A stretch of 64,000 bases of DNA from a bacterium (GTDB lineage: Bacteria > JAAXHH01). The stretch covers positions 875,597 to 939,596 of the forward strand of contig CBDAUD010000001.1 of the NCBI GenBank assembly GCA_965200485.1. Direction: 5' to 3'. A program made the position numbers and the translations under genes. Positions 1-64,000 of the stretch are shown here, piece by piece. The notes under the pieces were generated by a model, which saw nothing but the letters and a program-made list of their open reading frames with translations, was not told where the DNA came from and did not search any database. How positions within the stretch are numbered: the stretch's first letter is position 1; the number at the start of each line of letters is the position of its first letter.

Positions 1-1773
1 GTAAAGGGCCACCGTGAATCCCATCCCGGCGCCGATGTATTCCCATTTTATGAGTTGCCCGATCACATCCGACCCACCCGGCAGAGTCGACTTGATCCAA
101 ATCGTTTCCATAGTTGCCTGTAACGGCCACATTTTTTCCACGAATGGATAGGCCGCCGACGGAATGGGCGCCAGTTTCCAGATCAGCGCATAGAAAAGGA
201 AACTGAAGACGATAAGCAGCAGCAGGCTCAATATATACAACTTGACGAGGCTTGGGAATCGCGTTCGCGTGAGTTCCAGTTGCCGGAACGTAGCGACCAC
301 GCCGCTGTGATCGAAAAGAGGAACCGGGGCGAACCAGATCGCCACACCCCTATAGCCCGAAAGGTAGAAGGAGCCCTCTCTGGCGTAGGGGAAGGAAGAT
401 CCGTAAGGCGATCCCGTCAAACCGATCATGCGTGCGCCGATGTAGGAGAAGAAGGGGGTCCACAGGAATCCGAATAGCACGGAGATCCATACCGGAAACG
501 TCGGTTCCAGGTAGTAGACCAGGAGAATGAAGCACAAGGTGGAAATTGCCCAGAGCGCGATAGGAACAGGCAATCTGAAATCGCCCCGGTCCCGCGGCGG
601 CCGGCGGGGACTCCGGTCTCCGGACGCCGCGCCGGTATCCCTCCACAGCAACCGTACGAAGGTCGCGAGGCCGATCAGACCGATGACCAGCGAGGTGCCG
701 ATGGACGAGAAACTCAGCCAGAAGTCGATGGTGTTGTTGATGGATGTGGGAATGGTGCTCATCCCCGGCGACCAACTGTGCAGCAGGCCGAAATGGTACA
801 AGACAGGGTTGGCGATGAAGGTGAGCACGAAAGAACTGATGAAGGTGCCCACCACGATCCAGAACGGAAGGACGAATCCCACCAGGAGCGTGGCCAGGTC
901 CGTGCCAATTCCGATCGGCGTGGCGGGTATCACATCCCGGAAACGCGGCGTGAAGTCCGCAAAGGGTATGGGAAAGACCTCTACGCCCTTGGTCAGCACC
1001 ACGCCGGAAACGGTCGGCACGACAACGTACAGTATACCCCAGCCCAGGCCGATCATGGCGCCGACGGTGAACAGGCGCCACCGCCAGGTCTCCTCTCCCG
1101 CCGAAGACTCCGCAAGCGCGGTCGCACCCGCCGCCTGCACGGGCGCCAGGGGGAAGGGCAGCCGTTCGGTATCAGCCGTAATGCGGAACAGAACGTATCC
1201 CAGGGAAAGAGCGTTGACGAGGCCGAGTACAGAGACAAGGACCGCCAGGAGCACAGGTTGAAGCCATTCCATGGAGAACAATGTGCGCGTGATCAGCGAT
1301 TCGGACCCGCGGGGCGGTGAAACCCACTGGGGCAGAAGCTGTGCCAGGCCGTCCGCCTGGGGCGACTGGATCAGATACTGAAACCAGATCATCTTGGCAA
1401 ACGGTGCGCCGTGGACCGAAGATCCGGCAGCCATCCCGCTGGCGCCCAGTCCCGTCGCCGCCAGCCCGGCGGCCAGCCAGTACAGGATGATGGCCTCCTG
1501 GGGCTTCAGCTTGATGAACAGCCGCTTTCCTATCTCGATGAACATGATGATGGTGACCCACTCCGCGGCGCCGACGAAGCTCTTGCCAGTCACCAGTTCC
1601 AGGTAGATCGCCCCGGGAAGCATGACCAGGCCGACGAAGAAGGCGGCCCAGACGGTTCTTCTGCTGAACCCGTCCTCGTAGGGCAGGTCATCCGGCACGA
1701 TCTGCCATGGTTCCTCCCGCACCGGAGAACCCGTCTCTTCGTTTTCCCGTTCAGGTCTGGTTTGTTCGTTCAT
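1..1773 (-). CDS. Large polytopic membrane protein, uncharacterised family (paralog A; C-terminus runs off the window edge)
   Basis: Minus-strand frame is open from ATG at 1773-1771 (MNEQTRPERENEETG...) down to position 1 with no stop. The translation is strongly hydrophobic and multi-TM. It shares motif order with the 7524-9518 and 16517-18538 proteins (e.g. RITADTERLPFPLAPVQ vs RRQWVEHEKLVFPIMQIP, followed by analogous W/F-rich segments). It is not in the supplied ORF track because it has no in-window stop. It was translated by eye, so local frame errors are possible. Confidence 0.6.
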   Translation of the reverse strand, partial: MNEQTRPERENEETGSPVREEPWQIVPDDLPYEDGFSRRTVWAAFFVGLVMLPGAIYLELVTGKSFVGAAEWVTIIMFIEIGKRLFIKLKPQEAIILYWLAAGLAATGLGASGMAAGSSVHGAPFAKMIWFQYLIQSPQADGLAQLLPQWVSPPRGSESLITRTLFSMEWLQPVLLAVLVSVLGLVNALSLGYVLFRITADTERLPFPLAPVQAAGATALAESSAGEETWRWRLFTVGAMIGLGWGILYVVVPTVSGVVLTKGVEVFPIPFADFTPRFRDVIPATPIGIGTDLATLLVGFVLPFWIVVGTFISSFVLTFIANPVLYHFGLLHSWSPGMSTIPTSINNTIDFWLSFSSIGTSLVIGLIGLATFVRLLWRDTGAASGDRSPRRPPRDRGDFRLPVPIALWAISTLCFILLVYYLEPTFPVWISVLFGFLWTPFFSYIGARMIGLTGSPYGSSFPYAREGSFYLSGYRGVAIWFAPVPLFDHSGVVATFRQLELTRTRFPSLVKLYILSLLLLIVFSFLFYALIWKLAPIPSAAYPFVEKMWPLQATMETIWIKSTLPGGSDVIGQLIKWEYIGAGMGFTVALY

Positions 1774-1776
1774 CCG

Positions 1777-2934
1777 TTACTCGATTCTCAGGTAGTTCCC
1801 CGCTTTTTCCCATTCCGGCCGTGTCAGGCCGTTCAGGTCCCAAACCACCTCTCCCGCCCGGACGGTCAATAGGCCCCTCAGTCGCTGGGTGCCGCGCATG
1901 CGCGCATGTCCCGAATCGACAAATCCGAATTCCCCGTATTCCAGCTCCAATACGGCGATGTCCGCCTCGGCGCCGATGCTCAGCGTACCGAGTTCGGGAC
2001 GCCGAATGACCCGGGCGGGATTGCGTGTGGAACGCATCACCACGTCCTCCAGCGTCATCCCCATGTTGAGGCACTTCGACATGGTCGCGTTCATGCTCGC
2101 GTTCGGAAGCAGGGCGCTGTCCTTGTGGAGGTCCGTGCTGATCGTATCGGGCAGAAAGCCCTGGGCGATGGCCGGTATGGCGATGCGGAACCAGAAACTG
2201 CCGCCGCCATGGCCGAGGTCGAACAGAATGCCCTTGTCCCGAGCTTCGCGGACGTAGGCGTTTACGCTGCCGTTTTCGTCCAGCAGGGGGATGTGCTGTG
2301 CGTAAACGTGCGTATGTATGTCTCCGGGGTTTAGTTTTTTCAACAGCAGATCCCGGTAGCTTCGGGTCGGTTTCGGTGCGAAATCGATCATGGCGATCGT
2401 ACCGCTGCGTCGGGCGGCCTCCACGGCGCCGTCTACCGCCTCCCAGCCGGGTCCACCGAAGTGGGCTGTCTTGGAGCCGACGACGTGTGCGGGGTATTTG
2501 CTGATCATGGCTGCGCAGAGCGCGGGGTCCATCTCTGAAACGTCCTGTTCCACGGCGCCCTCCATGCCGGCGCCCACGATATTGATCAGCGCCAGGACCC
2601 GGGTCTTCGATTCGGCGATGATCGTGTCCTTGAAATGTTCGAACTTCTTCCAGCCGGCGCCCCCCGTATCCAGCACAGTGGTCACCCCGTTAGGCAGCAC
2701 GTGGGCATCGGGGAACAACCAACCCCGGTAGCCGCCGTAGGCGTGCATATGTATGTCAATCAGTCCCGGCGTAACGTAATGACCATGGACGCGGGCCACC
2801 TTCTGGCCGTGTTCCGCCGGGATATCGTGTTTCATCGCCGCGATCACGCCGTCTTTGACGGCGACGTCCCGGTTTCCGTTAATGCCGTTTTCCGGATCGA
2901 TGACGTGGCCGCCCTTGATGATCAGATCGTACAT
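1777..2934 (-). CDS. Amidohydrolase-superfamily metal-dependent hydrolase (D-aminoacylase/dihydroorotase-like)
   Basis: 385-aa ORF. The N-terminal MYDLIIKGGHVIDPENG...GLIDIHMHAY motif is typical of amidohydrolase TIM-barrel metal-binding HxH. It lies 3 nt upstream of paralog A and 19 nt downstream of the 1522-aa gene. Confidence 0.8.
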   Translation of the reverse strand: MYDLIIKGGHVIDPENGINGNRDVAVKDGVIAAMKHDIPAEHGQKVARVHGHYVTPGLIDIHMHAYGGYRGWLFPDAHVLPNGVTTVLDTGGAGWKKFEHFKDTIIAESKTRVLALINIVGAGMEGAVEQDVSEMDPALCAAMISKYPAHVVGSKTAHFGGPGWEAVDGAVEAARRSGTIAMIDFAPKPTRSYRDLLLKKLNPGDIHTHVYAQHIPLLDENGSVNAYVREARDKGILFDLGHGGGSFWFRIAIPAIAQGFLPDTISTDLHKDSALLPNASMNATMSKCLNMGMTLEDVVMRSTRNPARVIRRPELGTLSIGAEADIAVLELEYGEFGFVDSGHARMRGTQRLRGLLTVRAGEVVWDLNGLTRPEWEKAGNYLRIE

Positions 2935-2953
2935 CGCTGCTCCTCTCCTTCGA

Positions 2954-5900
2954 TTAAAGGGGCGTTTGACGATCGAACTGCTCGATATTCCGGTATCGTG
3001 CCTTTATGGGCTCGGAGATCGTCCGCCATACAAGAAACCGCTTCCTCAATACGGTAAAAAATCGGCGGTTGATCGTCTGCCACTGGGCACGGTCTCCGCT
3101 TCGGCGATGGATCACGATGAAGATGCGATAGAGCCGTTCCTCCGGGATCGGCTCCAGTTGCAAACGAACTTCCTGGCTGATGGCCAGATCATACGGCGCC
3201 AGCCAGACGCTGGCCGTCAGGTGATACGTGTCGAAGGCATCCCCTGGCATCACGTCAAGCATGGCGCCCTCGGTGACGAAGTCTTCCGCTGAACTGTCTT
3301 CATGCGTCCGTAGTACATGGGTCAGATAACCGGCCAGCGGCAACGCCTCGGGGACCGTCACCGTGAAGGGAAACTCGAATTGCCAGTCGTCCTCCTCGGG
3401 CGGCGGGGGCGCCCAGCGCCTGGTGACGTCCTCCACCGTCATGTCGGCCGCCTTTTTCGCCGGGTACAGGGTAGACAGGAAGACGACGACCATTACGACC
3501 ACCGTGGCGTAGACGGTCGACAGCGAGGAGTAGTTGAGCGATAGACCGCCCAGTGCTCCCCACTGCAACAGTCCCATGGTGATGATCTGCCCGAAGAGAT
3601 ACCCGAACACGGCCCCAAGCGTCGCGAATACGGCCGCTTCGGCCATGAATAGCGCGGCGACATGATTCGGCGCCAGACCAACGGCGCTGTACACACCGAT
3701 TTCACGGAACCGCTCGAATACGGCACCCATCATCGTATTCAGCACCAGGAAGGCCGCAATGAGCACCGGAATGATCAGATTGGCCAGGCCGGACACCGAG
3801 GTCGCCCCGAGGGAACTGTATACCTTTACTTCGTCGTCCATGCCAACGAAGACGGCCAGGAGGACGCGCGACATGAAGGATTCTACGGTTTCGCGAAGCT
3901 GATCGCCGTCGGCGAATCCCGCGATGGCCACGGACCGCGTAGACCCGTTCAGGTCGAGCGTCTGGCGATAGGGCACCACCAGCACGTTGCGGGACGGAAG
4001 ATGCTCCGATGCCTGGATCGTCGACATGAACACCTCCACGTCCATCTCGGTCAGGCTGCGGGTCATGGAGAAGCTGGCGGGCATGATGCTCTCATCGTCC
4101 ACGTCCCGGTATGCATCGATCCGGTCGGAATCGAGCAGTCCGATCACGGTGTATTCGCCACCGAGGATCTCGACAGCCGTCGTACCTACGTCGTCCGCCG
4201 TCACATTGAGTCGCTCGGCGAGCTCCGTGGGCAACAGGCAGACGGCCCTTTCGCCCCGGTTGAACCATCTGCCGCCCGGCAACAGATAGCGATCCAGGCC
4301 GGTGATGGACGGCTCGTCGGCATGCAGTCCCAGGATAGATTGCACGGTGGTGGCCGTTCCCTTGCCCGGTACCCGCAGGTCGATGTACGGGCTGCTCAGA
4401 TCTTCGGGCTCGTACCACGAACGGGGCACGATCGTAGCGTGTTCCCGGAAGGCGTTCTCCACGTAGGGCAGGAAGGACGTGGGAAGGGCGTGCCACGACA
4501 GGTTGCGCATGAGGACCCCGTTGTACGACGGGGTGTTTTCGCGGTCCAGGGTATAGAATTGAATGCCGGTCTTGAAGGAAGTAAAGGAAAGCACGGTAAA
4601 GGTCAGGAGGGTCAGGGTTACGGCGGTCAGCGCCGTACGCATCTTCCGCTTTCGCAAGTTGGATATGCCCAGGGATATGGCCACCGCCGTGGCGCTCAGC
4701 CGGCCTATGTCGGCTTCGTGCAGGCCGGTCTCGGGACGGGTCAGGTTCTTCATTTCGGTGTCGAACCGAGAAACGATCATGGTGATGATGATCAGTGCCA
4801 GCGCCAGGATGATAAAGGCGAGAAAGACCATGTACGGTGTCAGGCTCAGCTGAAAGGCGGGGTGCACGTTCTGCAGCAGCATGAAAACCGCCGCAAAGAT
4901 CACGCCGACCGCGAGCAGTTGTTTCCGAATGTCCGTGAATCCGAAGAAAAGGCGTTCGAGGAAGAAGCAGAAGGGGATCAGCAGCATGAAATAGAACACG
5001 ATGCCGTCCACCGTGTCGTCCGCGGCATAGCGGACATCGGGATAGGCTCGCGCCTCGTAGCCCCAGGCCTCTCTCGACCGTGCCGCGAAGGCGTCGTAAC
5101 GACGATTCTCCAACGCTTCGCGCGCCGCACGCAATGCCCGCGTGCTCTCCTCGTGCAATTCGGCTGCCCGGGCGTTGGTCACCCCGTGGTCTTCGAGTTG
5201 CATCAACCGGGCCCGGTTGAGCGACCACAAGTCCAGGGCGCTCTGGTAGAACGGATACAGAATCAGTCCCCGGTCCGGCGTGAATCCACGACCCTGTGCC
5301 CGTGCCATGATCTCGTTGGTGACTTGCTCCGGTGGAAGATCGAGCCACGATTCCGGTGTGTTGGTCAGCAGATACTTGACGCCCAGCGGCCCCGCGCTCA
5401 TGAACACTTTGACCGGGTCCTCGGGCTTGGTGAAGACCACCGCGGCGTTGGTCATCCAGTTGCCGAAGAAACTCTGATCTTCGACGAAAGCCGCGCCGTA
5501 CTTGCGCAGCGGACTGTTGTCCCGGCCGAGCACAGTCAGGTTGTCGAGCGCGGTGAAGACGCCGGGGTCCACGATATCGAAGAGGTTGATCTCTTTGCAG
5601 GGAAAGAGGACCTGTATGGTATTGTTCACCTTGGACGAGTTCGGTACCGCGAGCGGGAAGGTTGCGTCGCCCTCTTCACCCAGATCGGGCGCATACACGA
5701 TCCTGCCTTCGGGATCAAGGCCGTAGCTACGTACTTCCGTTGGTCCTTTGGGCTCACGGACCATGGAGAACCGAAATTGCCCCATTGAATCGGCCTGGGT
5801 AACAATGAAGCCCCGCACCCCGCCGTGGCTCTGATAGCCGGGTTCGTAGACGACCAAGGCATCGGCGACCGGTGTGTTGGGCTTGAAGAAGTCGACGGTA

Positions 5901-7522
5901 CGGTCGAATTCCAGGACCCGGCCTTCAATGTCCCGGCCTTCATCCTTGAGCCGGATGGACTCGTCCACCTCGAAGGCCTCGGGGTCCGAAAGCATGGCCG
6001 GAAGCAGTGTGCCGAGGGTCCTGATCTGACGGACCAGGTTGGGGAAATCGACCTCCTCGATCCGGTCCAGAGGCGTGTCTATGCGCAGCCTGTTGTCGTT
6101 CGCCGTGGCGAAGGTCATCCCGTGCAGTCCGGCGAGCGTGACCATCTCGTGGTCGAAAGCAGGCCGCGCGGGCATATAGCTTTCCTGGGACCTGAGCGAA
6201 GGCGTCAGCGTGTTGAGATAGCGTGTGCGCCTCGGTTCATCATGGTACACGCCGGCCTTGCGGGCATAGTTCACGTAACGGTCCGCATAGGGTTCGTACA
6301 GGATCTTCAGGTTCGGGCCGAAGAAGATGAAATCACCATAGCTGAACAGACCGACCTGGTCCATCCTGCTGGTCAGGTCAAGACCCAGGAACAACGTGAA
6401 GGGGATGCGGTCTTCTTCGGGAATCCGATCCAGGAAAAACTCGTCCGCCCGAAAATGCCGGTCCAGGAAGTCGTTTATGCCCTGCAGCCCGTGGAAATGG
6501 GCGGATGTGGCCAGGAACAGCACGGTGTAGCCGGGTGGATGGGCCCTGAGCACCTCCATCAGTTCTAGCAGAGCGGCGATGCCCCCCGCGCTCTCTGCGC
6601 CCGGGGCCTGCCCCGGCACCACTGACATGGCGTCGTAGAACGCCGACAGCACGACGATCCGATCCTTCCACTTCTCCGTGCCGTCACCGCCGGGATGCGG
6701 CTCATCCCGGCCCGGAATCCATCCCATGACGTTCCAGGTATCGGACCGTTCCCAGCTCATGCGCCCCTTGATCGTCACCTGGACCTCTCCGGTCTGCGCC
6801 GCCTGGAGCACTTCTTCCGCATGGGGATCCGGTATCCAGAACCGTGGAACGTCGGCAGGTACATCCAGGATTTTGCGCTGGGCCTGATTATTGGTTATCG
6901 CGCCCGGACCGCTGTCGTAGAACAGCACGGCCCGCGCACCCAGCATGCGCGCGTTGAGGTACTGGTCGCGTCCGTCGAAATCGACCAGAACGATACTACC
7001 CTCGATGTCTTTGCCGTTGAAGTCCTGGAATGCCCCCCGCCGGCCGTAATGCAGCGGCCCCGTAATCCCTTCGGGAAAGGAATTCAACCGCACGAGATTC
7101 GGCCAGAACTGATACACCGGAAACTCGGTTTCCACCGTGTCGTGTACGGTCAGCGTGAAGCCATGGTCTATCGGAGAGGAAACGGTGAAGGTGTCTATGG
7201 CAACCCGGGAAAGGCCTCCGGCCCGGAATGCGTCGACCACGTACTCCATGGCCGCCCGGTTTCCCGGATAACCGACTACGCGCGACGGATTTTCGCTCAT
7301 TGCCCGAACGTGAGACTCGACGCGTTCCCGGGTAACGATTTCGGAAACCTCTTCCAGGGACACCGGCGCCTCTTCGAGCGGCCTGGGCACCACGTCTCCG
7401 GGCAGCGAGACGACTTTCAGGATCACGTGCTCTGTCACCCAGGCCGGTCCTGCCAAGGCCACGGCGAGAAACAGCAGGACGCCGATGGCTAGAAAGAAGT
7501 ATCCCGATATGCGCGAATACAC
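2954..7522 (-). CDS. Fusion protein: N-terminal TM anchor + PA domain + M28-family Zn aminopeptidase, central TM region, C-terminal MacB/FtsX-type permease domain
   Basis: 1522-aa ORF. The PA-like segment is GSIVLVDFDGRDQYLNARMLGARAVLFYDS. The M28-like segment is ...IVVLSAFYDAMSVVPGQAPGAESAGGIAALLELMEVLRAH. The FtsX signature is VSGLANLIIPVLIAAFLVLNTMMGAVFERFREIGVYSAVGLAPNHVAALFMAEA, which is MacB-like (TERTREIG...). A large extracytoplasmic loop sits between TM1 (MRTALTAVTLTLLTF) and the FtsX helices. The start codon sits 1 nt after the stop of the upstream paralog-B gene. Confidence 0.85.
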   Translation of the reverse strand: MYSRISGYFFLAIGVLLFLAVALAGPAWVTEHVILKVVSLPGDVVPRPLEEAPVSLEEVSEIVTRERVESHVRAMSENPSRVVGYPGNRAAMEYVVDAFRAGGLSRVAIDTFTVSSPIDHGFTLTVHDTVETEFPVYQFWPNLVRLNSFPEGITGPLHYGRRGAFQDFNGKDIEGSIVLVDFDGRDQYLNARMLGARAVLFYDSGPGAITNNQAQRKILDVPADVPRFWIPDPHAEEVLQAAQTGEVQVTIKGRMSWERSDTWNVMGWIPGRDEPHPGGDGTEKWKDRIVVLSAFYDAMSVVPGQAPGAESAGGIAALLELMEVLRAHPPGYTVLFLATSAHFHGLQGINDFLDRHFRADEFFLDRIPEEDRIPFTLFLGLDLTSRMDQVGLFSYGDFIFFGPNLKILYEPYADRYVNYARKAGVYHDEPRRTRYLNTLTPSLRSQESYMPARPAFDHEMVTLAGLHGMTFATANDNRLRIDTPLDRIEEVDFPNLVRQIRTLGTLLPAMLSDPEAFEVDESIRLKDEGRDIEGRVLEFDRTVDFFKPNTPVADALVVYEPGYQSHGGVRGFIVTQADSMGQFRFSMVREPKGPTEVRSYGLDPEGRIVYAPDLGEEGDATFPLAVPNSSKVNNTIQVLFPCKEINLFDIVDPGVFTALDNLTVLGRDNSPLRKYGAAFVEDQSFFGNWMTNAAVVFTKPEDPVKVFMSAGPLGVKYLLTNTPESWLDLPPEQVTNEIMARAQGRGFTPDRGLILYPFYQSALDLWSLNRARLMQLEDHGVTNARAAELHEESTRALRAAREALENRRYDAFAARSREAWGYEARAYPDVRYAADDTVDGIVFYFMLLIPFCFFLERLFFGFTDIRKQLLAVGVIFAAVFMLLQNVHPAFQLSLTPYMVFLAFIILALALIIITMIVSRFDTEMKNLTRPETGLHEADIGRLSATAVAISLGISNLRKRKMRTALTAVTLTLLTFTVLSFTSFKTGIQFYTLDRENTPSYNGVLMRNLSWHALPTSFLPYVENAFREHATIVPRSWYEPEDLSSPYIDLRVPGKGTATTVQSILGLHADEPSITGLDRYLLPGGRWFNRGERAVCLLPTELAERLNVTADDVGTTAVEILGGEYTVIGLLDSDRIDAYRDVDDESIMPASFSMTRSLTEMDVEVFMSTIQASEHLPSRNVLVVPYRQTLDLNGSTRSVAIAGFADGDQLRETVESFMSRVLLAVFVGMDDEVKVYSSLGATSVSGLANLIIPVLIAAFLVLNTMMGAVFERFREIGVYSAVGLAPNHVAALFMAEAAVFATLGAVFGYLFGQIITMGLLQWGALGGLSLNYSSLSTVYATVVVMVVVFLSTLYPAKKAADMTVEDVTRRWAPPPPEEDDWQFEFPFTVTVPEALPLAGYLTHVLRTHEDSSAEDFVTEGAMLDVMPGDAFDTYHLTASVWLAPYDLAISQEVRLQLEPIPEERLYRIFIVIHRRSGDRAQWQTINRRFFTVLRKRFLVWRTISEPIKARYRNIEQFDRQTPL

Positions 7523-7523
7523 G

Positions 7524-9518
7524 CTAGTCTATCCCGTAGATATGATGTCCTGCATGCGGAAACCAGATGTAGTCGACAAGCATGGAGATGACCACGCCGG
7601 TAGCGACGCCGAAAATCAAGCCCAGGAAGAAGGGTTGGCCTTTTCGGTAAAGCTCGATCCCGCCCACCCACATCATGATGCGTTTGATGACCCAGCACAC
7701 GAACATGGACGAGACAATCGCCCGGGCGGGCCAGGAGTATGAAAGGAAAAAACCGAGGGGATGCAGCGGCCAGCCCGGCAACCGGGCCCTGAGCATCATG
7801 AGCAGGAACATGAGCGACCCGCCTACAACAAAGAACATCAGCCGTGCCGTGTCCGGTCCGAAGGGATCCCGGATCTTGGCGAGCGTTTCGTTGTAGGGGA
7901 TGGTCGAACCGATCCGGCCGAACCACCATCCGTTGGTAAACTGACGCGTGCCCTGGTCAAACCCCATGTAGATCGTCCAGACCAGCGAAATCACCACGCC
8001 GACCACCGCGGCGGAAAGGAGTGACCAGCCCAGACCCCGGTGCCAGCGCGTACCGATCTCAGACAGTTTGGCCACCTGCATGAAAGCGGGCATGAAGGTG
8101 GACTTGATCTCGCTGATCGGTCCGTAGGTCTGCGCCATGGCCGTCATGGTGGACATGGAAAGGTTGGCCGAACCGACCGAATAGAAAACGAGAACCTGGG
8201 CGATCATGGGCGAACGCACATAGGGCAGCCCGGCCTCGGCGATGATGCGGGAGACGCCGATATAGATGATGAAGACGCCTGCGAGGAGGAATACGGCAAT
8301 GGGTATGTCCATGCCCAGCTGATTCAGCCAGACCACCCCGTAGACGAACCCCCCGAGAAATCCGAATACCGCGACCCGGTAGGGGAGCATCTCTTCCGCA
8401 TCGTCCAGGTCTGATCTGCGGCCGAACGCCTGGGAGACCACGGCCCGGATATGAAACCTCGCCCGCCAGAGTCCCCACCCCACGAATACGATGAAGGCGC
8501 CCATGTTCTGCCAGTCCAGCATGGGATGGCTCGAGGTGTAATTGTCTCTTCCTGGAATGTCGTACCCGATCCGGTTGGCGATGCCCACCTGGATGATCCC
8601 GAGCATGTAGAACACCCAGAATCCGGCCAGCACGTCCAGATTGACGAAATAGGAAATGCCGAGAATGGCCGGGCGGAAGTTGATTTCCAGCGGGGGAAAT
8701 CCGTCGCCGAAGACGATGGGCGGCGCCGAACCGAAATAGGGAAACTGGGGCACGACCGGCGTGAAGTATCCGATCATGTTGTACATCATCACGCAGAACG
8801 GGATGGAAAAGCCGATCCAGAACCGCTTCTCCGTAAGAAAGGCGGGGACGCGACCCGGACTTTCCATGCCCCGGGTAAAGGCGAGGGGAATCTGCATTAT
8901 GGGGAAGACGAGTTTCTCGTGTTCGACCCACTGGCGCCTGAGGATGACCACAAGACACAGTGCCATGAAGATGAGCGGGATGATGAGGGTGAGCCACCAG
9001 AACAGCGGAATGCCCCACACAGTCCAGGGAATGGAGGCGCCGGGGGGGAGACCGTCTACAAACCACGTGAGGGCATTGCCCTGGTTCGTGACGGTCGCCC
9101 AGGGTTGCAGGTACGGGTAGAAATACTCGGCCCACTGGTTCTCGGGTGTGGCCAACAGGTAGGGGGCCATCAGGGTGGAGATGAACGGCGCGCCCATGCC
9201 GTTGGTCGTAAGGCCCGAAGCCGCCATGCCCATGGCCAGGGGAATGACAAACTCATGGGGCGTAAGCGCCCAGTCGGCTTTCCATTTTGCGAGCCCGACG
9301 TTGAAAATGATCAGATAGGCGAAGGCCAGAAAGAGCGCGCCGATGTGGAGATGATCCGCGCCCAGCTGAGACGAGGCCATGGTGTACTGGAAATAAGGCA
9401 CGATCAGCGAGATCAGGACGACGCTTGCCATCCCGAGGAGAATGGATCGCGGCGTAATGATCCGGGTCGCCGACGCCGGGACGGCGGAGGTGTTCACATT
9501 TTGCTGTACTGAGGCCAT
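7524..9518 (-). CDS. Large polytopic membrane protein, uncharacterised family (paralog B)
   Basis: 664-aa ORF, about 14+ predicted TM helices. It is a clear paralog of 16517-18538, with shared motifs FVDGLPPGASIPWTVWGIPLFWW / FYEGLPSGGTIPWRDWIIPMGWW, RRQWVEHEKLVFP / RKQWIERERLTFP, ARLPGWPLHPLGF / HWWPLHPIGW, and C-terminal VDYIWFPHAGHHIYGID / VDVIWFPNSGHIVETW. I cannot assign a named family from memory. Confidence 0.8.
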   Translation of the reverse strand: MASVQQNVNTSAVPASATRIITPRSILLGMASVVLISLIVPYFQYTMASSQLGADHLHIGALFLAFAYLIIFNVGLAKWKADWALTPHEFVIPLAMGMAASGLTTNGMGAPFISTLMAPYLLATPENQWAEYFYPYLQPWATVTNQGNALTWFVDGLPPGASIPWTVWGIPLFWWLTLIIPLIFMALCLVVILRRQWVEHEKLVFPIMQIPLAFTRGMESPGRVPAFLTEKRFWIGFSIPFCVMMYNMIGYFTPVVPQFPYFGSAPPIVFGDGFPPLEINFRPAILGISYFVNLDVLAGFWVFYMLGIIQVGIANRIGYDIPGRDNYTSSHPMLDWQNMGAFIVFVGWGLWRARFHIRAVVSQAFGRRSDLDDAEEMLPYRVAVFGFLGGFVYGVVWLNQLGMDIPIAVFLLAGVFIIYIGVSRIIAEAGLPYVRSPMIAQVLVFYSVGSANLSMSTMTAMAQTYGPISEIKSTFMPAFMQVAKLSEIGTRWHRGLGWSLLSAAVVGVVISLVWTIYMGFDQGTRQFTNGWWFGRIGSTIPYNETLAKIRDPFGPDTARLMFFVVGGSLMFLLMMLRARLPGWPLHPLGFFLSYSWPARAIVSSMFVCWVIKRIMMWVGGIELYRKGQPFFLGLIFGVATGVVISMLVDYIWFPHAGHHIYGID

Positions 9519-9656
9519 GGAAGAGGCTGGGAACAGATCTCGCGATGTTCGGGCACTGGTTTAGACGAGCGAATGGGTTCAGAATATGTAAGGCGGTACA
9601 TGGGATAAGTCAAAGAAAAACAGCGTCGTCACAAATCCTCCGACAGCGTAGTTCCA

Positions 9657-12278
9657 ATGGTTTTAGTGATTGACACCCCAGTAGTTTACGGGGATATTCA
9701 TATCTTGGATGAGTCCGTTCCATACGAGGATTTCATAGTGAAGGCCGCAATCCGAGCAACCATAGAACACTTTCTGAACAGATACATCGCCTTCATCTGT
9801 CGCCATCCCGCGAAGATCGTCCTGGGTGCGTTGCTCTCGGCCCTGGTCTCTGTTCATTTCACCGCCGGTCTCCAGCTAAAGACGGACTTTGTCGAGCTCC
9901 TGCCCGAGGGCTACCGCAGTGTCGACGACATCCACCGGATCACGGAGCGCGTCGGTGGCATCGGCAACCTGACCGTCGTCATCGAAACGGAAAACCTGGG
10001 CGCCGCCCAGCGATTCGCCGACGACCTTGCCGGCCGGATCCGTTCCGATCTCCCGGAAGGATACGTCCGTTATGTCGAGTACCGGGTGGACGACGAGAAG
10101 CGATTCTATGAAGACCATAAGTACCTCTACGCAGATCTGGAGGACCTGGAAGATATTCAAAGCCGGCTGAGCCGGCAGATCCTGAAGAAGAAACTGGAGC
10201 AGAACCCCCTCTTCGTTTCCGAGGAAGACCTCGGTCTTGAAGTGGAAGACGAACCGTTTACCATAAGCGATCTGGAGGAGAAGTACGAGAACAAGGCGGC
10301 GGAGCAGCTTGACAAGTGGGTAGACGGTTACTTTACGGGACGCGACGACCAGGGGCAGTTTCTCGTCATGATCCTGAAACCCTATGGTTCGTCGACCGGC
10401 GTATCCTTTTCGCGGGATCTGTGCGAACGGGTCATGGCACTCGTGGAATCCCTGGACCCCACTTCCTACCACCCGTCACTTAAGGTGGGTCTCACCGGGA
10501 AATACCGCCTGATCCTCGACCAGTACGCGTCCGTCCAGCGGGAGATCCTTTCTTCCGCGGCCTTTACACTCATCCTGGTCGCCCTGGTCATATTCCTCTA
10601 TTTCCGGACGATCGTCCCGGTCATCAACATTACACTGGTCGTGGTCGTCGGCATACTCTGGACGTTCTGCATCACCTTTTTCCAGATCGGCTATCTGAAC
10701 ATGCAGACGGCCTTTCTGGGCGCCATCATCGTGGGGAACGGCATCAACTACGGCCTGATTCTGATGGCGCGTTACAAGGAAGAGCGCCTGCGTGGTGAAA
10801 ATGCCTTGGACGGCGTGCGAATCGCCTTTCGGAACACCCTTGCGGCGACCATCACCTCCGCGTTGTCGACCGGGCTTGCCTATGGCACCCTCATGATCAC
10901 CGATTTTCGGGGTTTTAGCCATTTTGGTTTCATCGGCGGCCTGGGCATGCTGCTGTGTTGGGTTTCGACATTTTCCATCCTTCCGGCGTTGCTGATGCTA
11001 TGGGACCGTACCGGATTCGGCCGGAAAACCTGGACTCGGAAGGCCTCGCGGGGCAGGGCGCTCACCCGTCTCGCCGACCTGGTGCAGAACGCACCGCGCG
11101 CCGTGGTCGGCACCAGTGTCTCCCTTGTCCTGCTGGGTGCCTTACTGCTGGCGTGGTGGCTTCCGAATTCCTTCGAGTACGATTTCTCGAAACTGCGAAA
11201 CGAGCCGCGGGGAGACACCTACGAACGCATCCTCAACCACCGCGTCAACGCCTTGTTCGGCGTGTCGCAGTCGCCCGCCGTCATTCTGGCGGACCGCCTG
11301 GATCAGGTGCCTGACATCCGTCGTTCCGTCCTGGACAAGAAAGAAGCGGAAAAGAGCGTCCCGAACCCGACTATCGACCGGGTGCGGACCATTTTCGACC
11401 TGCTGCCGGAGGACCAGGAGGACAAACTCGACATGCTCTGGGACATCGAGTACATGCTCGATGCGAATCCGCCCGACGAACTCGGCATCTCACCGGACCA
11501 ACTCGCCAGGATCAACGAATTCCGGGACAACCTGAGCCAGGAGGAAATCACTCTGGATGATCTCCCCCAGGCGCTTAAACGTCCCTTCGAGGAGCGGGAC
11601 GGAACGGCTGGCCGGCTGGTCTACGTCTATCCGAGGCCGGACGCCGGACTCTGGAACGGCAGGAACCTGATCCGGTTCGCGGAAGTCGTCCGCTCCAATC
11701 GTCTGCCAAACGACGAAGTCATCTATTCCTCCGGGGAGGCCGTGGTATTCGCCGACATGCTGAAAGCCGTGGACCGTGACGGCCCAATCGCCACGGTGGC
11801 CTGTTTCCTGGGCGTGATCACGCTCCTCGTACTGGCTTTCCGAAGCATGCACGCATCGATCGTCATCCTGGCCTCTCTGCTGGGCGGCATGCTGGTCATG
11901 GGCGGGGTCATCGCCGTCTTCGACATCAAGGTGAACTTCTTCAACTTTATCGTAATACCTACGACGCTTGGGATCGGTGTGGACTACAGTGTGAATCTGT
12001 ACCAACGCTACCGCCTTGACGGCCGTGGTTCTATCCATAATATGGTACAGCACACAGGCGCGGCCCTGGTCATGTGTTCCTCCACCACACTGATCGGGTA
12101 TACCTCGCTGATGCTGACGTCCAACCGGGGCCTGCATTCCTTCGGGATCATGGCCAACGTGGGCGAGATCGCCACGCTGGCGACAGCCCTGGTCGCGCTG
12201 CCCGCCTATCTGCTCATTATGGAAAAGCGGATGGGGAACAAGGCGCCGGTATCGCCTGAACCGGTCCGCGCCGCGTGA
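9657..12278 (+). CDS. MMPL/RND-superfamily membrane transporter (two 6-TM bundles with large extracytoplasmic domains)
   Basis: 873-aa ORF with two hydrophobic blocks (ILSSAAFTLILVALVIFLYF...GNGINYGLILMARYKEE and VACFLGVITLLVLAFRS...TLGIGVDYSVNLYQRY) typical of the MMPL/SSD architecture. The first 27 codons look non-native. An in-frame GTG at 9738 (VKAAIRATIEHFLNRY...) is a plausible alternative start. Confidence 0.8.
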   Translation: MVLVIDTPVVYGDIHILDESVPYEDFIVKAAIRATIEHFLNRYIAFICRHPAKIVLGALLSALVSVHFTAGLQLKTDFVELLPEGYRSVDDIHRITERVGGIGNLTVVIETENLGAAQRFADDLAGRIRSDLPEGYVRYVEYRVDDEKRFYEDHKYLYADLEDLEDIQSRLSRQILKKKLEQNPLFVSEEDLGLEVEDEPFTISDLEEKYENKAAEQLDKWVDGYFTGRDDQGQFLVMILKPYGSSTGVSFSRDLCERVMALVESLDPTSYHPSLKVGLTGKYRLILDQYASVQREILSSAAFTLILVALVIFLYFRTIVPVINITLVVVVGILWTFCITFFQIGYLNMQTAFLGAIIVGNGINYGLILMARYKEERLRGENALDGVRIAFRNTLAATITSALSTGLAYGTLMITDFRGFSHFGFIGGLGMLLCWVSTFSILPALLMLWDRTGFGRKTWTRKASRGRALTRLADLVQNAPRAVVGTSVSLVLLGALLLAWWLPNSFEYDFSKLRNEPRGDTYERILNHRVNALFGVSQSPAVILADRLDQVPDIRRSVLDKKEAEKSVPNPTIDRVRTIFDLLPEDQEDKLDMLWDIEYMLDANPPDELGISPDQLARINEFRDNLSQEEITLDDLPQALKRPFEERDGTAGRLVYVYPRPDAGLWNGRNLIRFAEVVRSNRLPNDEVIYSSGEAVVFADMLKAVDRDGPIATVACFLGVITLLVLAFRSMHASIVILASLLGGMLVMGGVIAVFDIKVNFFNFIVIPTTLGIGVDYSVNLYQRYRLDGRGSIHNMVQHTGAALVMCSSTTLIGYTSLMLTSNRGLHSFGIMANVGEIATLATALVALPAYLLIMEKRMGNKAPVSPEPVRAA

Positions 12279-12332
12279 CAGCGCCTTCACGACAGTATCG
12301 TCCAGGTAACGGCGTCGAACAAGGCCGGTTAC

Positions 12333-13967
12333 ATGAATCCTCACGCAATGGATTACCGCCAGGTGCTACCGGAGCACCTGCTGCATACCTATCTTGAAGA
12401 TTTCGAGTCGTTGCGGCCGTTCTACGGCCACGGCCCGCGCGACCCGGAGGTCTGGCCGCGCATGATCGAGGCCGTAAGGTCCCGGTCCACACAACCGCCG
12501 CGAAAGGCGCTTGCCCGGATACTCGAGGAACAGAACACTCGGTACGGCGCGGACGAGACCGTCCTCGACAACGCCCGGTCCTTCGCCGGAGAAGATACGT
12601 ACGCGGTTTGCACCGGACAGCAGACCGGACTGTTCACCGGACCGATCTATACCATCTACAAGGCCGTCACGGCTGTGAAGCTGGCAAGGCGGATATCGAG
12701 TGAGACCGGCGCGCGGGTCGTGCCTGTATTCTGGATGGCCGCCGACGACCACGACTACGCCGAGATCAACCACATCCACGTCTGCCGGGCGGACGGAGAC
12801 CCGATACGGTTCGAACTGAGCCCCGCCGACCCCAATGATCGCCGTTCCGCAAGCGCCCGCAAGCTCGGTTCCGGGATCGGACCTCTGCTCGAGCGGCTCG
12901 GCGAGGTTCTGCCCGACTCGGAACACTGTCCGTCCGCAGTCGACGCGCTTCAGCGGAACTGTACGGCGGAGAGCACGCTTTCCGAGGCCTTCGCCCGGCT
13001 CATGACGTTGCTCTTCCGGGGACAGGGCCTGGTGCTTATCGACCCCACCGACTTGGCGCTGAAGCCCCATATGCGTCCTGTCTTCGAACAGGAAATCCGG
13101 CATCCGCTCGCATCCACGCGCTCGGTCCTGACGACTTCGGACAAACTGGCCGATGCGGGATTCGATCCGCAGGTGTCCCGGTCCGCAGACGCGGTGAATC
13201 TGTTTCTTTACCAGGAAGGGCAGCGCAACGCCCTGCGATACGAGAACGGGCGGTTCAGCAACCGGGACCGCAGTCTGTCCTTTACTGCCCAAAGTCTGCT
13301 ACGGCTGCTGGAAGAAAAGCCGGAGAGATTTACCCACAACGTCGTTACCCGGCCACTGGTTCAGGACACGCTGTTTCCTGCGCTGACCTATATCGGCGGT
13401 CCCGCTGAAATCGCCTACTACGGACAGCTTGGCGATGTCTACCGTCAATTCGGTCTGCCCTTCCCCGTGGTTTATCCGCGGGCTTCCCATACGCTGGTGG
13501 GCGCAAGAACCGCCCAGATCATGGAGAAACACGGCCTCACGATCACCCATAGCGTCCAGGGTATCGAATCCGCGTTGGCCCTGAAACTGCGGGAAGAGAT
13601 GCCGGCGCCCATCGTCGAGGGACTACGCGCCGCCCGGGGAGATGTGGAAGCCCACTATAGAAACCTGAAAGGACAGGTTACATCCATCGATCCCGGGTTG
13701 AGCCGGATCGTCGAGGCCTCGGAGAGAAAGACCAACTTCGCCCTGGGCAGGCTGGAGGAAAAGACCCTGCGCGCCTTGAAGAAGGCGGATGGAACCATAC
13801 GCAACCAGATCATGCGGGCCGACCGTCTGGTGTATCCCAACGGGCAGCTCCAGGAACGGGTGGCCAACATCTGGCAGTACGTGGCCCTCCACGGTATCGA
13901 CATCATGAAGACGCTCTTCATGGCTACTGACGAAAACGACTTCAGGCACCGGATCACGCGCTTATGA
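12333..13967 (+). CDS. bshC: Bacillithiol biosynthesis cysteine-adding enzyme BshC
   Basis: 544 aa. Conserved BshC signatures are CTGQQTGLFTGPIYTIYKAVTAVKLA, VFWMAADDHDYAEINHIHV and RFTHNVVTRPLVQDTLFPALTYIGGPAEIAYYGQL. They match B. subtilis BshC (GGQQAGLLTGPLYTIHK..., RFSNNVVTRPLMQEF...IAGPGEINYWGEL). Confidence 0.92.
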   Translation: MNPHAMDYRQVLPEHLLHTYLEDFESLRPFYGHGPRDPEVWPRMIEAVRSRSTQPPRKALARILEEQNTRYGADETVLDNARSFAGEDTYAVCTGQQTGLFTGPIYTIYKAVTAVKLARRISSETGARVVPVFWMAADDHDYAEINHIHVCRADGDPIRFELSPADPNDRRSASARKLGSGIGPLLERLGEVLPDSEHCPSAVDALQRNCTAESTLSEAFARLMTLLFRGQGLVLIDPTDLALKPHMRPVFEQEIRHPLASTRSVLTTSDKLADAGFDPQVSRSADAVNLFLYQEGQRNALRYENGRFSNRDRSLSFTAQSLLRLLEEKPERFTHNVVTRPLVQDTLFPALTYIGGPAEIAYYGQLGDVYRQFGLPFPVVYPRASHTLVGARTAQIMEKHGLTITHSVQGIESALALKLREEMPAPIVEGLRAARGDVEAHYRNLKGQVTSIDPGLSRIVEASERKTNFALGRLEEKTLRALKKADGTIRNQIMRADRLVYPNGQLQERVANIWQYVALHGIDIMKTLFMATDENDFRHRITRL

Positions 13968-14692
13968 AACTGGACATTCTGGCCGTATCCCCCCATCCGG
14001 ACGATGTGGAATTGCACTGCGGCGGTCTGATGATCCGTTTCGCCGACCTGGGGTACGCCACGGGAATCGTCGATATGAGCCTGGGCGAGAAAGGCACCCG
14101 AGGCACGGTCGCCGAACGGAAACGGGAAGCGGCGGCAGCGGCGGAGGTCTTGGGTTTGTCCGAGCGATTGAATCTCGAATTGCCGGACGCCCGAATCGGC
14201 GCCTGCGGGACGCATCGCACCGCCCTCATCGACGCCATACGCCGGTTCCGGCCCGAGATGCTGCTCGTCCCCCACGATGCTGCTCGGCATCCCGACCACA
14301 GCGCGACCGCTCAGTTGGCCAGAGAAGCGGCCTTCGTCGCGGGCCTGGAGAAAGTCGCATCGGATCACCCGGCCTTCCGGCCCCGGCAACAGATTTTCTA
14401 CCTGACCCACCACGCCTTCCGAGACCCGCGTCCGTCTTTCATCGTGGACATCACCTCGACGTTCCACCGCAAGATCGAGGCGGTCAAGGCCCACCGGTCC
14501 CAGTTCCACGATCCCGATTCCACCGAGCCGGACACCTTCATCAGCCGTCCCGAATTCCTGGAAGAGGTGGAGGCGCAGAGCCGCTACTACGGCGGCCTGA
14601 TCGGCGCACGGTACGGAGAGCCCTTCGTTGTCCGCGAGTACCTTTCGATTGATGATCCCCTGGCGCACTTCGCAAAAAGCGGGATGGCATGA
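13964..14692 (+). CDS. bshB: N-acetyl-alpha-D-glucosaminyl L-malate deacetylase BshB (PIG-L/LmbE family)
   Basis: 242 aa. The N-terminal LAVSPHPDDVELHCGG is the PIG-L family metal-binding motif (AHxDDxE). The conserved HPDH is further on. ATGA start/stop overlap with bshC. Confidence 0.88.
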   Translation: MKLDILAVSPHPDDVELHCGGLMIRFADLGYATGIVDMSLGEKGTRGTVAERKREAAAAAEVLGLSERLNLELPDARIGACGTHRTALIDAIRRFRPEMLLVPHDAARHPDHSATAQLAREAAFVAGLEKVASDHPAFRPRQQIFYLTHHAFRDPRPSFIVDITSTFHRKIEAVKAHRSQFHDPDSTEPDTFISRPEFLEEVEAQSRYYGGLIGARYGEPFVVREYLSIDDPLAHFAKSGMA

Positions 14693-14779
14693 CCGCATGA
14701 ACCGGACAGAATCGCTCCTCGCCCGGTCCGGAATACCTGTTTTGAAGAGACGGACAACCCGCAACCCGAGGTCATCGAG

Positions 14780-15901
14780 ATGAACATCGGCATTACGTGT
14801 TATCCAACGTACGGAGGAAGCGGCGCCATCGCCGCCGAACTGGGACAGGCGCTGGCCCGGAAGGGGCACATGGTCCATTTCGTAAGCTATTCGATTCCCT
14901 TCCGCCTGCAGGAATACAACCAGAACATCTCCTTCCACAACGTGGAGGTGATGCCCTATCCATTGTTCAAGTACCCGCCGTATACTCTCGCGCTCGCGGC
15001 GAAAATGGCGGACGTGGCCTCGGAGGCGGAACTCGACATCCTGCACGTGCACTACGCCGTTCCCCATGCCACCTGCGCTTTCCTGGCGCGACACATGCTG
15101 CGCGACCGGGATATCAAGGTCATCACGACCCTGCACGGCACCGACATTACCCTCGTGGGCAGCGACAAGTCCTTCTACCGGATCACCCGGTTCAGTATTG
15201 AGGAAAGTCAGGGCGTCACGGCAGTCTCCGAATCCCTTAAACGCGATACGAAATCGCTCTTCGATGTCGACCGGGAAATTCGGGTGATTCCCAATTTTGT
15301 CGACGTCAATCGGTTTCGTCGGCGTGAGGGCCACTGCGACATCAGCAACTTCGTCGATGAGGACGAACGGGTCATCGTCCACGTCTCCAATTTCCGGCCG
15401 GTCAAGCGTATTGGCGACATCATCCGCATGTACGCGGAGGTGCGTCGCAGCGTCAAATGCAAGCTGCTGCTGGTGGGGGAAGGACCGGAGCGCATCCCCA
15501 TGCAGGAACTGGTCCGGGAACTGGGCCTTCAGGATGGCGTGGTGTTTATGGGAGAGCAGGAGGGAGTGGACCGGATACTTTCCTGTGCCGATCTGTATCT
15601 GCTTCCGAGCGAACAGGAAAGTTTTGGCCTGTCCGCCCTGGAGGCGATGAGCTGCGGTGTTCCGGTGATCGGCGCCAACGCCGGAGGCCTGCCGGAACTG
15701 GTGCGTCACGAGGAGACGGGCTTCATCACGGAAGTGGGCGATATCCGGCAGATGGCCCGGTACGCCACGGAACTGCTGTCCGACGACGCGCTCCGCGGAA
15801 TCATAGGAAGAAAGGCGCGGCAGCGGGTGGAGGGCAATTTCGCGGAAGAAGCCGTTGTCCCGCAGTACGAATCCTATTACGAAGAAGTCCTGCGTAGATA
15901 G
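14780..15901 (+). CDS. bshA: N-acetyl-alpha-D-glucosaminyl L-malate synthase BshA (GT4 glycosyltransferase)
   Basis: 373 aa. [30 protein letters not shown]...[10 protein letters not shown]...TTLHGTDIT...[14 protein letters not shown] is nearly collinear with B. subtilis BshA ([22 protein letters not shown]...). Confidence 0.92.
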
Positions 15902-15986
15902 CGGCATACCGCACAACCGGTGGCCCCGGTCGCGACCGCTCCGGATGCCCGGTTACGCGTCAGGCCGCCGAGTATTGCCGTTGCGG

Positions 15987-16433
15987 TCAATCCTCTTCCG
16001 CCTTCGCTGCGAGCGATGCGTAGCTGACACCTTCTCCGCTATCGCAACACACCGGCAGACCGACCTCTTCCCAACCCGGATTGACGACTTGGCCGAAGGC
16101 GGTCGTCTCGCCGCTGAATCCGCAGCGCATGTTGACTGCCGTGCGGTATCCCATCGACTGCAGCAGCCGGGCGGCATGGTCGGACCGTTGTCCGCTCCGG
16201 CACCCCAAAATCAACTTCGCATCCTCCGGATAGTTCGCCTTTACCACCCGGGCGAAATCGGGATTGGGCGTCATCTGCCCGGTCGCCTCGTTCGCGTGCA
16301 ACAGCGGGATGTTCACGGCTGGCGCCGGGTGGCCCTGATCGAATTCGGGGACCGACCGGACGTCGATGTAGGTGTAACCCTCGGATTCGACCAGTCTGGC
16401 CGCCTCTTCGGGCATGATCTGCTTCACGCTCAT
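15987..16433 (-). CDS. Rhodanese-domain sulfurtransferase (single domain, active-site Cys)
   Basis: 148 aa. YIDVRSVPEF...ILGCRSGQRS is the rhodanese CRxGxR active-site loop. It lies 83 nt downstream of the paralog-C membrane gene on the same strand. Confidence 0.85.
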   Translation of the reverse strand: MSVKQIMPEEAARLVESEGYTYIDVRSVPEFDQGHPAPAVNIPLLHANEATGQMTPNPDFARVVKANYPEDAKLILGCRSGQRSDHAARLLQSMGYRTAVNMRCGFSGETTAFGQVVNPGWEEVGLPVCCDSGEGVSYASLAAKAEED

Positions 16434-16516
16434 GGAGAGATTCCTTTCTTATCGTTTTGCTTTATACGCACGGCCTCGTGTTGACTGGGCGCCTCGTGTC
16501 AACTCAATCCGGCAGG

Positions 16517-18538
16517 TTACCACGTCTCTACGATATGGCCCGAGTTGGGAAACCAGATTACATCGACGCCGTAGGAAAGCGCCACGCCCAGCACATAACC
16601 CACCAGCATCCCGATGAAGAACGGTTGTGCCTGGCGATAGAGTCTCGTGCCGCCAAGTTTCAGGATCACCGCCTTGATCAGCCAGACGATGAAGAGCGAC
16701 GTGGCGATCATCCCGATACCCCAGGTTTTCGCGACTGCCCAGCCGATGGGATGCAGCGGCCACCAGTGGAAGTTGTGGTGCGCCAGGATGAGCAGCCAGG
16801 CGACGAACGCCCCGATCCCGAGGCCGGCGTACTCGCCGCCGGTCAACTGGGTCTGATTGTTGATCCACGTCGTCAGCGTTTCGTATCCCGCTTTCGCGTT
16901 GCCGAAGGCGTCGGCGAATCCGTCCGCACCGGTGGTCGTGTAACCCAGGAAGATGGTGTACACCACCGAAATGGCACCGGCGACGAGAAGCGCCGATACG
17001 ATGACGGGAAAGATGCCGCGTCGGGCGCCGCCGACCTCGTCGCCCACCTTGTTTACGTGGGCAATGGCGCACATGCCCAGCGTGCGCCAGTTCCGCGAAA
17101 AGGTCTGCGAAAGGGTCAACATGGTGAGGTCCGCCCGGTGCAGGTTTGCCGAACCAAAGGAAAAAACGGTGAAATCATGGGCATTGTAGGGCAGGTCCAG
17201 ATTGATCAGCCCCGCTTCCGCCACCACGCGGGTAACGCCCAGAAAGAGCAGCAGGCTGGTGGCCAGGAGTGTTGCCGCGGCGGCGACGGACATGCCCATG
17301 CCGATCAGAAAGAAAAACATGTATGCGATGCCTATCACAACCCCCCCCATGGCGGTCCTGTACGAGAAGAACTCCCCGGAATCGTCAATGTCCCGCCCCC
17401 GGCCGACAGCCTTTCTTACGACGTCGCAGAGGTGGCGGCGCGCCATCCACAGTCCGAAGAGGGTGTACATGAAAAAGCCGCCCAGGTGCTGGGCCGTTAC
17501 GATTTCGGTCGTCTTTGGAATGCCGAATCGGCTCATGATACCGATCTGGATCGTGGCCAGCAGGAAGAACACCCAGATACTGAACAGGATGTTCAGCTCG
17601 GTAAAGAACCCGACACCGATAAAAGCGAAATTGATCTTGAACTGAATCGGCGGAAAGGATTCGGCCAGGGTGATCGGTATGCGGTAGTCCCCGCCCAGTT
17701 TGATGGGGGGCACGACGTCCCAGTACGAGACGATGTTCCAGACGATGATAAAGAGCGGGATGGAAAATCCGTACCAGAATACCGCGGACCGGGCGACCCG
17801 GGGCAACGCGGAACCGCTTTCGTCTTCTTCGATGAGCAGCAGCGGCACGCGCGCCAGCGGAAAGGTCAGTCGCTCCCGTTCGATCCACTGCTTGCGCAGG
17901 ATCACCATGAGCGATGCGCTGGCGAAGAACAGGGCTACAAAGAACGATCCCCACCAGCCCATGGGAATGATCCAGTCTCGCCAGGGTATGGTGCCGCCCG
18001 ACGGCAGCCCCTCGTAGAACCAGTGTACCGCGTTCCGTTCGTCCGGGACGATCAGCCAGGCAGGCAGGTATTCGAAGAACAGTTCCACGTACCGGTTCTC
18101 GGAGTTGGCGTAGTAGTGGGGAATGGAGGGTATGGCAACCCAGTAGGTGGTAAAGGCCCATCCTGGAATGGCCGATGCCGTGAACACGATGAAGAAGATG
18201 ATGATCAGTTCCTGCGGGGTGAAGGCCCGCGCGGGCGCGAATCGCTTCAGCAGACCGTTCACGACGAAAACGACCAGCATGAAGGGGAAGAGCGCCGCCA
18301 TGGGCAGATGAGTAATGGAAAGGTAGGAGGAATGGGCTTCGAAGGCGGAATGAACGACCCACCAGGCCATCGACGCAGACAGGACGAGTCCGAGACCCAC
18401 CGCCCGAAGGGTCATGCCCGAAGCGAGGCCCCGGGCTCCGGCGGAAGCGCGTGTTTCGGTAGAATGGGAATCCGGCTCCCCGGATGGCGGGGAAGACCGC
18501 GGTCGGACACGCATGGATTTAGCGTTTGAGGGGGACAA
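16517..18538 (-). CDS. Large polytopic membrane protein, uncharacterised family (paralog C)
   Basis: 673-aa ORF. It is multi-TM and shares the conserved motifs of 7524-9518 (see that entry). The first about 40 residues are Ser/Pro/Arg-rich, so the real start may be the internal Met at about 18415 (MTLRAVGLGLVL...). Confidence 0.8.
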   Translation of the reverse strand: MSPSNAKSMRVRPRSSPPSGEPDSHSTETRASAGARGLASGMTLRAVGLGLVLSASMAWWVVHSAFEAHSSYLSITHLPMAALFPFMLVVFVVNGLLKRFAPARAFTPQELIIIFFIVFTASAIPGWAFTTYWVAIPSIPHYYANSENRYVELFFEYLPAWLIVPDERNAVHWFYEGLPSGGTIPWRDWIIPMGWWGSFFVALFFASASLMVILRKQWIERERLTFPLARVPLLLIEEDESGSALPRVARSAVFWYGFSIPLFIIVWNIVSYWDVVPPIKLGGDYRIPITLAESFPPIQFKINFAFIGVGFFTELNILFSIWVFFLLATIQIGIMSRFGIPKTTEIVTAQHLGGFFMYTLFGLWMARRHLCDVVRKAVGRGRDIDDSGEFFSYRTAMGGVVIGIAYMFFFLIGMGMSVAAAATLLATSLLLFLGVTRVVAEAGLINLDLPYNAHDFTVFSFGSANLHRADLTMLTLSQTFSRNWRTLGMCAIAHVNKVGDEVGGARRGIFPVIVSALLVAGAISVVYTIFLGYTTTGADGFADAFGNAKAGYETLTTWINNQTQLTGGEYAGLGIGAFVAWLLILAHHNFHWWPLHPIGWAVAKTWGIGMIATSLFIVWLIKAVILKLGGTRLYRQAQPFFIGMLVGYVLGVALSYGVDVIWFPNSGHIVETW

Positions 18539-18726
18539 AAGACACTGGCCTCACGGGCCGTTCCCGGACGTTCCGGGATGCGCACAATGTATTTTCCGGA
18601 CGGGGTCCCATCAAGGACTAAAACGATGGCCGGCTGGCGGCTGTTTCCCTTGACATCGGCCGCTTCCGCCCATAGAATGGTCGATATTTCCTGCCCTTGC
18701 TCTCCCCCGTTCAGAGGACCTTCTTC

Positions 18727-19701
18727 ATGCAGTATCTGCTCACCGGTGGATATGGTTGTATCGGTTCGTGGATTGTGAAAAACCTGATCGAAGAGGGACA
18801 CGATGTAGCGATCTACGATCTGGTGGAACATACTGGTCGCATGGCGCTGATCATGGACGAGGAACAGATCGCCCGGGTCCGGTTCATTGAGGGAGACATC
18901 ACGGACGGACCCCATTTTGCGCGGGTGGTCGGAGAAACAGGCGCGTCTCGCATTATTCACCTGGCCGGACTGCAGGTACCCGTGTGCAGGGCCGATCCCG
19001 TCAAGGGGGCCGCGGTGAACGTAATCGGCACCCTGAACGTTTTCGAAGCCGCAAGAATCCATGGCGATATCGTGCGGCGCATCGTCTATGCGAGTTCCGC
19101 AGCCGTCTACGGCATGGAAGAGGACTACGATTCGGGCCCGGTCGACAACGACGCTGTACTGCGACCCGTTACCCATTACGGTGTGTTCAAGCAATGCAAC
19201 GAGGCGAACGCGCGGGTGTATTTCCTTGATCACGGCATTTCCAGCATAGGCCTGCGTCCATGGACCGTGTACGGGCCGGGGCGCGACTTCGGATTGACCT
19301 CCGATCCCACGAAAGCGGTCAAGGCCGCCCTGCTGGGCCGCCCTTACGTGATCGGGTACGGCGGGCGAAATGACATGCAGTACGTGAACGACACGGCCTG
19401 TACGTTCATTCGATGCGCCGAGGCGGAAACTGCGCGTGCCGGAAGGGCTTACAGCATCCGGGGCGCCGTCGTGAACATCGACGAGGTGATCGCGTCCATC
19501 GAGCGCGTCGTCCCCGACGCAGAGGGACTCGTTTCCCACCTGGATGTGAACCTTCCCATCGCGCCGGATCTTGATGACCGCGCCCTCCGGGAAGACGTGG
19601 GCGACATGCCCTGCACGCCGCTGGACGACGGGATAAGGGAGACCTGGAACGTGTTCCGGCGTCATCAGGAGGCCGGTACGCTGAGCACGGACGATCTGTA
19701 G
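18727..19701 (+). CDS. NAD-dependent epimerase/dehydratase (extended SDR family)
   Basis: The N-terminal Rossmann motif is MQYLLTGGYGCIGSWIV. YASSAAVYG and catalytic YxxxK (HYGVFKQCNE) are present. The ORF track starts at 18697, but the Rossmann motif favours the ATG at 18727. Confidence 0.85.
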   Translation: MQYLLTGGYGCIGSWIVKNLIEEGHDVAIYDLVEHTGRMALIMDEEQIARVRFIEGDITDGPHFARVVGETGASRIIHLAGLQVPVCRADPVKGAAVNVIGTLNVFEAARIHGDIVRRIVYASSAAVYGMEEDYDSGPVDNDAVLRPVTHYGVFKQCNEANARVYFLDHGISSIGLRPWTVYGPGRDFGLTSDPTKAVKAALLGRPYVIGYGGRNDMQYVNDTACTFIRCAEAETARAGRAYSIRGAVVNIDEVIASIERVVPDAEGLVSHLDVNLPIAPDLDDRALREDVGDMPCTPLDDGIRETWNVFRRHQEAGTLSTDDL

Positions 19702-19779
19702 GGTCTGCCTCCGCGTGCGGAGCCCCGGGGCGGCGCTGGCGGTGAATCGAAAGCCTTTAAGCGAATACATGACGCTAAT

Positions 19780-20589
19780 GTGAGCTCATACACCATGACG
19801 CTGGAAGAGAACATGCGGCGCATGCAGCTGGATGGCTGGTGCGTCCTGAAGAACATCATCCCCGGGGACCAGCTGGACGAGGTCCGAGACCAGGTTGTCG
19901 CGTCAACCAACCGCTATCGGAATCCCGACGCCCCCGCGCACATCGGTCACGTGAGCGGTTTCCTGAAGTATGACCAGTCGCTGGCGCCCTTTCTCGCGGA
20001 CCGGCGACTACTCGCCCTGGTCGAGGCACTGCTCGGTCGCCACTTTCGCATCTCGTTCACCACGGCCACCATCAACGAGCCTGGGAACGACCGCGGCGGG
20101 TGGCATGCGGACTGGCCCTTCAACCAGCGGAACGCGGGACACGTGCCCGCTCCCTACCCGGACGCCGTCATGCATCTCACAACCATCTGGATGCTATCGT
20201 CCTTCACCGAAGCCAACGGAGGCACGCTCGTCGTGCCCGGCAGCCACCGCGCCTCCAACAACCCGACCGGGAACAATGGGGTATCCCCCGAAGCACCCTA
20301 TTCGACCGAATTGAACCTGACCGGCGAAGCGGGAAGCGTGCTTGTCATGGACAGTCGGCTTTGGCATTCCACCGCCGCGAACACCTCGCGGGATCCGCGA
20401 GTTGCCGTCGTCGTCCGATACGCGCCCTGGTGGCTGAACCTGAACGTGCTCAGGCCCGGTTCGGAAGACCGTCGGATCCTTGTGGACGAAACAGGCGGCA
20501 CAGAAAACCTGGTTCCCGCGCTTCCGCAGGATGTCTTCGACAACCTGCCTTCTCCGTTGAAGCCCCTGGTATCCCACTGGGTGGCATAG
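19780..20589 (+). CDS. Phytanoyl-CoA dioxygenase (PhyH) family Fe(II)/2-oxoglutarate-type oxygenase
   Basis: 269 aa. GGWHADWP...LVVPGSHR...RLWHST pattern with the HxD...H facial triad and spacing typical of the PhyH family. Confidence 0.75.
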   Translation: MSSYTMTLEENMRRMQLDGWCVLKNIIPGDQLDEVRDQVVASTNRYRNPDAPAHIGHVSGFLKYDQSLAPFLADRRLLALVEALLGRHFRISFTTATINEPGNDRGGWHADWPFNQRNAGHVPAPYPDAVMHLTTIWMLSSFTEANGGTLVVPGSHRASNNPTGNNGVSPEAPYSTELNLTGEAGSVLVMDSRLWHSTAANTSRDPRVAVVVRYAPWWLNLNVLRPGSEDRRILVDETGGTENLVPALPQDVFDNLPSPLKPLVSHWVA

Positions 20590-20708
20590 CACCATCGGCC
20601 GACCGTCGCCCGCTCGCGCCCCGCATTGCTGTGCAACATTTTCATCATCGCCAGCGTCTTAACCATAACGCGGATCGTTTGAGGCAGGTTAACCATGACA
20701 CGCCGGGG

Positions 20709-21482
20709 ATGGATCTGATGAATACGTTTTGGAAACTGATGGTCGCTGGTGCATGTATCGCGGTCGGTCTGGATGCAGACGCGCAAGACGTCAGGATGAT
20801 GCGAACTGAAAAGGGATTCGTGGAGCGCATAACAGCCTCGTACACGGTAGACTCGGCCGGCGAGCTGGCTGTAGATGCCGACTTCGGCTTTGTTCGGATC
20901 GAGACCTCCTCCGGCAACAAAGTCGAGATTCTGGTGGAAAAGCGGCTGAAGGCAGGTGGCGAAGACCTGGCACATCGGATCTTCGAGGAAGTGGAAGTCG
21001 TGACAAAGCAGCAGGGCAGCGACGTACACATTCGCGTTGACAACTCCCGGTGGTTCAAGCGCGACGGGGTCTCCCTGGCCATCATGGTGCAGGTGCCGGC
21101 TACCTACAATCTGGACGTCAAGACGTCAGGAAACAGCATCGAAATCGGAGACCTGGAAGGCGAGGTCATGGCGAAGACCGCTGGCGGCAGCATCCGGATC
21201 GGTGCGACAAAAGGGGACGTGACCGCCAAGACGATGGGCGGAAGTATACGAATCGGCCCGACTGAAGGGGGCGTCTATGCCAATACCCTGGGCGGAAGTA
21301 TCCATATAGGCGACGCAAGGGGAGACGTGTCGGCCAGGACGCTGGGCGGCAGCATCCGTATTGGTATTGCGAACGGAGATGTGTCGGCCAGGACGCTGGG
21401 TGGAAACATCACTGTCGAAAGCGCCTCGGGAAAAGTGTCGGCCAAGACGCTGGGTGGCAAAGTCCGGGTCGGTTCCACATAA
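20709..21482 (+). CDS. DUF4097-family beta-helical repeat protein (putative adhesin-like), secreted/membrane-anchored
   Basis: 257 aa from ATG 20709 (MDLMNTFWKLMVAGACIAVG...). It contains 8+ tandem about 20-aa repeats of the form TLGGSIRIG..GDV.A.T. The upstream part of the track ORF (20100-) is a frame shadow of the PhyH gene. Confidence 0.75.
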   Translation: MDLMNTFWKLMVAGACIAVGLDADAQDVRMMRTEKGFVERITASYTVDSAGELAVDADFGFVRIETSSGNKVEILVEKRLKAGGEDLAHRIFEEVEVVTKQQGSDVHIRVDNSRWFKRDGVSLAIMVQVPATYNLDVKTSGNSIEIGDLEGEVMAKTAGGSIRIGATKGDVTAKTMGGSIRIGPTEGGVYANTLGGSIHIGDARGDVSARTLGGSIRIGIANGDVSARTLGGNITVESASGKVSAKTLGGKVRVGST

Positions 21483-21493
21483 ACCATCGCGAC

Positions 21494-21525
21494 CATAACA
21501 GGCGATGACCACATCGCCTGTTATG
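21494..21525 (+). promoter_or_regulatory. Perfect 14-bp inverted repeat between the two DUF4097 genes (operator or intercistronic hairpin)
   Basis: CATAACAGGCGATG-acca-CATCGCCTGTTATG, followed by AAAATCAGGGAGG (SD) and the ATG of the second DUF4097 gene. Confidence 0.5.
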
Positions 21526-21542
21526 AAAATCAGGGAGGAACG

Positions 21543-22769
21543 ATGTATTTGTCACTGGTCCTGTTTAGTGTCAGCCTGCTGGTTGCCTCGGTACATGACT
21601 GCAAGGCTCAGGAGGTCACTTTCATGCGCGACGGATCGTATTACGTAGAACGCACCCACCAGAGATATTCGGTGGATGGGGCTGGCACGTTGACCCTGGA
21701 TGCCGACTTCGGCTCGGTCCGGGTCGAAAGCTGGTCCAACGACGAAGTAGACGTAGCGATAGAAAAACGCCGGATGGGTATCCGCGAAAACGATGCCCGC
21801 GATGCCTTCGAAGACGTTACCGTGGATGTCGCCCGGCAGGGGAATGACGTAGACGTCCGGATAGACCGGACACGCAGTTTCGGCTCCGACAAGGTATCGG
21901 TGAATATCCAGCTCAGGATACCGGAGTATTACCGTCTCGATCTCAAGACATCCGGCGGCGATATTGATGTCGGAGACTTGCGAGGCGACGTCCTTGCGCA
22001 CACCTCCGGTGGCAACGTGAACATCGGGAATGTAACGGAAGCCTCGATTCAGGTCCACACTTCGGGCGGCGATATAAGCGTTCGGGGCGGTGGAAGGGAA
22101 ACGAAGGTGTCCACCTCGGGCGGAGATATAAAGATTCGCACCGCCCGGGGCGCAGTGGATGCAAGAACTTCCGGTGGTGATATAAAGATCAGCAATACAA
22201 CGGGCGGAGTGACGGCGACGACCTCCGGCGGCGATATCACGATCGGTGCGGCGATGGGCGGGGTGACGGCGAAGACGTCCGGCGGCGATGTAACGATTGA
22301 CGGCGTCCGTGGCGAGGTGGATGTCCATACCTCGGGCGGCGACGTCGAAATTGATCATGCCGAGGGCAACCTGAAGGCCAGCACCTCGGGCGGCGATATA
22401 ACGATCGGCAATGCGACGGGTGGCGTCACGGCGAAGACGTCCGGCGGCGATATCGAAGCTGGTTTGAAGGCGAACGTAAGCGCGTTGGAAAAGGAATGGT
22501 CACTGCAGTCTACCGGAGGGGAACTGACCATTCGCATTCCGGAGGACCTGTCTGCCACGGTCGAGGCGGAGATCCATCTTGAGCGGTCCTGGTTCGGACG
22601 CGACCGGGATTATCGAATCGACTCGGACTTCGACTTGGACGAAAAGGACGCCAACACCCGGAACCGAAGGACGATAAGCGCTACCGGCGATATCAACAGC
22701 GGAGGGACGCGTATCAGGCTGGTCACGCGTGGCGGCGATATACAGATTCGCAAGGTGCGGTCTTCGTAG
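21543..22769 (+). CDS. DUF4097-family beta-helical repeat protein, signal peptide (paralog of 20709-21482)
   Basis: 408 aa. N-terminal signal peptide MYLSLVLFSVSLLVASVHDCKAQE. It has more than 12 repeats of TSGGDI.I....G.V.A. Confidence 0.8.
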   Translation: MYLSLVLFSVSLLVASVHDCKAQEVTFMRDGSYYVERTHQRYSVDGAGTLTLDADFGSVRVESWSNDEVDVAIEKRRMGIRENDARDAFEDVTVDVARQGNDVDVRIDRTRSFGSDKVSVNIQLRIPEYYRLDLKTSGGDIDVGDLRGDVLAHTSGGNVNIGNVTEASIQVHTSGGDISVRGGGRETKVSTSGGDIKIRTARGAVDARTSGGDIKISNTTGGVTATTSGGDITIGAAMGGVTAKTSGGDVTIDGVRGEVDVHTSGGDVEIDHAEGNLKASTSGGDITIGNATGGVTAKTSGGDIEAGLKANVSALEKEWSLQSTGGELTIRIPEDLSATVEAEIHLERSWFGRDRDYRIDSDFDLDEKDANTRNRRTISATGDINSGGTRIRLVTRGGDIQIRKVRSS

Positions 22770-22819
22770 GGTGCGGTCCCGAGAAACGGTCCGAGCCATC
22801 TCCGGCCGCAGCTTTCGAA

Positions 22820-23779
22820 TCAGCCCGTGCCCAGATATCCCGCGAGTTGCGTCGGCATGATGTTGCCGCCGCTGAGCAGCGCCACCACCTTCTTGCCTTC
22901 CAGCGACACGATGCCGTTCAGGAGCGCGGCGACGCCGACGGCGCCTCCTGGTTCAACCACGAGTTTGGCGGTCCCGATGAGGTACTTTACCGCATCGATC
23001 GCCTGCTCGTCGGACACCAGCACCATCTCATCCACGTAGCGTGCAACGTGTTCGAAGGTGAGGACGCCCGGCCGCGGCGCCACAAGCGAATCGCACACCG
23101 TGTCCGGTTCCGGCACTTCGCAGATTTCTTTCTTCAAAAAAGACTGGTATACGGCCTGAGATCCCTCGGGCTGAACGCCGATCACCCGCACCGCCGGGTT
23201 CAGCGCTTTAACGGCGGCGGCGACCCCGCCGATCAGCCCCCCGCTGCTCACGGGCACGATCACGGCGTCCAGGTCTGACGCCTGCTCCATGATTTCGGCG
23301 CCAATGCTGCCGTGACCCCGGATGACGTGCTCGTCCTCCCATGTATCGATCACCGTAATGCCCCGTTCCCTGCCCAGCCGGTCCAGCGTGTCCCATCTCG
23401 CCCGGTTGCGGTTTTCGCACAATACCGCTTCGGCGCCGTACGCCCGTGTGCGCCGGATCTTGTAAGGGGAGGTCTTTTCCATCATTACGATAGCGGTCGG
23501 GATCTTGAGGAGCGTACCCATGAAGGCGAATGCCGTCGCAAAGTTCCCGGAGGAGGAAATCGCGGCGCCCCTTTTCTTCTGGTCATCGGAAAGGCCGTTC
23601 AGGATGGTATAGGCCGCGCGCGTCTTGTACGATCCGGTCACCTGGAGGTTTTCAGTCTTCAGCCAGATATCCGCACCCGTCTGATCGGAAATAGCGCCCG
23701 AACGCAGAACGGGCGTGTAGACGATTTCCGGCGGAAACAACTTTCTGGCCTGCTCTATCTCTTCCAGTGTGACCAGCAT
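22820..23779 (-). CDS. PLP-dependent fold-type II enzyme (threonine/serine dehydratase or serine-racemase-like)
   Basis: The PLP-lysine motif is ENLQVTGSYKTRAAY. The glycine-rich loop is PVSSGGLIGGVAAAVK. The start is taken at MLVTLEEIE (23779); the track ORF extends to 23848. Confidence 0.8.
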   Translation of the reverse strand: MLVTLEEIEQARKLFPPEIVYTPVLRSGAISDQTGADIWLKTENLQVTGSYKTRAAYTILNGLSDDQKKRGAAISSSGNFATAFAFMGTLLKIPTAIVMMEKTSPYKIRRTRAYGAEAVLCENRNRARWDTLDRLGRERGITVIDTWEDEHVIRGHGSIGAEIMEQASDLDAVIVPVSSGGLIGGVAAAVKALNPAVRVIGVQPEGSQAVYQSFLKKEICEVPEPDTVCDSLVAPRPGVLTFEHVARYVDEMVLVSDEQAIDAVKYLIGTAKLVVEPGGAVGVAALLNGIVSLEGKKVVALLSGGNIMPTQLAGYLGTG

Positions 23780-23982
23780 CGTTTTCCTTTTTGATCCGAT
23801 TTGCCCCTGTTCAATGCACCGGGGTTCGGCCCGTTTGAGGCATCTCACAATCTGATCTGCAGTGACTTGACGTCAAGCGAAATCGGCTCTGGTATCGTGT
23901 ATCGCTTGAAGGATTCGGGTTGCCCATTGTAGACAGTATGGACATTATATCTGATTTTGGTCGAATTTAACCTTTTAGCCCC

Positions 23983-26568
23983 TTGCTGGAGCATGGTATG
24001 CCATCTCATCCGTCCGTCCGGATCACCGGCGGCATGTTTTCTATCGCGGTCGGCCTTCTGTTGCTGACAGGCACGGCGCCGGCCCAATCTTCGGACGAAG
24101 AGGCCACGCTTCATCCGGATACGCCGCCAGCGTCCCAAACGCCAGCGCCTACGTCGGAAACAACCGAACGGACACAGGCCTCGCGGCCCTTTAGCGTTCC
24201 GCTGCCCGTTTCGAAAGCGCCTTTCGACTACGCAAGCCTTGATCCTGCGGATTACATGCTCGAGGCCAGGCGGATCGCCTCGAGCATCAATGTAGATGGT
24301 CATCTGGACGAAGCGGAATGGCAGCAGGCGGATGTCGCCGGCGATTTCTTCCAGTTCGAACCGGAAGAGGGCGCCCCGGCGACGCACCCGACCGAAGTCC
24401 GAGTGCTTTACGACGACGTAAATCTCTACGTGGGGTTCGTCTGCTTCGACCCGAATCCGGAAAATATCATGGCGCCGGACATGCAGCGAGACACCCGGAT
24501 GACGTTCTCCAACGATGTGGTAACGGTCGTCATCGCTTCCCTTGATCACTATCGCGAAGCCTACGAATTTCAGACCAATCCAAACGGCGCCCGGTCCGAT
24601 CTCTTCGTTAGCGGCGAAGGCAATAACACCGACCGCGACTGGAACGGTCTGTGGAATTCGGCAAGCCAGGTATACGATTACGGATGGTCGGCCGAATTTC
24701 TAATTCCCTTCCATACTTTGAGATTCCCCCGACGCCGGAATCAGACATGGGGGATAAACTTCGGACGTAGGATTCAGCGCTATCGGGAGGAATCCTACTG
24801 GGTGCCTCTGAGTCTCAGGGACGGCGACGAGGCCCTGTTTCGCTTTGGCAAGGGCGGCCGCCTGACCGGCCTGACCGATATCACGCCCGGCGGTCGCGTT
24901 CAGGCTACCCCGTTTACCGTGGTGGGCGCACAGTCCTCCCGTTTTACCGATGCCGACCCGACCCCCGCCCAGCCCATCGCCGCGACCGCCCTCGACAGCG
25001 GCATGCAGCGGCAACTGGGCGGCGACCTGAAGGTCAGCATTACGTCCGGGATGACGCTGAATGCCACGATCAACCCCGATTTCGCGCAGGTGGAAGCGGA
25101 CGACGAGGTCGTGAACCTCTCCCGCTTCGAGTTCCAGTTCACGGAAAAGCGCCCCTTTTTCCTGGAGCGCAGCGATATTTTCCGCCTCAACCAGCGGAGA
25201 CAGCAGCGTGGGCCTCGCCGGGGCGGCGACCTGACCCCGCAGCTCTTCTTCAGCCGGCGCGTCGGCCGTCAACTGCCGGACGGGAAGACGGTCCCCATTG
25301 ACCTCGGCATGCGCCTTACGGGCAAGATCGGATACACGACCGTCGGGTTCCTGAACGTTCAGACCCGGGAGACCCAGTACGAAGACGACGGGGAACAGAA
25401 AACGGAGCCCGTGACCAACTGGCAGGCTCTGCGGTTAGTGCGGGACTTCGGGTCGCGGTCGAGCGTGGGCATGCTGGCCACGTTCAAGGAACCGAACCCC
25501 CGGTTCAACGACCGGATCGGGATGGCCATACCCCGTTACGCGGAATCGGACTACAACAGGGTATTGGGTTTCGATCTCAATCTGGCCTCCCAGGCGACCA
25601 ATCACCGGAGTCAGATTACTTTCGCCAAGAGCTGGACGGATACGCTCAGTACCAGCAACCAGGACTGGACCTTCCGGATCATCGAGCGGTGGCAGAACCG
25701 CTGGCTGAGCTACGGCGTTTCGTACCTGGATATCGGCGATGATTTCATTGCCCAGACCGGCCTGGTTCGGGACGAGGGCCTGCAGAGGATAGGACTCGGT
25801 ATCACGGCGAACACCTTTCTGCGCCGGTTTGGCATTCGCCGTATCAACGGAGGATTCCGAAGCAATTACGTGACCAGGAAGGACACGGACTTCTCGGATG
25901 CCGATTCCTGGTCCTTCCAGCCCAACATGTTCCTGGAACTGGAATGGGGGATGTGGATTTCCGCGTCATATAATATGAATTTCGATACGCTGAGCGAAAC
26001 GACGCGCATCGCCGGCGTACATTTCCCCGAAGGGTCCTATTCGTACAACCAGGGCTCGCTCTTTCTCTTTACCGACAGCGGCCGGAAGATCTCGTACCAG
26101 GGCAGTGTCCGGTACGGACGCTTCTACGGCGCCGACCTGCTCAGCCTGTCGAGCGAGCTTTCCATAAAGCCGACGCCCCGCTTTGCGCTGGAACCGGGCA
26201 TCACGCGAAGTCGGGTCGATCGGGGCAACAGACTGGGGTTGGAGGCCGACGAGTACGATCACCGGACGCAACTTATACCCAGCGTCCGCATGAGCTACGC
26301 GTTCACGCCGAACCTGTCGTTCTCTTCCTTCGTCCAGTTCAACGCGGACAGGCAACGGGAGATCGACACATACCATCTGAACACGATCACCATGAATCTT
26401 CTGCTTGCCTACCGATCGCCGTTCGGTCATTCCTTCTTTCTGGCTTTCAATCAGTTCCGCGATGACGACATCGATACCGACAGCACCTTCGGGGTCTTTG
26501 AACGGACGCCCCTGCGCCTGCGGGACCAGCAGATCGTCGCGAAGGTTTCCTACCTTTTCAATCTGTAG
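23983..26568 (+). CDS. DUF5916-family outer-membrane-associated protein with N-terminal CBM9-like/DOMON-like domain
   Basis: 861 aa. Signal peptide (MFSIAVGLLLLTGTAPAQS). The CBM9-like motif is INVDGHLDEAEWQQADVAGDFFQFEP. The protein is long and rich in beta-strands and aromatics, ending in ...VSYLFNL (OMP-like terminal aromatic). Confidence 0.7.
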   Translation: MLEHGMPSHPSVRITGGMFSIAVGLLLLTGTAPAQSSDEEATLHPDTPPASQTPAPTSETTERTQASRPFSVPLPVSKAPFDYASLDPADYMLEARRIASSINVDGHLDEAEWQQADVAGDFFQFEPEEGAPATHPTEVRVLYDDVNLYVGFVCFDPNPENIMAPDMQRDTRMTFSNDVVTVVIASLDHYREAYEFQTNPNGARSDLFVSGEGNNTDRDWNGLWNSASQVYDYGWSAEFLIPFHTLRFPRRRNQTWGINFGRRIQRYREESYWVPLSLRDGDEALFRFGKGGRLTGLTDITPGGRVQATPFTVVGAQSSRFTDADPTPAQPIAATALDSGMQRQLGGDLKVSITSGMTLNATINPDFAQVEADDEVVNLSRFEFQFTEKRPFFLERSDIFRLNQRRQQRGPRRGGDLTPQLFFSRRVGRQLPDGKTVPIDLGMRLTGKIGYTTVGFLNVQTRETQYEDDGEQKTEPVTNWQALRLVRDFGSRSSVGMLATFKEPNPRFNDRIGMAIPRYAESDYNRVLGFDLNLASQATNHRSQITFAKSWTDTLSTSNQDWTFRIIERWQNRWLSYGVSYLDIGDDFIAQTGLVRDEGLQRIGLGITANTFLRRFGIRRINGGFRSNYVTRKDTDFSDADSWSFQPNMFLELEWGMWISASYNMNFDTLSETTRIAGVHFPEGSYSYNQGSLFLFTDSGRKISYQGSVRYGRFYGADLLSLSSELSIKPTPRFALEPGITRSRVDRGNRLGLEADEYDHRTQLIPSVRMSYAFTPNLSFSSFVQFNADRQREIDTYHLNTITMNLLLAYRSPFGHSFFLAFNQFRDDDIDTDSTFGVFERTPLRLRDQQIVAKVSYLFNL

Positions 26569-26596
26569 GCTGTTTCCAATCTGCTAGAGGGGATAC

Positions 26597-27505
26597 ATGA
26601 CCGTTAACGCATCAAAATCAACCGCTGCGGGTTTCATGATGGCGATCTTGCTGCTCCTCGTTCCGGCTGCGGAGACCGCGGCGCAGGATCGGAGGACGTC
26701 CGGCTGGTATGTTTCGGTCGGTCTGGGCGGCAGCCTGGTCTCCGGACTGGATCAATCGGGTTTCAACACGGACGGCCTCTGTTACCCGACCAGCGCCTGT
26801 TTTGATCTGGATGTACCCCCGGATATTCCCGGTTACAGATGGCGTTACGACCCATCCACCGATCAGGGAATCGGTTTCGACGCCGCAGTCGGACGGGTGT
26901 TCGACCGCACCCGCCTAGAGGTCGCCTTCGCACAATGGAGAAACAACGTAGACCAGGGGCCGCCGCTTGCCGTGACATTCCTGGATGGCACGTCCGAGGG
27001 GTCCAGTTCCTTCCTCGGCCTTGGCCTGTTGGAGTCGACTTCCACGGCATTCATCGACGACCTCCTGACCAGAGCGGTCACCCTGAACGCCTACTACGAT
27101 TTGCCCTTCGGGTCGCGCAGGATAACGCCATACGTGGGTGTGGGAACCGGTATTGCTTTCGTGAACCTGACCCGGGTCTATTATCTGGGCGAATACAGCA
27201 ATCCACCGGGTTCGGGTGTCGTTTACGACCCGCCGCTGTCGTTCTACAACAACAAACAAGATACCGGATTATCCGATACGGTATTTGCGGGGCATGTATA
27301 CGCGGGAGCCGACTACAGCCTGAACGAACGTGCCACAATCGGCCTCAAGGCGGCGTACTCCAGGGTGGATGATACCGAGCACACCGGAACGTATGAATTC
27401 CATGGCTACTTCGAGACGGATCCCTCTTTTACAAACTACAACACGTTCAGCGCCACGAACCACTTTTCCCTGACGCTGAACGTGCGCGTGCTGTTTGGAA
27501 ACTGA
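26597..27505 (+). CDS. Outer-membrane beta-barrel protein (porin/OmpA-like barrel domain)
   Basis: 302 aa. Signal peptide MMAILLLLVPAAETAAQD. Amphipathic beta-strand pattern with C-terminal ...LTLNVRVLFGN ending in an aromatic-x-terminal residue. Confidence 0.7.
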   Translation: MTVNASKSTAAGFMMAILLLLVPAAETAAQDRRTSGWYVSVGLGGSLVSGLDQSGFNTDGLCYPTSACFDLDVPPDIPGYRWRYDPSTDQGIGFDAAVGRVFDRTRLEVAFAQWRNNVDQGPPLAVTFLDGTSEGSSSFLGLGLLESTSTAFIDDLLTRAVTLNAYYDLPFGSRRITPYVGVGTGIAFVNLTRVYYLGEYSNPPGSGVVYDPPLSFYNNKQDTGLSDTVFAGHVYAGADYSLNERATIGLKAAYSRVDDTEHTGTYEFHGYFETDPSFTNYNTFSATNHFSLTLNVRVLFGN

Positions 27506-27538
27506 CGCGCGAGACGGAAGGAAAACGCCGACGTGGCA

Positions 27539-27559
27539 CGGACCGGGCTGCCCGGTCCG
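27539..27559. terminator. GC-rich perfect hairpin between convergent genes (candidate bidirectional terminator)
   Basis: CGGACCGGG-CTG-CCCGGTCCG forms a 9-bp perfect stem with a 3-nt loop. It lies in the 74-nt gap between the OMP gene (+) and the aorC-like gene (-). No U-tract. Confidence 0.4.
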
Positions 27560-27579
27560 ACGCTGCCCCCGGGTTCCAA

Positions 27580-28950
27580 CTATCCCACGGAGTTGACGAA
27601 GAGCCGATGCGCGGTGCGATCCTTGCCGGGATCCTGCGTATGCTGGTAAGCACGGTGCTCGGACGGTTTGCCGAGCGCGGTGAGGGCCAGCATCTTTTCC
27701 GCGGTCTTCGTGGCTACGTAGGGCCGTCTGATGTCCGTCGGATTTGCCTGGATATGCTGCTTCCAGGCGCCCAAATCCGTTTTCGCCTGGATCAGCCCCT
27801 TGATCATCCCCATGTCGTTCAACATGGCCATATCGTCCGCGGGTCCGAGCAGGATGGCGCCGGTCATCGTGTCGCCTTCCCAGATCAGCTTCCGGTAGAC
27901 CGGACGGTTGGCATTAATGACTTCGGTGACGTCTCCGCTGCCGGACCAGTCGCCGAAACTGGCGCACTGCAGCCCGCAGACGTCCAGGATATTCATCAGC
28001 AGGCTGCCGGGATATTCCACGTCCTGGCCTGCCATGTTCGCGCCTGCGATCCGTCCGTGATCGACGGCGGTGGGCTGAATGGCGTGCACGGTCTGCCCGC
28101 CCGTGGACAGGTCCGGTCCCTCGGCCACGTCACCCGCGGCATACACATGGGCCACATTGGTCTGGCACCGGTTGTTGACCAGGACACCCTGGTTGGTTTC
28201 TATGCCCGACCCATCGAGAAAATCGATGTTGGCCTTGATCCCTGTGGCCATGATGACCACGTCCGCCCGGATGGACGATCCGTCGGACAGCCGAAGGGTC
28301 TTTGCCCCGTCGTGGTCGTGATCAATGGACTGAACGCTCACGCCGGTATGCACTTCAACGCCATTGGACTCAAGCCAGGTACCCACCAGGGAAGCGCCCT
28401 GCGCGTCGAGCATGCGGGGCAGCACCTGTCCTTCCAGTTCGATCACCTTCAGTCGGGCGCCGCGCTTGTGCATCGCGTTGAGGATGATGAAACCGATGAA
28501 CCCGGCCCCGATGAACGCCACCTCGGCATCGCTTCCAAGCGCGCCCACCGTCTGCTCCGCGTCCGCCATGGTCCAGAGATTGTGCACTCCGTCGCCATCC
28601 GAGCCGGGGATATTCAGCTTCTGGGCGGACGACCCGGTGGCGATCAGCAGGTTGTCGAAGGGCACCATCGAACCGTCGCTGAGCGATACCATGTTCGCGT
28701 GGGGATTCACCTCGGTGACGCGGACCCCGAAACGGGTTTTCACGCCCAGTCTGCCGAAATAATCGTCGTCGCCCGTATGTACCTGTCCGACCGGGATATT
28801 CCCTGAAATGTAGTAGGGCAGGGCCATGCGGGAATAGGCCGGTTCATCGGAGATCAGGGTGATGGATGCGTCCGCGTCGTAACCGCGGATCGTTTCGATG
28901 GCATTCATCCCTCCCGGTCCGCCGCCCACAATCACATGTTCTGTTGCCAT
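27580..28950 (-). CDS. aorC: FAD-dependent pyridine nucleotide-disulfide oxidoreductase (AorC-like NAD(P)-linked subunit)
   Basis: 456 aa. FAD motif VIVGGGPGGMNA. Second dinucleotide motif VAFIGAGFIGFI. It is third in the operon ferredoxin -> AOR -> this gene, 91 nt downstream of AOR. Confidence 0.8.
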   Translation of the reverse strand: MATEHVIVGGGPGGMNAIETIRGYDADASITLISDEPAYSRMALPYYISGNIPVGQVHTGDDDYFGRLGVKTRFGVRVTEVNPHANMVSLSDGSMVPFDNLLIATGSSAQKLNIPGSDGDGVHNLWTMADAEQTVGALGSDAEVAFIGAGFIGFIILNAMHKRGARLKVIELEGQVLPRMLDAQGASLVGTWLESNGVEVHTGVSVQSIDHDHDGAKTLRLSDGSSIRADVVIMATGIKANIDFLDGSGIETNQGVLVNNRCQTNVAHVYAAGDVAEGPDLSTGGQTVHAIQPTAVDHGRIAGANMAGQDVEYPGSLLMNILDVCGLQCASFGDWSGSGDVTEVINANRPVYRKLIWEGDTMTGAILLGPADDMAMLNDMGMIKGLIQAKTDLGAWKQHIQANPTDIRRPYVATKTAEKMLALTALGKPSEHRAYQHTQDPGKDRTAHRLFVNSVG

Positions 28951-29041
28951 AATCCACTCCTTGTTCCTCGGCTGAAACCCGGTGATGCCTGGACGCGCTC
29001 GGACGCGCCCGTCATCGTCCGGATTCAGGGCTGGATCGGCG

Positions 29042-30889
29042 CTAAGCCAGTCCCAGCGACGCCAGTTTCTCCTGCGTGGGTTCGCCTTCCGCGTTCCAGC
29101 CGCGGAGCTCGTAGTATTCCGGCAGCATCTCGCCGAGTCGATTCACTGCGCCCTTGGTCGGACCCGCCGGGATCGCTTCTTCGAGCAGCCGCTTCGGCAG
29201 TGTGTCGTCCTTGCCCGTGAATCCGGCCCGCTGGTTCCACATGCGTTCGATGTTCCAGACGCGCTCCCCGACTTCCAGCAATTCGGGCACCGTGTAGGCG
29301 ATGCCGGTCGCCGCTTCGAGCTGGGGCTGAATTTCATCCAGGCCCACCCCGAAAGTGAGAAACAGGCAGAGGCCCGATGCGTCGACGGTGCAGGTGGCAT
29401 CCTGGAATATCTTCGTGATCTCCGCCTTGCCTTCCGTGACGGCCGGATCCATTTTTTCCGGGATCCCCAGGATCTCGGGGGCGACCGTGTAGCTCTTCAG
29501 ATGGCAGGCGCCCCGGTTCGAGGTCGCGTAGCCCAGGCCCATACCCTGAATTGCGCGGGCGTCATAGGCCGGGAATTCCTGGCCGCGCACGCCCATGAAG
29601 AACTCGGGTCTGTTGAACTTGGCGGTCATGCGCTTCGAACCTTCGGCCAGCTCGTCGCCGAAGCCTTCGCGGTAAGCCGTGGCTTCCGTCAGGGCCACCA
29701 GTGCGTCTGCGTTTCCGAAGTTGAGCGCCATGCCGGTCTGCGCCTCGCCGACGGCGCCGGTTTCGTACAACTCCATGGCTGCGGCCAGCGTCGCCCCAAA
29801 GGAAATCGGGTCCATGCCGAGTTCATTGCACAGCGCATTGGCCTTGATGAGCGCGTCCAGATCGTCGATGCCGCAGTCCGCGCCCATCGCCCACGCGTTT
29901 TCGTATTCCGGCCCCTCTACCGCGATTTTCCAGTTGTGGGGTCGGGTGGTCACAGTAAACTTGTCCTGCGCCTCGCCCGGAAGCCGCGACACCCTGCCGC
30001 AGGCGATCGTACACCCGAAGCATGCCTTGTTGGCCACCAGGCGCGTATCGGCCAGGGTTTCCCCGCTGATGTTGTCCGCCCCTTCGAGCTGCGAGACCTG
30101 ATGGTTGTTCGTCGGCAGCGCCCCGCTCTCGTTGATGATGTTGACCAGCACGGCGGTTCCGTAGGCGGCCAGCCCCTCGCCCGTTACCGGATGCTCGGCC
30201 AGCTTGCTCTTCATCTCCCACATGGCCGACATGAACTTCTGGGGGTCTGCGATGGGCACACTCCCGGTGCCGCGTACGGCGATGGCCTTCAGGTTCTTCG
30301 AACCCATGACCGCGCCGACGCCGGATCGTCCCGCGGCCCGGTGCCGGTCGTTGACTATAGCAGCGAACCGAACGAGGTTTTCGCCCGCAGGCCCAATGCA
30401 GGTAACCACCGTATCATGCTGACCGGATTCCTCGCGGATGAGGTCGTCCGTCTCCCAGACCGTTTTTCCCCACAGATGCTCGGCGGAACAGATTCGGACG
30501 TCATCGTCGCAGATGGAGAGGTAGGACGGAACCGGCGCCTGCCCTTCCACGATCAGCATGTCGTACCCGGCGAACTTCAGTTCCGGCCCCCACAGGCCGC
30601 CCGAATTGGACGTGGTGATGGCGTTCGTCAACGCCCCCTTGGTGACCACCATGTAACGAGAACTCGTCGAAGCATTCGTGCCGGTCATGGGACCGGTCGC
30701 GAAGATCATCTTGTTTTCCGGACCCAGCGGGTCCGCCGCAGGGTCCATCTCCTCATAGAGGTATTTGGCCGCGAGGCCGCGCCCGCCAACAAAGGATTTT
30801 GCCCAATCCATGTTGAGGGGTTCTTTGGTAATCCGACCGTTGGTCAGATCAACGCGCAGGACTGTGCCTTTCCATCCACCGTTACTCAT
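29042..30889 (-). CDS. aor: Tungsten-containing aldehyde:ferredoxin oxidoreductase (AOR family)
   Basis: 615 aa. AOR N-terminal domain (MSNGGWKGTVLRVDLTNGRITKEP...FVGGRGLAAKYL). Typical length and Cys-containing cofactor segments (NKACFGCTIACGR). ATGA overlap with the upstream ferredoxin gene. Confidence 0.9.
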   Translation of the reverse strand: MSNGGWKGTVLRVDLTNGRITKEPLNMDWAKSFVGGRGLAAKYLYEEMDPAADPLGPENKMIFATGPMTGTNASTSSRYMVVTKGALTNAITTSNSGGLWGPELKFAGYDMLIVEGQAPVPSYLSICDDDVRICSAEHLWGKTVWETDDLIREESGQHDTVVTCIGPAGENLVRFAAIVNDRHRAAGRSGVGAVMGSKNLKAIAVRGTGSVPIADPQKFMSAMWEMKSKLAEHPVTGEGLAAYGTAVLVNIINESGALPTNNHQVSQLEGADNISGETLADTRLVANKACFGCTIACGRVSRLPGEAQDKFTVTTRPHNWKIAVEGPEYENAWAMGADCGIDDLDALIKANALCNELGMDPISFGATLAAAMELYETGAVGEAQTGMALNFGNADALVALTEATAYREGFGDELAEGSKRMTAKFNRPEFFMGVRGQEFPAYDARAIQGMGLGYATSNRGACHLKSYTVAPEILGIPEKMDPAVTEGKAEITKIFQDATCTVDASGLCLFLTFGVGLDEIQPQLEAATGIAYTVPELLEVGERVWNIERMWNQRAGFTGKDDTLPKRLLEEAIPAGPTKGAVNRLGEMLPEYYELRGWNAEGEPTQEKLASLGLA

Positions 30890-31377
30890 GCCGCATTCCC
30901 TCCCTCAATGGACTCCAGATAGGAAGCGTTGACCTTCTCGGCCCAACCGCCCAGCCAGTCGGCCGACTCGCTTTCGGTATACTCTATGGCACCGGTTGGG
31001 CAGGCGACCGCACAGGCGGGATTGCCGTCGCACAGATCGCATTTGAAGGCCTTCTGCGTGTCGGGATTGTAGAACACCGTGCCGAAGGGACAGGCAATGG
31101 TGCACAACCCGCATCCTACGCAATTGGCATCGCCCACGACCTTGGCCCCTGTATTCGCGTCGACGCTGATGGCGTTCACTGGGCAGGCCGTCATGCACCA
31201 GGCTTCGTCGCACTGGAAGCAGGTGTACGGGGCGTAACTGGCCTGCTCATCGAATATGTTGACGCGGATCAGCGACCGGGAGGGTTGAAACGTGCCGGTC
31301 TGCACCCAGGAACAGGCCAGCTCGCACTGCATGCACCCAGTACATTTTTCGGGAATGATGCGTAGAGATTCAGCCAT
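30886..31377 (-). CDS. aorA: 4Fe-4S ferredoxin-type electron-transfer subunit (AorA-like, multiple clusters)
   Basis: 163 aa with four Cys clusters: CTGCMQCELAC, CFQCDEAWCMTACP, CVGCGLCTIACP, CDLCDGNPACAVACP. SD-like AGGGAG lies upstream. Confidence 0.85.
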   Translation of the reverse strand: MAESLRIIPEKCTGCMQCELACSWVQTGTFQPSRSLIRVNIFDEQASYAPYTCFQCDEAWCMTACPVNAISVDANTGAKVVGDANCVGCGLCTIACPFGTVFYNPDTQKAFKCDLCDGNPACAVACPTGAIEYTESESADWLGGWAEKVNASYLESIEGGNAA

Positions 31378-31758
31378 ACGGACTCCCTTCTGTAAGGATT
31401 ACAGGCCTTTAAGACCTTTTCCTTTCTACTCAATCGTCCGGCAAAAGACAACAATAGCCTGCGGAAACGAGCCGTCTCCATACGAAATGGCCCGTCATCG
31501 CGAATGCACGGCGATTCTGATTCTTTATTACGATGATAACCAGATAAGACAAGGAGCTGCAGAATTGAACGCACGTAGGCTACGTTCATTCCTATATCTC
31601 AACCTGAGGGCTTGCCACATATATGTATATACAATATCACAAACAAAAGCAAATAGGAAATTGGCAAATTGCGTAATCGCCCGGTTTGCCTCCTTGCGGC
31701 CGGCCTTCGTTCGGATTTAGATTCGTGGTACAACACCCTGATTCAAAGGACATCACGC

Positions 31759-32208
31759 ATGTTCTGGTACATCATTCGGAAGATGATTCGCGGGAAGTTC
31801 CCGGGGGTCGCGCAGCTCTCCACCGAAGGTCTGCAGACCTGGCTGGACGAAGCGGTTGAAGGGGAGCGCCCGCTCCTCCTCGACGTGCGGGCATCGGCGG
31901 AATACGAGGTCAGCCACCTGCGGGGGGCTCTGTCGGCTCCATCCGGGGAAGCGGCCCTGCAGGTGCTGAAAGACGTGCCCACGGGTCACCCTGTCGTGCT
32001 GTATTGTTCCCTGGGCTACCGCTCGTCGGAAATGGCCGTATACCTGCAGAACGAGGGGGTTGGGAAGGTCTACAACCTGGAAGGATCCATCTTTGCCTGG
32101 GCAAACGAGGGACGGCCGGTCTATCGCGGAGACGAGCGTGTACATGTCGTCCATCCCTACGACCGGTTGTGGGGCAAACTGTTGAAGAAGGTGCTTCGCG
32201 CCCGGTAG
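31759..32208 (+). CDS. Rhodanese-domain protein
   Basis: About 150 aa from MFWYII. LLLDVRASAEYEVSHLRGA and active-site loop VVLYCSLGYRSSEMA. Confidence 0.8.
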   Translation: MFWYIIRKMIRGKFPGVAQLSTEGLQTWLDEAVEGERPLLLDVRASAEYEVSHLRGALSAPSGEAALQVLKDVPTGHPVVLYCSLGYRSSEMAVYLQNEGVGKVYNLEGSIFAWANEGRPVYRGDERVHVVHPYDRLWGKLLKKVLRAR

Positions 32209-32364
32209 GCGGCGTTTCGGTCCGGCGCTTTGTCACCGACCAAGCAACATGCCAGGCATCATATCGGTTGATTTTGTCATCGTCTCCCATGTTACTTCAT
32301 TGCGGTCCAGGCAGCCGACCAAATCGGCACAAACGTCACTCACCCATCGGAACAGGACCTGTCT

Positions 32365-33327
32365 ATGCCAAACCGAATACGCATCGTCATCCCCGGAGAC
32401 GATCCGCCGCAGATGCAGGGATCGCCTCATCTGAAACGACTTGAAGCCTGGGGCGAAGTCGTCCTGCACACCGATCGCCCCGAAACGGCGGACGAGCAGA
32501 TCAGCCGGGCGCGGGGCGCCACGGTGATGATCAATTCCCGGGGGCTTGTAAAGTGGCCCGGGGATGTCCTGCGCGCGTTGCCCGACCTGCGCATGATCGC
32601 GACCTGTTCAATCGGGGTGGACAGTTTCGATCTTTCGGCGATTCGGGACTGCGGTATCGTCCTCTCCAACCAGCCCGGACGGACGGCGCCGGTCGTCGCG
32701 GAACACGCTTTCGGCCTGATGTTCGCCATCGCAAAAAGGGCGGCCTACTTCACGGCGTCCATGAAAGCCGGCGGCTGGCCCCGGCTGGACGCCTGGTACC
32801 TCAGAGGCAAGACGCTCGGGCTCGTTGGCACCGGTCCCATTGGGTCGGAGATGGCGAGGCTGGCCAGAAGCGTGGGGATGAATGTCATCGCCTGGACGTA
32901 CAACCCCTCGGAGGAAAGAGCCAGGCGGCTCGGGGTAACCTACGTGGCGCTCGATGAATTGCTGCGGACTTCGGACGTCGTCTCACTGCATGTGATGTTG
33001 ACCGACGACAGCCGGCATATGATCGACAACGATGCCCTGGCAAGCATGAAACCCGGCGCGCTGCTCGTCAACTGCGGCCGGGGCGGCCTGGTGGATACGG
33101 ATGCGCTCGTCGCGGCGCTTCGGTCGGGGCGCCTGGGCGGTGCGGCCCTGGATGTCTTCGAATCGGAACCGCTGCCCGCGAATCATGCCCTGTTCGACAT
33201 GGACCAGGTAGTGCTCACCCCCCACTGCGCGGACATGACGCCTGAAGGCGTCGAGCTCCTGAACGAAGGGGCGGTCGACAATGTCATCGCCTTTCTGGAA
33301 GGCCACCCTCGGAACGTGGTGGTTTGA
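32365..33327 (+). CDS. D-isomer-specific 2-hydroxyacid dehydrogenase (NAD-binding; glyoxylate/hydroxypyruvate-reductase-like)
   Basis: 320 aa. NAD motif GLVGTGPIGSEMARLA. Catalytic region ...NCGRGGLVD...LDVFESEP...TPHCA. Confidence 0.88.
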   Translation: MPNRIRIVIPGDDPPQMQGSPHLKRLEAWGEVVLHTDRPETADEQISRARGATVMINSRGLVKWPGDVLRALPDLRMIATCSIGVDSFDLSAIRDCGIVLSNQPGRTAPVVAEHAFGLMFAIAKRAAYFTASMKAGGWPRLDAWYLRGKTLGLVGTGPIGSEMARLARSVGMNVIAWTYNPSEERARRLGVTYVALDELLRTSDVVSLHVMLTDDSRHMIDNDALASMKPGALLVNCGRGGLVDTDALVAALRSGRLGGAALDVFESEPLPANHALFDMDQVVLTPHCADMTPEGVELLNEGAVDNVIAFLEGHPRNVVV

Positions 33328-33419
33328 AAAACGTGGTGGCCTGAAAAACGTGCTGGCCAGCGCCTGCCGAACCTTTTCCTGACGAAGTATCGCTCCGCTC
33401 GCGACTTCCTGACGACTTG

Positions 33420-33818
<399 letters not shown>

Positions 33819-33855
33819 TCATCCGCTCCCTAACTTTGCGATCAAGCCCTCGGAT

Positions 33856-34545
33856 TCAAACTTGCGGCAGCGCTACTGCCTGCTTTTGAGGACTATGCGT
33901 CTGTGTGATACTATCTTTCAGCACCTCGTCCATATTATAGAAGTAATGGCCTTTCAGGTTGGGCACGTTGAAAATCAGCACTTCGCTATGAAACAACACA
34001 CCGTCATAGACATCTTTGGGCAATGCGACGATCGAACAGATTTCGGGATATTCCCCGATGGCGAACTTACGCCATCGCTTACTGGTGACCGACTGGTTCA
34101 ACCTCAACCCATAAGGCGCGAAAAGGGCGAGGGGAACATCACGGCCCCACAGCTGGACGGTTTTATGCAGCCATACTTCGGGCAACAAAGGGCGTTGACC
34201 GAAGAACCGGACAATGCGCTGCTTGCTTTCTTCGGTGATGTTGAAAGGGGGATTCGCAATCACAAGCGACGGCATTTCGATTTCGCCCGGGGGGATGCTT
34301 ATGAAATCTTGAACAACGGTATTCGGATACCCTTGATCTTCGATATCAATGCCCATGGTCTCGAAACCCGCCTGCGCAAACGGATACAGCAGGGAACCCG
34401 CCCCAACGCACGGGTCTAAAACCACGCCATCAGATGCTATATTGTCATGCAGTATATTATAAAGGAATCTACTTACCCCGGGCGGTGTGTAGACGGTCGA
34501 GTTCTTTTGAATACTGTAAAAATCGTTTCTGTCTACACGATACAT
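33856..34545 (-). CDS. Compact gamma-class N6-adenine (amino) DNA methyltransferase-like protein, no adjacent restriction enzyme
   Basis: About 230 aa from MYRVDRNDF. Motif X (STVYTPPGV), motif I (VLDPCVGAGSLL) and motif IV (VIANPPFN) occur in gamma-class order. Local GC is clearly lower than the window average. Confidence 0.65.
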   Translation of the reverse strand: MYRVDRNDFYSIQKNSTVYTPPGVSRFLYNILHDNIASDGVVLDPCVGAGSLLYPFAQAGFETMGIDIEDQGYPNTVVQDFISIPPGEIEMPSLVIANPPFNITEESKQRIVRFFGQRPLLPEVWLHKTVQLWGRDVPLALFAPYGLRLNQSVTSKRWRKFAIGEYPEICSIVALPKDVYDGVLFHSEVLIFNVPNLKGHYFYNMDEVLKDSITQTHSPQKQAVALPQV

Positions 34546-34773
34546 GGGGCGGTCTCCTTCGGGACCCGAAAAGCATGCGAACCGCAACAGGCTGAACCTA
34601 ATAGCAAGCGTTGGGCATACGCCGATGTCAAGCTTGAAACTGCGTTGTTGCTTTCATGGAAACAGCCTCGAAACGACATTTAAGATCAACCTGCAGCGTT
34701 TGGGCTGCATCAAGCCGCAGCGCCCCCCAAAAACTATTTGTCACGTAAAACAAACGGAATGTTACGAATAATA

Positions 34774-34802
34774 TTGACATTCTTCCCGGCGCCGCTTATT
34801 CT
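34774..34802 (+). promoter_or_regulatory. Sigma70-like promoter candidate for the act-sco-cox supercluster
   Basis: TTGACA (34774-34779), a 17-nt spacer, then TATTCT (34797-34802), about 75 nt upstream of the actA ATG in an AT-rich 290-nt intergenic region. Confidence 0.45.
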
Positions 34803-34876
34803 GCAAATCCGTTGTTCAAAAAGCAGGTTCATCGGCGAAGAACGCAGAAAGCAACAGAGAGACTGAACGAGCAGAT

Positions 34877-35545
34877 ATGCCACAGATTTTCTCCCCTGCC
34901 GCTAACGTGTGGCTCAAGGCGAGTATCGTCGGCGGGGCGCTACTTCTGGCAACCGTTTTAGGCACGATCCTCTACCTCGGTTCGACTTCCTACGTTACCC
35001 GGCAGCATCAGGTAAGGCCGCAGCCCGTTCCTTTCAGCCATCGCCATCACGTCAATCAGCTCGGCATTGATTGCCGGTACTGCCACGCGTCGGTGGAAAC
35101 GAGCGCCTTCGCCGGTCTGCCGGCGACCAAGACCTGCATGAGCTGCCACTCGCAGGTCTGGACCGATGCGCCGATGCTCGAACCGGTGCGGACCAGTTAC
35201 GCGACGGGCGAGTCGCTCGAATGGACCCGGGTGCACGACTTGCCGGACTACGTGTATTTCAATCACAGTATTCATGTAAACAAAGGCATCGGTTGCGAGT
35301 CCTGCCATGGCGCCGTCAATGAAATGGCCCTGACCTGGCAGGAGGAATCGCTGCAGATGATGTGGTGTCTCGAGTGCCACCGGCACCCCGAGTCGTTCAT
35401 TCGGGAGCGGGCGGACGTGTACAAGTTCGAATCCCAGCCCGATTACGCGCCGCCAGCCGACCAGATTGCGCTGGGAACGCAGCTGACCCGGGGCTACCAG
35501 GTCAACAAGGAACAACTGGAAGACTGTTCCATTTGCCACCGGTAG
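34877..35545 (+). CDS. actA: Alternative Complex III subunit ActA (pentahaem cytochrome c)
   Basis: 222 aa. N-terminal TM anchor. Five CxxCH sites: CRYCH, CMSCH, CESCH, CLECH, CSICH. Confidence 0.88.
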   Translation: MPQIFSPAANVWLKASIVGGALLLATVLGTILYLGSTSYVTRQHQVRPQPVPFSHRHHVNQLGIDCRYCHASVETSAFAGLPATKTCMSCHSQVWTDAPMLEPVRTSYATGESLEWTRVHDLPDYVYFNHSIHVNKGIGCESCHGAVNEMALTWQEESLQMMWCLECHRHPESFIRERADVYKFESQPDYAPPADQIALGTQLTRGYQVNKEQLEDCSICHR

Positions 35546-35579
35546 CGGGACAAAGGCGGAACAGCGACGGGACCGTACC

Positions 35580-38500
35580 ATGAATCAGACCTCGGAACAG
35601 CATAGCATGCAAGCGACGGAGCATAGCACGCAGGCGGCGGAAATGAACGTGGGAAAGAACGGTGCTCCTGCGTACTGGCGCAGCTTGGATGAGCTGGCCG
35701 ATACGGACGAGTTCCAGGCGTTCATGAAAAAGGAATTCCCGCAGCACGTGGAAGAAGTAAAGGCCAACCCGGTCAGCCGCAGGAAATTTCTGAAGCTGAT
35801 GGGCGCATCGATCGCCCTGGCAGGCGCCACCGCCTGTACGCGTCAACCGACCGAGAAGATCATCCCCTACGTGCTGGCTCCGGAGGAAATCGTCCCGGGC
35901 AAGCCGCTTTACTACGCTTCGGCCTATCTTCACGACGGGGTGGCGAACGGCATCCTGGCGGAAAGCCACATGGGCCGGCCCACCAAGGTCGAGGGCAATC
36001 CGGAACATCCGGCCAGCCTGGGGTCGACGGACGCTTTCGCCCAGGCTTCCATCCTGACCATGTATGATCCGGACCGTTCCCAGTCCGTGATCAGGCGGGG
36101 CCGGATTACCACCTACGATGCCTACCTGAACGAATTGAACGAAGCGCTGTCCAACCAGGAAGAGAAGCAGGGCGGCGGAATACGCCTGCTTACCGGCACG
36201 GTCACGTCGCCGACCCTGCACCGGCAGCTGGAGGGCCTGCTCGCCCGGTATCCCGGCGCCAGGTGGCACCAGTACGACCCGATTACCTTGGACAATGCCA
36301 GGGAAGGTTCCCGGCTTGCCTTCGGAGAAGTCGTCTCCTGTCGCTACCACATCGAAAAGGCGAACGTGATCCTGTCGCTGGACGGCGATTTCCTGACGAA
36401 CGGCCCCGGCGCGGTGCGGTATGCCCGGGATTTCGCCGGCCGCCGCGACGGCAACGACCCGGATAATATGAACAGGCTGTACGTCATCGAAAGCACACCT
36501 TCGCTGACCGGGGCGCAGGCCGATCATTTGCTCAGCCGGCGCGCGGGAGAGATCGAGGGGATCGCGCGGATGATCGCCGCGGGGCTGGGAATATCCGTGT
36601 CGACCGGAGCGGAAGTCGATGAGGACACGAAACGCTGGATATCCGCCGTGGTGGATGATCTTCGCGCGCAGGGCGGAACCTGCCTCGTGGTCACGGGCGA
36701 TCATCAGTCGCCCGCCGTGCATGCGCTCGTCCACGCGATGAACGACGCGCTGGGAAATGTGGGCAACACGATCACGTACTCCGAGTCGATCGAAGCCTCG
36801 CCCGTCAACCAGACCGAATCGATCACTGCATTGGCCAAAGACATGCGGGACGGCGCGGTCGACCTCCTGGTCGTGATCGGGGCCAACCCCGTCTACGACG
36901 CGCCGGCGGACCTGGATTTTGTCACGGCCATCGAAAAGGTGCCCATGCGCGTGCACGCCGGCCTGTACAACGACGAGACGGCTGAGCTGTCCCACTGGCA
37001 CATCCCGCTGGCGCATGACCTGGAAGCCTGGAGCGACGCGCGATCCTACGATGGTACGATCACCGTCGTTCAGCCGCTTATCGCACCCCTGTACCGTGGC
37101 AAGAGCACGCATGAAGTGGTGGCGGCGCTGACCGGCAACGCCCTGAAAAAGGGCTACGACATCGTCCGCGAGGACTGGCAGGCGCAGGCCTATCATGGAA
37201 CACAGGCTTTCGAGGTTTTCTGGCAAACCGCCGTGCACGACGGATTCATCGCCGGTTCCGCCCTGGCGCCGAAGGCCGTGTCGGTTGGCGCCATCGCCGG
37301 TTCCTTGGGCGCCGAATCCGGGCCGGAATCGGGCATGGAAATCATATTCAGAGCGGACCCGACCGTATGGGGCGGGCACTACGCCAACAACGGCTGGTTG
37401 CAGGAGCTGCCCAAGCCCCTGACCAAGCTGACTTGGGACAATGCCGCGCTTATGGGGCCTTCCGCGGCAAGACGTCTGGGAGTCGAAAACACCGACGTGG
37501 TTGAACTGGCGTATCGGGACCGCAAGGTGAGCGCCCCGGTATGGATTCTGCCCGGTCATCCGGACAACGCCGTAACGGTCCATCTCGGCTACGGCCGCCG
37601 CCGCGCGGGCGAGCTGGGCACGAACGCGGGTTTTGACGCCTACGCCATACGTCCTTCCACCAGTCCGCATTTCGGCGGAGGATTGCAGGTCACGCCCACC
37701 GGGGAGACTTTCGAGATATACAGCACGCAGGATCACCACGCCATGGAGCTCGAGGGCATGGGCAGCATGTCCCGCGACCGGAATCTGATCCGCGTGAGCG
37801 ACATCGAGACTTTCAAGGAAGACCCCCACGTAATCCAGGAGATGTGGGAGGAACCCGATCCGAAACGCAATCTCTATCCCGACGACCACGCGTACGACGG
37901 ACCCAACGCCTGGGGCATGGTCATCGACCTGAACAAGTGCAATGGCTGCAATACGTGCACCATCGCCTGCCAGTCGGAGAACAACATCTCGGTCGTGGGC
38001 AAGGAAGAAGTGGCCAACGCGCGCGAGATGCACTGGATCCGGATCGACCGCTACTACCGGGGCGATCTCGACACGCCGGAGACCTTCCACCAGCCCGTGC
38101 CGTGCATGCAATGCGAGAACGCGCCCTGCGAACTGGTCTGTCCCGTGGGCGCGACCGTGCACAGCAAAGAGGGCCTGAACGACATGGTCTACAACCGGTG
38201 CGTCGGCACGCGCTACTGTTCCAACAACTGTCCCTACAAGGTCCGGCGATTCAATTTCTACCTGTATTCCGATTTTGAAACACCAAGCCTGCAGCTGGGA
38301 CGCAACCCGGACGTGACGGTGCGCAGCCGCGGGGTCATGGAGAAGTGCACCTACTGTGTCCAGCGCATCAATGTCGCCCGAATCGAGGCGAAGAAGGAAG
38401 ATCGGGGCATCGCCGACGGCGAGATCCTTACGGCCTGCCAGCAGGCCTGTCCGTCCCAGGCGATCACCTTCGGAAACACGAAGGACAAGGACAGTGCGGT

Positions 38501-38615
38501 GTCCAGGCTGAAGTCCAGTCCATTGAACTACGGCATGCTAACGGATCTGCTTACCAAGCCTCGCACGACCTATCTTGGGCGGATACGCAATCCGAACCCG
38601 GTCCTTGAGGCGTGA
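35580..38615 (+). CDS. actB: Alternative Complex III subunit ActB (molybdopterin-oxidoreductase-like + FeS domains, Tat signal)
   Basis: 1011 aa. Tat motif SRRKFLKLMGASIALAGATAC. C-terminal Cys clusters (CNGCNTCTIACQ, CMQCENAPCELVCP, CVGTRYCSNNCP, CTYCVQR). Confidence 0.9.
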   Translation: MNQTSEQHSMQATEHSTQAAEMNVGKNGAPAYWRSLDELADTDEFQAFMKKEFPQHVEEVKANPVSRRKFLKLMGASIALAGATACTRQPTEKIIPYVLAPEEIVPGKPLYYASAYLHDGVANGILAESHMGRPTKVEGNPEHPASLGSTDAFAQASILTMYDPDRSQSVIRRGRITTYDAYLNELNEALSNQEEKQGGGIRLLTGTVTSPTLHRQLEGLLARYPGARWHQYDPITLDNAREGSRLAFGEVVSCRYHIEKANVILSLDGDFLTNGPGAVRYARDFAGRRDGNDPDNMNRLYVIESTPSLTGAQADHLLSRRAGEIEGIARMIAAGLGISVSTGAEVDEDTKRWISAVVDDLRAQGGTCLVVTGDHQSPAVHALVHAMNDALGNVGNTITYSESIEASPVNQTESITALAKDMRDGAVDLLVVIGANPVYDAPADLDFVTAIEKVPMRVHAGLYNDETAELSHWHIPLAHDLEAWSDARSYDGTITVVQPLIAPLYRGKSTHEVVAALTGNALKKGYDIVREDWQAQAYHGTQAFEVFWQTAVHDGFIAGSALAPKAVSVGAIAGSLGAESGPESGMEIIFRADPTVWGGHYANNGWLQELPKPLTKLTWDNAALMGPSAARRLGVENTDVVELAYRDRKVSAPVWILPGHPDNAVTVHLGYGRRRAGELGTNAGFDAYAIRPSTSPHFGGGLQVTPTGETFEIYSTQDHHAMELEGMGSMSRDRNLIRVSDIETFKEDPHVIQEMWEEPDPKRNLYPDDHAYDGPNAWGMVIDLNKCNGCNTCTIACQSENNISVVGKEEVANAREMHWIRIDRYYRGDLDTPETFHQPVPCMQCENAPCELVCPVGATVHSKEGLNDMVYNRCVGTRYCSNNCPYKVRRFNFYLYSDFETPSLQLGRNPDVTVRSRGVMEKCTYCVQRINVARIEAKKEDRGIADGEILTACQQACPSQAITFGNTKDKDSAVSRLKSSPLNYGMLTDLLTKPRTTYLGRIRNPNPVLEA

Positions 38616-38674
38616 GGCTGAACGCAGGATGACGACAGGCACGGCGGTCGCCGCCGTGCGGGAGGAATGGCTGC

Positions 38675-64000: not shown

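What the first reader, a model, noticed from the sequence alone, without database searches (positions are those of the whole stretch)
1..9518. Tightly coupled four-gene operon: two paralogs of an unassigned ~660-aa membrane family, a peptidase-permease fusion and an amidohydrolase
On the minus strand the order is paralog B (7524-9518), the 1522-aa PA/M28-FtsX fusion (2954-7522, start 1 nt after the B stop), an amidohydrolase (1777-2934, 19-nt gap) and paralog A (1-1773, 3-nt gap). Such spacing implies co-translation and a shared function. The enzymatic content (exopeptidase + amidohydrolase) plus a MacB/FtsX-type mechanotransmission permease and two large polytopic proteins suggests one module. 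It would process and move peptide-like or cell-wall-derived substrates across the inner membrane. I could not map the paralog family to a named transporter family from memory, so this may be a poorly described system.
Basis: partly seen in the sequence, partly recalled or inferred. Interest (0 to 1): 0.78.

Follow-up and report, generated by a model that had tools for sequence, protein, structure and literature searches.

The report
Pseudo-peptidase FtsX permease with OPT-fold transporters
A large membrane protein that joins a peptidase-like outer domain (without the usual catalytic residues) to a MacB/FtsX-type permease is almost always encoded beside, and sometimes fused to, distant relatives of oligopeptide/metal-chelate (OPT/YSL) transporters, which defines a widespread and unstudied membrane module in Gemmatimonadota, Latescibacterota and allied phyla.

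Summary
The four minus-strand genes exist at the stated coordinates and spacings. Three points in the finding need correcting. (1) The "paralogs" are not close: B (and a third copy, C) is Pfam DUF6785+DUF6784, while A has no Pfam match. The two families align only at profile level (hhalign 95%, about 19% identity). A confident model of B matches only the barley Yellow Stripe 1 transporter, so both are divergent OPT/YSL-fold transporters. (2) The M28 domain lacks the canonical zinc ligands and the catalytic Glu in about 200 relatives and carries a different conserved set of residues, so exopeptidase activity is doubtful. (3) The amidohydrolase is present only in the window's own clade. What is conserved is the fusion plus an A-type or B-type gene, found in 66 of 67 informative loci from several phyla. 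Natural fusion–DUF6785 single-chain proteins also exist in independent assemblies. The C-terminal half of the fusion is a genuine MacB/LolC-type unit, yet no ABC ATPase lies in the window. Only 4 of 84 related loci carry a dedicated one. My best reading is a substrate-capture and uptake module for peptide-like compounds. Family assignments are solid; function is inferred. No literature was found. I rate it a new variant of known kinds, of moderate to high interest.

The parts
7524..9518 (-). B: 664-aa polytopic protein, Pfam DUF6785 (res 22-523) + DUF6784 (res 561-652); OPT/YSL-fold transporter
   Evidence: ORF. Pfam match. AlphaFold model has pLDDT 88 and pTM 0.89. Foldseek top hit is HvYS1 7wsr_A, E 6.7e-9, TM 0.64/0.70 over 674 columns; the next hit has E 0.04.
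2954..7522 (-). Fusion protein (1522 aa, 8 predicted TMs): ectodomain + 3-TM bundle + MacB-type unit + cytoplasmic C-terminal domain
   Evidence: ORF. Pfam finds PA, Peptidase_M28 and FtsX. TM segments are at residues 5-27, 837-860, 868-890, 897-918, 963-985, 1243-1265, 1288-1316 and 1330-1355.
5963..7357 (-). PA + M28-like ectodomain (res ~56-520) with a non-canonical site (F295, D297, E310, H342, F343, D382, D482)
   Evidence: The family profile matches aminopeptidase 2ek8 (E 5e-20) and YwaD, and also nicalin and transferrin receptor. Ligand positions were scored over 219 relatives.
5015..5962 (-). Beta-rich ectodomain region plus long helical stalk (res 521-836)
4769..5014 (-). Three extra transmembrane helices (res 837-918) between the ectodomain and the FtsX unit
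   Evidence: Hydropathy; helices in the model. hhalign finds no similarity to FtsX TM2-4.
3440..4714 (-). MacB/LolC/FtsX-type unit (res ~937-1361): elbow helix, TM1, periplasmic core domain, TM2-4 with an invariant ER..EIG coupling-helix motif
2957..3430 (-). Conserved cytoplasmic C-terminal domain (res 1365-1522), the hallmark of the family; probably a helix-grip (Bet v 1/START/Aha1-like) fold
1777..2934 (-). Cytoplasmic amidohydrolase/deacetylase-family metallohydrolase (cog3964 type); a clade-specific addition
   Evidence: NCBIfam NF006689 scores 371.3 bits against a cut-off of 371. PDB relatives are 8je0, 2ogj and 2ics. The HxH motif (DIHMHAY) is present and there is no signal peptide. An adjacent ortholog occurs only in the window clade.
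1..1773 (-). A: first 591 codons of a 680-aa polytopic protein; a separate, very conserved OPT-superfamily sub-family with no Pfam model
   Evidence: Sequence, full length. It is 48-55% identical to the proteins next to fusions in other phyla. hhalign against the B family gives 95% probability. One family member passes Pfam OPT at 28.7 bits against a gathering score of 25.8.
9519..9656 (.). 138-nt divergent intergenic region between B and the MMPL gene; presumed promoter region of the operon
   Evidence: Sequence. No sigma-70-like consensus for the minus strand was found here, so the role is inferred from position only.
16517..18538 (-). C: a further DUF6785+DUF6784 protein (up to 673 aa), 32% identical to B; not part of the operon but conserved at this position in the clade
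   Evidence: Pfam; identity. A partial B-type gene lies about 8.8 kb upstream of the fusion in L007, L009-L013 and L015.

Best explanation
This is one copy of a widespread inner-membrane module. Its constant core is (i) an 8-TM protein and (ii) one or two OPT/YSL-fold secondary transporters, A-type and/or B-type (DUF6785/6784).

The 8-TM protein displays a PA/M28-like ectodomain of the receptor type, with a remodelled site that is not the canonical di-zinc site. It also has beta-sandwich domains and a helical stalk on the outside, a MacB/LolC-type 4-TM unit with a periplasmic core domain in the membrane, and a conserved helix-grip-like domain in the cytoplasm.

The most likely mechanism is as follows. 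The ectodomain binds, and possibly trims by non-canonical chemistry, a peptide-like compound outside the inner membrane. It hands that compound to the attached OPT-fold permeases, which import it using the proton gradient, as characterised OPT/YSL members do.

In the window's clade the imported compound would then be processed by a cytoplasmic cog3964 amidohydrolase, a 2-hydroxyacid dehydrogenase and an Ldh_2-type oxidoreductase encoded in the same gene string.

Shown: the gene order, the folds and family placements, the loss of canonical M28 residues, the conserved synteny, the natural fusions, and the absence of an ATPase gene nearby. Inferred: physical complex formation, direction of transport, nature of the substrate, and whether the MacB-type unit is driven by an ATPase encoded elsewhere.
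For: Synteny. Of 67 related loci with at least 2.5 kb on both sides, 66 have an A-type or B-type gene within 10 kb and 32 have both. In 56 loci it lies on the same strand within 3 kb, in the orders FUS-A, B-FUS, B-FUS-A, FUS-B-A and B-FUS-B. This holds in Gemmatimonadota, Latescibacterota, Planctomycetota, Omnitrophota and others.

Rosetta-stone fusions. P0462 (2120 aa) is the fusion plus an acidic linker plus DUF6785/6784. It is seen in several independent assemblies, including NCBI MEE2729158.1, and in a second cluster, P0432. The join runs from the cytoplasmic C-terminal domain to the N-terminus of B.

Fold of B. HvYS1 is the only significant PDB match. HvYS1 is a proton-coupled, elevator-type importer (PMC9691689). 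A relates to B by hhalign, and the A-family member P0236 passes Pfam OPT.

Fusion protein. The MacB-type unit is confirmed by sequence and fold. The ectodomain has conserved non-canonical residues, which argues for a functional pocket and against simple decay.

Catabolic context in the window clade. The order is amidohydrolase, A, 2-Hacid_dh, Ldh_2, all on one strand.
Against: No experiment exists for any member, and no paper mentions DUF6785/6784. Substrate and direction of transport rest on analogy with distant OPT/YSL relatives (13% identity, TM 0.64-0.70).

Known MacB-type proteins do periplasmic work powered by an ABC ATPase. None is encoded in the window, and only 4 of 84 loci have a dedicated one. 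The role of that half is therefore unexplained by the uptake model.

The catalytic status of the M28-like domain is unknown. Genes beyond the core differ between lineages, so context gives little help on the substrate. The inter-domain arrangement in the fusion model is unreliable (pTM 0.38).
Confidence: 0.45

Rival explanations
1. Cell-envelope or peptidoglycan module. Like FtsEX, the MacB-type unit controls or positions a wall-directed ectodomain, here a pseudo-peptidase acting as a scaffold or regulator. The OPT-fold proteins take up the released muropeptide fragments for recycling, and the amidohydrolase acts on them in the cytoplasm.
Against: LysM was seen in only one of the variants examined; other giant variants carry Big_5 and not wall-binding domains. 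No peptidoglycan hydrolase, division or mur genes recur next to the fusion. Genomes carry two or three copies of the system (L010 with L017; L008 with L084), which is unusual for a division or wall machine. No ATPase lies nearby.
Confidence: 0.2
2. Export or secretion device. The OPT-fold proteins move a product outward across the inner membrane. The MacB-type unit with its ectodomain then processes or expels it from the periplasm, as PvdRT-OpmQ or MacAB-TolC act on periplasmic substrates.
For: All characterised MacB-type systems act on substrates already in or at the periplasm (established knowledge; the structural relatives are). In one group of loci an outer-membrane-barrel-like protein, a SurA-like protein and a lipoprotein precede the fusion (clusters c11, c3 and c6). 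These labels come from reading the sequences only; Pfam finds nothing.
Against: Characterised OPT/YSL members are importers (PMC9691689). No membrane-fusion protein or TolC-like gene recurs in the loci. No biosynthetic genes for an exported product are nearby. The window clade has catabolic enzymes downstream.
Confidence: 0.12
3. Metal-chelate (metallophore) uptake. The YSL-like permeases import a metal-chelator complex that is captured by a transferrin-receptor-like ectodomain.
For: The only solved relative of B is the Fe(III)-phytosiderophore transporter HvYS1. The ectodomain profile also matches transferrin receptor and nicalin, which are non-catalytic PA/M28-like proteins.
Against: No metallophore biosynthesis, TonB-dependent receptor or metal-regulator genes recur in the loci. 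The structural match is at fold level only (13% identity). The transferrin-receptor match is weak (E about 1e-4, PA region only).
Confidence: 0.08
4. Coincidental neighbours. The fusion, the OPT-like proteins and the amidohydrolase have unrelated functions and merely sit together.
For: The amidohydrolase is indeed not conserved with the others. A- and B-type genes also occur away from fusions, for example C in this window.
Against: 66 of 67 loci keep an A/B gene near the fusion across phyla and despite rearranged order. Single-chain fusion-B proteins exist in independent assemblies.
Confidence: 0.05

Closest known systems
MacB / LolCDE / FtsEX / HrtBA / YtrEF (type VII ABC, mechanotransmission permeases)
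   Different: There is no fused or adjacent ABC ATPase in the window or in about 95% of related loci. The unit is preceded in the same chain by an N-terminal TM, an ectodomain of about 810 aa and three further TMs, and followed by a conserved cytoplasmic domain of about 155 aa. It is partnered with secondary transporters, which is not described for any of these systems.
BceB / YbbP / ADOP-type single-chain double FtsX permeases
   Same: A single long chain with more than four TMs and a large extracytoplasmic domain. The 1 TM + ectodomain + 3 TM topology is repeated twice. There are weak matches to the NCBIfam ADOP model and to the YbbP and BceB structures. ADOP permeases are also 'orphans' without an adjacent ATPase (my own knowledge of TIGR03434).
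   Different: The first 1+3 TM set shows no detectable similarity to FtsX (hhalign), and only one Pfam FtsX domain is present. The ectodomain is PA/M28-like.
OPT/YSL transporters (Pfam PF03169; barley Yellow Stripe 1, PDB 7wsr/7wst)
   Same: B has the same fold over its full length (TM-score 0.64-0.70), a similar size, and a beta-hairpin where HvYS1 has its dimerising sheet. One A-family member passes the Pfam OPT threshold, and NCBI records name A-type proteins 'peptide transporter'.
   Different: Sequence similarity is essentially gone: 13% identity, and no hit with family profiles against PDB sequences even at E 10. B is filed by Pfam as DUF6785/6784 and A is in no family. The obligate pairing with a MacB-type protein is not known for OPT/YSL.
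Non-catalytic PA/M28-like proteins (transferrin receptor, nicalin) and PA-containing M28 aminopeptidases (2ek8, YwaD)
   Same: The same PA-inserted-in-M28 arrangement. The best sequence matches are 2ek8 (E 5e-20) and YwaD, with nicalin and transferrin receptor also matched. As in transferrin receptor and nicalin, the canonical zinc ligands are not kept.
   Different: The replaced positions are themselves conserved (E310 in 182, H342 in 207, D382 in 202 and D482 in 198 of 219 relatives). This is unlike simple decay, so a different metal or ligand site cannot be excluded. The domain is membrane-tethered to a bacterial permease.
cog3964 amidohydrolases (NF006689; Atu3266 2ogj, EF0837 2ics, 8je0 amidase)
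   Same: A full-length match at the NCBIfam cut-off, PDB relatives at E 1e-34 to 5e-45, and the HxH motif.
   Different: The substrate is unknown for this protein, and it is linked to the module only in one clade.

Membership tests
Pfam DUF6785 + DUF6784 | Match to both Pfam models above the gathering score | tested here: met
   B scores 365.8 and 80.9 bits, and C scores 380.6 and 81.0 bits. A matches neither model, so A is not a member.
OPT superfamily (Pfam PF03169 / OPT-YSL) | Match to the Pfam OPT model above the gathering score | tested here: not met
   Window A and B do not match, even at E<=10 for A. Only 1 of 18 A-family members passes (P0236, 28.7 vs 25.8 bits).
OPT superfamily (Pfam PF03169 / OPT-YSL) | OPT/YSL three-dimensional fold over the whole protein | tested here: met
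   The B model (pLDDT 88) against HvYS1 gives E 6.7e-9, probability 1.0 and TM 0.64/0.70; no other PDB fold comes near. A is linked to B by hhalign at 95%; A itself was not modelled.
OPT superfamily (Pfam PF03169 / OPT-YSL) | Proton-coupled import of oligopeptides or metal chelates | not testable with these tools
   This needs transport assays.
Peptidase family M28 (co-catalytic zinc aminopeptidases) | Match to the Pfam Peptidase_M28 model above the gathering score | tested here: met
   The score is 30.5 bits against 21.3. The family profile matches aminopeptidase 2ek8 at E 5e-20.
Peptidase family M28 (co-catalytic zinc aminopeptidases) | The five metal ligands (His, Asp, Glu, Asp, His) and the catalytic Glu of the EE pair | tested here: not met
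   Alignments to 2ek8 and YwaD and counts over 219 relatives give the following. His becomes Y/F (H in 37). The bridging Asp becomes E (182). The catalytic Glu becomes H (207). The Glu ligand becomes F (155). The Asp ligand is kept (202). The last His becomes D (198). Mapping D382 to the canonical Asp ligand rests on motif resemblance (GLDL vs NxDM) and is my inference.
MacB/FtsX type VII ABC permease | FtsX domain with four TMs and a periplasmic core domain between TM1 and TM2 | tested here: met
MacB/FtsX type VII ABC permease | A cognate ABC ATPase, fused or encoded alongside | tested here: not met
   No ABC ATPase ORF is present in the 64-kb window. Only 4 of 84 related loci have a small FtsX plus a LolD-type ATPase after FUS-A. 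An ATPase encoded elsewhere in the genome could not be checked.
cog3964 amidohydrolase/deacetylase (NCBIfam NF006689) | Full-length match at or above the curated cut-off, with the metal-binding HxH motif | tested here: met
   The score is 371.3 bits against a cut-off of 371, which is borderline, covering residues 1-366. The DIHMH motif is seen. PDB relatives are listed.

The most novel reading that the evidence does not exclude
The MacB-type unit may work here without any ABC ATPase. It would be coupled through its conserved cytoplasmic helix-grip domain, which in some lineages is covalently joined to the partner, to a proton-driven OPT-fold elevator transporter. Either proton-motive force would drive the movements of the ectodomain, or the ectodomain would gate the transporter. 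That would be a mechanotransmission machine powered or controlled by a secondary transporter.
Probability: 0.13. Interest if true: 0.85.

Novelty: new variant of a known kind. Interest (0 to 1): 0.62.

Why it matters
The family is large. At least 590 loci occur among GTDB species representatives, and the hallmark C-terminal domain matches 1245 clusters at 50% identity. Many genomes carry two or three copies, in phyla that are abundant in soils, sediments and sponges but barely cultured.

If the core proteins work together, this would be the first case of a MacB/FtsX-type protein partnered with a secondary transporter in place of, or in addition to, an ATPase. It would also give a function to two orphan families, DUF6785/6784 and the unnamed A-type family. 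It places those two families in the OPT superfamily, whose bacterial members are poorly known.

It also corrects a likely mis-annotation: 'M28 family peptidase' is used for a domain that lacks the M28 catalytic residues. That matters when peptidase inventories are used to infer protein degradation by these phyla.

Tried and rejected
- Literature searches for DUF6785, DUF6784, PF20581 and PF20580, and for FtsX + M28 + oligopeptide transporter + Gemmatimonadota, found no papers.
- Family profiles of A and B against PDB sequences gave no hit even at E 10. Only the fold comparison worked.
- Pfam and NCBIfam scans of full-length A found nothing. The basis of NCBI's name 'peptide transporter' could not be traced.
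- I tested whether the fusion is an internally duplicated FtsX protein, as the 1+3 / 1+3 TM topology suggests. hhalign of residues 825-925 against 1235-1365 found no similarity. The idea is unsupported by sequence, and the model's inter-domain packing is too uncertain to decide (pTM 0.38).
- A search of the window for an ABC ATPase or a second FtsX gene found none.
- An Rfam scan of the window for a riboswitch or leader upstream of B found none. The promoter/terminator scan was uninformative.
- The afdb50 fold library was not available, so annotated AlphaFold OPT relatives could not be used.
- Pfam on recurrent neighbours of the fusion in other lineages (the L004 302-aa, 263-aa and 871-aa proteins) was uninformative.
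- Several recurrent 'clusters' in my ORF clustering (c12, c20, c35, c46, c53) are antisense shadows of real genes and were disregarded.

Full report
**Observation**

The minus strand of window 1-9518 carries four tightly spaced ORFs:
- B: 7524-9518, 664 aa.
- The fusion: 2954-7522, 1522 aa, GTG start.
- The amidohydrolase: 1777-2934, 385 aa.
- A: 1-1773, running off the window edge.

The junctions are TAG-C-GTG (1 nt), 19 nt and 3 nt. No terminator-like site lies in a junction.

An exact-sequence look-up found the same contig in public assemblies. There A is 680 aa. It is followed after 124 nt by a 2-hydroxyacid dehydrogenase gene and then an Ldh_2-family gene on the same strand. The gene string therefore probably continues beyond the window. 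Upstream of B, a 138-nt gap separates it from a divergent MMPL gene.

Names attached to near-identical homologues place the organism in Gemmatimonadota.

**What the ~660-aa proteins are**

B matches Pfam DUF6785 (E 4e-109) and DUF6784 (E 9e-23). So does a third protein, C, at 16517-18538. C is 32% identical to B.

A matches nothing in Pfam or NCBIfam, even at E 10. BLASTP of A against B finds only a 53-residue patch. A and B are thus not paralogs in the ordinary sense.

Alignments of each family (A1, A2) do align to each other end to end with hhalign: probability 95.2%, E 2.6e-8, 562 columns, about 19% identity. They share, for example, an (E)R/K-L-x-F-P motif.

Evidence that both belong to the OPT superfamily:
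- A-type proteins are named 'peptide transporter' in NCBI records.
- One A-family member (P0236) passes the Pfam OPT threshold over nearly the whole model. The other 17 members tested do not.
- An AlphaFold model of B built on 30 homologues is confident (pLDDT 88, pTM 0.89).
- Against the PDB that model matches only the barley Yellow Stripe 1 transporter: E 6.7e-9, probability 1.0, TM-score 0.64/0.70 over 674 columns. The next hit has E 0.04.

HvYS1 is an OPT/YSL-family member described as a homodimeric, proton-coupled, elevator-type importer (PMC9691689). I conclude that A, B and C are highly divergent members of the OPT/YSL fold superfamily, in two sub-families that no one has characterised. 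No paper mentions the DUF names. Family profiles do not reach HvYS1 by sequence.

**What the fusion protein is**

Pfam finds PA, Peptidase_M28 and one FtsX domain. Hydropathy gives eight TM segments arranged as 1 TM, an ectodomain of about 810 aa, 3 TM, 1 TM, a periplasmic domain of about 260 aa, and 3 TM.

*The MacB-type half.* It is confirmed by several lines:
- PDB sequence matches to YtrF, MacB, LolC and LolF.
- The ER..EIG coupling-helix motif is invariant in the family.

The model has mean pLDDT 74 and pTM 0.38, so I use it at domain level only.

*The first 1+3 TM set.* It shows no sequence similarity to FtsX.

*The M28-like domain.* It aligns best with the PA-containing aminopeptidases 2ek8 and YwaD, but the catalytic apparatus is not there. 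Over 219 family members the positions read:
- First His ligand: Y 111, F 49, H 37.
- Bridging Asp: E 182, D 16.
- Catalytic Glu: H 207.
- Glu ligand: F 155.
- Asp ligand: D 202.
- Last His ligand: D 198.

The profile also matches nicalin and transferrin receptor, which are non-catalytic relatives. Because the replacements are themselves conserved, I read this as a remodelled binding site, or possibly a different metal site. I do not read it as either a working M28 aminopeptidase or a decayed one.

*The other domains.*
- The C-terminal domain is the hallmark of the family. It matches 1245 clusters at 50% identity, nearly always at the very end of proteins of 1450-3050 aa.

**Conservation of the neighbourhood**

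The fusion has more than 750 relatives in the protein database. At least 590 loci occur among GTDB species representatives. Most are Gemmatimonadota and Latescibacterota, with Zixibacteria, Planctomycetota, Omnitrophota and unclassified MAGs. Genomes often carry two or three copies.

I called ORFs in 86 fetched loci and scored them with HMMs of A, B and the fusion, and with the amidohydrolase.
- Of 67 loci with at least 2.5 kb on both sides, 66 have an A- or B-type gene within 10 kb. That is 47 with A, 51 with B and 32 with both.
- In 56 loci the gene is on the same strand within 3 kb. The orders are FUS-A (15), B-FUS (14), B-FUS-A (11, plus one further locus, L009, scored B-FUS-A-A), FUS-B-A (7), B-FUS-B (4), A-B-FUS (2) and FUS-B (2).
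- Most of the remaining loci have a divergently transcribed B gene just upstream.
- A-type proteins next to the fusion in a different lineage (L004) and in Planctomycetota (L005) are 55% and 48% identical to window A. That makes A more conserved than the fusion itself.
- A close amidohydrolase ortholog between the fusion and A occurs only in the window's clade: 10 of the 67 loci, with fusion identity of at least 66%. The same clade also keeps the two downstream dehydrogenase genes.

The strongest link is a Rosetta stone. P0462 (2120 aa) is the fusion, a short acidic linker, and DUF6785+DUF6784 in one chain. The same architecture occurs in several independent assemblies, including NCBI MEE2729158.1, and in a second 50%-identity cluster, P0432. 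The join is between the cytoplasmic C-terminal domain and the N-terminus of B.

**The missing ATPase**

No ABC ATPase is encoded in the 64-kb window. Among the 84 related loci analysed (the 86 fetched minus two duplicates), 14 have an ABC ATPase homologue within 10 kb:
- Eight belong to an unrelated BPD_transp-type importer about 8 kb away.
- Four (L026, L065, L068, L083) have a small four-TM FtsX permease and a LolD/MacB-type ATPase directly after FUS-A.

The family therefore can sit with a dedicated ATPase, but usually does not. Whether an ATPase is encoded elsewhere in these genomes could not be checked.

**Mechanism**

My best explanation (confidence about 0.45) is a capture-and-uptake module. 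The ectodomain binds, or non-canonically trims, a peptide-like compound. The attached OPT-fold permeases import it using the proton gradient. In this clade a cytoplasmic cog3964 amidohydrolase and two oxidoreductases then process it.

The folds, the synteny and the fusions are shown. Complex formation, direction of transport and substrate are inferred.

The rivals are:
- a peptidoglycan-directed, FtsEX-like module with muropeptide recycling, hinted at by a LysM-bearing variant;
- an export device;
- metal-chelate uptake, hinted at by the YS1 and transferrin-receptor resemblances;
- mere adjacency, which is now untenable for the core genes.

The most novel reading not excluded is that the MacB-type unit is coupled to the proton-driven OPT-fold transporter in place of an ATPase.

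**Verdict**

- It is wrong on three points: the paralogy is remote, the peptidase is non-canonical, and the amidohydrolase is a lineage-specific passenger.
- The parts belong to known superfamilies. The combination is undescribed, widespread and hard-wired by gene fusion in some lineages.
- I class it as a new variant of known kinds, with interest 0.62.

Noticed in passing
window 16517-18538 (-) and 18412-19770 (-): The third DUF6785/6784 gene (C) overlaps by about 127 nt the end of an upstream 452-aa same-strand ORF that has no Pfam match. C's true start is probably further downstream. Whether the 452-aa ORF is a real partner gene is unknown.
   Followed up: partly
window 9657-15901 (+): An MMPL/RND-type membrane protein (9657-12278) is followed by a complete bacillithiol biosynthesis set. 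The set is BshC (12333-13967), a PIG-L/BshB-type deacetylase (13964-14692) and a GT4/BshA-type glycosyltransferase (14780-15901). A rhodanese gene lies on the other strand at 15987-16433.
   Followed up: partly
window 20100-22769 (+): There are two adjacent proteins with DUF4097 'toastrack' domains (20100-21482, weak match; 21543-22769, strong match). A PLP-dependent (PALP) enzyme gene lies at 22820-23848 (-).
   Followed up: no
window 61003-62967 (-): This is a prolyl-oligopeptidase (S9) family protein with PD40/DPPIV-type N-terminal repeats, so a canonical peptidase exists elsewhere in the window.
   Followed up: no
L026:9505-11107, L065:18164-19682, L068:16381-17789, L083:16750-18138: In four divergent loci the FUS-A pair is followed directly by a small (~220 aa) four-TM FtsX permease without a large periplasmic domain, and then by a LolD/MacB-type ABC ATPase. 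This is the only place where a dedicated ATPase is seen.
   Followed up: partly
P0462, P0514, P0518, P0520, P0521 (2083-2120 aa); P0432: These are natural single-chain proteins joining the fusion to DUF6785/6784 through a short acidic linker. They come from Latescibacterota assemblies from several sources.
   Followed up: yes
P0376 (2451 aa); P0362, P0365, P0369 (2769-3053 aa): These giant family members carry extra N-terminal ectodomain modules. One has LysM plus NMB0315-like domain I. Three have Big_5 Ig-like domains. Planctomycetota versions (~1850 aa) have an insert of about 300 aa after the M28-like region.
   Followed up: partly
L004:950-9907 and the same region of L050-L062: In one Latescibacterota/Gemmatimonadota group the fusion is preceded by a conserved string. 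The string has three paralogous ~600-800-aa secreted proteins (CHU_C/FlgD_ig-type ends) and an 871-aa protein with a signal peptide and a C-terminal aromatic residue (outer-membrane-barrel-like). It also has a SurA-like protein and a 263-aa lipoprotein. None has an informative Pfam match.
   Followed up: partly
L002 (ENA ERZ25068762, contig labelled 2x): This second public copy of the same locus has the fusion, MMPL and BshC genes broken into several ORFs. These are most likely indel errors of a low-coverage assembly and not biology.
   Followed up: no
L001:13328-20185: Downstream of A, beyond the window, the contig carries 2-Hacid_dh, Ldh_2, DUF2911, RraA-like, creatininase-family, PhyH, cupin and methyltransferase genes. 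This looks like a region of small-molecule (N-compound) catabolism.
   Followed up: no
L010 and L017 (OZ241838.1); L008 and L084 (OZ241920.1); L049 and L050 (OY282352.1): Single chromosomes carry two or more divergent copies of the fusion (about 40-47% identical to each other), each with its own arrangement of A/B genes.
   Followed up: partly

What the first reader, a model, noticed from the sequence alone, without database searches (positions are those of the whole stretch)
1..18538. Three paralogs of one unassigned polytopic membrane family within 18.5 kb, one paired with a rhodanese
Proteins at 1-1773 (partial), 7524-9518 and 16517-18538 share collinear motifs: G-L-P-x-G-x-x-I-P-W-x-x-W-x-I-P-x-x-W-W, R-[RK]-Q-W-[VI]-E-x-E-[KR]-L-x-F-P, W-P-L-H-P-x-G-[FW], and a C-terminal V-D-x-I-W-F-P-x-x-G-H. 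Copy A is more diverged (the RxxxxxERLPFPLAP version of the central motif). Copy C is followed by a single-domain rhodanese (15987-16433). Local paralog expansion of a large membrane protein suggests substrate diversification.
Basis: seen in the sequence. Interest (0 to 1): 0.65.

Follow-up and report, generated by a model that had tools for sequence, protein, structure and literature searches.

The report
OPT-fold transporters with giant membrane partner
The "three paralogs" are two members of a function-unknown membrane family (DUF6785/DUF6784) plus one very distant relative; all have the fold of plant/fungal OPT/Yellow-stripe nutrient importers, and two of them sit in a conserved, undescribed operon with a giant membrane protein that carries a degenerate peptidase-like domain.

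Summary
Partly confirmed, and reinterpreted.

- **B and C:** B (7524-9518) and C (16517-18514) are true but ancient paralogs, 33% identical (E 5e-110). Both match Pfam DUF6785+DUF6784.
- **A:** A (1-1773, cut by the window edge) is not in that family. It belongs to a family without a Pfam model that NCBI labels "peptide transporter". It relates to B/C only at profile level (hhalign 96%, E 5e-9, 557 collinear columns; reversed and shuffled controls fail).
- **Fold:** AlphaFold models of both families match only barley Yellow Stripe 1, the solved OPT-family structure found here (E ~3e-9, TM 0.56-0.71). All three are therefore probably elevator-type secondary importers.
- **Main result:** B and A are the first and last genes of a tight operon, B-X-amidohydrolase-A.
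  - X (2954-7522) has 8 predicted TM segments, a PA/M28-like ectodomain lacking the catalytic Glu-Glu, and a MacB/FtsX module with no nearby ATPase.
  - Of 47 metagenomic X loci with sequence on both sides, 45 carry A and/or B.
  - One Latescibacterota lineage fuses X and B into a single 2120-aa protein.
- **C and the rhodanese:** C belongs to a stand-alone subfamily. Its rhodanese neighbour recurs only in close relatives.

No papers in the searched library mention DUF6785 or DUF6784. Substrate and mechanism are inferred.

The parts
1..1773 (-). Gene A, N-terminal 591 of 680 codons. It belongs to an OPT-like family labelled 'peptide transporter', which has no Pfam model. It is the last gene of the operon B-X-AH-A.
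   Evidence: Open frame to the window edge. Full 680-aa gene on the identical contig L001. More than 1300 homologs of ~660-680 aa, named 'peptide transporter' by NCBI. One member, P0120, passes the Pfam OPT gathering score (28.7 vs 25.8 bits, near full length). The AF2 model of the 91%-identical P0003 hits only HvYS1 (E 4e-9, TM 0.56-0.65). hhalign to the B family gives 96%.
1777..2934 (-). Cytoplasmic amidohydrolase/deacetylase-family metallohydrolase (AH), 385 aa.
   Evidence: Pfam Amidohydro_1/3. NCBIfam NF006689 at 371.3 bits against a cut-off of 371. Its stop lies 3 nt before A's start. The X-AH-A order is kept in the window's clade (L005-L009, L084-L091, L096). AH is absent from most distant modules.
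2954..7522 (-). Giant membrane protein X, 1522 aa. Order of parts: N-terminal TM; periplasmic PA + M28-like domain with a degenerate active site; three TMs; MacB/FtsX-type module (TM, periplasmic core domain, 3 TMs); ~160-aa cytoplasmic tail.
   Evidence: Pfam PA, Peptidase_M28 (weak), FtsX. PDB sequence hits to aminopeptidase 2ek8, YtrF, MacB, LolC, and also to nicalin and transferrin receptor. Eight hydrophobic segments. Active-site substitutions: HxD becomes F/Y-Y-D (His kept in 2 of 8), GAxDD becomes GAE(S/N), and EE becomes an invariant H-F. No MacB/LolD-type ABC ATPase in the 64-kb window or within the fetched flanks (about 10 kb) of the X-bearing genome loci.
7524..9518 (-). Gene B, 664 aa, a DUF6785+DUF6784 protein with the OPT/YSL fold. 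It is the first gene of the operon, and its stop codon lies 1 nt before X's GTG start.
   Evidence: Pfam E 4e-109 and 9e-23. AF2 model with pLDDT 87.4, pTM 0.88. Foldseek against PDB: HvYS1 7wsr/7wst at E 3e-9, TM 0.65/0.71, with the next hit at E 0.04, TM 0.09. Falls in a 15-member cluster in which every copy is X-adjacent.
15987..16433 (-). Single-domain rhodanese, 148 aa, 83 nt downstream of C. It is a lineage-specific neighbour and its functional link to C is unproven.
   Evidence: Pfam Rhodanese at 1.7e-14, with GlpE/PspE-like NCBIfam hits. Active-site loop CRSGQRS, and no N-terminal hydrophobic segment visible in the translation. Adjacent to a B-family gene only in L001 (the window's own contig), L005 and L007.
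16517..18514 (-). Gene C, about 665 aa, a DUF6785+DUF6784 paralog of the stand-alone subfamily. The ORF is open up to 18538.
   Evidence: Pfam E 1e-113 and 8e-23. 33% identical to B. Start inferred from the L007 ortholog. Its cluster of 22 contains no X- or A-adjacent member.

Best explanation
The window holds members of two deeply diverged branches of the OPT/Yellow-stripe transporter superfamily, not three copies of one family.

What the genes are:
- B and C are ancient paralogs of the DUF6785+DUF6784 family.
- A belongs to a second family that has no Pfam model and is labelled 'peptide transporter'.
- All three most likely work as inner-membrane, ion-coupled, elevator-type secondary importers. 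This is inferred from the fold, which matches only HvYS1.

The operon B-X-amidohydrolase-A:
- B and A are co-expressed from this tight four-gene operon.
- X is an 8-TM protein. It has a large periplasmic PA/M28-like domain lacking the canonical M28 catalytic residues, and a MacB/FtsX-type module with no cognate ATPase nearby.
- X together with A and/or B is a conserved module across Gemmatimonadota/Latescibacterota-type MAGs.
- X and B occur fused into one polypeptide in one lineage.

Proposed mechanism (inferred, with my probabilities):
- The products form one membrane complex (about 0.6).
- X's ectodomains capture, present or trim an extracytoplasmic substrate.
- A and B, possibly as a heterodimer (about 0.3; HvYS1 is a homodimer), carry the substrate across the membrane.
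- The cytoplasmic amidohydrolase/deacetylase processes it in this clade.
- The substrate is unknown. A peptide or an N-acylated peptide-like or amino-sugar compound is my best guess (about 0.4).

C is a stand-alone paralog from a different subfamily and probably imports a different substrate on its own. Its rhodanese neighbour is a recent, lineage-specific juxtaposition.

Shown here: homology, fold, operon structure, conserved co-occurrence, the natural fusion, and the loss of M28 catalytic residues.
Inferred: transport direction, energy coupling, substrate, complex formation and stoichiometry.
For: Family assignment:
- B and C match DUF6785/DUF6784 and are 33% identical, E 5e-110.
- The A family is separate but homologous. 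hhalign gives 95-96%, E 2e-8 to 5e-9, over 557 collinear columns. Reversed and block-shuffled controls fail.
- One A-family member passes the Pfam OPT threshold over nearly the whole model.

Fold:
- The AF2 model of B (pLDDT 87) and of the A family (pLDDT 72) each hit only HvYS1. E is 3e-9 to 1e-8 and TM 0.56-0.71. The next hits have E >0.01 and TM ~0.1.
- HvYS1 is described as an elevator-type transporter and a homodimer (PMC9691689).

Operon:
- Gaps of 1, 19 and 3 nt in the window.
- In relatives, 9 of 16 X-to-B junctions are 4-nt ATGA overlaps. All 11 B-to-A junctions are 13 nt or less.

Conserved module:
- Forward survey, loci chosen by B: 19 of 83 loci, in several gene orders.
- Reverse survey, 80 metagenome loci chosen by X at 34-74% identity: 73 carry A or B.
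- Of the 47 with at least 2.2 kb on both sides, 45 have A or B, 32 have both, and 2 have neither.
- Four sampled A-family genes all sit next to X and/or B.

Fusion:
- P0322 (2120 aa) is full-length X (hhalign 100%, residues 25-1459) followed by full-length DUF6785/DUF6784 (1483-2110).
- Four distinct 2120-aa member sequences occur on separate contigs from ENA, JGI and Logan. An NCBI MAG carries a 2083-aa version.

X domains:
- M28 catalytic Glu-Glu replaced by an invariant His-Phe, with two Zn-ligand His mostly lost.
- The profile of the X family also matches the non-catalytic M28 relatives nicalin and transferrin receptor.
- MacB/LolC/YtrF-like FtsX module.
- No ABC ATPase of that type nearby.

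Subfamilies:
- B lies in an all-X-adjacent cluster and C in an all-solo cluster.
- Nearest-neighbour context agreement is 156 of 173, against about 57% expected by chance from the label frequencies (my calculation).
Against: - No member of either family, nor of X, has been studied experimentally. No paper in the searched library mentions DUF6785 or DUF6784.
- A, B and C themselves do not reach the Pfam OPT threshold.
- Neighbours of the module and of solo B-family genes are mostly carbohydrate or sugar-acid enzymes, sulfatases and TonB-type receptors, not peptidases. The 'peptide' substrate guess is therefore weak.
- Module composition varies (X+A only, B-X-B, X-B fusion without A). An obligatory A/B heterodimer is thus not general.
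- A MacB-type module without an ATPase has no known working precedent that I know of. The ATPase could be encoded elsewhere in the genome.
Confidence: 0.6

Rival explanations
1. One reading: three independently acting paralogs of one transporter family, expanded locally to take up different substrates. On this view the adjacency to X, the amidohydrolase and the rhodanese reflects only shared metabolism (uptake plus breakdown), not a complex.
For: The B family is large and multi-copy per genome, with very varied neighbourhoods. Many copies stand alone or in tandem B-B pairs. Module composition is variable. Published context analysis assigns prokaryotic OPT genes to catabolic neighbourhoods (PMC3061005).
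Against: A is in a different family and is detectable only by profile or fold comparison. B and C are 33% identical, and each has closer relatives in other lineages. X almost never occurs without A or B (45 of 47). Junctions are overlapping or 13 nt or less. X and B are fused in nature, which goes beyond metabolic linkage.
Confidence: 0.2
2. X, A and B form an envelope or export machine rather than a nutrient importer. X is a MacB/LolCE/FtsX-like mechanotransmission protein acting on a periplasmic or outer-leaflet substrate such as a lipoprotein, glycan, peptide or cell-wall hydrolase partner. The OPT-fold proteins serve as its membrane partner, and possibly as its energy source in place of an ABC ATPase.
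For: FtsX/MacB-type module with a periplasmic core domain. No cognate ATPase in the window or the fetched flanks of the X-bearing genome loci. Physical fusion of X to B. A degenerate M28-like domain resembles non-catalytic receptor or scaffold domains such as nicalin and transferrin receptor. A subset of modules lies downstream of ExbB/ExbD genes and secreted proteins with a T9SS-type C-terminal domain.
Against: By established knowledge, characterised OPT-family members are importers. No lipoprotein-sorting, cell-division or efflux (MFP/TolC-like) genes were seen to be conserved next to the module. The ATPase may simply be encoded elsewhere.
Confidence: 0.15
3. C and the rhodanese form a functional pair for sulfur or thiol metabolism. 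C would import a thiol peptide or sulfur compound (glutathione-like, a bacillithiol-related conjugate, or thiosulfate), and the cytoplasmic sulfurtransferase would act on it. The adjacent bshC-bshB-bshA genes would be thematically linked.
For: C and the rhodanese lie on the same strand 83 nt apart, with no terminator-like site between them. The rhodanese has an intact catalytic Cys loop. The bacillithiol genes bshC/bshB/bshA converge on it. Some OPT-family members transport glutathione (abstracts listed). A rhodanese also lies two genes upstream of a B-family gene in L002-L004.
Against: The pairing recurs only in L005 and L007, at 82-89% identity to C (L001 is the window's own contig). In L005 another ORF separates the two genes. 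Other close relatives (L006, L009) keep the bsh genes but lack both C and the rhodanese. No rhodanese was found next to the ~70 other B-family loci, although detection was by a narrow HMM and a motif and so is insensitive.
Confidence: 0.1

Closest known systems
OPT / Yellow-stripe-like transporter family (Pfam PF03169, TC 2.A.67). The solved example found here is barley HvYS1 (PDB 7wsr/7wst).
   Same: Size (~650-680 aa) and many-helix polytopic architecture. The predicted fold of both B and the A family matches HvYS1 uniquely (TM 0.56-0.71). One A-family member passes the Pfam OPT threshold. Prokaryotic OPT genes are likewise uncharacterised and have been assigned peptide or oligosaccharide uptake from context alone (PMC3061005).
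   Different: A, B and C do not match the OPT model, even at E<=1. Identity to HvYS1 is 12-14%. B and C carry their own signature motifs (GLPxGxxIPWxxWxxPxxWW, RRQWVExE[KR]LxFP, WPLHPxG, VDxIWFPxxGH). No canonical OPT is known to me to be paired or fused with an FtsX-type protein (from memory, not tested).
Pfam DUF6785 + DUF6784 (function unknown)
   Same: B and C are full-length members. All 31 sampled relatives carry both domains in the same order.
   Different: A is not a member. Pfam's split into two 'domains' appears to describe one continuous transporter fold. Some members carry a ~200-aa insert between the two models, or an N-terminal X fusion.
MacB / LolCE / FtsX / YtrF type VII ABC-transporter permeases (compared with protein X)
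   Same: X has a C-terminal TM, periplasmic core domain and 3-TM module. It matches the Pfam FtsX model at E 1.5e-13 and PDB chains of YtrF, MacB, LolC and LolF. MacB_PCD is detected in relatives.
   Different: No fused or neighbouring ATPase. X has four extra TMs, an ~800-aa PA/M28-like ectodomain and a novel ~160-aa cytoplasmic tail. It is always next to, and once fused to, an OPT-fold protein.
PA-domain M28 aminopeptidases (e.g. PDB 2ek8) and their non-catalytic relatives (transferrin receptor, nicalin)
   Same: PA + M28 domain order. X's profile matches 2ek8 at E 1e-15 and also matches nicalin and TfR. The Asp matching the canonical N-x-D-M ligand position (D382) is conserved; its alignment to the M28 motif rests on my recollection of that motif.
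   Different: The catalytic/ligand Glu-Glu pair is replaced by an invariant His-Phe. The first His ligand is Phe or Tyr in 6 of 8. The second His ligand, placed from my recollection of the canonical S-D-H motif, is not conserved. X is therefore probably not a conventional di-zinc exopeptidase. Whether it binds metal or substrate is untested.

Membership tests
Pfam DUF6785 / DUF6784 | Match to both Pfam models above their gathering scores, in N-to-C order | tested here: met
   B scores 365.8 and 80.9 bits; C scores 380.6 and 81.0 bits. The cut-offs are 25 and 26.4. For A the feature is not met: there is no hit.
OPT family (Pfam PF03169 / TC 2.A.67) | Match to the OPT profile above the gathering score | tested here: not met
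   A, B and C have no OPT hit, even at E<=1. Only 1 of 31 A-family members (P0120) passes: 28.7 vs 25.8 bits, covering profile positions 132-619 of 623. None of 31 B-family members passes.
OPT family (Pfam PF03169 / TC 2.A.67) | YS-core plus scaffold fold of the solved member HvYS1 | tested here: met
OPT family (Pfam PF03169 / TC 2.A.67) | About 16 transmembrane segments in a ~650-750-aa protein (PMC3061005) | tested here: inconclusive
   Lengths are 664-680 aa. The AF2 model of B has about 16 helices of 13 or more residues. A strict hydropathy scan finds only 9-11 strongly hydrophobic segments. No dedicated topology predictor was available.
OPT family (Pfam PF03169 / TC 2.A.67) | Proton-coupled uptake of peptides or metal chelates | not testable with these tools
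   No experimental data exist for these families.
Peptidase family M28 (protein X) | Co-catalytic zinc site (His, Asp, Glu, Asp, His) plus the catalytic Glu of the Glu-Glu pair | tested here: not met
   Aligned to aminopeptidase 2ek8, HHD becomes F/Y-Y-D (His in 2 of 8), GANDD becomes GAE(S/N), and EE becomes an invariant H342-F343. The second His position, placed from my recollection of the canonical motif, is variable.
MacB/FtsX type VII ABC permease (protein X) | FtsX 4-TM module with a periplasmic core domain | tested here: met
   Pfam FtsX at 1.5e-13. PDB hits to YtrF, MacB, LolC and LolF. MacB_PCD detected in relatives. Hydrophobic segments at 965-983, 1243-1261, 1288-1306 and 1334-1352.
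MacB/FtsX type VII ABC permease (protein X) | Cognate ABC ATPase, fused or encoded alongside | tested here: not met
   No Walker-A plus LSGG-type ORF was found in the 64-kb window or within the fetched flanks (about 10 kb) of the X-bearing genome loci. The only ABC ATPase seen is a sugar-type duplicated NBD far from X in L022. An ATPase encoded elsewhere in the genome cannot be excluded.
Rhodanese (single-domain sulfurtransferase, GlpE/PspE-like) | Rhodanese domain with the catalytic Cys in a six-residue active-site loop | tested here: met
   Pfam Rhodanese at 1.7e-14. Loop C78-R-S-G-Q-R-S. The protein falls below the NCBIfam equivalog cut-offs for GlpE and PspE.

The most novel reading that the evidence does not exclude
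X, A and B may form a previously unrecognised kind of transport machine. In it, OPT-fold elevator proteins are physically coupled (and in one lineage fused) to a MacB/FtsX-type mechanotransmission protein that has no ABC ATPase. The ion-gradient-driven carrier would either replace the ATPase as the energy source for X's periplasmic domains, or receive its substrate from X's non-catalytic PA/M28-like receptor domain. The second case would be a membrane-tethered extracytoplasmic receptor serving an OPT-superfamily secondary transporter.
Probability: 0.15. Interest if true: 0.85.

Novelty: new variant of a known kind. Interest (0 to 1): 0.58.

Why it matters
- **A fold and likely role for a large orphan family.** DUF6785/DUF6784 has about 7,600 representative clusters and often several copies per genome in Latescibacterota and Gemmatimonadota MAGs, with some copies in MAGs labelled Planctomycetota. 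It has no known function. Placing it, and the sister 'peptide transporter' family that lacks a Pfam model, in the OPT/Yellow-stripe superfamily gives a testable role: elevator-type secondary uptake. These genes sit in what look like the organic-matter utilisation loci of abundant uncultured marine and sediment bacteria.
- **An unusual pairing.** To my knowledge, a secondary transporter consistently paired with, and once fused to, an ATPase-less MacB/FtsX-type protein bearing a degenerate peptidase domain has not been described. If the proteins form a complex, it would add a new accessory-protein architecture to secondary transport. It would also be a rare case of an FtsX-type module working outside an ABC system.
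- **A practical annotation caution.** The 'M28 peptidase' call on X is probably misleading.

Tried and rejected
1. **Direct sequence routes to a known structure or family.** Profiles of the A and B families against PDB sequences gave nothing, even at E<=10. NCBIfam gave nothing for A, B, C or full-length A. HMMs of A and B do not cross-detect. Only profile-profile and fold comparison connect them.
3. **Rhodanese association.**
   - An iterated HMM from the window's rhodanese found only orthologs in L001, L005 and L007.
   - An active-site-loop motif scan added nothing convincing.
   - Both methods missed the divergent rhodanese that Pfam records in L002-L004, so sensitivity is limited.
   - I conclude 'not systematic', not 'absent'.
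4. **ABC ATPase partner for X.** None was found nearby. The first regex was too strict and was relaxed.
5. **The 452-aa ORF at 18412-19770 (-), upstream of C.** It initially looked translationally coupled to C through an ATGA overlap. I rejected it as a shadow ORF. It has no Pfam hit. The public gene call and NCBIfam identify a +strand NAD-dependent epimerase/dehydratase there, at 18697-19701.
6. **Substrate from conserved neighbours of the module.** Candidates included GAF, metallo-beta-lactamase-fold, DHDPS-family, CBM9-like, discoidin/T9SS-tail proteins, an ABC sugar system, ExbBD and FGE-sulfatase. None is consistent across lineages.
7. **Recent tandem duplication of B and C.** Rejected: 33% identity and different subfamily clusters.
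8. **Other checks.** The Rfam scan of the window found nothing. The single ARAGORN tRNA lies inside a long ORF.

Full report
**Checking the observation**

The region is 60% G+C and coding is dense.

- B (7524-9518, 664 aa) and C (ORF 16517-18538) align over 642 residues at 33% identity, E 5e-110. They share all four quoted motifs.
- C's likely start is the ATG at 18514, judged from the ortholog in L007.
- A (1-1773) is an uninterrupted 591-codon frame that runs off the window.
- A public contig identical to window 1-19518 (0 mismatches) carries A as an intact 680-aa gene. A is therefore neither frameshifted nor a pseudogene.
- No further copy occurs in the 64 kb.

**One family or two**

B and C are full-length matches to Pfam DUF6785 followed by DUF6784 (E 1e-109 to 1e-113 and ~1e-23). 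The family is thus 'unassigned' only in function.

A is much further away than the finding implies.

- It matches nothing in Pfam or NCBIfam.
- BLASTP to B or C finds only a 53-aa patch (E 3e-4) and the ERLPFP patch (E 0.27).
- Its own homologs (more than 1300 found) form a tight ~660-680-aa family. NCBI names it 'peptide transporter' in Gemmatimonadota, Latescibacterota and Zixibacteria MAGs.
- HMMs of the two families do not detect each other.

Profile-profile comparison nevertheless aligns them end to end: 557 columns, probability 95-96%, E 2e-8 to 5e-9.

- The reversed B profile scores 0.2% probability (E 0.29).
- Eight versions of the B alignment shuffled in 25-column blocks give only short local matches (E ~1e-3, probability 9-20%).

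The shared signature is limited to a few motifs: L-x-P-x-E, (S/T)-P-(Q/E), and E-(R/K)-L-x-F-P. My conclusion is two real paralogs plus one remote homolog from a sister family.

**What they are**

Neither profile finds a solved structure by sequence. I therefore built AlphaFold2 models.

| Model | pLDDT | pTM | Best PDB match (Foldseek) | E-value | TM-score |
|---|---|---|---|---|---|
| B | 87.4 | 0.88 | HvYS1, 7wsr/7wst | 3e-9 | 0.65-0.71 |
| A family: P0003, 91% identical to A | 72 | 0.78 | HvYS1, 7wst/7wsr | 4e-9 to 1e-8 | 0.56-0.65 |

Every other chain scores E >0.01 with TM about 0.1.

- HvYS1 (barley Yellow Stripe 1) was the only solved chain that either model matched. Its authors found no structural homologs for either of its domains.
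- It is a homodimeric transporter with a core domain and a scaffold domain, for which the authors propose an elevator-like mechanism (PMC9691689).
- At sequence level, one A-family member (P0120) passes Pfam's OPT gathering score over nearly the whole model (28.7 vs 25.8 bits). No B-family member does.

Both families therefore belong to the OPT/Yellow-stripe superfamily by fold. The A family is the nearer branch, but A, B and C are not members of Pfam OPT as currently defined. Prokaryotic OPTs are essentially uncharacterised. Published context analysis suggested peptide uptake for most and oligosaccharide uptake for some (PMC3061005).

**The surroundings**

B, a 1522-aa gene (X, 2954-7522), an amidohydrolase (1777-2934) and A form one tight operon. 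The gaps between consecutive genes are 1, 19 and 3 nt.

Anatomy of X:
- Eight hydrophobic segments.
- An N-terminal anchor, followed by a periplasmic PA + M28-like region.
- Three TMs, then a MacB/FtsX-type module. It matches Pfam FtsX and PDB chains of YtrF, MacB, LolC and LolF.
- A ~160-aa cytoplasmic tail with no recognisable motif.

The M28-like domain is degenerate. I aligned it to the PA-M28 aminopeptidase 2ek8 and examined eight family members at 40-65% identity.
- The catalytic/ligand Glu-Glu pair is an invariant His-Phe.
- The first zinc-ligand His is Phe or Tyr in six of eight.
- GAxDD has become GAE(S/N).
- The second His ligand is not conserved.

The X-family profile also matches the non-catalytic M28 relatives nicalin and transferrin receptor. 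No MacB/LolD-type ATPase is encoded in the window or within the fetched flanks (about 10 kb) of the X-bearing genome loci.

The amidohydrolase just reaches NCBIfam NF006689, 'amidohydrolase/deacetylase family metallohydrolase' (371.3 vs 371 bits).

Between the two transporter loci lie an MMPL gene and bshC-bshB-bshA on the plus strand. C is flanked by the rhodanese on one side. On the other side are a divergent epimerase/dehydratase and a PhyH dioxygenase.

**Is the association conserved?**

Forward survey: 79 loci from GTDB species genomes were chosen by a B-family motif. Counting these with the four loci fetched earlier, 19 of 83 loci contain X next to B. The gene orders are B-X-AH-A, B-A-X, X-B-A and B-X-B.

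Reverse survey: 80 metagenome loci were chosen by X alone, at 34-74% identity.

| Set | Count |
|---|---|
| All X loci | 80 |
| Carry A or B | 73 |
| Have at least 2.2 kb on both flanks | 47 |
| Of those, have A or B | 45 |
| Of those, have both | 32 |
| Of those, have neither | 2 |

Further support for a functional unit:
- Four A-family genes sampled independently all lie beside X and/or B.
- Junctions are operon-like. Nine of 16 X-to-B junctions are 4-nt ATGA overlaps, and all 11 B-to-A junctions are 13 nt or less. The start-picking method I used favours small gaps.
- A full HMMER scan of 1.84 billion representatives found 7578 B-family clusters at E<=1e-3 and 2804 at E<=1e-30.
- Among them was P0322 (2120 aa). 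It is a full-length X (hhalign 100%, residues 25-1459, 36% identity) fused in frame to a full-length DUF6785/DUF6784 protein (residues 1483-2110).
- Its 90%-identity cluster has 56 members. Four distinct 2120-aa sequences occur on separate contigs from ENA, JGI and Logan, and an NCBI Latescibacterota MAG carries a 2083-aa version.
- The fusion geometry fits the expected topology. By analogy with MacB, X's C-terminus should be cytoplasmic, and the first 47 residues of HvYS1 are unresolved. I take both N-termini to be cytoplasmic from general knowledge of the families, which I did not test.

**B versus C**

I clustered 173 B-family proteins by identity.
- B falls in a 15-member cluster in which every copy is X-adjacent.
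- C falls in a 22-member cluster with no X- or A-adjacent member.
- The context of the nearest non-identical neighbour agrees in 156 of 173 cases. About 57% would be expected by chance from the label frequencies (my calculation).
- C's nearest non-orthologous relatives are 40-45% identical, which is closer than B is (33%).

These are old subfamilies, not a local duplication.

Stand-alone B-family genes sit beside a variety of neighbours:
- Gfo/Idh/MocA oxidoreductases (10 loci).
- Enolase-superfamily enzymes, PhyH dioxygenases and sulfatases.
- FG-GAP/rhamnogalacturonan-lyase-like proteins.
- In six loci, a TonB-receptor-like gene plus two unknown outer-membrane-type genes.

That pattern fits inner-membrane uptake steps of polymer-utilisation loci. 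It argues for wide substrate diversification, and not specifically for peptides.

**The rhodanese**

It is a cytoplasmic-looking single-domain protein with the catalytic loop CRSGQRS. It lies 83 nt downstream of C with no terminator-like site between them.

The pairing recurs only in L005 and L007, two close relatives (L001 is the window's own contig). In L005 another ORF intervenes. Other close relatives keep the bsh genes but lack both C and the rhodanese (L006, L009). Elsewhere I saw a rhodanese only once, two genes from a B-family gene (L002-L004).

My detectors were insensitive. I therefore rate the link as unproven and not systematic. The thiol theme (bacillithiol genes, a rhodanese, and a superfamily that includes glutathione carriers) is noted as a low-probability rival.

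**Most likely mechanism**

Shown:
- Two families that both have the OPT fold.
- A tight operon.
- Near-obligatory co-occurrence of X with at least one OPT-fold gene.
- A natural X-B fusion.
- Loss of the canonical M28 catalytic residues.
- No nearby ATPase.

Inferred:
- A and B are ion-coupled elevator-type importers.
- They assemble with X in the inner membrane. A/B heterodimers are plausible because HvYS1 is a homodimer, but they cannot be general, since X+A-only and B-X-B modules exist.
- X's large periplasmic domains bind, present or modify the substrate.
- In this clade the amidohydrolase/deacetylase finishes the job in the cytoplasm.
- C works alone on another substrate.

Main alternatives: the genes are merely metabolically linked independent carriers, or the module is an envelope/export device built around a MacB-like protein.

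**Comparison with known systems, and novelty**

- In how they probably work, the carriers resemble OPT/YSL transporters.
- In membership, B and C are DUF6785/DUF6784 and A has no family model. None of the three meets Pfam's OPT threshold.
- X resembles MacB/FtsX permeases and PA-M28 peptidases. It fails a defining feature of each: no ATPase partner, and no catalytic Glu-Glu or His ligands.
- No paper in the searched library mentions DUF6785 or DUF6784.

I rate the finding a new variant of a known kind. The superfamily assignment is a solid but modest advance. The X-A-B module, with its natural fusion, is the interesting and testable part.

**Verdict**

Interest is 0.58.

Noticed in passing
window 18412-19770 (-) versus 18697-19701 (+): A 452-aa minus-strand ORF overlaps C's upstream region and appears ATGA-coupled to an internal Met of C. 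It has no Pfam hit. The real gene there is a plus-strand NAD-dependent epimerase/dehydratase, so the 452-aa ORF is a shadow ORF of a high-GC genome.
   Followed up: yes
window 12333-15901 (+): A complete bacillithiol biosynthesis set, bshC-bshB(PIG-L)-bshA(GT4), converges on the rhodanese downstream of C. It lies between the two transporter loci, and an MMPL/RND-type gene sits at 9657-12278. The low-molecular-weight-thiol theme next to a sulfurtransferase is suggestive but untested.
   Followed up: partly
P0322 / locus L168:5001-11363; cluster members P0393, P0397, P0399, P0400: A natural in-frame fusion of the giant X protein with a DUF6785/DUF6784 transporter (2120 aa) occurs in a Latescibacterota lineage. 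It is flanked by FG-GAP/UnbV_ASPIC genes and has no A-family gene nearby.
   Followed up: yes
P0290, P0321, P0324 (824-874 aa): Some B-family proteins carry an insertion of about 200 residues between the DUF6785 and DUF6784 model regions. Its nature is unknown.
   Followed up: no
L037, L039, L041, L048, L049, L062 (e.g. L037:4079-6412 and neighbours): A recurrent four-gene cluster in Latescibacterota. It comprises a TonB-dependent-receptor-like protein (CarboxypepD_reg + Plug), a 778-aa protein with no Pfam hit, a ~330-aa protein with only a faint FadL/TodX-like signal, and then a stand-alone B-family gene. It looks like an outer-membrane plus inner-membrane uptake pair.
   Followed up: partly
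L165 and L167 (8001-12900); L114, L119, L124, L125, L152: In some lineages the A/X/B module follows a TPR protein, ExbB, ExbD, ExbD, an unknown gene and a PpiD-like rotamase cluster. An FGE-sulfatase-family gene is inserted between A and X or B. Upstream genes include secreted discoidin-domain proteins with a T9SS-type C-terminal domain.
   Followed up: partly
window 34877-47110 (+): A respiratory cluster. It includes a 1011-aa 4Fe-4S dicluster protein and an NrfD-like membrane subunit, which looks like alternative complex III, followed by a cytochrome oxidase subunit I and further subunits.
   Followed up: no
window 29042-30889 (-) and 27580-28950 (-): An aldehyde:ferredoxin oxidoreductase (AFOR_N/AFOR_C, E 1e-145) lies next to a pyridine-nucleotide-disulphide oxidoreductase. 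That is unexpected beside an aerobic respiratory cluster.
   Followed up: no
window 47100-51650: G+C drops from ~0.60 to 0.54-0.55 and coding signal is poor. The region holds a 717-aa ORF (47759-49912, +) whose translation shows a Pro/Thr-rich linker, three ~90-aa tandem repeats and a long run of plant-type leucine-rich repeats (ELGQLTNLTxLxLxxNELTGxIP). Possibly a horizontally acquired island.
   Followed up: no
window 36659-36740 (-): ARAGORN calls a tRNA-Ile(GAT) inside the 1011-aa ORF on the opposite strand. Rfam finds nothing there, so it is probably a false positive.
   Followed up: partly
window 61003-62967 (-): A prolyl-oligopeptidase-family (S9) serine peptidase with PD40 beta-propeller repeats. 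It is the only Pfam-recognised peptidase among the 10 ORFs I annotated beyond 20 kb, and it lies far from the transporter operon.
   Followed up: no

What the first reader, a model, noticed from the sequence alone, without database searches (positions are those of the whole stretch)
2954..7522. FtsX/MacB-type permease fused in cis to a PA/M28 peptidase, with no ABC ATPase in the window
FtsX-family permeases normally work with a separate ATPase (FtsE/MacB NBD) and activate a separate extracytoplasmic hydrolase (EnvC/PcsB/RipC-type). Here the hydrolase-like module (PA + M28 Zn-aminopeptidase) sits on the same 1522-aa polypeptide as the FtsX helices. Extra TM helices and a 190-aa C-terminal cytoplasmic domain of unknown fold are also present. 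No NBD gene lies within 64 kb.
Basis: partly seen in the sequence, partly recalled or inferred. Interest (0 to 1): 0.62.

Follow-up and report, generated by a model that had tools for sequence, protein, structure and literature searches.

The report
FtsX–M28 protein paired with OPT-like transporters
A real 1,522-residue membrane protein joins a peptidase-like outer domain to a MacB/FtsX-type membrane module, has no ATPase nearby, and always sits beside (in one lineage is fused to) an unrecognised relative of oligopeptide/metal-chelate transporters, which suggests an undescribed uptake machine.

Summary
ORF 2954-7522 (minus strand) is one intact 1,522-aa gene with PA, M28 and FtsX domains above Pfam thresholds, three extra TM helices and a ~160-aa C-terminal domain. 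No ABC ATPase lies in the 64 kb.

The interpretation needs revising.
- **M28 domain:** none of 121 family members keeps the canonical zinc and catalytic residues. A different residue set is invariant, so this is a remodelled TfR/Nicalin-like pocket.
- **Real partner:** the upstream gene (DUF6785/DUF6784, 1 nt away) models confidently with the fold of barley Yellow Stripe 1 (OPT superfamily). A second, distantly homologous gene ('fam661') ends the same operon.
- **Synteny:** 64 of 64 related loci have such a gene within 10 kb. One Latescibacterota lineage fuses the two into a 2,120-aa protein. Only 2 of 64 have any ABC ATPase within 5 kb, and none of 379 family proteins has a fused NBD.

Best reading: an accessory receptor or gate subunit of a proton-driven OPT-type importer, built on a MacB/FtsX scaffold that probably works without ATP. 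That last step is inferred. The family is large (≥593 species genomes, ~1,250 clusters at 50% identity) and I found no description of it.

The parts
2954..7522 (-). 'BIG': 1,522-aa PA/M28-like + 3 TM + MacB/FtsX module + C-terminal domain protein (whole ORF with stop)
   Evidence: Intact ORF. Pfam PA, M28 and FtsX. 758 homologs, most about 1,500 aa.
7442..7510 (-). N-terminal hydrophobic segment (residues 5-27): membrane anchor or cleavable signal peptide (ALA|G motif at 22-25)
   Evidence: Hydropathy 2.49. Poorly conserved N-terminus. Topology is inferred from the FtsX module orientation.
6023..7354 (-). Periplasmic PA-inserted M28-like domain (residues ~57-500) with a remodelled metal site: F295, D297, E310, H342, F343, D382, H458, E459
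   Evidence: Pfam. The family profile hits aminopeptidases 2ek8 (E 9e-19) and YwaD, plus Nicalin and the transferrin receptor.
5042..6022 (-). Remaining ectodomain (residues 501-827), unassigned. By eye it looks beta-rich and then helical.
   Evidence: No Pfam or PDB sequence match. Conserved across the family. Not modelled.
4739..5041 (-). Three extra TM helices (828-859, 865-892, 895-928) with conserved loops (ERL..FG; VHPAF.LS.SPY)
   Evidence: AF2 model, pLDDT 75-91. Invariant columns.
4583..4708 (-). Cytoplasmic elbow helix and FtsX TM1 (residues 939-980)
   Evidence: AF2 model. The motif LGISNLRKRK.RT.LT is typical of the MacB/LolC N-terminus. Foldseek hits to MacB and LolC.
3791..4579 (-). 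MacB-type periplasmic domain (residues 982-1244)
   Evidence: AF2 pLDDT mostly above 90. Foldseek hits to MacB and LolE periplasmic domains 5c59 and 5udf, TMt 0.53-0.55. Pfam MacB_PCD in 6 of 27 members.
3440..3787 (-). FtsX TM2-TM4 with the coupling helix (ERFREIGVYS, 1270-1279). This is the most conserved stretch of the protein.
   Evidence: Pfam FtsX. PDB hits to YtrF, MacB and LolC. Mean conservation 0.85.
2957..3439 (-). C-terminal cytoplasmic alpha/beta domain (residues 1362-1522), a signature of this family
   Evidence: AF2 beta-alpha-beta4-alpha, pLDDT about 85-95. 1,250 representative proteins match, almost always at the extreme C-terminus of 1,450-3,053-aa proteins. No PDB sequence match.
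7524..9518 (-). Upstream partner: 664-aa DUF6785+DUF6784 polytopic membrane protein with an OPT/Yellow-Stripe-like fold
   Evidence: Pfam E 4e-109 and 9e-23. AF2 pLDDT 91.9, pTM 0.92. Foldseek 7wst/7wsr E 7e-9, TM 0.65-0.71. Its stop lies 1 nt before the BIG start.
1777..2934 (-). Cytoplasmic amidohydrolase/deacetylase-family metallohydrolase (385 aa), clade-specific operon member
   Evidence: Pfam Amidohydro_1/3. NCBIfam PRK09237, 371.3 bits against cut-off 371. Present at this position in the window's clade, L005-L013.
1..1776 (-). Second partner, 'fam661': polytopic membrane protein, C-terminus cut by the window edge, distant homolog of DUF6785 and of OPT
   Evidence: 47% identical to L003:15588-17573. 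hhalign against DUF6785 gives probability 90%, E 1.7e-6, 564 columns. One of 23 members hits Pfam OPT PF03169 at E 9.3e-10.
16517..18538 (-). Second DUF6785+DUF6784 paralog in the window. It is not adjacent to BIG, so the transporter family also occurs on its own.
   Evidence: Pfam E 1e-113 and 8e-23. 32% identical to the first copy.

Best explanation
BIG is the accessory subunit of a proton-coupled OPT-superfamily transporter in the inner membrane of a Gemmatimonadota bacterium. The operon encodes OPT-like protein 1 (DUF6785/6784), BIG, a cytoplasmic amidohydrolase and OPT-like protein 2 (fam661). BIG places a large periplasmic TfR/GCPII/Nicalin-like PA-M28 domain, with a remodelled and non-canonical metal pocket, next to a MacB-type periplasmic domain. 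Both are anchored by eight TM helices. I propose that this ectodomain captures, and possibly trims, a periplasmic peptide-like, amide-linked or chelate substrate and hands it to the OPT-like transporter(s). The transporter imports it using the proton gradient, and cytoplasmic enzymes then degrade it. I propose that the MacB/FtsX module acts as a scaffold or gate without a dedicated ATPase, with the family-specific C-terminal domain on the cytoplasmic face where an NBD would dock. Shown here: the domain architecture, the degenerate M28 site, the MacB fold, the OPT-like fold of the partner, strict synteny, a natural fusion, and the absence of a cis or neighbouring NBD. Inferred: physical complex formation, direction of transport, nature of the substrate, ATP independence and the position of the C-terminal domain.
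For: Coupling of BIG to OPT-like proteins: the genes are 1 nt apart. An OPT-like gene lies within 10 kb in 64 of 64 loci with good flanks, on the same strand within 3 kb in 54 of 64, and two or more are present in 38 of 64. This holds across BIG proteins only 37-88% identical to the query, from Gemmatimonadota, Latescibacterota, Omnitrophota and others. A natural BIG-DUF6785 fusion of 2,120 aa occurs as a single ORF, with at least four independent full-length copies plus NCBI MEE2729158.1. OPT identity of the partners: AF2 pLDDT 91.9 and a Foldseek hit to YS1 at E 7e-9, TM 0.65-0.71, with the next hit at E 0.017. fam661 is homologous to DUF6785, and one member hits Pfam OPT at E 9e-10. YS1 is a proton-coupled OPT-family symporter (PMC9691689). 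No ATPase: none in the window, 2 of 64 loci with one within 5 kb, and no fused NBD in 379 family proteins. The C-terminal domain is conserved and family-specific. Non-canonical M28: 0 of 121 members have the H-D-D-E-E-D-H set, while D297, E310, H342, D382 and E459 are invariant. There are sequence hits to the pseudo-peptidases Nicalin and TfR. Catabolic or utilisation context: amidohydrolase, 2-hydroxyacid dehydrogenase and Ldh_2 in the window's clade, and secreted T9SS-CTD, discoidin, FG-GAP, sulfatase-related and phosphoesterase genes in others.
Against: The coupling helix (ER.REIG) that contacts the NBD in MacB-type transporters is the most conserved part of BIG, which could mean that an NBD encoded elsewhere still binds. 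In three loci whose BIG proteins are only 43-54% identical to each other (L024, L067, L070), a minimal FtsX protein and an ABC ATPase follow BIG-fam661 on the same strand. Whole genomes could not be searched for orphan NBDs. His at the catalytic-Glu position and the invariant acidic residues could still support hydrolysis. DUF6785 genes also occur without BIG, so BIG is not needed by all of them. Substrate and transport direction are unknown.
Confidence: 0.5

Rival explanations
1. BIG is a true type VII ABC mechanotransducer whose ATPase is encoded elsewhere in the genome, possibly shared with another MacB/Lol-type system or supplied by a mini-FtsX/NBD pair. ATP hydrolysis would drive movements of the periplasmic domains that load, gate or regulate the OPT-like partner, or that extract a substrate from the membrane.
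For: The coupling-helix motif is strictly conserved. The MacB fold is complete, including the periplasmic domain. L024, L067 and L070 carry mini-FtsX plus ABC_tran genes just downstream of BIG-fam661, although their BIG proteins are only 43-54% identical to each other.
Against: 62 of 64 loci have no ABC ATPase within 5 kb. The 11 of 64 with an ATPase within 10 kb are mostly cases about 8 kb away; where examined (L001), the ATPase is followed directly by BPD_transp_1 permease genes, i.e. an unrelated ABC importer. No NBD lies in 64 kb of this window and none is fused in 379 family proteins. The ATPases in the three exceptional loci have their own permease, which is a generic MacB-like FtsX rather than a BIG paralog. 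A conserved cis C-terminal domain follows TM4.
Confidence: 0.27
2. One reading: an FtsEX-EnvC-like device in which the FtsX module allosterically switches an active M28 aminopeptidase on the same chain, for example for cell-wall or peptide hydrolysis.
For: The M28 and PA domains pass Pfam thresholds. Five residues at the former active site are invariant. Substituting His for the catalytic Glu does not necessarily abolish M28 activity; this rests on my recollection of work on the AAP E151H variant (the protein crystallised as 2anp) and was not checked here.
Against: No family member has the canonical zinc ligands or catalytic Glu (0 of 121). There is no FtsE. The ectodomain is not attached to the FtsX periplasmic domain. 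There are no cell-division or cell-wall genes in the neighbourhood. Genomes carry two or more paralogs in variable substrate-utilisation contexts.
Confidence: 0.1
3. An export or efflux device: the OPT-like protein and the MacB-like periplasmic domain together expel a peptide or chelator (a siderophore-like compound) to the periplasm or outer membrane.
For: MacB-family members are exporters or extractors (one search hits). An MMPL/RND-type gene lies divergently upstream in this clade.
Against: No membrane-fusion or outer-membrane-factor genes, and no biosynthetic genes, are conserved nearby. The conserved neighbours are catabolic enzymes and secreted binding or hydrolase-like proteins. Characterised OPT/YSL proteins are importers (PMC9691689, PMC3061005).
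Confidence: 0.08

Closest known systems
MacB / LolCDE / HrtBA / BceAB (type VII ABC transporters, FtsX fold)
   Same: Four-helix FtsX TM bundle, N-terminal elbow helix, periplasmic domain between TM1 and TM2, and the ER..EIG coupling helix. Best structural hits are 5gko, 5xu1, 5nik, 9rld and 7w7a.
   Different: No fused or neighbouring NBD. Three additional TM helices, an ~800-aa N-terminal ectodomain and a unique C-terminal cytoplasmic domain. The conserved partner is a secondary-transporter-like protein, not an ATPase, adaptor or lipoprotein.
FtsEX-EnvC / PcsB / RipC hydrolase-activating systems
   Same: An FtsX-family membrane module associated with an extracytoplasmic hydrolase-like domain.
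   Different: No FtsE. The hydrolase-like domain is M28/PA rather than LytM, CHAP or NlpC, is fused N-terminally through its own TM helices, and lacks canonical catalytic residues. No division context. FtsX itself is only a weak hit (E 0.19-0.8).
Transferrin receptor / GCPII / Nicalin / nicastrin (PA-inserted M28-fold ectodomains, several of them non-catalytic receptors)
   Same: M28 fold with an inserted PA domain on a membrane-anchored ectodomain. Zinc ligands are degenerate as in TfR and Nicalin. Profile hits to TfR1 and Nicalin.
   Different: Bacterial, and fused to a MacB-type module. A new invariant residue set (D297, E310, H342, D382, E459) implies a retained but different pocket. The downstream ectodomain (501-827) is unassigned.
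Yellow Stripe 1 / OPT oligopeptide and metal-chelate transporters (compared with the partner genes)
   Same: The DUF6785/6784 model superposes on HvYS1 over about 695 columns, TM 0.65-0.71. One fam661 member hits Pfam OPT. Similar size (~660 aa).
   Different: 13% identity. The DUF6785 profile detects neither Pfam OPT nor YS1 by sequence. No known OPT works with an FtsX-type or M28-type partner.
ADOP 'duplicated orphan permease' family (NCBIfam TIGR03434)
   Same: FtsX-family permeases. As I recall it, they are annotated as lacking an adjacent ATPase, which I did not verify. There is a weak hit to the FtsX part (E 8.6e-5).
   Different: ADOP proteins have two FtsX domains and no M28, PA or C-terminal domain. 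The score is far below cut-off (20.8 against 622 bits).
Substrate-binding-protein-dependent secondary transporters (TRAP/TTT): a functional analogy only
   Same: An extracytoplasmic binding module would feed an ion-gradient-driven membrane transporter.
   Different: There is no sequence or fold relationship. Here the proposed receptor is a TM-anchored 1,522-aa protein. The analogy is inference.

Membership tests
Type VII ABC transporter (MacB/FtsX superfamily) | FtsX four-TM domain (PF02687) | tested here: met
   51.3 bits against cut-off 25.5. 27 of 27 family members. PDB sequence hits to YtrF, MacB and LolC.
Type VII ABC transporter (MacB/FtsX superfamily) | Periplasmic domain of MacB type between TM1 and TM2 | tested here: met
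   AF2 model residues 982-1244. Foldseek hits 5c59 and 5udf, TMt 0.53-0.55. Pfam MacB_PCD in 6 of 27 members.
Type VII ABC transporter (MacB/FtsX superfamily) | Cognate ABC ATPase (NBD), fused or encoded alongside | tested here: not met
   None in the 64-kb window. Within 5 kb in only 2 of 64 loci. No fused NBD in 379 family proteins. The rest of the genome could not be searched.
Type VII ABC transporter (MacB/FtsX superfamily) | ATP-driven mechanotransmission | not testable with these tools
   Requires biochemistry. The coupling-helix motif is conserved, which leaves the question open.
M28 metallo-aminopeptidase | M28 fold or Pfam match, with PA insertion as in YwaD/2ek8 | tested here: met
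   PF04389 at 30.5 bits and PF02225 at 26.8 bits. The family profile hits 2ek8 at E 9e-19.
M28 metallo-aminopeptidase | Co-catalytic zinc ligands (His, Asp, Glu, Asp, His) and a catalytic Glu | tested here: not met
   Aligned to 2ek8 and YwaD: His becomes F/Y/H, bridging Asp becomes Glu, catalytic Glu becomes His (121 of 121), ligand Glu becomes Phe, and the last His becomes S/H/A/N. 0 of 121 members are canonical.
FtsEX-type hydrolase activator | FtsE ATPase plus FtsX equivalog, with a division or cell-wall hydrolase partner | tested here: not met
   FtsX equivalog models score 8.8-9.4 bits against cut-offs of 250-255. No FtsE. No EnvC-, PcsB- or RipC-like gene in the window.
OPT/YSL transporter superfamily (partner genes) | Sequence match to Pfam OPT (PF03169) | tested here: inconclusive
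   DUF6785 protein: no OPT hit even at E ≤ 10. fam661: 1 of 23 members hits at E 9.3e-10. DUF6785 is linked to fam661 by hhalign at 90% probability.
OPT/YSL transporter superfamily (partner genes) | YS1-type fold | tested here: met
   AF2 pLDDT 91.9, pTM 0.92. Foldseek 7wst/7wsr E 7e-9 to 1e-8, TMq 0.62-0.65, TMt 0.68-0.71. The next hit has E 0.017.
OPT/YSL transporter superfamily (partner genes) | Proton-coupled substrate symport | not testable with these tools
   Known for YS1 (PMC9691689). Not tested for DUF6785 or fam661.
ADOP duplicated orphan permease (TIGR03434) | Two FtsX domains and a full-length model match | tested here: not met
   20.8 bits against cut-off 622.3. There is one FtsX domain only.

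The most novel reading that the evidence does not exclude
This family is an ATP-independent descendant of the MacB/FtsX (type VII ABC) fold. It has lost its ATPase, gained a cis C-terminal domain in the ATPase's place and a TfR-like pseudo-peptidase ectodomain, and now serves as the periplasmic receptor or gate subunit of a proton-driven OPT-type transporter. That would be the first case of an FtsX-type mechanotransmission module working with a secondary transporter rather than with an ATPase, and a previously unrecognised class of bacterial uptake system. It would also assign DUF6785/DUF6784 to the OPT superfamily.
Probability: 0.4. Interest if true: 0.85.

Novelty: new variant of a known kind. 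Interest (0 to 1): 0.7.

Why it matters
All characterised FtsX/MacB-type proteins are ATPase-driven machines (Lol, MacAB, FtsEX, HrtBA, BceAB, YbbAP). This large family is found in at least 593 species-level genomes and forms about 1,250 clusters at 50% identity. It spans Latescibacterota, Gemmatimonadota, Zixibacteria, Planctomycetota and Omnitrophota, often with several paralogs per genome. It lacks any linked ATPase and is obligately linked, and sometimes fused, to OPT-like transporters. If the proposed mechanism holds, that changes what the FtsX fold is thought to do. The work also gives two DUFs (6785 and 6784) and an unnamed family a fold-level assignment to the OPT superfamily, which is sparsely studied in bacteria. 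It adds a bacterial example of a PA/M28 'pseudo-peptidase' ectodomain attached to a membrane machine, as with nicastrin, Nicalin and TfR. The variable substrate-utilisation gene neighbourhoods suggest a major nutrient-uptake route in poorly studied FCB-group and related phyla. Gemmatimonas MAGs carry homologs (L069, L072), which may make the question experimentally tractable in cultivable relatives.

Tried and rejected
- **AF2 alignment refused:** I solved this by aligning the query fragment with full-length proteins from the homolog search.
- **Model coordinates not exposed**, so I could not test whether the C-terminal domain contacts the coupling helix.
- **Sequence profiles against the PDB found nothing** for DUF6785, fam661 and the C-terminal domain. 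Single-sequence PDB searches of the partners also found nothing.
- **NCBIfam had nothing** for the partners.
- **Mid-sized hits** (600-1,050 aa) to the C-terminal domain are N-terminally truncated fragments, not shorter architectures.
- **Mini-FtsX as a BIG-specific paralog (heterodimer idea):** it is a generic MacB-like FtsX, 29% identical to BIG. The idea is not supported but not excluded.
- **Two genes fused by error:** rejected.
- **RNA and regulatory signals:** the Rfam scan of 1-20,000 found no riboswitch. The promoter/terminator scan was below chance expectation.
- **Literature:** nothing on DUF6785, DUF6784, PF20581, M28-FtsX fusions or ATPase-less FtsX.
- **P0208 context look-up:** not on record.
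Full report
**Observation**

The ORF at 2954-7522 (minus strand) is a single open frame of 1,522 codons. Its GTG start lies one nucleotide after the stop codon of the upstream gene. Pfam finds PA (154-214), Peptidase_M28 (284-497) and FtsX (1252-1361), all above the curated cut-offs. NCBIfam gives only weak partial hits to LolC, MacB and ADOP for the FtsX part. A homolog search returned 758 proteins, most about 1,500 aa and aligning end to end. The best is 87% identical, from a Gemmatimonadetes MAG. The fusion is therefore real and conserved, not a frameshift artefact.

The window contains no ABC ATPase. No Walker A or signature motif falls in a real coding frame. An unfiltered phmmer search with three ABC ATPase queries against every six-frame segment gave a best E of 1.8. 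Pfam annotation of the other genes shows an ordinary chromosomal region.

**Anatomy of the protein**

Hydropathy and an AlphaFold2 model of residues 825-1522 (77-sequence alignment, mean pLDDT 84.8) give this layout:

| Residues | Feature |
|---|---|
| 5-27 | N-terminal signal or anchor |
| ~28-827 | Ectodomain of about 800 aa |
| 828-928 | Three extra TM helices |
| 939-958 | Cytoplasmic elbow helix |
| 960-980 | FtsX TM1 |
| 982-1244 | α/β periplasmic domain |
| 1246-1270 | TM2 |
| 1272-1280 | Coupling helix |
| 1285-1361 | TM3 and TM4 |
| ~1379-1517 | Well-predicted β-α-β4-α C-terminal domain |

Because FtsX TM1 runs from inside to outside, the odd number of extra helices places the PA/M28 region in the periplasm. 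It is an independent N-terminal ectodomain, not an insertion at the tip of the FtsX periplasmic domain.

Foldseek against the PDB returns MacB (5gko, E 1e-11), Spr0694-0695, LolC/E, HrtB and BceB. It also returns the isolated MacB and LolE periplasmic domains (TMt 0.53-0.55).

The C-terminal domain is family-specific. An exhaustive HMMER search of 1.84 billion representatives found 1,250 matches. Nearly all lie at the extreme C-terminus of 1,450-1,900-aa proteins, with a few up to 3,053 aa. The shorter hits are truncated fragments. A profile of the domain finds nothing in the PDB by sequence.

**The M28 module is not a canonical peptidase**

I aligned the protein to the active PA-containing aminopeptidases 2ek8 and YwaD and examined 121 family sequences.

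| Canonical M28 residue | Position here | What the family has |
|---|---|---|
| First zinc His | 295 | Tyr, Phe or His |
| Bridging Asp | 310 | Glu (118 of 121) |
| Catalytic Glu | 342 | His (121 of 121) |
| Zinc-ligand Glu | 343 | Phe (108 of 121) |
| Zinc Asp | 382 | Asp, retained |
| Last zinc His | 458 | Ser, His, Ala or Asn |

No sequence has the canonical set. Yet D297, E310, H342, D382 and E459 are essentially invariant. The pocket is therefore remodelled and under selection rather than decayed.

The family profile also hits the non-catalytic relatives Nicalin and transferrin receptor. Residues 501-827 remain unassigned.

**The missed partner**

The upstream gene (7524-9518) is DUF6785+DUF6784 (E 4e-109). 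The partial ORF at the window's left edge (1-1776) is 47% identical to the 661-aa gene that follows the Planctomycetota homolog. I call this family fam661. It has no Pfam model.

Profile-profile comparison shows that DUF6785/6784 and fam661 are distant homologs over their whole length (probability 90%, E 1.7e-6, 564 columns).

An AlphaFold2 model of the DUF6785 protein is very confident (pLDDT 91.9, pTM 0.92). Its only significant PDB matches are the barley Yellow Stripe 1 structures 7wst and 7wsr (E 7e-9, TM 0.65-0.71). The next hit has E 0.017.

YS1 is a proton-coupled, homodimeric, elevator-type member of the OPT family (PMC9691689; OPT family review PMC3061005). One of 23 fam661 proteins also matches Pfam OPT directly (E 9.3e-10). 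DUF6785 does not, by sequence.

Three independent links therefore place both partner families in the OPT superfamily. I found no paper that mentions these DUFs.

**Linkage**

A scan of one genome per species found at least 593 loci, and I fetched 80. The results for the 64 loci with at least 5 kb on both sides are:

- All 64 have an OPT-like gene within 10 kb.
- 54 have one on the same strand within 3 kb, and 42 within 600 bp.
- 38 have two or more, and 31 have one of each kind.
- Only 2 have any ABC ATPase within 5 kb.
- 11 have one within 10 kb, mostly about 8 kb away. In the one examined (L001), BPD_transp_1 permease genes follow it directly, so it belongs to an unrelated ABC importer.

Genomes with two BIG paralogs have separate partners for each.

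A natural fusion exists. P0337 (2,120 aa) is BIG followed by a complete DUF6785 domain (E 2e-88). It is a single ORF in its contig. It recurs in at least four independent full-length copies, plus NCBI MEE2729158.1 from Latescibacterota.

Conversely, DUF6785 genes also occur without BIG. Examples are window 16517-18538 and L085/L086. BIG therefore looks like an accessory to a subset of these transporters.

No family protein of 379 carries a fused NBD.

**The complication**

In L024, L067 and L070 a 214-220-aa minimal FtsX protein and an ABC ATPase follow BIG-fam661 on the same strand. The BIG proteins of these loci are only 43-54% identical to each other, so this is not a single-lineage accident.

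The mini-FtsX is a generic MacB-like permease, not a BIG paralog. The pair may therefore be a self-contained ABC system.

Even so, taken with the very strong conservation of BIG's coupling helix, it keeps alive the possibility of an ATPase acting in trans.

**Context and likely role**

In this window the four genes are packed with gaps of 1, 19 and about 3 nt: OPT-like 1, BIG, an amidohydrolase/deacetylase-family enzyme (PRK09237, 371.3 bits) and OPT-like 2. In the same clade, 2-hydroxyacid dehydrogenase and Ldh_2 genes follow.

In other clades the neighbours are:
- secreted or surface proteins with T9SS sorting domains, discoidin, laminin-G or FG-GAP/ASPIC modules;
- sulfatase-related proteins;
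- a phosphoesterase;
- conserved unknowns.

This pattern fits substrate-utilisation loci.

I therefore favour an uptake system. The periplasmic TfR/GCPII-like ectodomain and the MacB-type periplasmic domain would capture, or perhaps trim, a substrate. The OPT-like protein(s) would import it using the proton gradient. The FtsX bundle and the C-terminal domain would act as scaffold or gate without ATP. Complex formation, direction, substrate and ATP independence are all inferences. Confidence is about 0.5, with a trans-acting ATPase as the main rival at about 0.27.

**Comparison and novelty**

By fold, the protein belongs to the MacB/FtsX superfamily, but it fails that group's defining functional feature, a cognate ATPase, in every way I could test. 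It has the M28/PA fold but fails the catalytic-residue test. It is not an FtsX equivalog, and nothing supports an FtsEX-EnvC-like role.

Public records label the family only as 'FtsX-like permease family protein', 'M28 family peptidase', 'DUF6785 family protein' or 'hypothetical'.

I rate it a new variant of known kinds, with a substantial chance of being a new kind of system.

Noticed in passing
window 16517-18538 (-): A second DUF6785+DUF6784 (OPT-like) paralog, 32% identical to the first and not adjacent to any BIG gene. It is masked by a long spurious plus-strand ORF (16457-18529, GC3 0.57) that a naive longest-ORF gene call would pick instead.
   Followed up: partly
L087 6001-12363 (protein P0337 and cluster members P0394, P0398, P0400, P0401): A natural 2,120-aa fusion of BIG with a complete DUF6785 domain in a Latescibacterota lineage, flanked by FG-GAP/ASPIC, sulfatase and PhyH genes.
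   Followed up: yes
L070 16381-17792; L067 18164-19685; L024 ~9502-11000: A minimal FtsX protein (214-220 aa, no periplasmic domain) and an ABC ATPase lie just downstream of BIG-fam661 in three loci whose BIG proteins are only 43-54% identical to each other. In L070 a GAF-GGDEF gene follows. This may be the missing ATPase in those lineages, or an unrelated system.
   Followed up: partly
proteins P0242 (3,053 aa), P0245 (2,930 aa), P0249 (2,769 aa), P0256 (2,451 aa): Giant family members with N-terminal extensions of about 1,100-1,270 aa before the M28 domain, or large insertions within the ectodomain. The content of these extensions was not analysed.
   Followed up: no
window 12333-15901 (+): Bacillithiol biosynthesis genes in a row: bshC (Rossmann-like_BshC + CC_BshC), a PIG-L deacetylase (bshB-like) and a GT4 glycosyltransferase (bshA-like), in a Gemmatimonadota genome. 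A rhodanese gene follows at 15987-16433 (-).
   Followed up: no
window 9657-12278 (+): An MMPL/RND-type transporter transcribed divergently from the operon and conserved at this position in the window's clade (L005-L013).
   Followed up: no
window 34877-40063 (+): A multihaem cytochrome c7-like protein, a 1,011-aa Fe-S protein and an NrfD-like membrane subunit in a row. To me this resembles an Alternative Complex III (ActA/B/C) type module. That reading rests on my own knowledge and was not tested.
   Followed up: no
window ~44700-51600: A region of lower GC (0.54-0.57, against about 0.60) with low GC3. It holds a 595-aa ORF with no Pfam hit (44769-46556, GC3 0.43) and a 717-aa LRR + Big_2 surface-type protein (47759-49912). 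It may be a horizontally acquired island.
   Followed up: no
L051 5206-9131 and equivalents in L052-L064 (also L033, L037, L066, L081): Two conserved proteins with no Pfam match (about 876 aa and about 550-640 aa) lie directly upstream of BIG on the same strand in a Latescibacterota clade. Paralogous T9SS-CTD/discoidin proteins precede them. They may be further components of that clade's system.
   Followed up: partly
L005 17884-20116 (just beyond the window's left edge in the closest relatives): In the window's clade, fam661 is followed by a D-2-hydroxyacid dehydrogenase and an Ldh_2 (malate/L-lactate dehydrogenase family) gene. Together with the amidohydrolase, this hints at catabolism of an amide-linked hydroxy- or keto-acid compound.
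   Followed up: partly

What the first reader, a model, noticed from the sequence alone, without database searches (positions are those of the whole stretch)
27580..31377. AorABC-like three-subunit tungsten aldehyde oxidoreductase operon in an organism that also encodes a caa3 oxidase
A 4-cluster ferredoxin (163 aa), a W-AOR (615 aa) and an FAD/NAD(P)-binding oxidoreductase (456 aa) are co-linear, with an ATGA overlap between the first two. This reproduces the FeS/W/FAD composition of the NAD-linked AOR of Aromatoleum aromaticum rather than the ferredoxin-only archaeal AORs. It sits 3.5 kb from an aerobic respiratory supercluster. This suggests a bacterial NAD(P)-coupled aldehyde-detoxifying tungsten enzyme operating in an aerobe or facultative anaerobe. 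No tungstate transporter or pterin-cofactor maturation gene lies in the window.
Basis: partly seen in the sequence, partly recalled or inferred. Interest (0 to 1): 0.55.

Follow-up and report, generated by a model that had tools for sequence, protein, structure and literature searches.

The report
Three-subunit NAD-linked tungsten aldehyde oxidoreductase operon
This is an intact aorA-aorB-aorC operon for a three-subunit, probably NAD-reducing tungsten aldehyde oxidoreductase of the already described Aromatoleum type, sitting in a marine, possibly host-associated, bacterium that can respire oxygen; it is a new member of a known and widespread enzyme class rather than a new kind of system.

Summary
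Three co-linear minus-strand genes encode a 16-Cys, four-cluster ferredoxin (163 aa), an AOR-family catalytic subunit (615 aa) and an FAD/NAD flavoprotein (456 aa). There is an ATGA overlap, a 91-nt spacer with a good ribosome-binding site, and hairpins after the last gene. Each protein's best or near-best solved relative is the matching chain of the A. aromaticum AorABC complex (PDB 8C0Z). All cluster, pterin and catalytic residues are conserved. Of 72 related loci with downstream sequence, from many phyla, 66 keep an aorC after aorB.

The literature already describes this class ("bacterial AOR subfamily", "type N", "Class III WOR") as typical of aerobic or denitrifying mesophiles.

New details: the window belongs to an uncharacterised non-proteobacterial subclade whose AorC has a 35-55 aa C-terminal extension. 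Most sister genomes carry a second catalytic gene (aorB2), which this genome most likely lost by a clean deletion. The MoaD-like aorD gene is absent.

Tungsten content, NAD coupling, filament formation and co-transcription remain untested. Verdict: new member of a known kind, modest interest.

The parts
30886..31377 (-). aorA-like gene (WorS): 163-aa polyferredoxin with 16 Cys for four [4Fe-4S] clusters and a C-terminal tail (about residues 138-163) containing the invariant W141 and W145
   Evidence: ORF. Fer4 families. Best PDB hit 8c0z_C at 5.1e-54 with all 16 Cys aligned; 56% identity. Cys count and tail alignment; invariant W141/W145 over 28 homologs.
29042..30889 (-). aorB-like gene (WorL): 615-aa catalytic subunit of the tungsten AOR family. 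[4Fe-4S] ligands are Cys290/293/297/508. Pterin motifs are N355-E-L-G-M-D360 and D503-A-S-G-L-C508. Second-shell residues are T245, E330, Y442 and H463. A clade-specific loop lies at about 304-324.
   Evidence: AFOR_N and AFOR_C. PDB hits 9mqx_D 3e-226, 8c0z_A 2e-220, 1aor 8e-202. Residue table and loop. Tree.
27580..28950 (-). aorC-like gene (WorN): 456-aa FAD/NAD flavoprotein. It has GGGPGG (FAD) and GAGFIG (NAD) motifs, Glu at the end of the second Rossmann strand (VIELE), no redox-active N-terminal Cys, a C-terminal helical bundle at 374-421, and a clade-specific extension at 422-456.
   Evidence: Pyr_redox_2 and Rubredoxin_C. 8c0z_E at 9.4e-76. Alignment. AF2 model pLDDT 88.2. Foldseek top hit 8c0z_E, TM 0.83/0.89. 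Cys positions 262, 325, 329 only.
30886..30889 (-). ATGA overlap of the aorA stop and the aorB start (translational coupling)
   Evidence: Read directly. The same junction occurs in sister loci, where aorA ends and aorB starts at 8001.
28951..29041 (-). aorB-aorC spacer (91 nt) with Shine-Dalgarno AAGGAG at 28962-28957. It is probably the scar of a deleted aorB2 gene.
   Evidence: Sequence; no terminator-like site. The 5' part is homologous to the aorB1-aorB2 spacer of L001 (85.6% over 111 nt including the aorB end). The SD and start region is homologous to the L001 aorB2-aorC junction (89% over 65 nt).
27523..27558 (-). Terminator-like region after aorC, lying between aorC and the convergent outer-membrane-protein gene. 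It has an 8-bp GC-rich hairpin GGACCGGG-CAG-CCCGGTCC (27558-27540), then a second small hairpin and a TTTTCCTTCC tract.
   Evidence: Sequence. Second hairpin reported by the scan. Function is inferred, not shown.
31378..31668 (.). AT-rich divergent intergenic region between aorA and the rhodanese gene, presumed to hold the promoter/operator. It contains the palindromic TGTATATACATATATG and a GGGAG ribosome-binding site before aorA. No known riboswitch is present.
   Evidence: Sequence. No Rfam match at E<=1. Only patchy conservation in sister loci. No sigma-70-like match.

Best explanation
The locus encodes a cytoplasmic three-subunit tungsten aldehyde oxidoreductase of the AorABC type, also called WOR clade-87 'type N' or 'Class III' WorLSN.

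The inferred mechanism follows the A. aromaticum enzyme. AorB oxidises a broad range of aldehydes to carboxylic acids at a W-bis-metallopterin site. The two electrons pass to the AorB [4Fe-4S] cluster, then along the four [4Fe-4S] clusters of AorA to the FAD of AorC, which reduces NAD+.

The complex probably has Aor(AB)nC stoichiometry, with AorA subunits stacking into a short iron-sulfur 'wire' capped by a single AorC. That stoichiometry is the least secure step.

The likely physiological role is removal or oxidation of aldehydes from amino-acid, alcohol or aromatic catabolism, with recovery of NADH that can feed the aerobic respiratory chain encoded nearby.

Shown here: gene content and order, cofactor-binding and catalytic residues, and sequence and fold relationship to AorABC. 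Inferred: tungsten content, NAD specificity, substrate range, oligomeric state, co-transcription and oxygen tolerance.
For: Domains are. Identities to AOR_Aa are 56% (AorA), 58% (AorB) and 38% (AorC). That lies between the Acidovorax and Moorella values in Table 5 of PMC6365974.

All four FeS cysteines, both pterin motifs and the four second-shell residues named in PMC12096430 (T243/E313/Y427/H448 in P. furiosus numbering) are conserved. AorA has 16 conserved Cys.

AorC keeps both GxGxxG motifs, the FAD-contacting Arg and Gln, and the acidic NAD determinant. It lacks the catalytic Cys of CoA-disulfide reductases and NADH oxidases. Its AF2 model is confident, and 8c0z_E is the top fold match, followed by ferredoxin-NAD+ reductases.

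In the NJ tree, P. furiosus AOR, Clostridium AOR, A. mobile WorL and Haloferax WOR83 form a clan (96% bootstrap) that excludes the window sequence and all bacterial AorB-type sequences. Only the latter share a 13-17 residue loop after the CxxCxxxC motif; Haloferax WOR83 has a shorter insertion in the same place.

Of 72 related loci with downstream sequence, 66 have aorC after aorB on the same strand. The operon signals are the ATGA overlap, the SD before aorC, no internal terminator and hairpins after aorC.
Against: There is no biochemical evidence. No tungstate transporter or cofactor-maturation gene lies in the window, and the MoaD-like aorD/aorE genes of the A. aromaticum operon are absent here and in the whole sister lineage.

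AorC is only 38% identical to AorC_Aa. It carries a 6-residue insertion and a 35-aa C-terminal extension in exactly the region that contacts AorA', AorA'' and AorB in the A. aromaticum filament (PMC10413684). Stoichiometry and nucleation may therefore differ.

The AorA tail conserves two Trp and a WAxK motif, but with different spacing. The AorA structure model was too poor (pLDDT 41) to confirm a helix.

AorB scores marginally higher against A. mobile WorL, the catalytic subunit of an electron-bifurcating WOR, than against AorB_Aa. However, no WorABC/Bfu genes are present.
Confidence: 0.85

Rival explanations
1. The same AorABC-type complex is present, but it works physiologically in the reductive or hydrogen-linked direction. 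It would reduce carboxylic acids to aldehydes, or oxidise H2 to make NADH, rather than detoxify aldehydes.
For: AOR_Aa reduces acids and NAD+ with H2, and the Moorella homolog was first described as a carboxylic acid reductase (PMC9295118 abstract; PMC12096430). The active-site residues are identical.
Against: With NADH as the donor, acid reduction is strongly endergonic: the aldehyde/acid couple is about -520 mV against about -280 mV for NAD (PMC12318220). The window has no hydrogenase or low-potential donor genes. It encodes an aerobic respiratory chain that would consume NADH.
Confidence: 0.07
2. AorAB alone forms a ferredoxin-linked two-subunit WOR ('Class II'). The downstream flavoprotein would then be an independent enzyme, such as a ferredoxin reductase, NADH oxidase or persulfide reductase, that happens to be adjacent.
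For: A 91-nt gap separates aorB from aorC. The next structural neighbours of AorC are free-standing ferredoxin-NAD+ reductases. Six related loci have aorAB without a detectable aorC.
Against: AorC's best sequence and fold match is the AOR_Aa subunit, by a margin of 40 orders of magnitude in E-value. aorC follows aorB in 92% of loci across many phyla, even when a second aorB intervenes. It lacks the catalytic Cys of the oxidase and persulfide reductase relatives. The spacer has an SD and no terminator.
Confidence: 0.05
3. The operon is inactive or uses another metal in this organism. It would be a relic that cannot be matured, or would be loaded with Mo, because tungstate uptake and dedicated maturation genes are missing.
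For: There is no tup/wtp, moa/moe or aorD/E gene in 64 kb. One catalytic gene (aorB2) has already been lost.
Against: All three ORFs are full length with every functional residue intact. The exact AorB protein recurs on 21 independent contigs. Sister genomes keep 89-98% identity in all three proteins, which indicates purifying selection. Transport and cofactor genes are commonly located elsewhere in genomes.
Confidence: 0.03

Closest known systems
AorABC (AOR_Aa) of Aromatoleum aromaticum EbN1, PDB 8C0Z; WOR clade 87 'type N' / 'Class III' WorLSN
   Same: Same gene order aorA-aorB-aorC. Same three subunit types. All 16+4 FeS cysteines, the pterin motifs and the catalytic residues are conserved, as are the FAD/NAD motifs. 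AorC has the same fold (TM 0.83/0.89). The loop insertion after the CxxCxxxC motif is shared. The AorA C-terminal tail is present.
   Different: Identities are only 56%, 58% and 38%, and the window falls in a separate non-proteobacterial subclade. AorC has a 6-aa insertion and a 35-aa C-terminal extension. The AorA tail has different Trp spacing and is about 13 aa longer. There are no aorD/aorE MoaD-like genes. The operon derives from a four-gene aorA-B1-B2-C form.
AOR/'carboxylic acid reductase' of Moorella thermoacetica (AOR_Mt)
   Same: Three-gene aorABC-type operon outside the Proteobacteria, at a similar distance from AOR_Aa (40/54/34% in PMC6365974 Table 5).
   Different: Moorella is a strict anaerobe and thermophile. 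According to PMC12096430 its AorA lacks the C-terminal extension, so it is predicted not to form filaments. The window's AorA has such an extension.
WorABCSL (AmWOR1) of Acetomicrobium mobile, PDB 9MQX
   Same: WorL is as similar to the window's AorB (57.7% identity, top phmmer hit) as AorB_Aa is. WorS is a homologous four-cluster ferredoxin that forms a nanowire through a C-terminal helix.
   Different: AmWOR1 is plugged by an electron-bifurcating BfuABC-type module (WorABC) that reduces both ferredoxin and NAD. The window has no such genes and has an AorC-type flavoprotein instead. AmWOR1 WorL lacks the loop insertion.
Aldehyde:ferredoxin oxidoreductase of Pyrococcus furiosus (PDB 1AOR) and other single-subunit 'type M / Class I' AORs
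   Same: Same catalytic fold and active site (54% identity). A broad-specificity aldehyde oxidation chemistry is expected.
   Different: Homodimeric or monomeric, ferredoxin-dependent, extremely oxygen-sensitive, and without AorA or AorC partners.
BmWOR of Brevibacillus massiliensis (WOR clade 83)
   Same: A precedent for a tungsten aldehyde oxidoreductase working in an obligate aerobe.
   Different: Monomeric Class I enzyme of a different clade that uses ferredoxin. The clade-83 structural representative (Haloferax WOR83) is only 41% identical to the window's AorB.
PadH/PadI subunits of NADH-dependent phenylglyoxylate dehydrogenase (NCBIfam NF045765/NF045766)
   Same: AorC resembles PadH (3e-81) and AorA resembles the N-terminal part of PadI (5e-29). 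The same 'polyferredoxin plus FAD/NAD flavoprotein' module couples a low-potential oxidoreductase to NAD.
   Different: Both scores are far below the NCBIfam cut-offs (273 against 475; 101 against 700). The catalytic partner there is a 2-oxoacid oxidoreductase, not a tungsten AOR.

Membership tests
AOR/WOR family of tungsten oxidoreductases | Catalytic subunit with both the AFOR_N and AFOR_C domains | tested here: met
   PF02730 at 4.5e-82 and PF01314 at 5.4e-145, both full length
AOR/WOR family of tungsten oxidoreductases | Four Cys ligands of the [4Fe-4S] cluster and the two pterin-binding (D/N)xxG(L/M)(D/C) motifs | tested here: met
   Cys290/293/297/508, N355..D360 and D503..C508, aligned to P. 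furiosus C288/291/295/494, D338..D343 and D489..C494
AOR/WOR family of tungsten oxidoreductases | Tungsten (not molybdenum) bound to bis-metallopterin | not testable with these tools
   Needs metal analysis of the protein. No W-uptake or cofactor genes are in the window.
AOR sensu stricto (WOR clade 87) | Closest to the AOR proper rather than FOR, GAPOR, WOR4/5 or BamB; second-shell residues Thr243, Glu313, Tyr427 and His448 conserved | tested here: met
   Bit scores are 756/737/675 for AmWOR1/AorB_Aa/PfAOR against 329 for FOR, 199 for WOR5 and 191 for BamB. T245, E330, Y442 and H463 are present. Formal placement in the published 92-clade tree was not done.
AorABC type (clade 87 'type N', 'Class III' WorLSN) | Adjacent small subunit with four [4Fe-4S] clusters (WorS/AorA) | tested here: met
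   16 Cys in four motifs, overlapping aorB by ATGA. Best PDB hit is AorA 8c0z_C at 5e-54.
AorABC type (clade 87 'type N', 'Class III' WorLSN) | Adjacent FAD/NAD(P)-binding third subunit (WorN/AorC; Pyr_redox_2-type domain) | tested here: met
   PF07992 at 1.3e-50. 8c0z_E is the best sequence hit (9e-76) and the best fold hit (TM 0.83/0.89). The gene is conserved downstream in 66 of 72 loci.
AorABC type (clade 87 'type N', 'Class III' WorLSN) | Catalytic subunit groups phylogenetically with bacterial three-subunit AorB | tested here: met
   In the NJ tree with 200 bootstraps, the non-AorABC references form a clan (96%) that excludes it. It sits in a subclade (87%) sister to the proteobacterial AorB clade. 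The loop insertion is shared.
AorABC type (clade 87 'type N', 'Class III' WorLSN) | NAD+ as electron acceptor | not testable with these tools
   Only indirect evidence: GAGFIG motif and conserved Glu at the end of the second Rossmann strand, with no Arg for a 2'-phosphate
Filament-forming AOR_Aa subclade | Conserved C-terminal ~20-aa helix of AorA that mediates AorA-AorA stacking | tested here: inconclusive
   A 26-aa tail is present with invariant W141 and W145 and a WAxK motif. It aligns to the AOR_Aa helix only with a 5-residue gap. AF2 predicts a helix at 140-159, but with pLDDT 41.
Filament-forming AOR_Aa subclade | AorC C-terminal helical domain whose last residues (P419, M420, R424) contact AorA', AorA'' and AorB | tested here: inconclusive
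   The helical bundle at 374-421 is predicted with high confidence. The terminal residues are replaced by a clade-specific, low-confidence 35-aa extension.
A. aromaticum aorABCDE operon | MoaD-like maturation genes aorD/aorE downstream of aorC | tested here: not met
   aorC is followed after 74 nt by a convergent outer-membrane-protein gene. tblastn with an aorD-like protein gives no hit in the window or sister loci, although it hits 27 loci of other lineages. This is an accessory feature, not a defining one.

The most novel reading that the evidence does not exclude
The window represents a large, biochemically unexplored, non-proteobacterial branch of NAD-linked tungsten AORs, seen here in loci labelled Latescibacterota/Gemmatimonadota, Binatia, Methylomirabilota, Myxococcales and Dehalococcoidia. 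In this branch an extended AorC C-terminus would alter how the iron-sulfur wire is nucleated. The ancestral form would carry two different catalytic subunits (AorB1 and AorB2) on one AorA wire. This genome would then be a natural single-catalyst derivative working without dedicated aorD/E maturation genes, in an oxygen-respiring, possibly sponge- or coral-associated, bacterium. That would imply an oxygen-tolerant tungsten enzyme active in oxic marine holobionts.
Probability: 0.3. Interest if true: 0.5.

Novelty: new member of a known kind. Interest (0 to 1): 0.27.

Why it matters
Only one enzyme of this class has been characterised (A. aromaticum AOR). It is of biotechnological interest because it tolerates air comparatively well, uses NAD, reduces acids with H2 and forms an iron-sulfur nanowire.

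This locus shows the class is present and conserved in an uncultured marine lineage that encodes alternative complex III and a caa3 oxidase. That adds genomic support to the view that tungsten enzymes are not confined to anaerobes.

The subclade-specific AorC extension and the gain and loss of a second catalytic subunit offer natural variants for testing how such nanowires are nucleated and decorated.

For genome annotation, the three proteins carry only generic or misleading public names, such as 'NAD(P)H-nitrite reductase large subunit' and 'CO dehydrogenase iron sulfur subunit', and could be named properly.

Tried and rejected
- **Riboswitch or other RNA upstream of aorA:** no Rfam match at E<=1 in 27000-32500, and none at gathering score in the whole window. 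The leader is only patchily conserved.
- **Promoter scan:** no sigma-70-like site upstream of aorA. The single hit lies elsewhere and is within the random expectation.
- **AorA structure prediction:** pLDDT 41 and unusable, probably because of missing clusters and a shallow alignment.
- **First phylogeny script:** the Biopython bootstrap timed out. It was redone with a numpy NJ.
- **Functional link to neighbours:** I considered a link to the rhodanese, the 2-hydroxyacid dehydrogenase and the FTR-B-like gene. They are conserved neighbours only within the sister lineage, and there they are separated from aorA by 3-4 kb of unrelated genes. They are therefore not treated as parts of the system.
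- **Bifurcating WorABCSL type:** rejected, because there are no Bfu-type genes and the third subunit is AorC-like.
- **Literature on these lineages:** searches for AOR or tungsten in Latescibacterota, Binatia and sponge symbionts found nothing relevant.

Full report
**1. Observation**

- aorA-like, 31377..30886, 163 aa
- aorB-like, 30889..29042, 615 aa
- aorC-like, 28950..27580, 456 aa

The aorA stop and the aorB start overlap as ATGA at 30886-30889. aorB and aorC are 91 nt apart. An AAGGAG Shine-Dalgarno lies 6 nt before the aorC ATG, and the gap contains no terminator-like site.

After aorC there is an 8-bp GC-rich hairpin (27558-27540). It is followed by a second small hairpin and a T-rich tract, all lying before a convergent outer-membrane-protein gene.

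Pfam assigns several 4Fe-4S families to the first protein, AFOR_N (4.5e-82) plus AFOR_C (5.4e-145) to the second, and Pyr_redox_2 (1.3e-50) plus Rubredoxin_C to the third.

The neighbouring respiratory cluster is real. ActA starts at 34877, 3.5 kb from aorA. It is followed by ActB, ActC, ActD, ActE, ActF, an SCO1-like protein, CoxII with a fused cytochrome c domain (hence caa3-type), CoxI, CoxIII and CoxIV.

I separated real genes from shadow ORFs by third-position GC. I then scanned about 60 plausible genes of the window against Pfam. None is a tungstate or molybdate transporter or a Moa/Moe/MoaD-type protein. A tblastn with a MoaD/ThiS-like aorD from a related locus also finds nothing in the window. 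All parts of the observation are therefore confirmed.

**2. What the proteins are**

Against all PDB sequences:
- AorA's best hit is chain C of 8C0Z, the A. aromaticum AOR complex (5.1e-54). The next hit is WorS of A. mobile WOR1 (6e-31).
- AorC's best hit is chain E of 8C0Z (9.4e-76). The next best hit is an NADH oxidase at 3e-36.
- AorB hits A. mobile WorL (9mqx_D, 3e-226), AorB of 8C0Z (2e-220) and P. furiosus AOR (8e-202). These are far ahead of FOR (5e-97), WOR5 (1e-57) and BamB (3e-55).

Global identities to the A. aromaticum subunits are 56% (AorA), 58% (AorB) and 38% (AorC). In Table 5 of Arndt et al. 2019 (PMC6365974), that lies between Acidovorax (69/74/62) and Moorella (40/54/34).

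In AorB the following are all present:
- the four [4Fe-4S] ligands (Cys290, 293, 297, 508)
- the two pterin-binding motifs (N355..D360 and D503..C508)
- conserved Arg78, Arg184 and Lys465
- the four second-shell residues that PMC12096430 lists as conserved in AORs (T245, E330, Y442, H463, equivalent to P. furiosus T243, E313, Y427, H448)

AorA has exactly 16 Cys in four cluster motifs, all aligned with AorA_Aa.

AorC has the FAD motif GGGPGG and the NAD motif GAGFIG. It keeps the Arg and Gln that PMC10413684 names as FAD contacts (R41 and Q294 in AOR_Aa), and a Glu at the end of the second Rossmann strand (VIELE). By analogy with ferredoxin reductases, that Glu indicates NAD rather than NADP; this step is inference. 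AorC has no Cys near position 42, so it is not a CoA-disulfide reductase or NADH oxidase/peroxidase type enzyme.

An AlphaFold2 model of AorC built on 39 homologs is confident (pLDDT 88.2, pTM 0.85). Its best PDB fold match is 8c0z_E (TM 0.83/0.89, rmsd 2.6 Å over 422 columns). The next matches are ferredoxin-NAD+ reductases such as TodA, putidaredoxin reductase and BphA4.

**3. Phylogeny and diagnostic indel**

I built a neighbour-joining tree (Kimura distances, 200 bootstraps). It held 23 catalytic subunits: the window, 17 sequences from related loci, and five PDB references.
- P. furiosus AOR, Clostridium AOR (9g7j), A. mobile WorL and Haloferax WOR83 form a clan (96%) that excludes all the AorABC-linked sequences.
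- Among the latter there is a proteobacterial clade containing AorB_Aa (100%).
- A second clade contains the window together with sequences from MAGs labelled Latescibacterota/Gemmatimonadota, Binatia, Methylomirabilota, Myxococcales and Dehalococcoidia (87%).
- A third clade holds the paralogs I call AorB2 (96%).

All AorABC-linked sequences share a 13-17 residue insertion directly after the CxxCxxxC cluster motif (window residues about 304-324...DKFTVTTRPHNWKIA...). This insertion is missing from P. furiosus AOR, Clostridium AOR and A. mobile WorL. Haloferax WOR83 has a shorter insertion at the same place.

**4. Conservation of the operon**

A scan of one genome per species (GTDB) returned 376 relatives, of which 77 loci were fetched. 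The closest, at 90-95% AorB identity, are marine MAGs labelled Latescibacterota or Gemmatimonadota. Several have names that suggest sponge or coral hosts; that inference rests on the isolate names only.

Of the 72 loci with sequence available downstream of aorB:

| Architecture | Loci |
|---|---|
| aorA-B-C | 16 |
| A-B-C-D (D = MoaD/ThiS-like, PF02597) | 16 |
| A-B-B-C | 20 complete, plus 2 cut upstream (B-B-C) |
| A-B-B-C-D | 6 |
| A-B-A-B-C-D | 5 |
| A-B-C-C | 1 |
| A-B with no detectable aorC | 6 |

In total, 66 of 72 (92%) have aorC after aorB on the same strand. This strongly supports the flavoprotein being a functional partner rather than a chance neighbour.

In the large protein collection, AorA-like proteins number 2,147 cluster representatives (E<=1e-20). 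AorC-like proteins number 3,862 (E<=1e-40). All carry generic or misleading names. The exact AorB protein of the window occurs on 21 contigs from several sequencing runs, in the same gene order.

**5. What is particular to this locus**

(a) Most sister genomes have a second AOR gene between aorB and aorC (for example L001:9959-11788, 609 aa). It is 62% identical to the window's AorB and has both AFOR domains and all key residues. This AorB2 groups with the second AOR gene of the Dehalococcoidia operons (96%), so the paralog is old.

The window's 91-nt spacer is homologous in its 5' part to the aorB1-aorB2 spacer of L001 (85.6% over 111 nt, including the end of aorB). In its last ~15 nt plus the aorC start, it is homologous to the aorB2-aorC junction (89% over 65 nt). 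Another aorB2-less genome (L012) has a spacer that instead resembles the L001 aorB2-aorC spacer.

Two different junction types are most simply explained by two independent deletions of aorB2 from an A-B1-B2-C ancestor. Insertion of aorB2 into a window-like spacer cannot be formally excluded, but it does not explain L012. No aorB2 remnant exists elsewhere in the window.

(b) The aorD-like gene that follows aorC in the Dehalococcoidia loci and in most Binatia, Methylomirabilota, Myxococcales and some Burkholderiales loci is absent from the window and from the whole sister lineage. The same kind of gene (aorD/aorE) is part of the A. aromaticum operon (PMC6365974).

(c) AorC of the window's whole subclade differs from proteobacterial AorC. 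It has a 6-residue insertion (PADDMA) and a conserved 35-55 residue C-terminal extension. In the model, the helical bundle at 374-421 is well predicted. The extension is low-confidence coil ending in a short helix at 446-454. In AOR_Aa the extreme C-terminus of AorC (P419, M420, R424) contacts AorA', AorA'' and AorB and is proposed to nucleate the filament (PMC10413684). This clade may therefore nucleate differently.

(d) AorA has a 26-residue tail after the last cluster motif. W141 and W145 in this tail are invariant over 28 homologs, and there is a WAxK motif shared with AorA_Aa. The spacing is 5 residues shorter and the end about 13 residues longer than in AorA_Aa.

PMC10413684 shows that deleting this helix in AOR_Aa abolishes filaments. 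PMC12096430 notes that Moorella AorA lacks the extension. The window's tail suggests filament capacity. My AorA model was too poor (pLDDT 41) to confirm a helix, although a helix at 140-159 was predicted.

**6. Mechanism**

By homology with AOR_Aa (PMC6365974, PMC10413684, PMC9295118), the reaction is aldehyde + H2O + NAD+ -> carboxylate + NADH + 2 H+.

Electrons flow from W-bis-metallopterin to the AorB [4Fe-4S] cluster, through the four AorA clusters to the AorC FAD, and then to NAD+. Several AorAB protomers probably share one AorC.

There is no signal peptide, so the enzyme is cytoplasmic. The NADH produced can feed the aerobic chain encoded nearby.

The steps shown here are the presence and integrity of all cofactor-binding elements and the partner genes. 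Metal identity, acceptor, substrates, stoichiometry, oxygen tolerance and co-transcription are inferred.

**7. Comparison with what is known, and novelty**

The class is already defined in three ways:
- as the 'bacterial AOR subfamily' (Arndt 2019)
- as clade 87 'type N', which makes up 26% of 444 clade-87 WORs (PMC12318220)
- as 'Class III' WorLSN, found in 9 of 92 clades and 5% of the family, with AOR_Aa the only characterised member (PMC13328260)

[quoted passage not shown] A tungsten AOR of a different class from an obligate aerobe has been purified (BmWOR, PMC9424855).

Co-occurrence with a caa3 oxidase is therefore expected rather than surprising, and the finding is a new member of a known kind.

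Three points are new, at least relative to the papers I could read:
- the recognition of a large uncharacterised non-proteobacterial subclade with an extended AorC
- the frequent tandem catalytic genes; the words 'two WorL', 'duplicat' and 'paralog' do not occur in PMC13328260
- the evidence that this window's three-gene operon is a secondary reduction

**8. Verdict**

| Item | Rating |
|---|---|
| Observation | confirmed |
| Interpretation | supported |
| Novelty | new member of a known kind |
| Interest | about 0.27 |
| Confidence in the AorABC-type NAD-linked aldehyde oxidoreductase reading | 0.85 |

Noticed in passing
L001:9959-11788; L042:9887-11734; architectures over L001-L077: 34 of 72 related loci carry two AOR catalytic genes in one operon, as A-B-B-C(-D) or A-B-A-B-C-D. 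The second copy (AorB2, about 60% identical to AorB1) forms its own old clade shared by the Latescibacterota/Gemmatimonadota-labelled MAGs and Dehalococcoidia. This suggests iron-sulfur wires decorated with two different catalytic subunits. I did not find this described in the papers read.
   Followed up: partly
window 34877-47486: A complete alternative complex III (ActABCDEF) is directly fused to a caa3 oxidase gene set (SCO1-like, CoxII-cyt c, CoxI, CoxIII, CoxIV). ActA adjacency to the FTR-B-like gene is conserved in L006, L007 and L017.
   Followed up: partly
window 12333-15901: bshC, bshB (PIG-L deacetylase) and a GT4 glycosyltransferase (bshA-like) lie in a row. The organism therefore probably makes bacillithiol as its low-molecular-weight thiol.
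   Followed up: no
window 33856-34587 (minus strand): A 243-aa ORF with a weak N6-DNA-methylase match and an atypically low third-position GC (0.58, against about 0.77 for its neighbours). It lies between the FTR-B-like gene and ActA. In L006 those two genes are only about 370 nt apart, so this ORF looks like a strain-specific insertion.
   Followed up: partly
window 47600-51650: A lower-GC stretch (0.54-0.55, against 0.60 for the window). It holds two ORFs of 379 and 339 aa with no Pfam match, small ORFs, and a retropepsin-like aspartyl protease ORF (51149-51616). It is possibly a genomic islet.
   Followed up: no
window 7524-9518 and 16517-18538 (both minus strand): Two paralogous large proteins of unknown function (DUF6785 plus DUF6784, 664 and 673 aa). 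One is next to a 1522-aa PA/peptidase-M28/FtsX-permease fusion protein (2954-7522). The other is next to a second rhodanese gene (15987-16433).
   Followed up: no
window 33420-33818 (minus strand): A ferredoxin:thioredoxin reductase catalytic-subunit-like protein (PF02943, 5e-20). It has a weak match to NCBIfam 'FtrB family double-selenoprotein'. It is a conserved neighbour (91-94% identity) in the sister genomes.
   Followed up: no
window 31378-31668: The AT-rich divergent intergenic region between aorA and the rhodanese gene contains a near-palindrome TGTATATACATATATG. A block (…TCATCGTAATAAAG…CGCGATGACGG…) is partly conserved in the sister loci. There is no Rfam family and no sigma-70-like promoter match, so the regulation is unknown.
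   Followed up: partly
L001:3736-6789 and equivalents in most sister loci: Sister genomes carry 3-4 kb of extra genes (an AAA/DUF4143 ATPase and SAM-methyltransferases) between the rhodanese gene and aorA. The window lacks these, so this genome has the most compact version of the whole neighbourhood.
   Followed up: partly
L063, L066, L067, L068, L069, L074: Six proteobacterial loci (Methylibium, Thalassospiraceae) have aorA-aorB but no detectable aorC downstream. They may correspond to the 'type U' (quinone-linked) or two-subunit forms mentioned in PMC12318220. The downstream genes were not examined.
   Followed up: no
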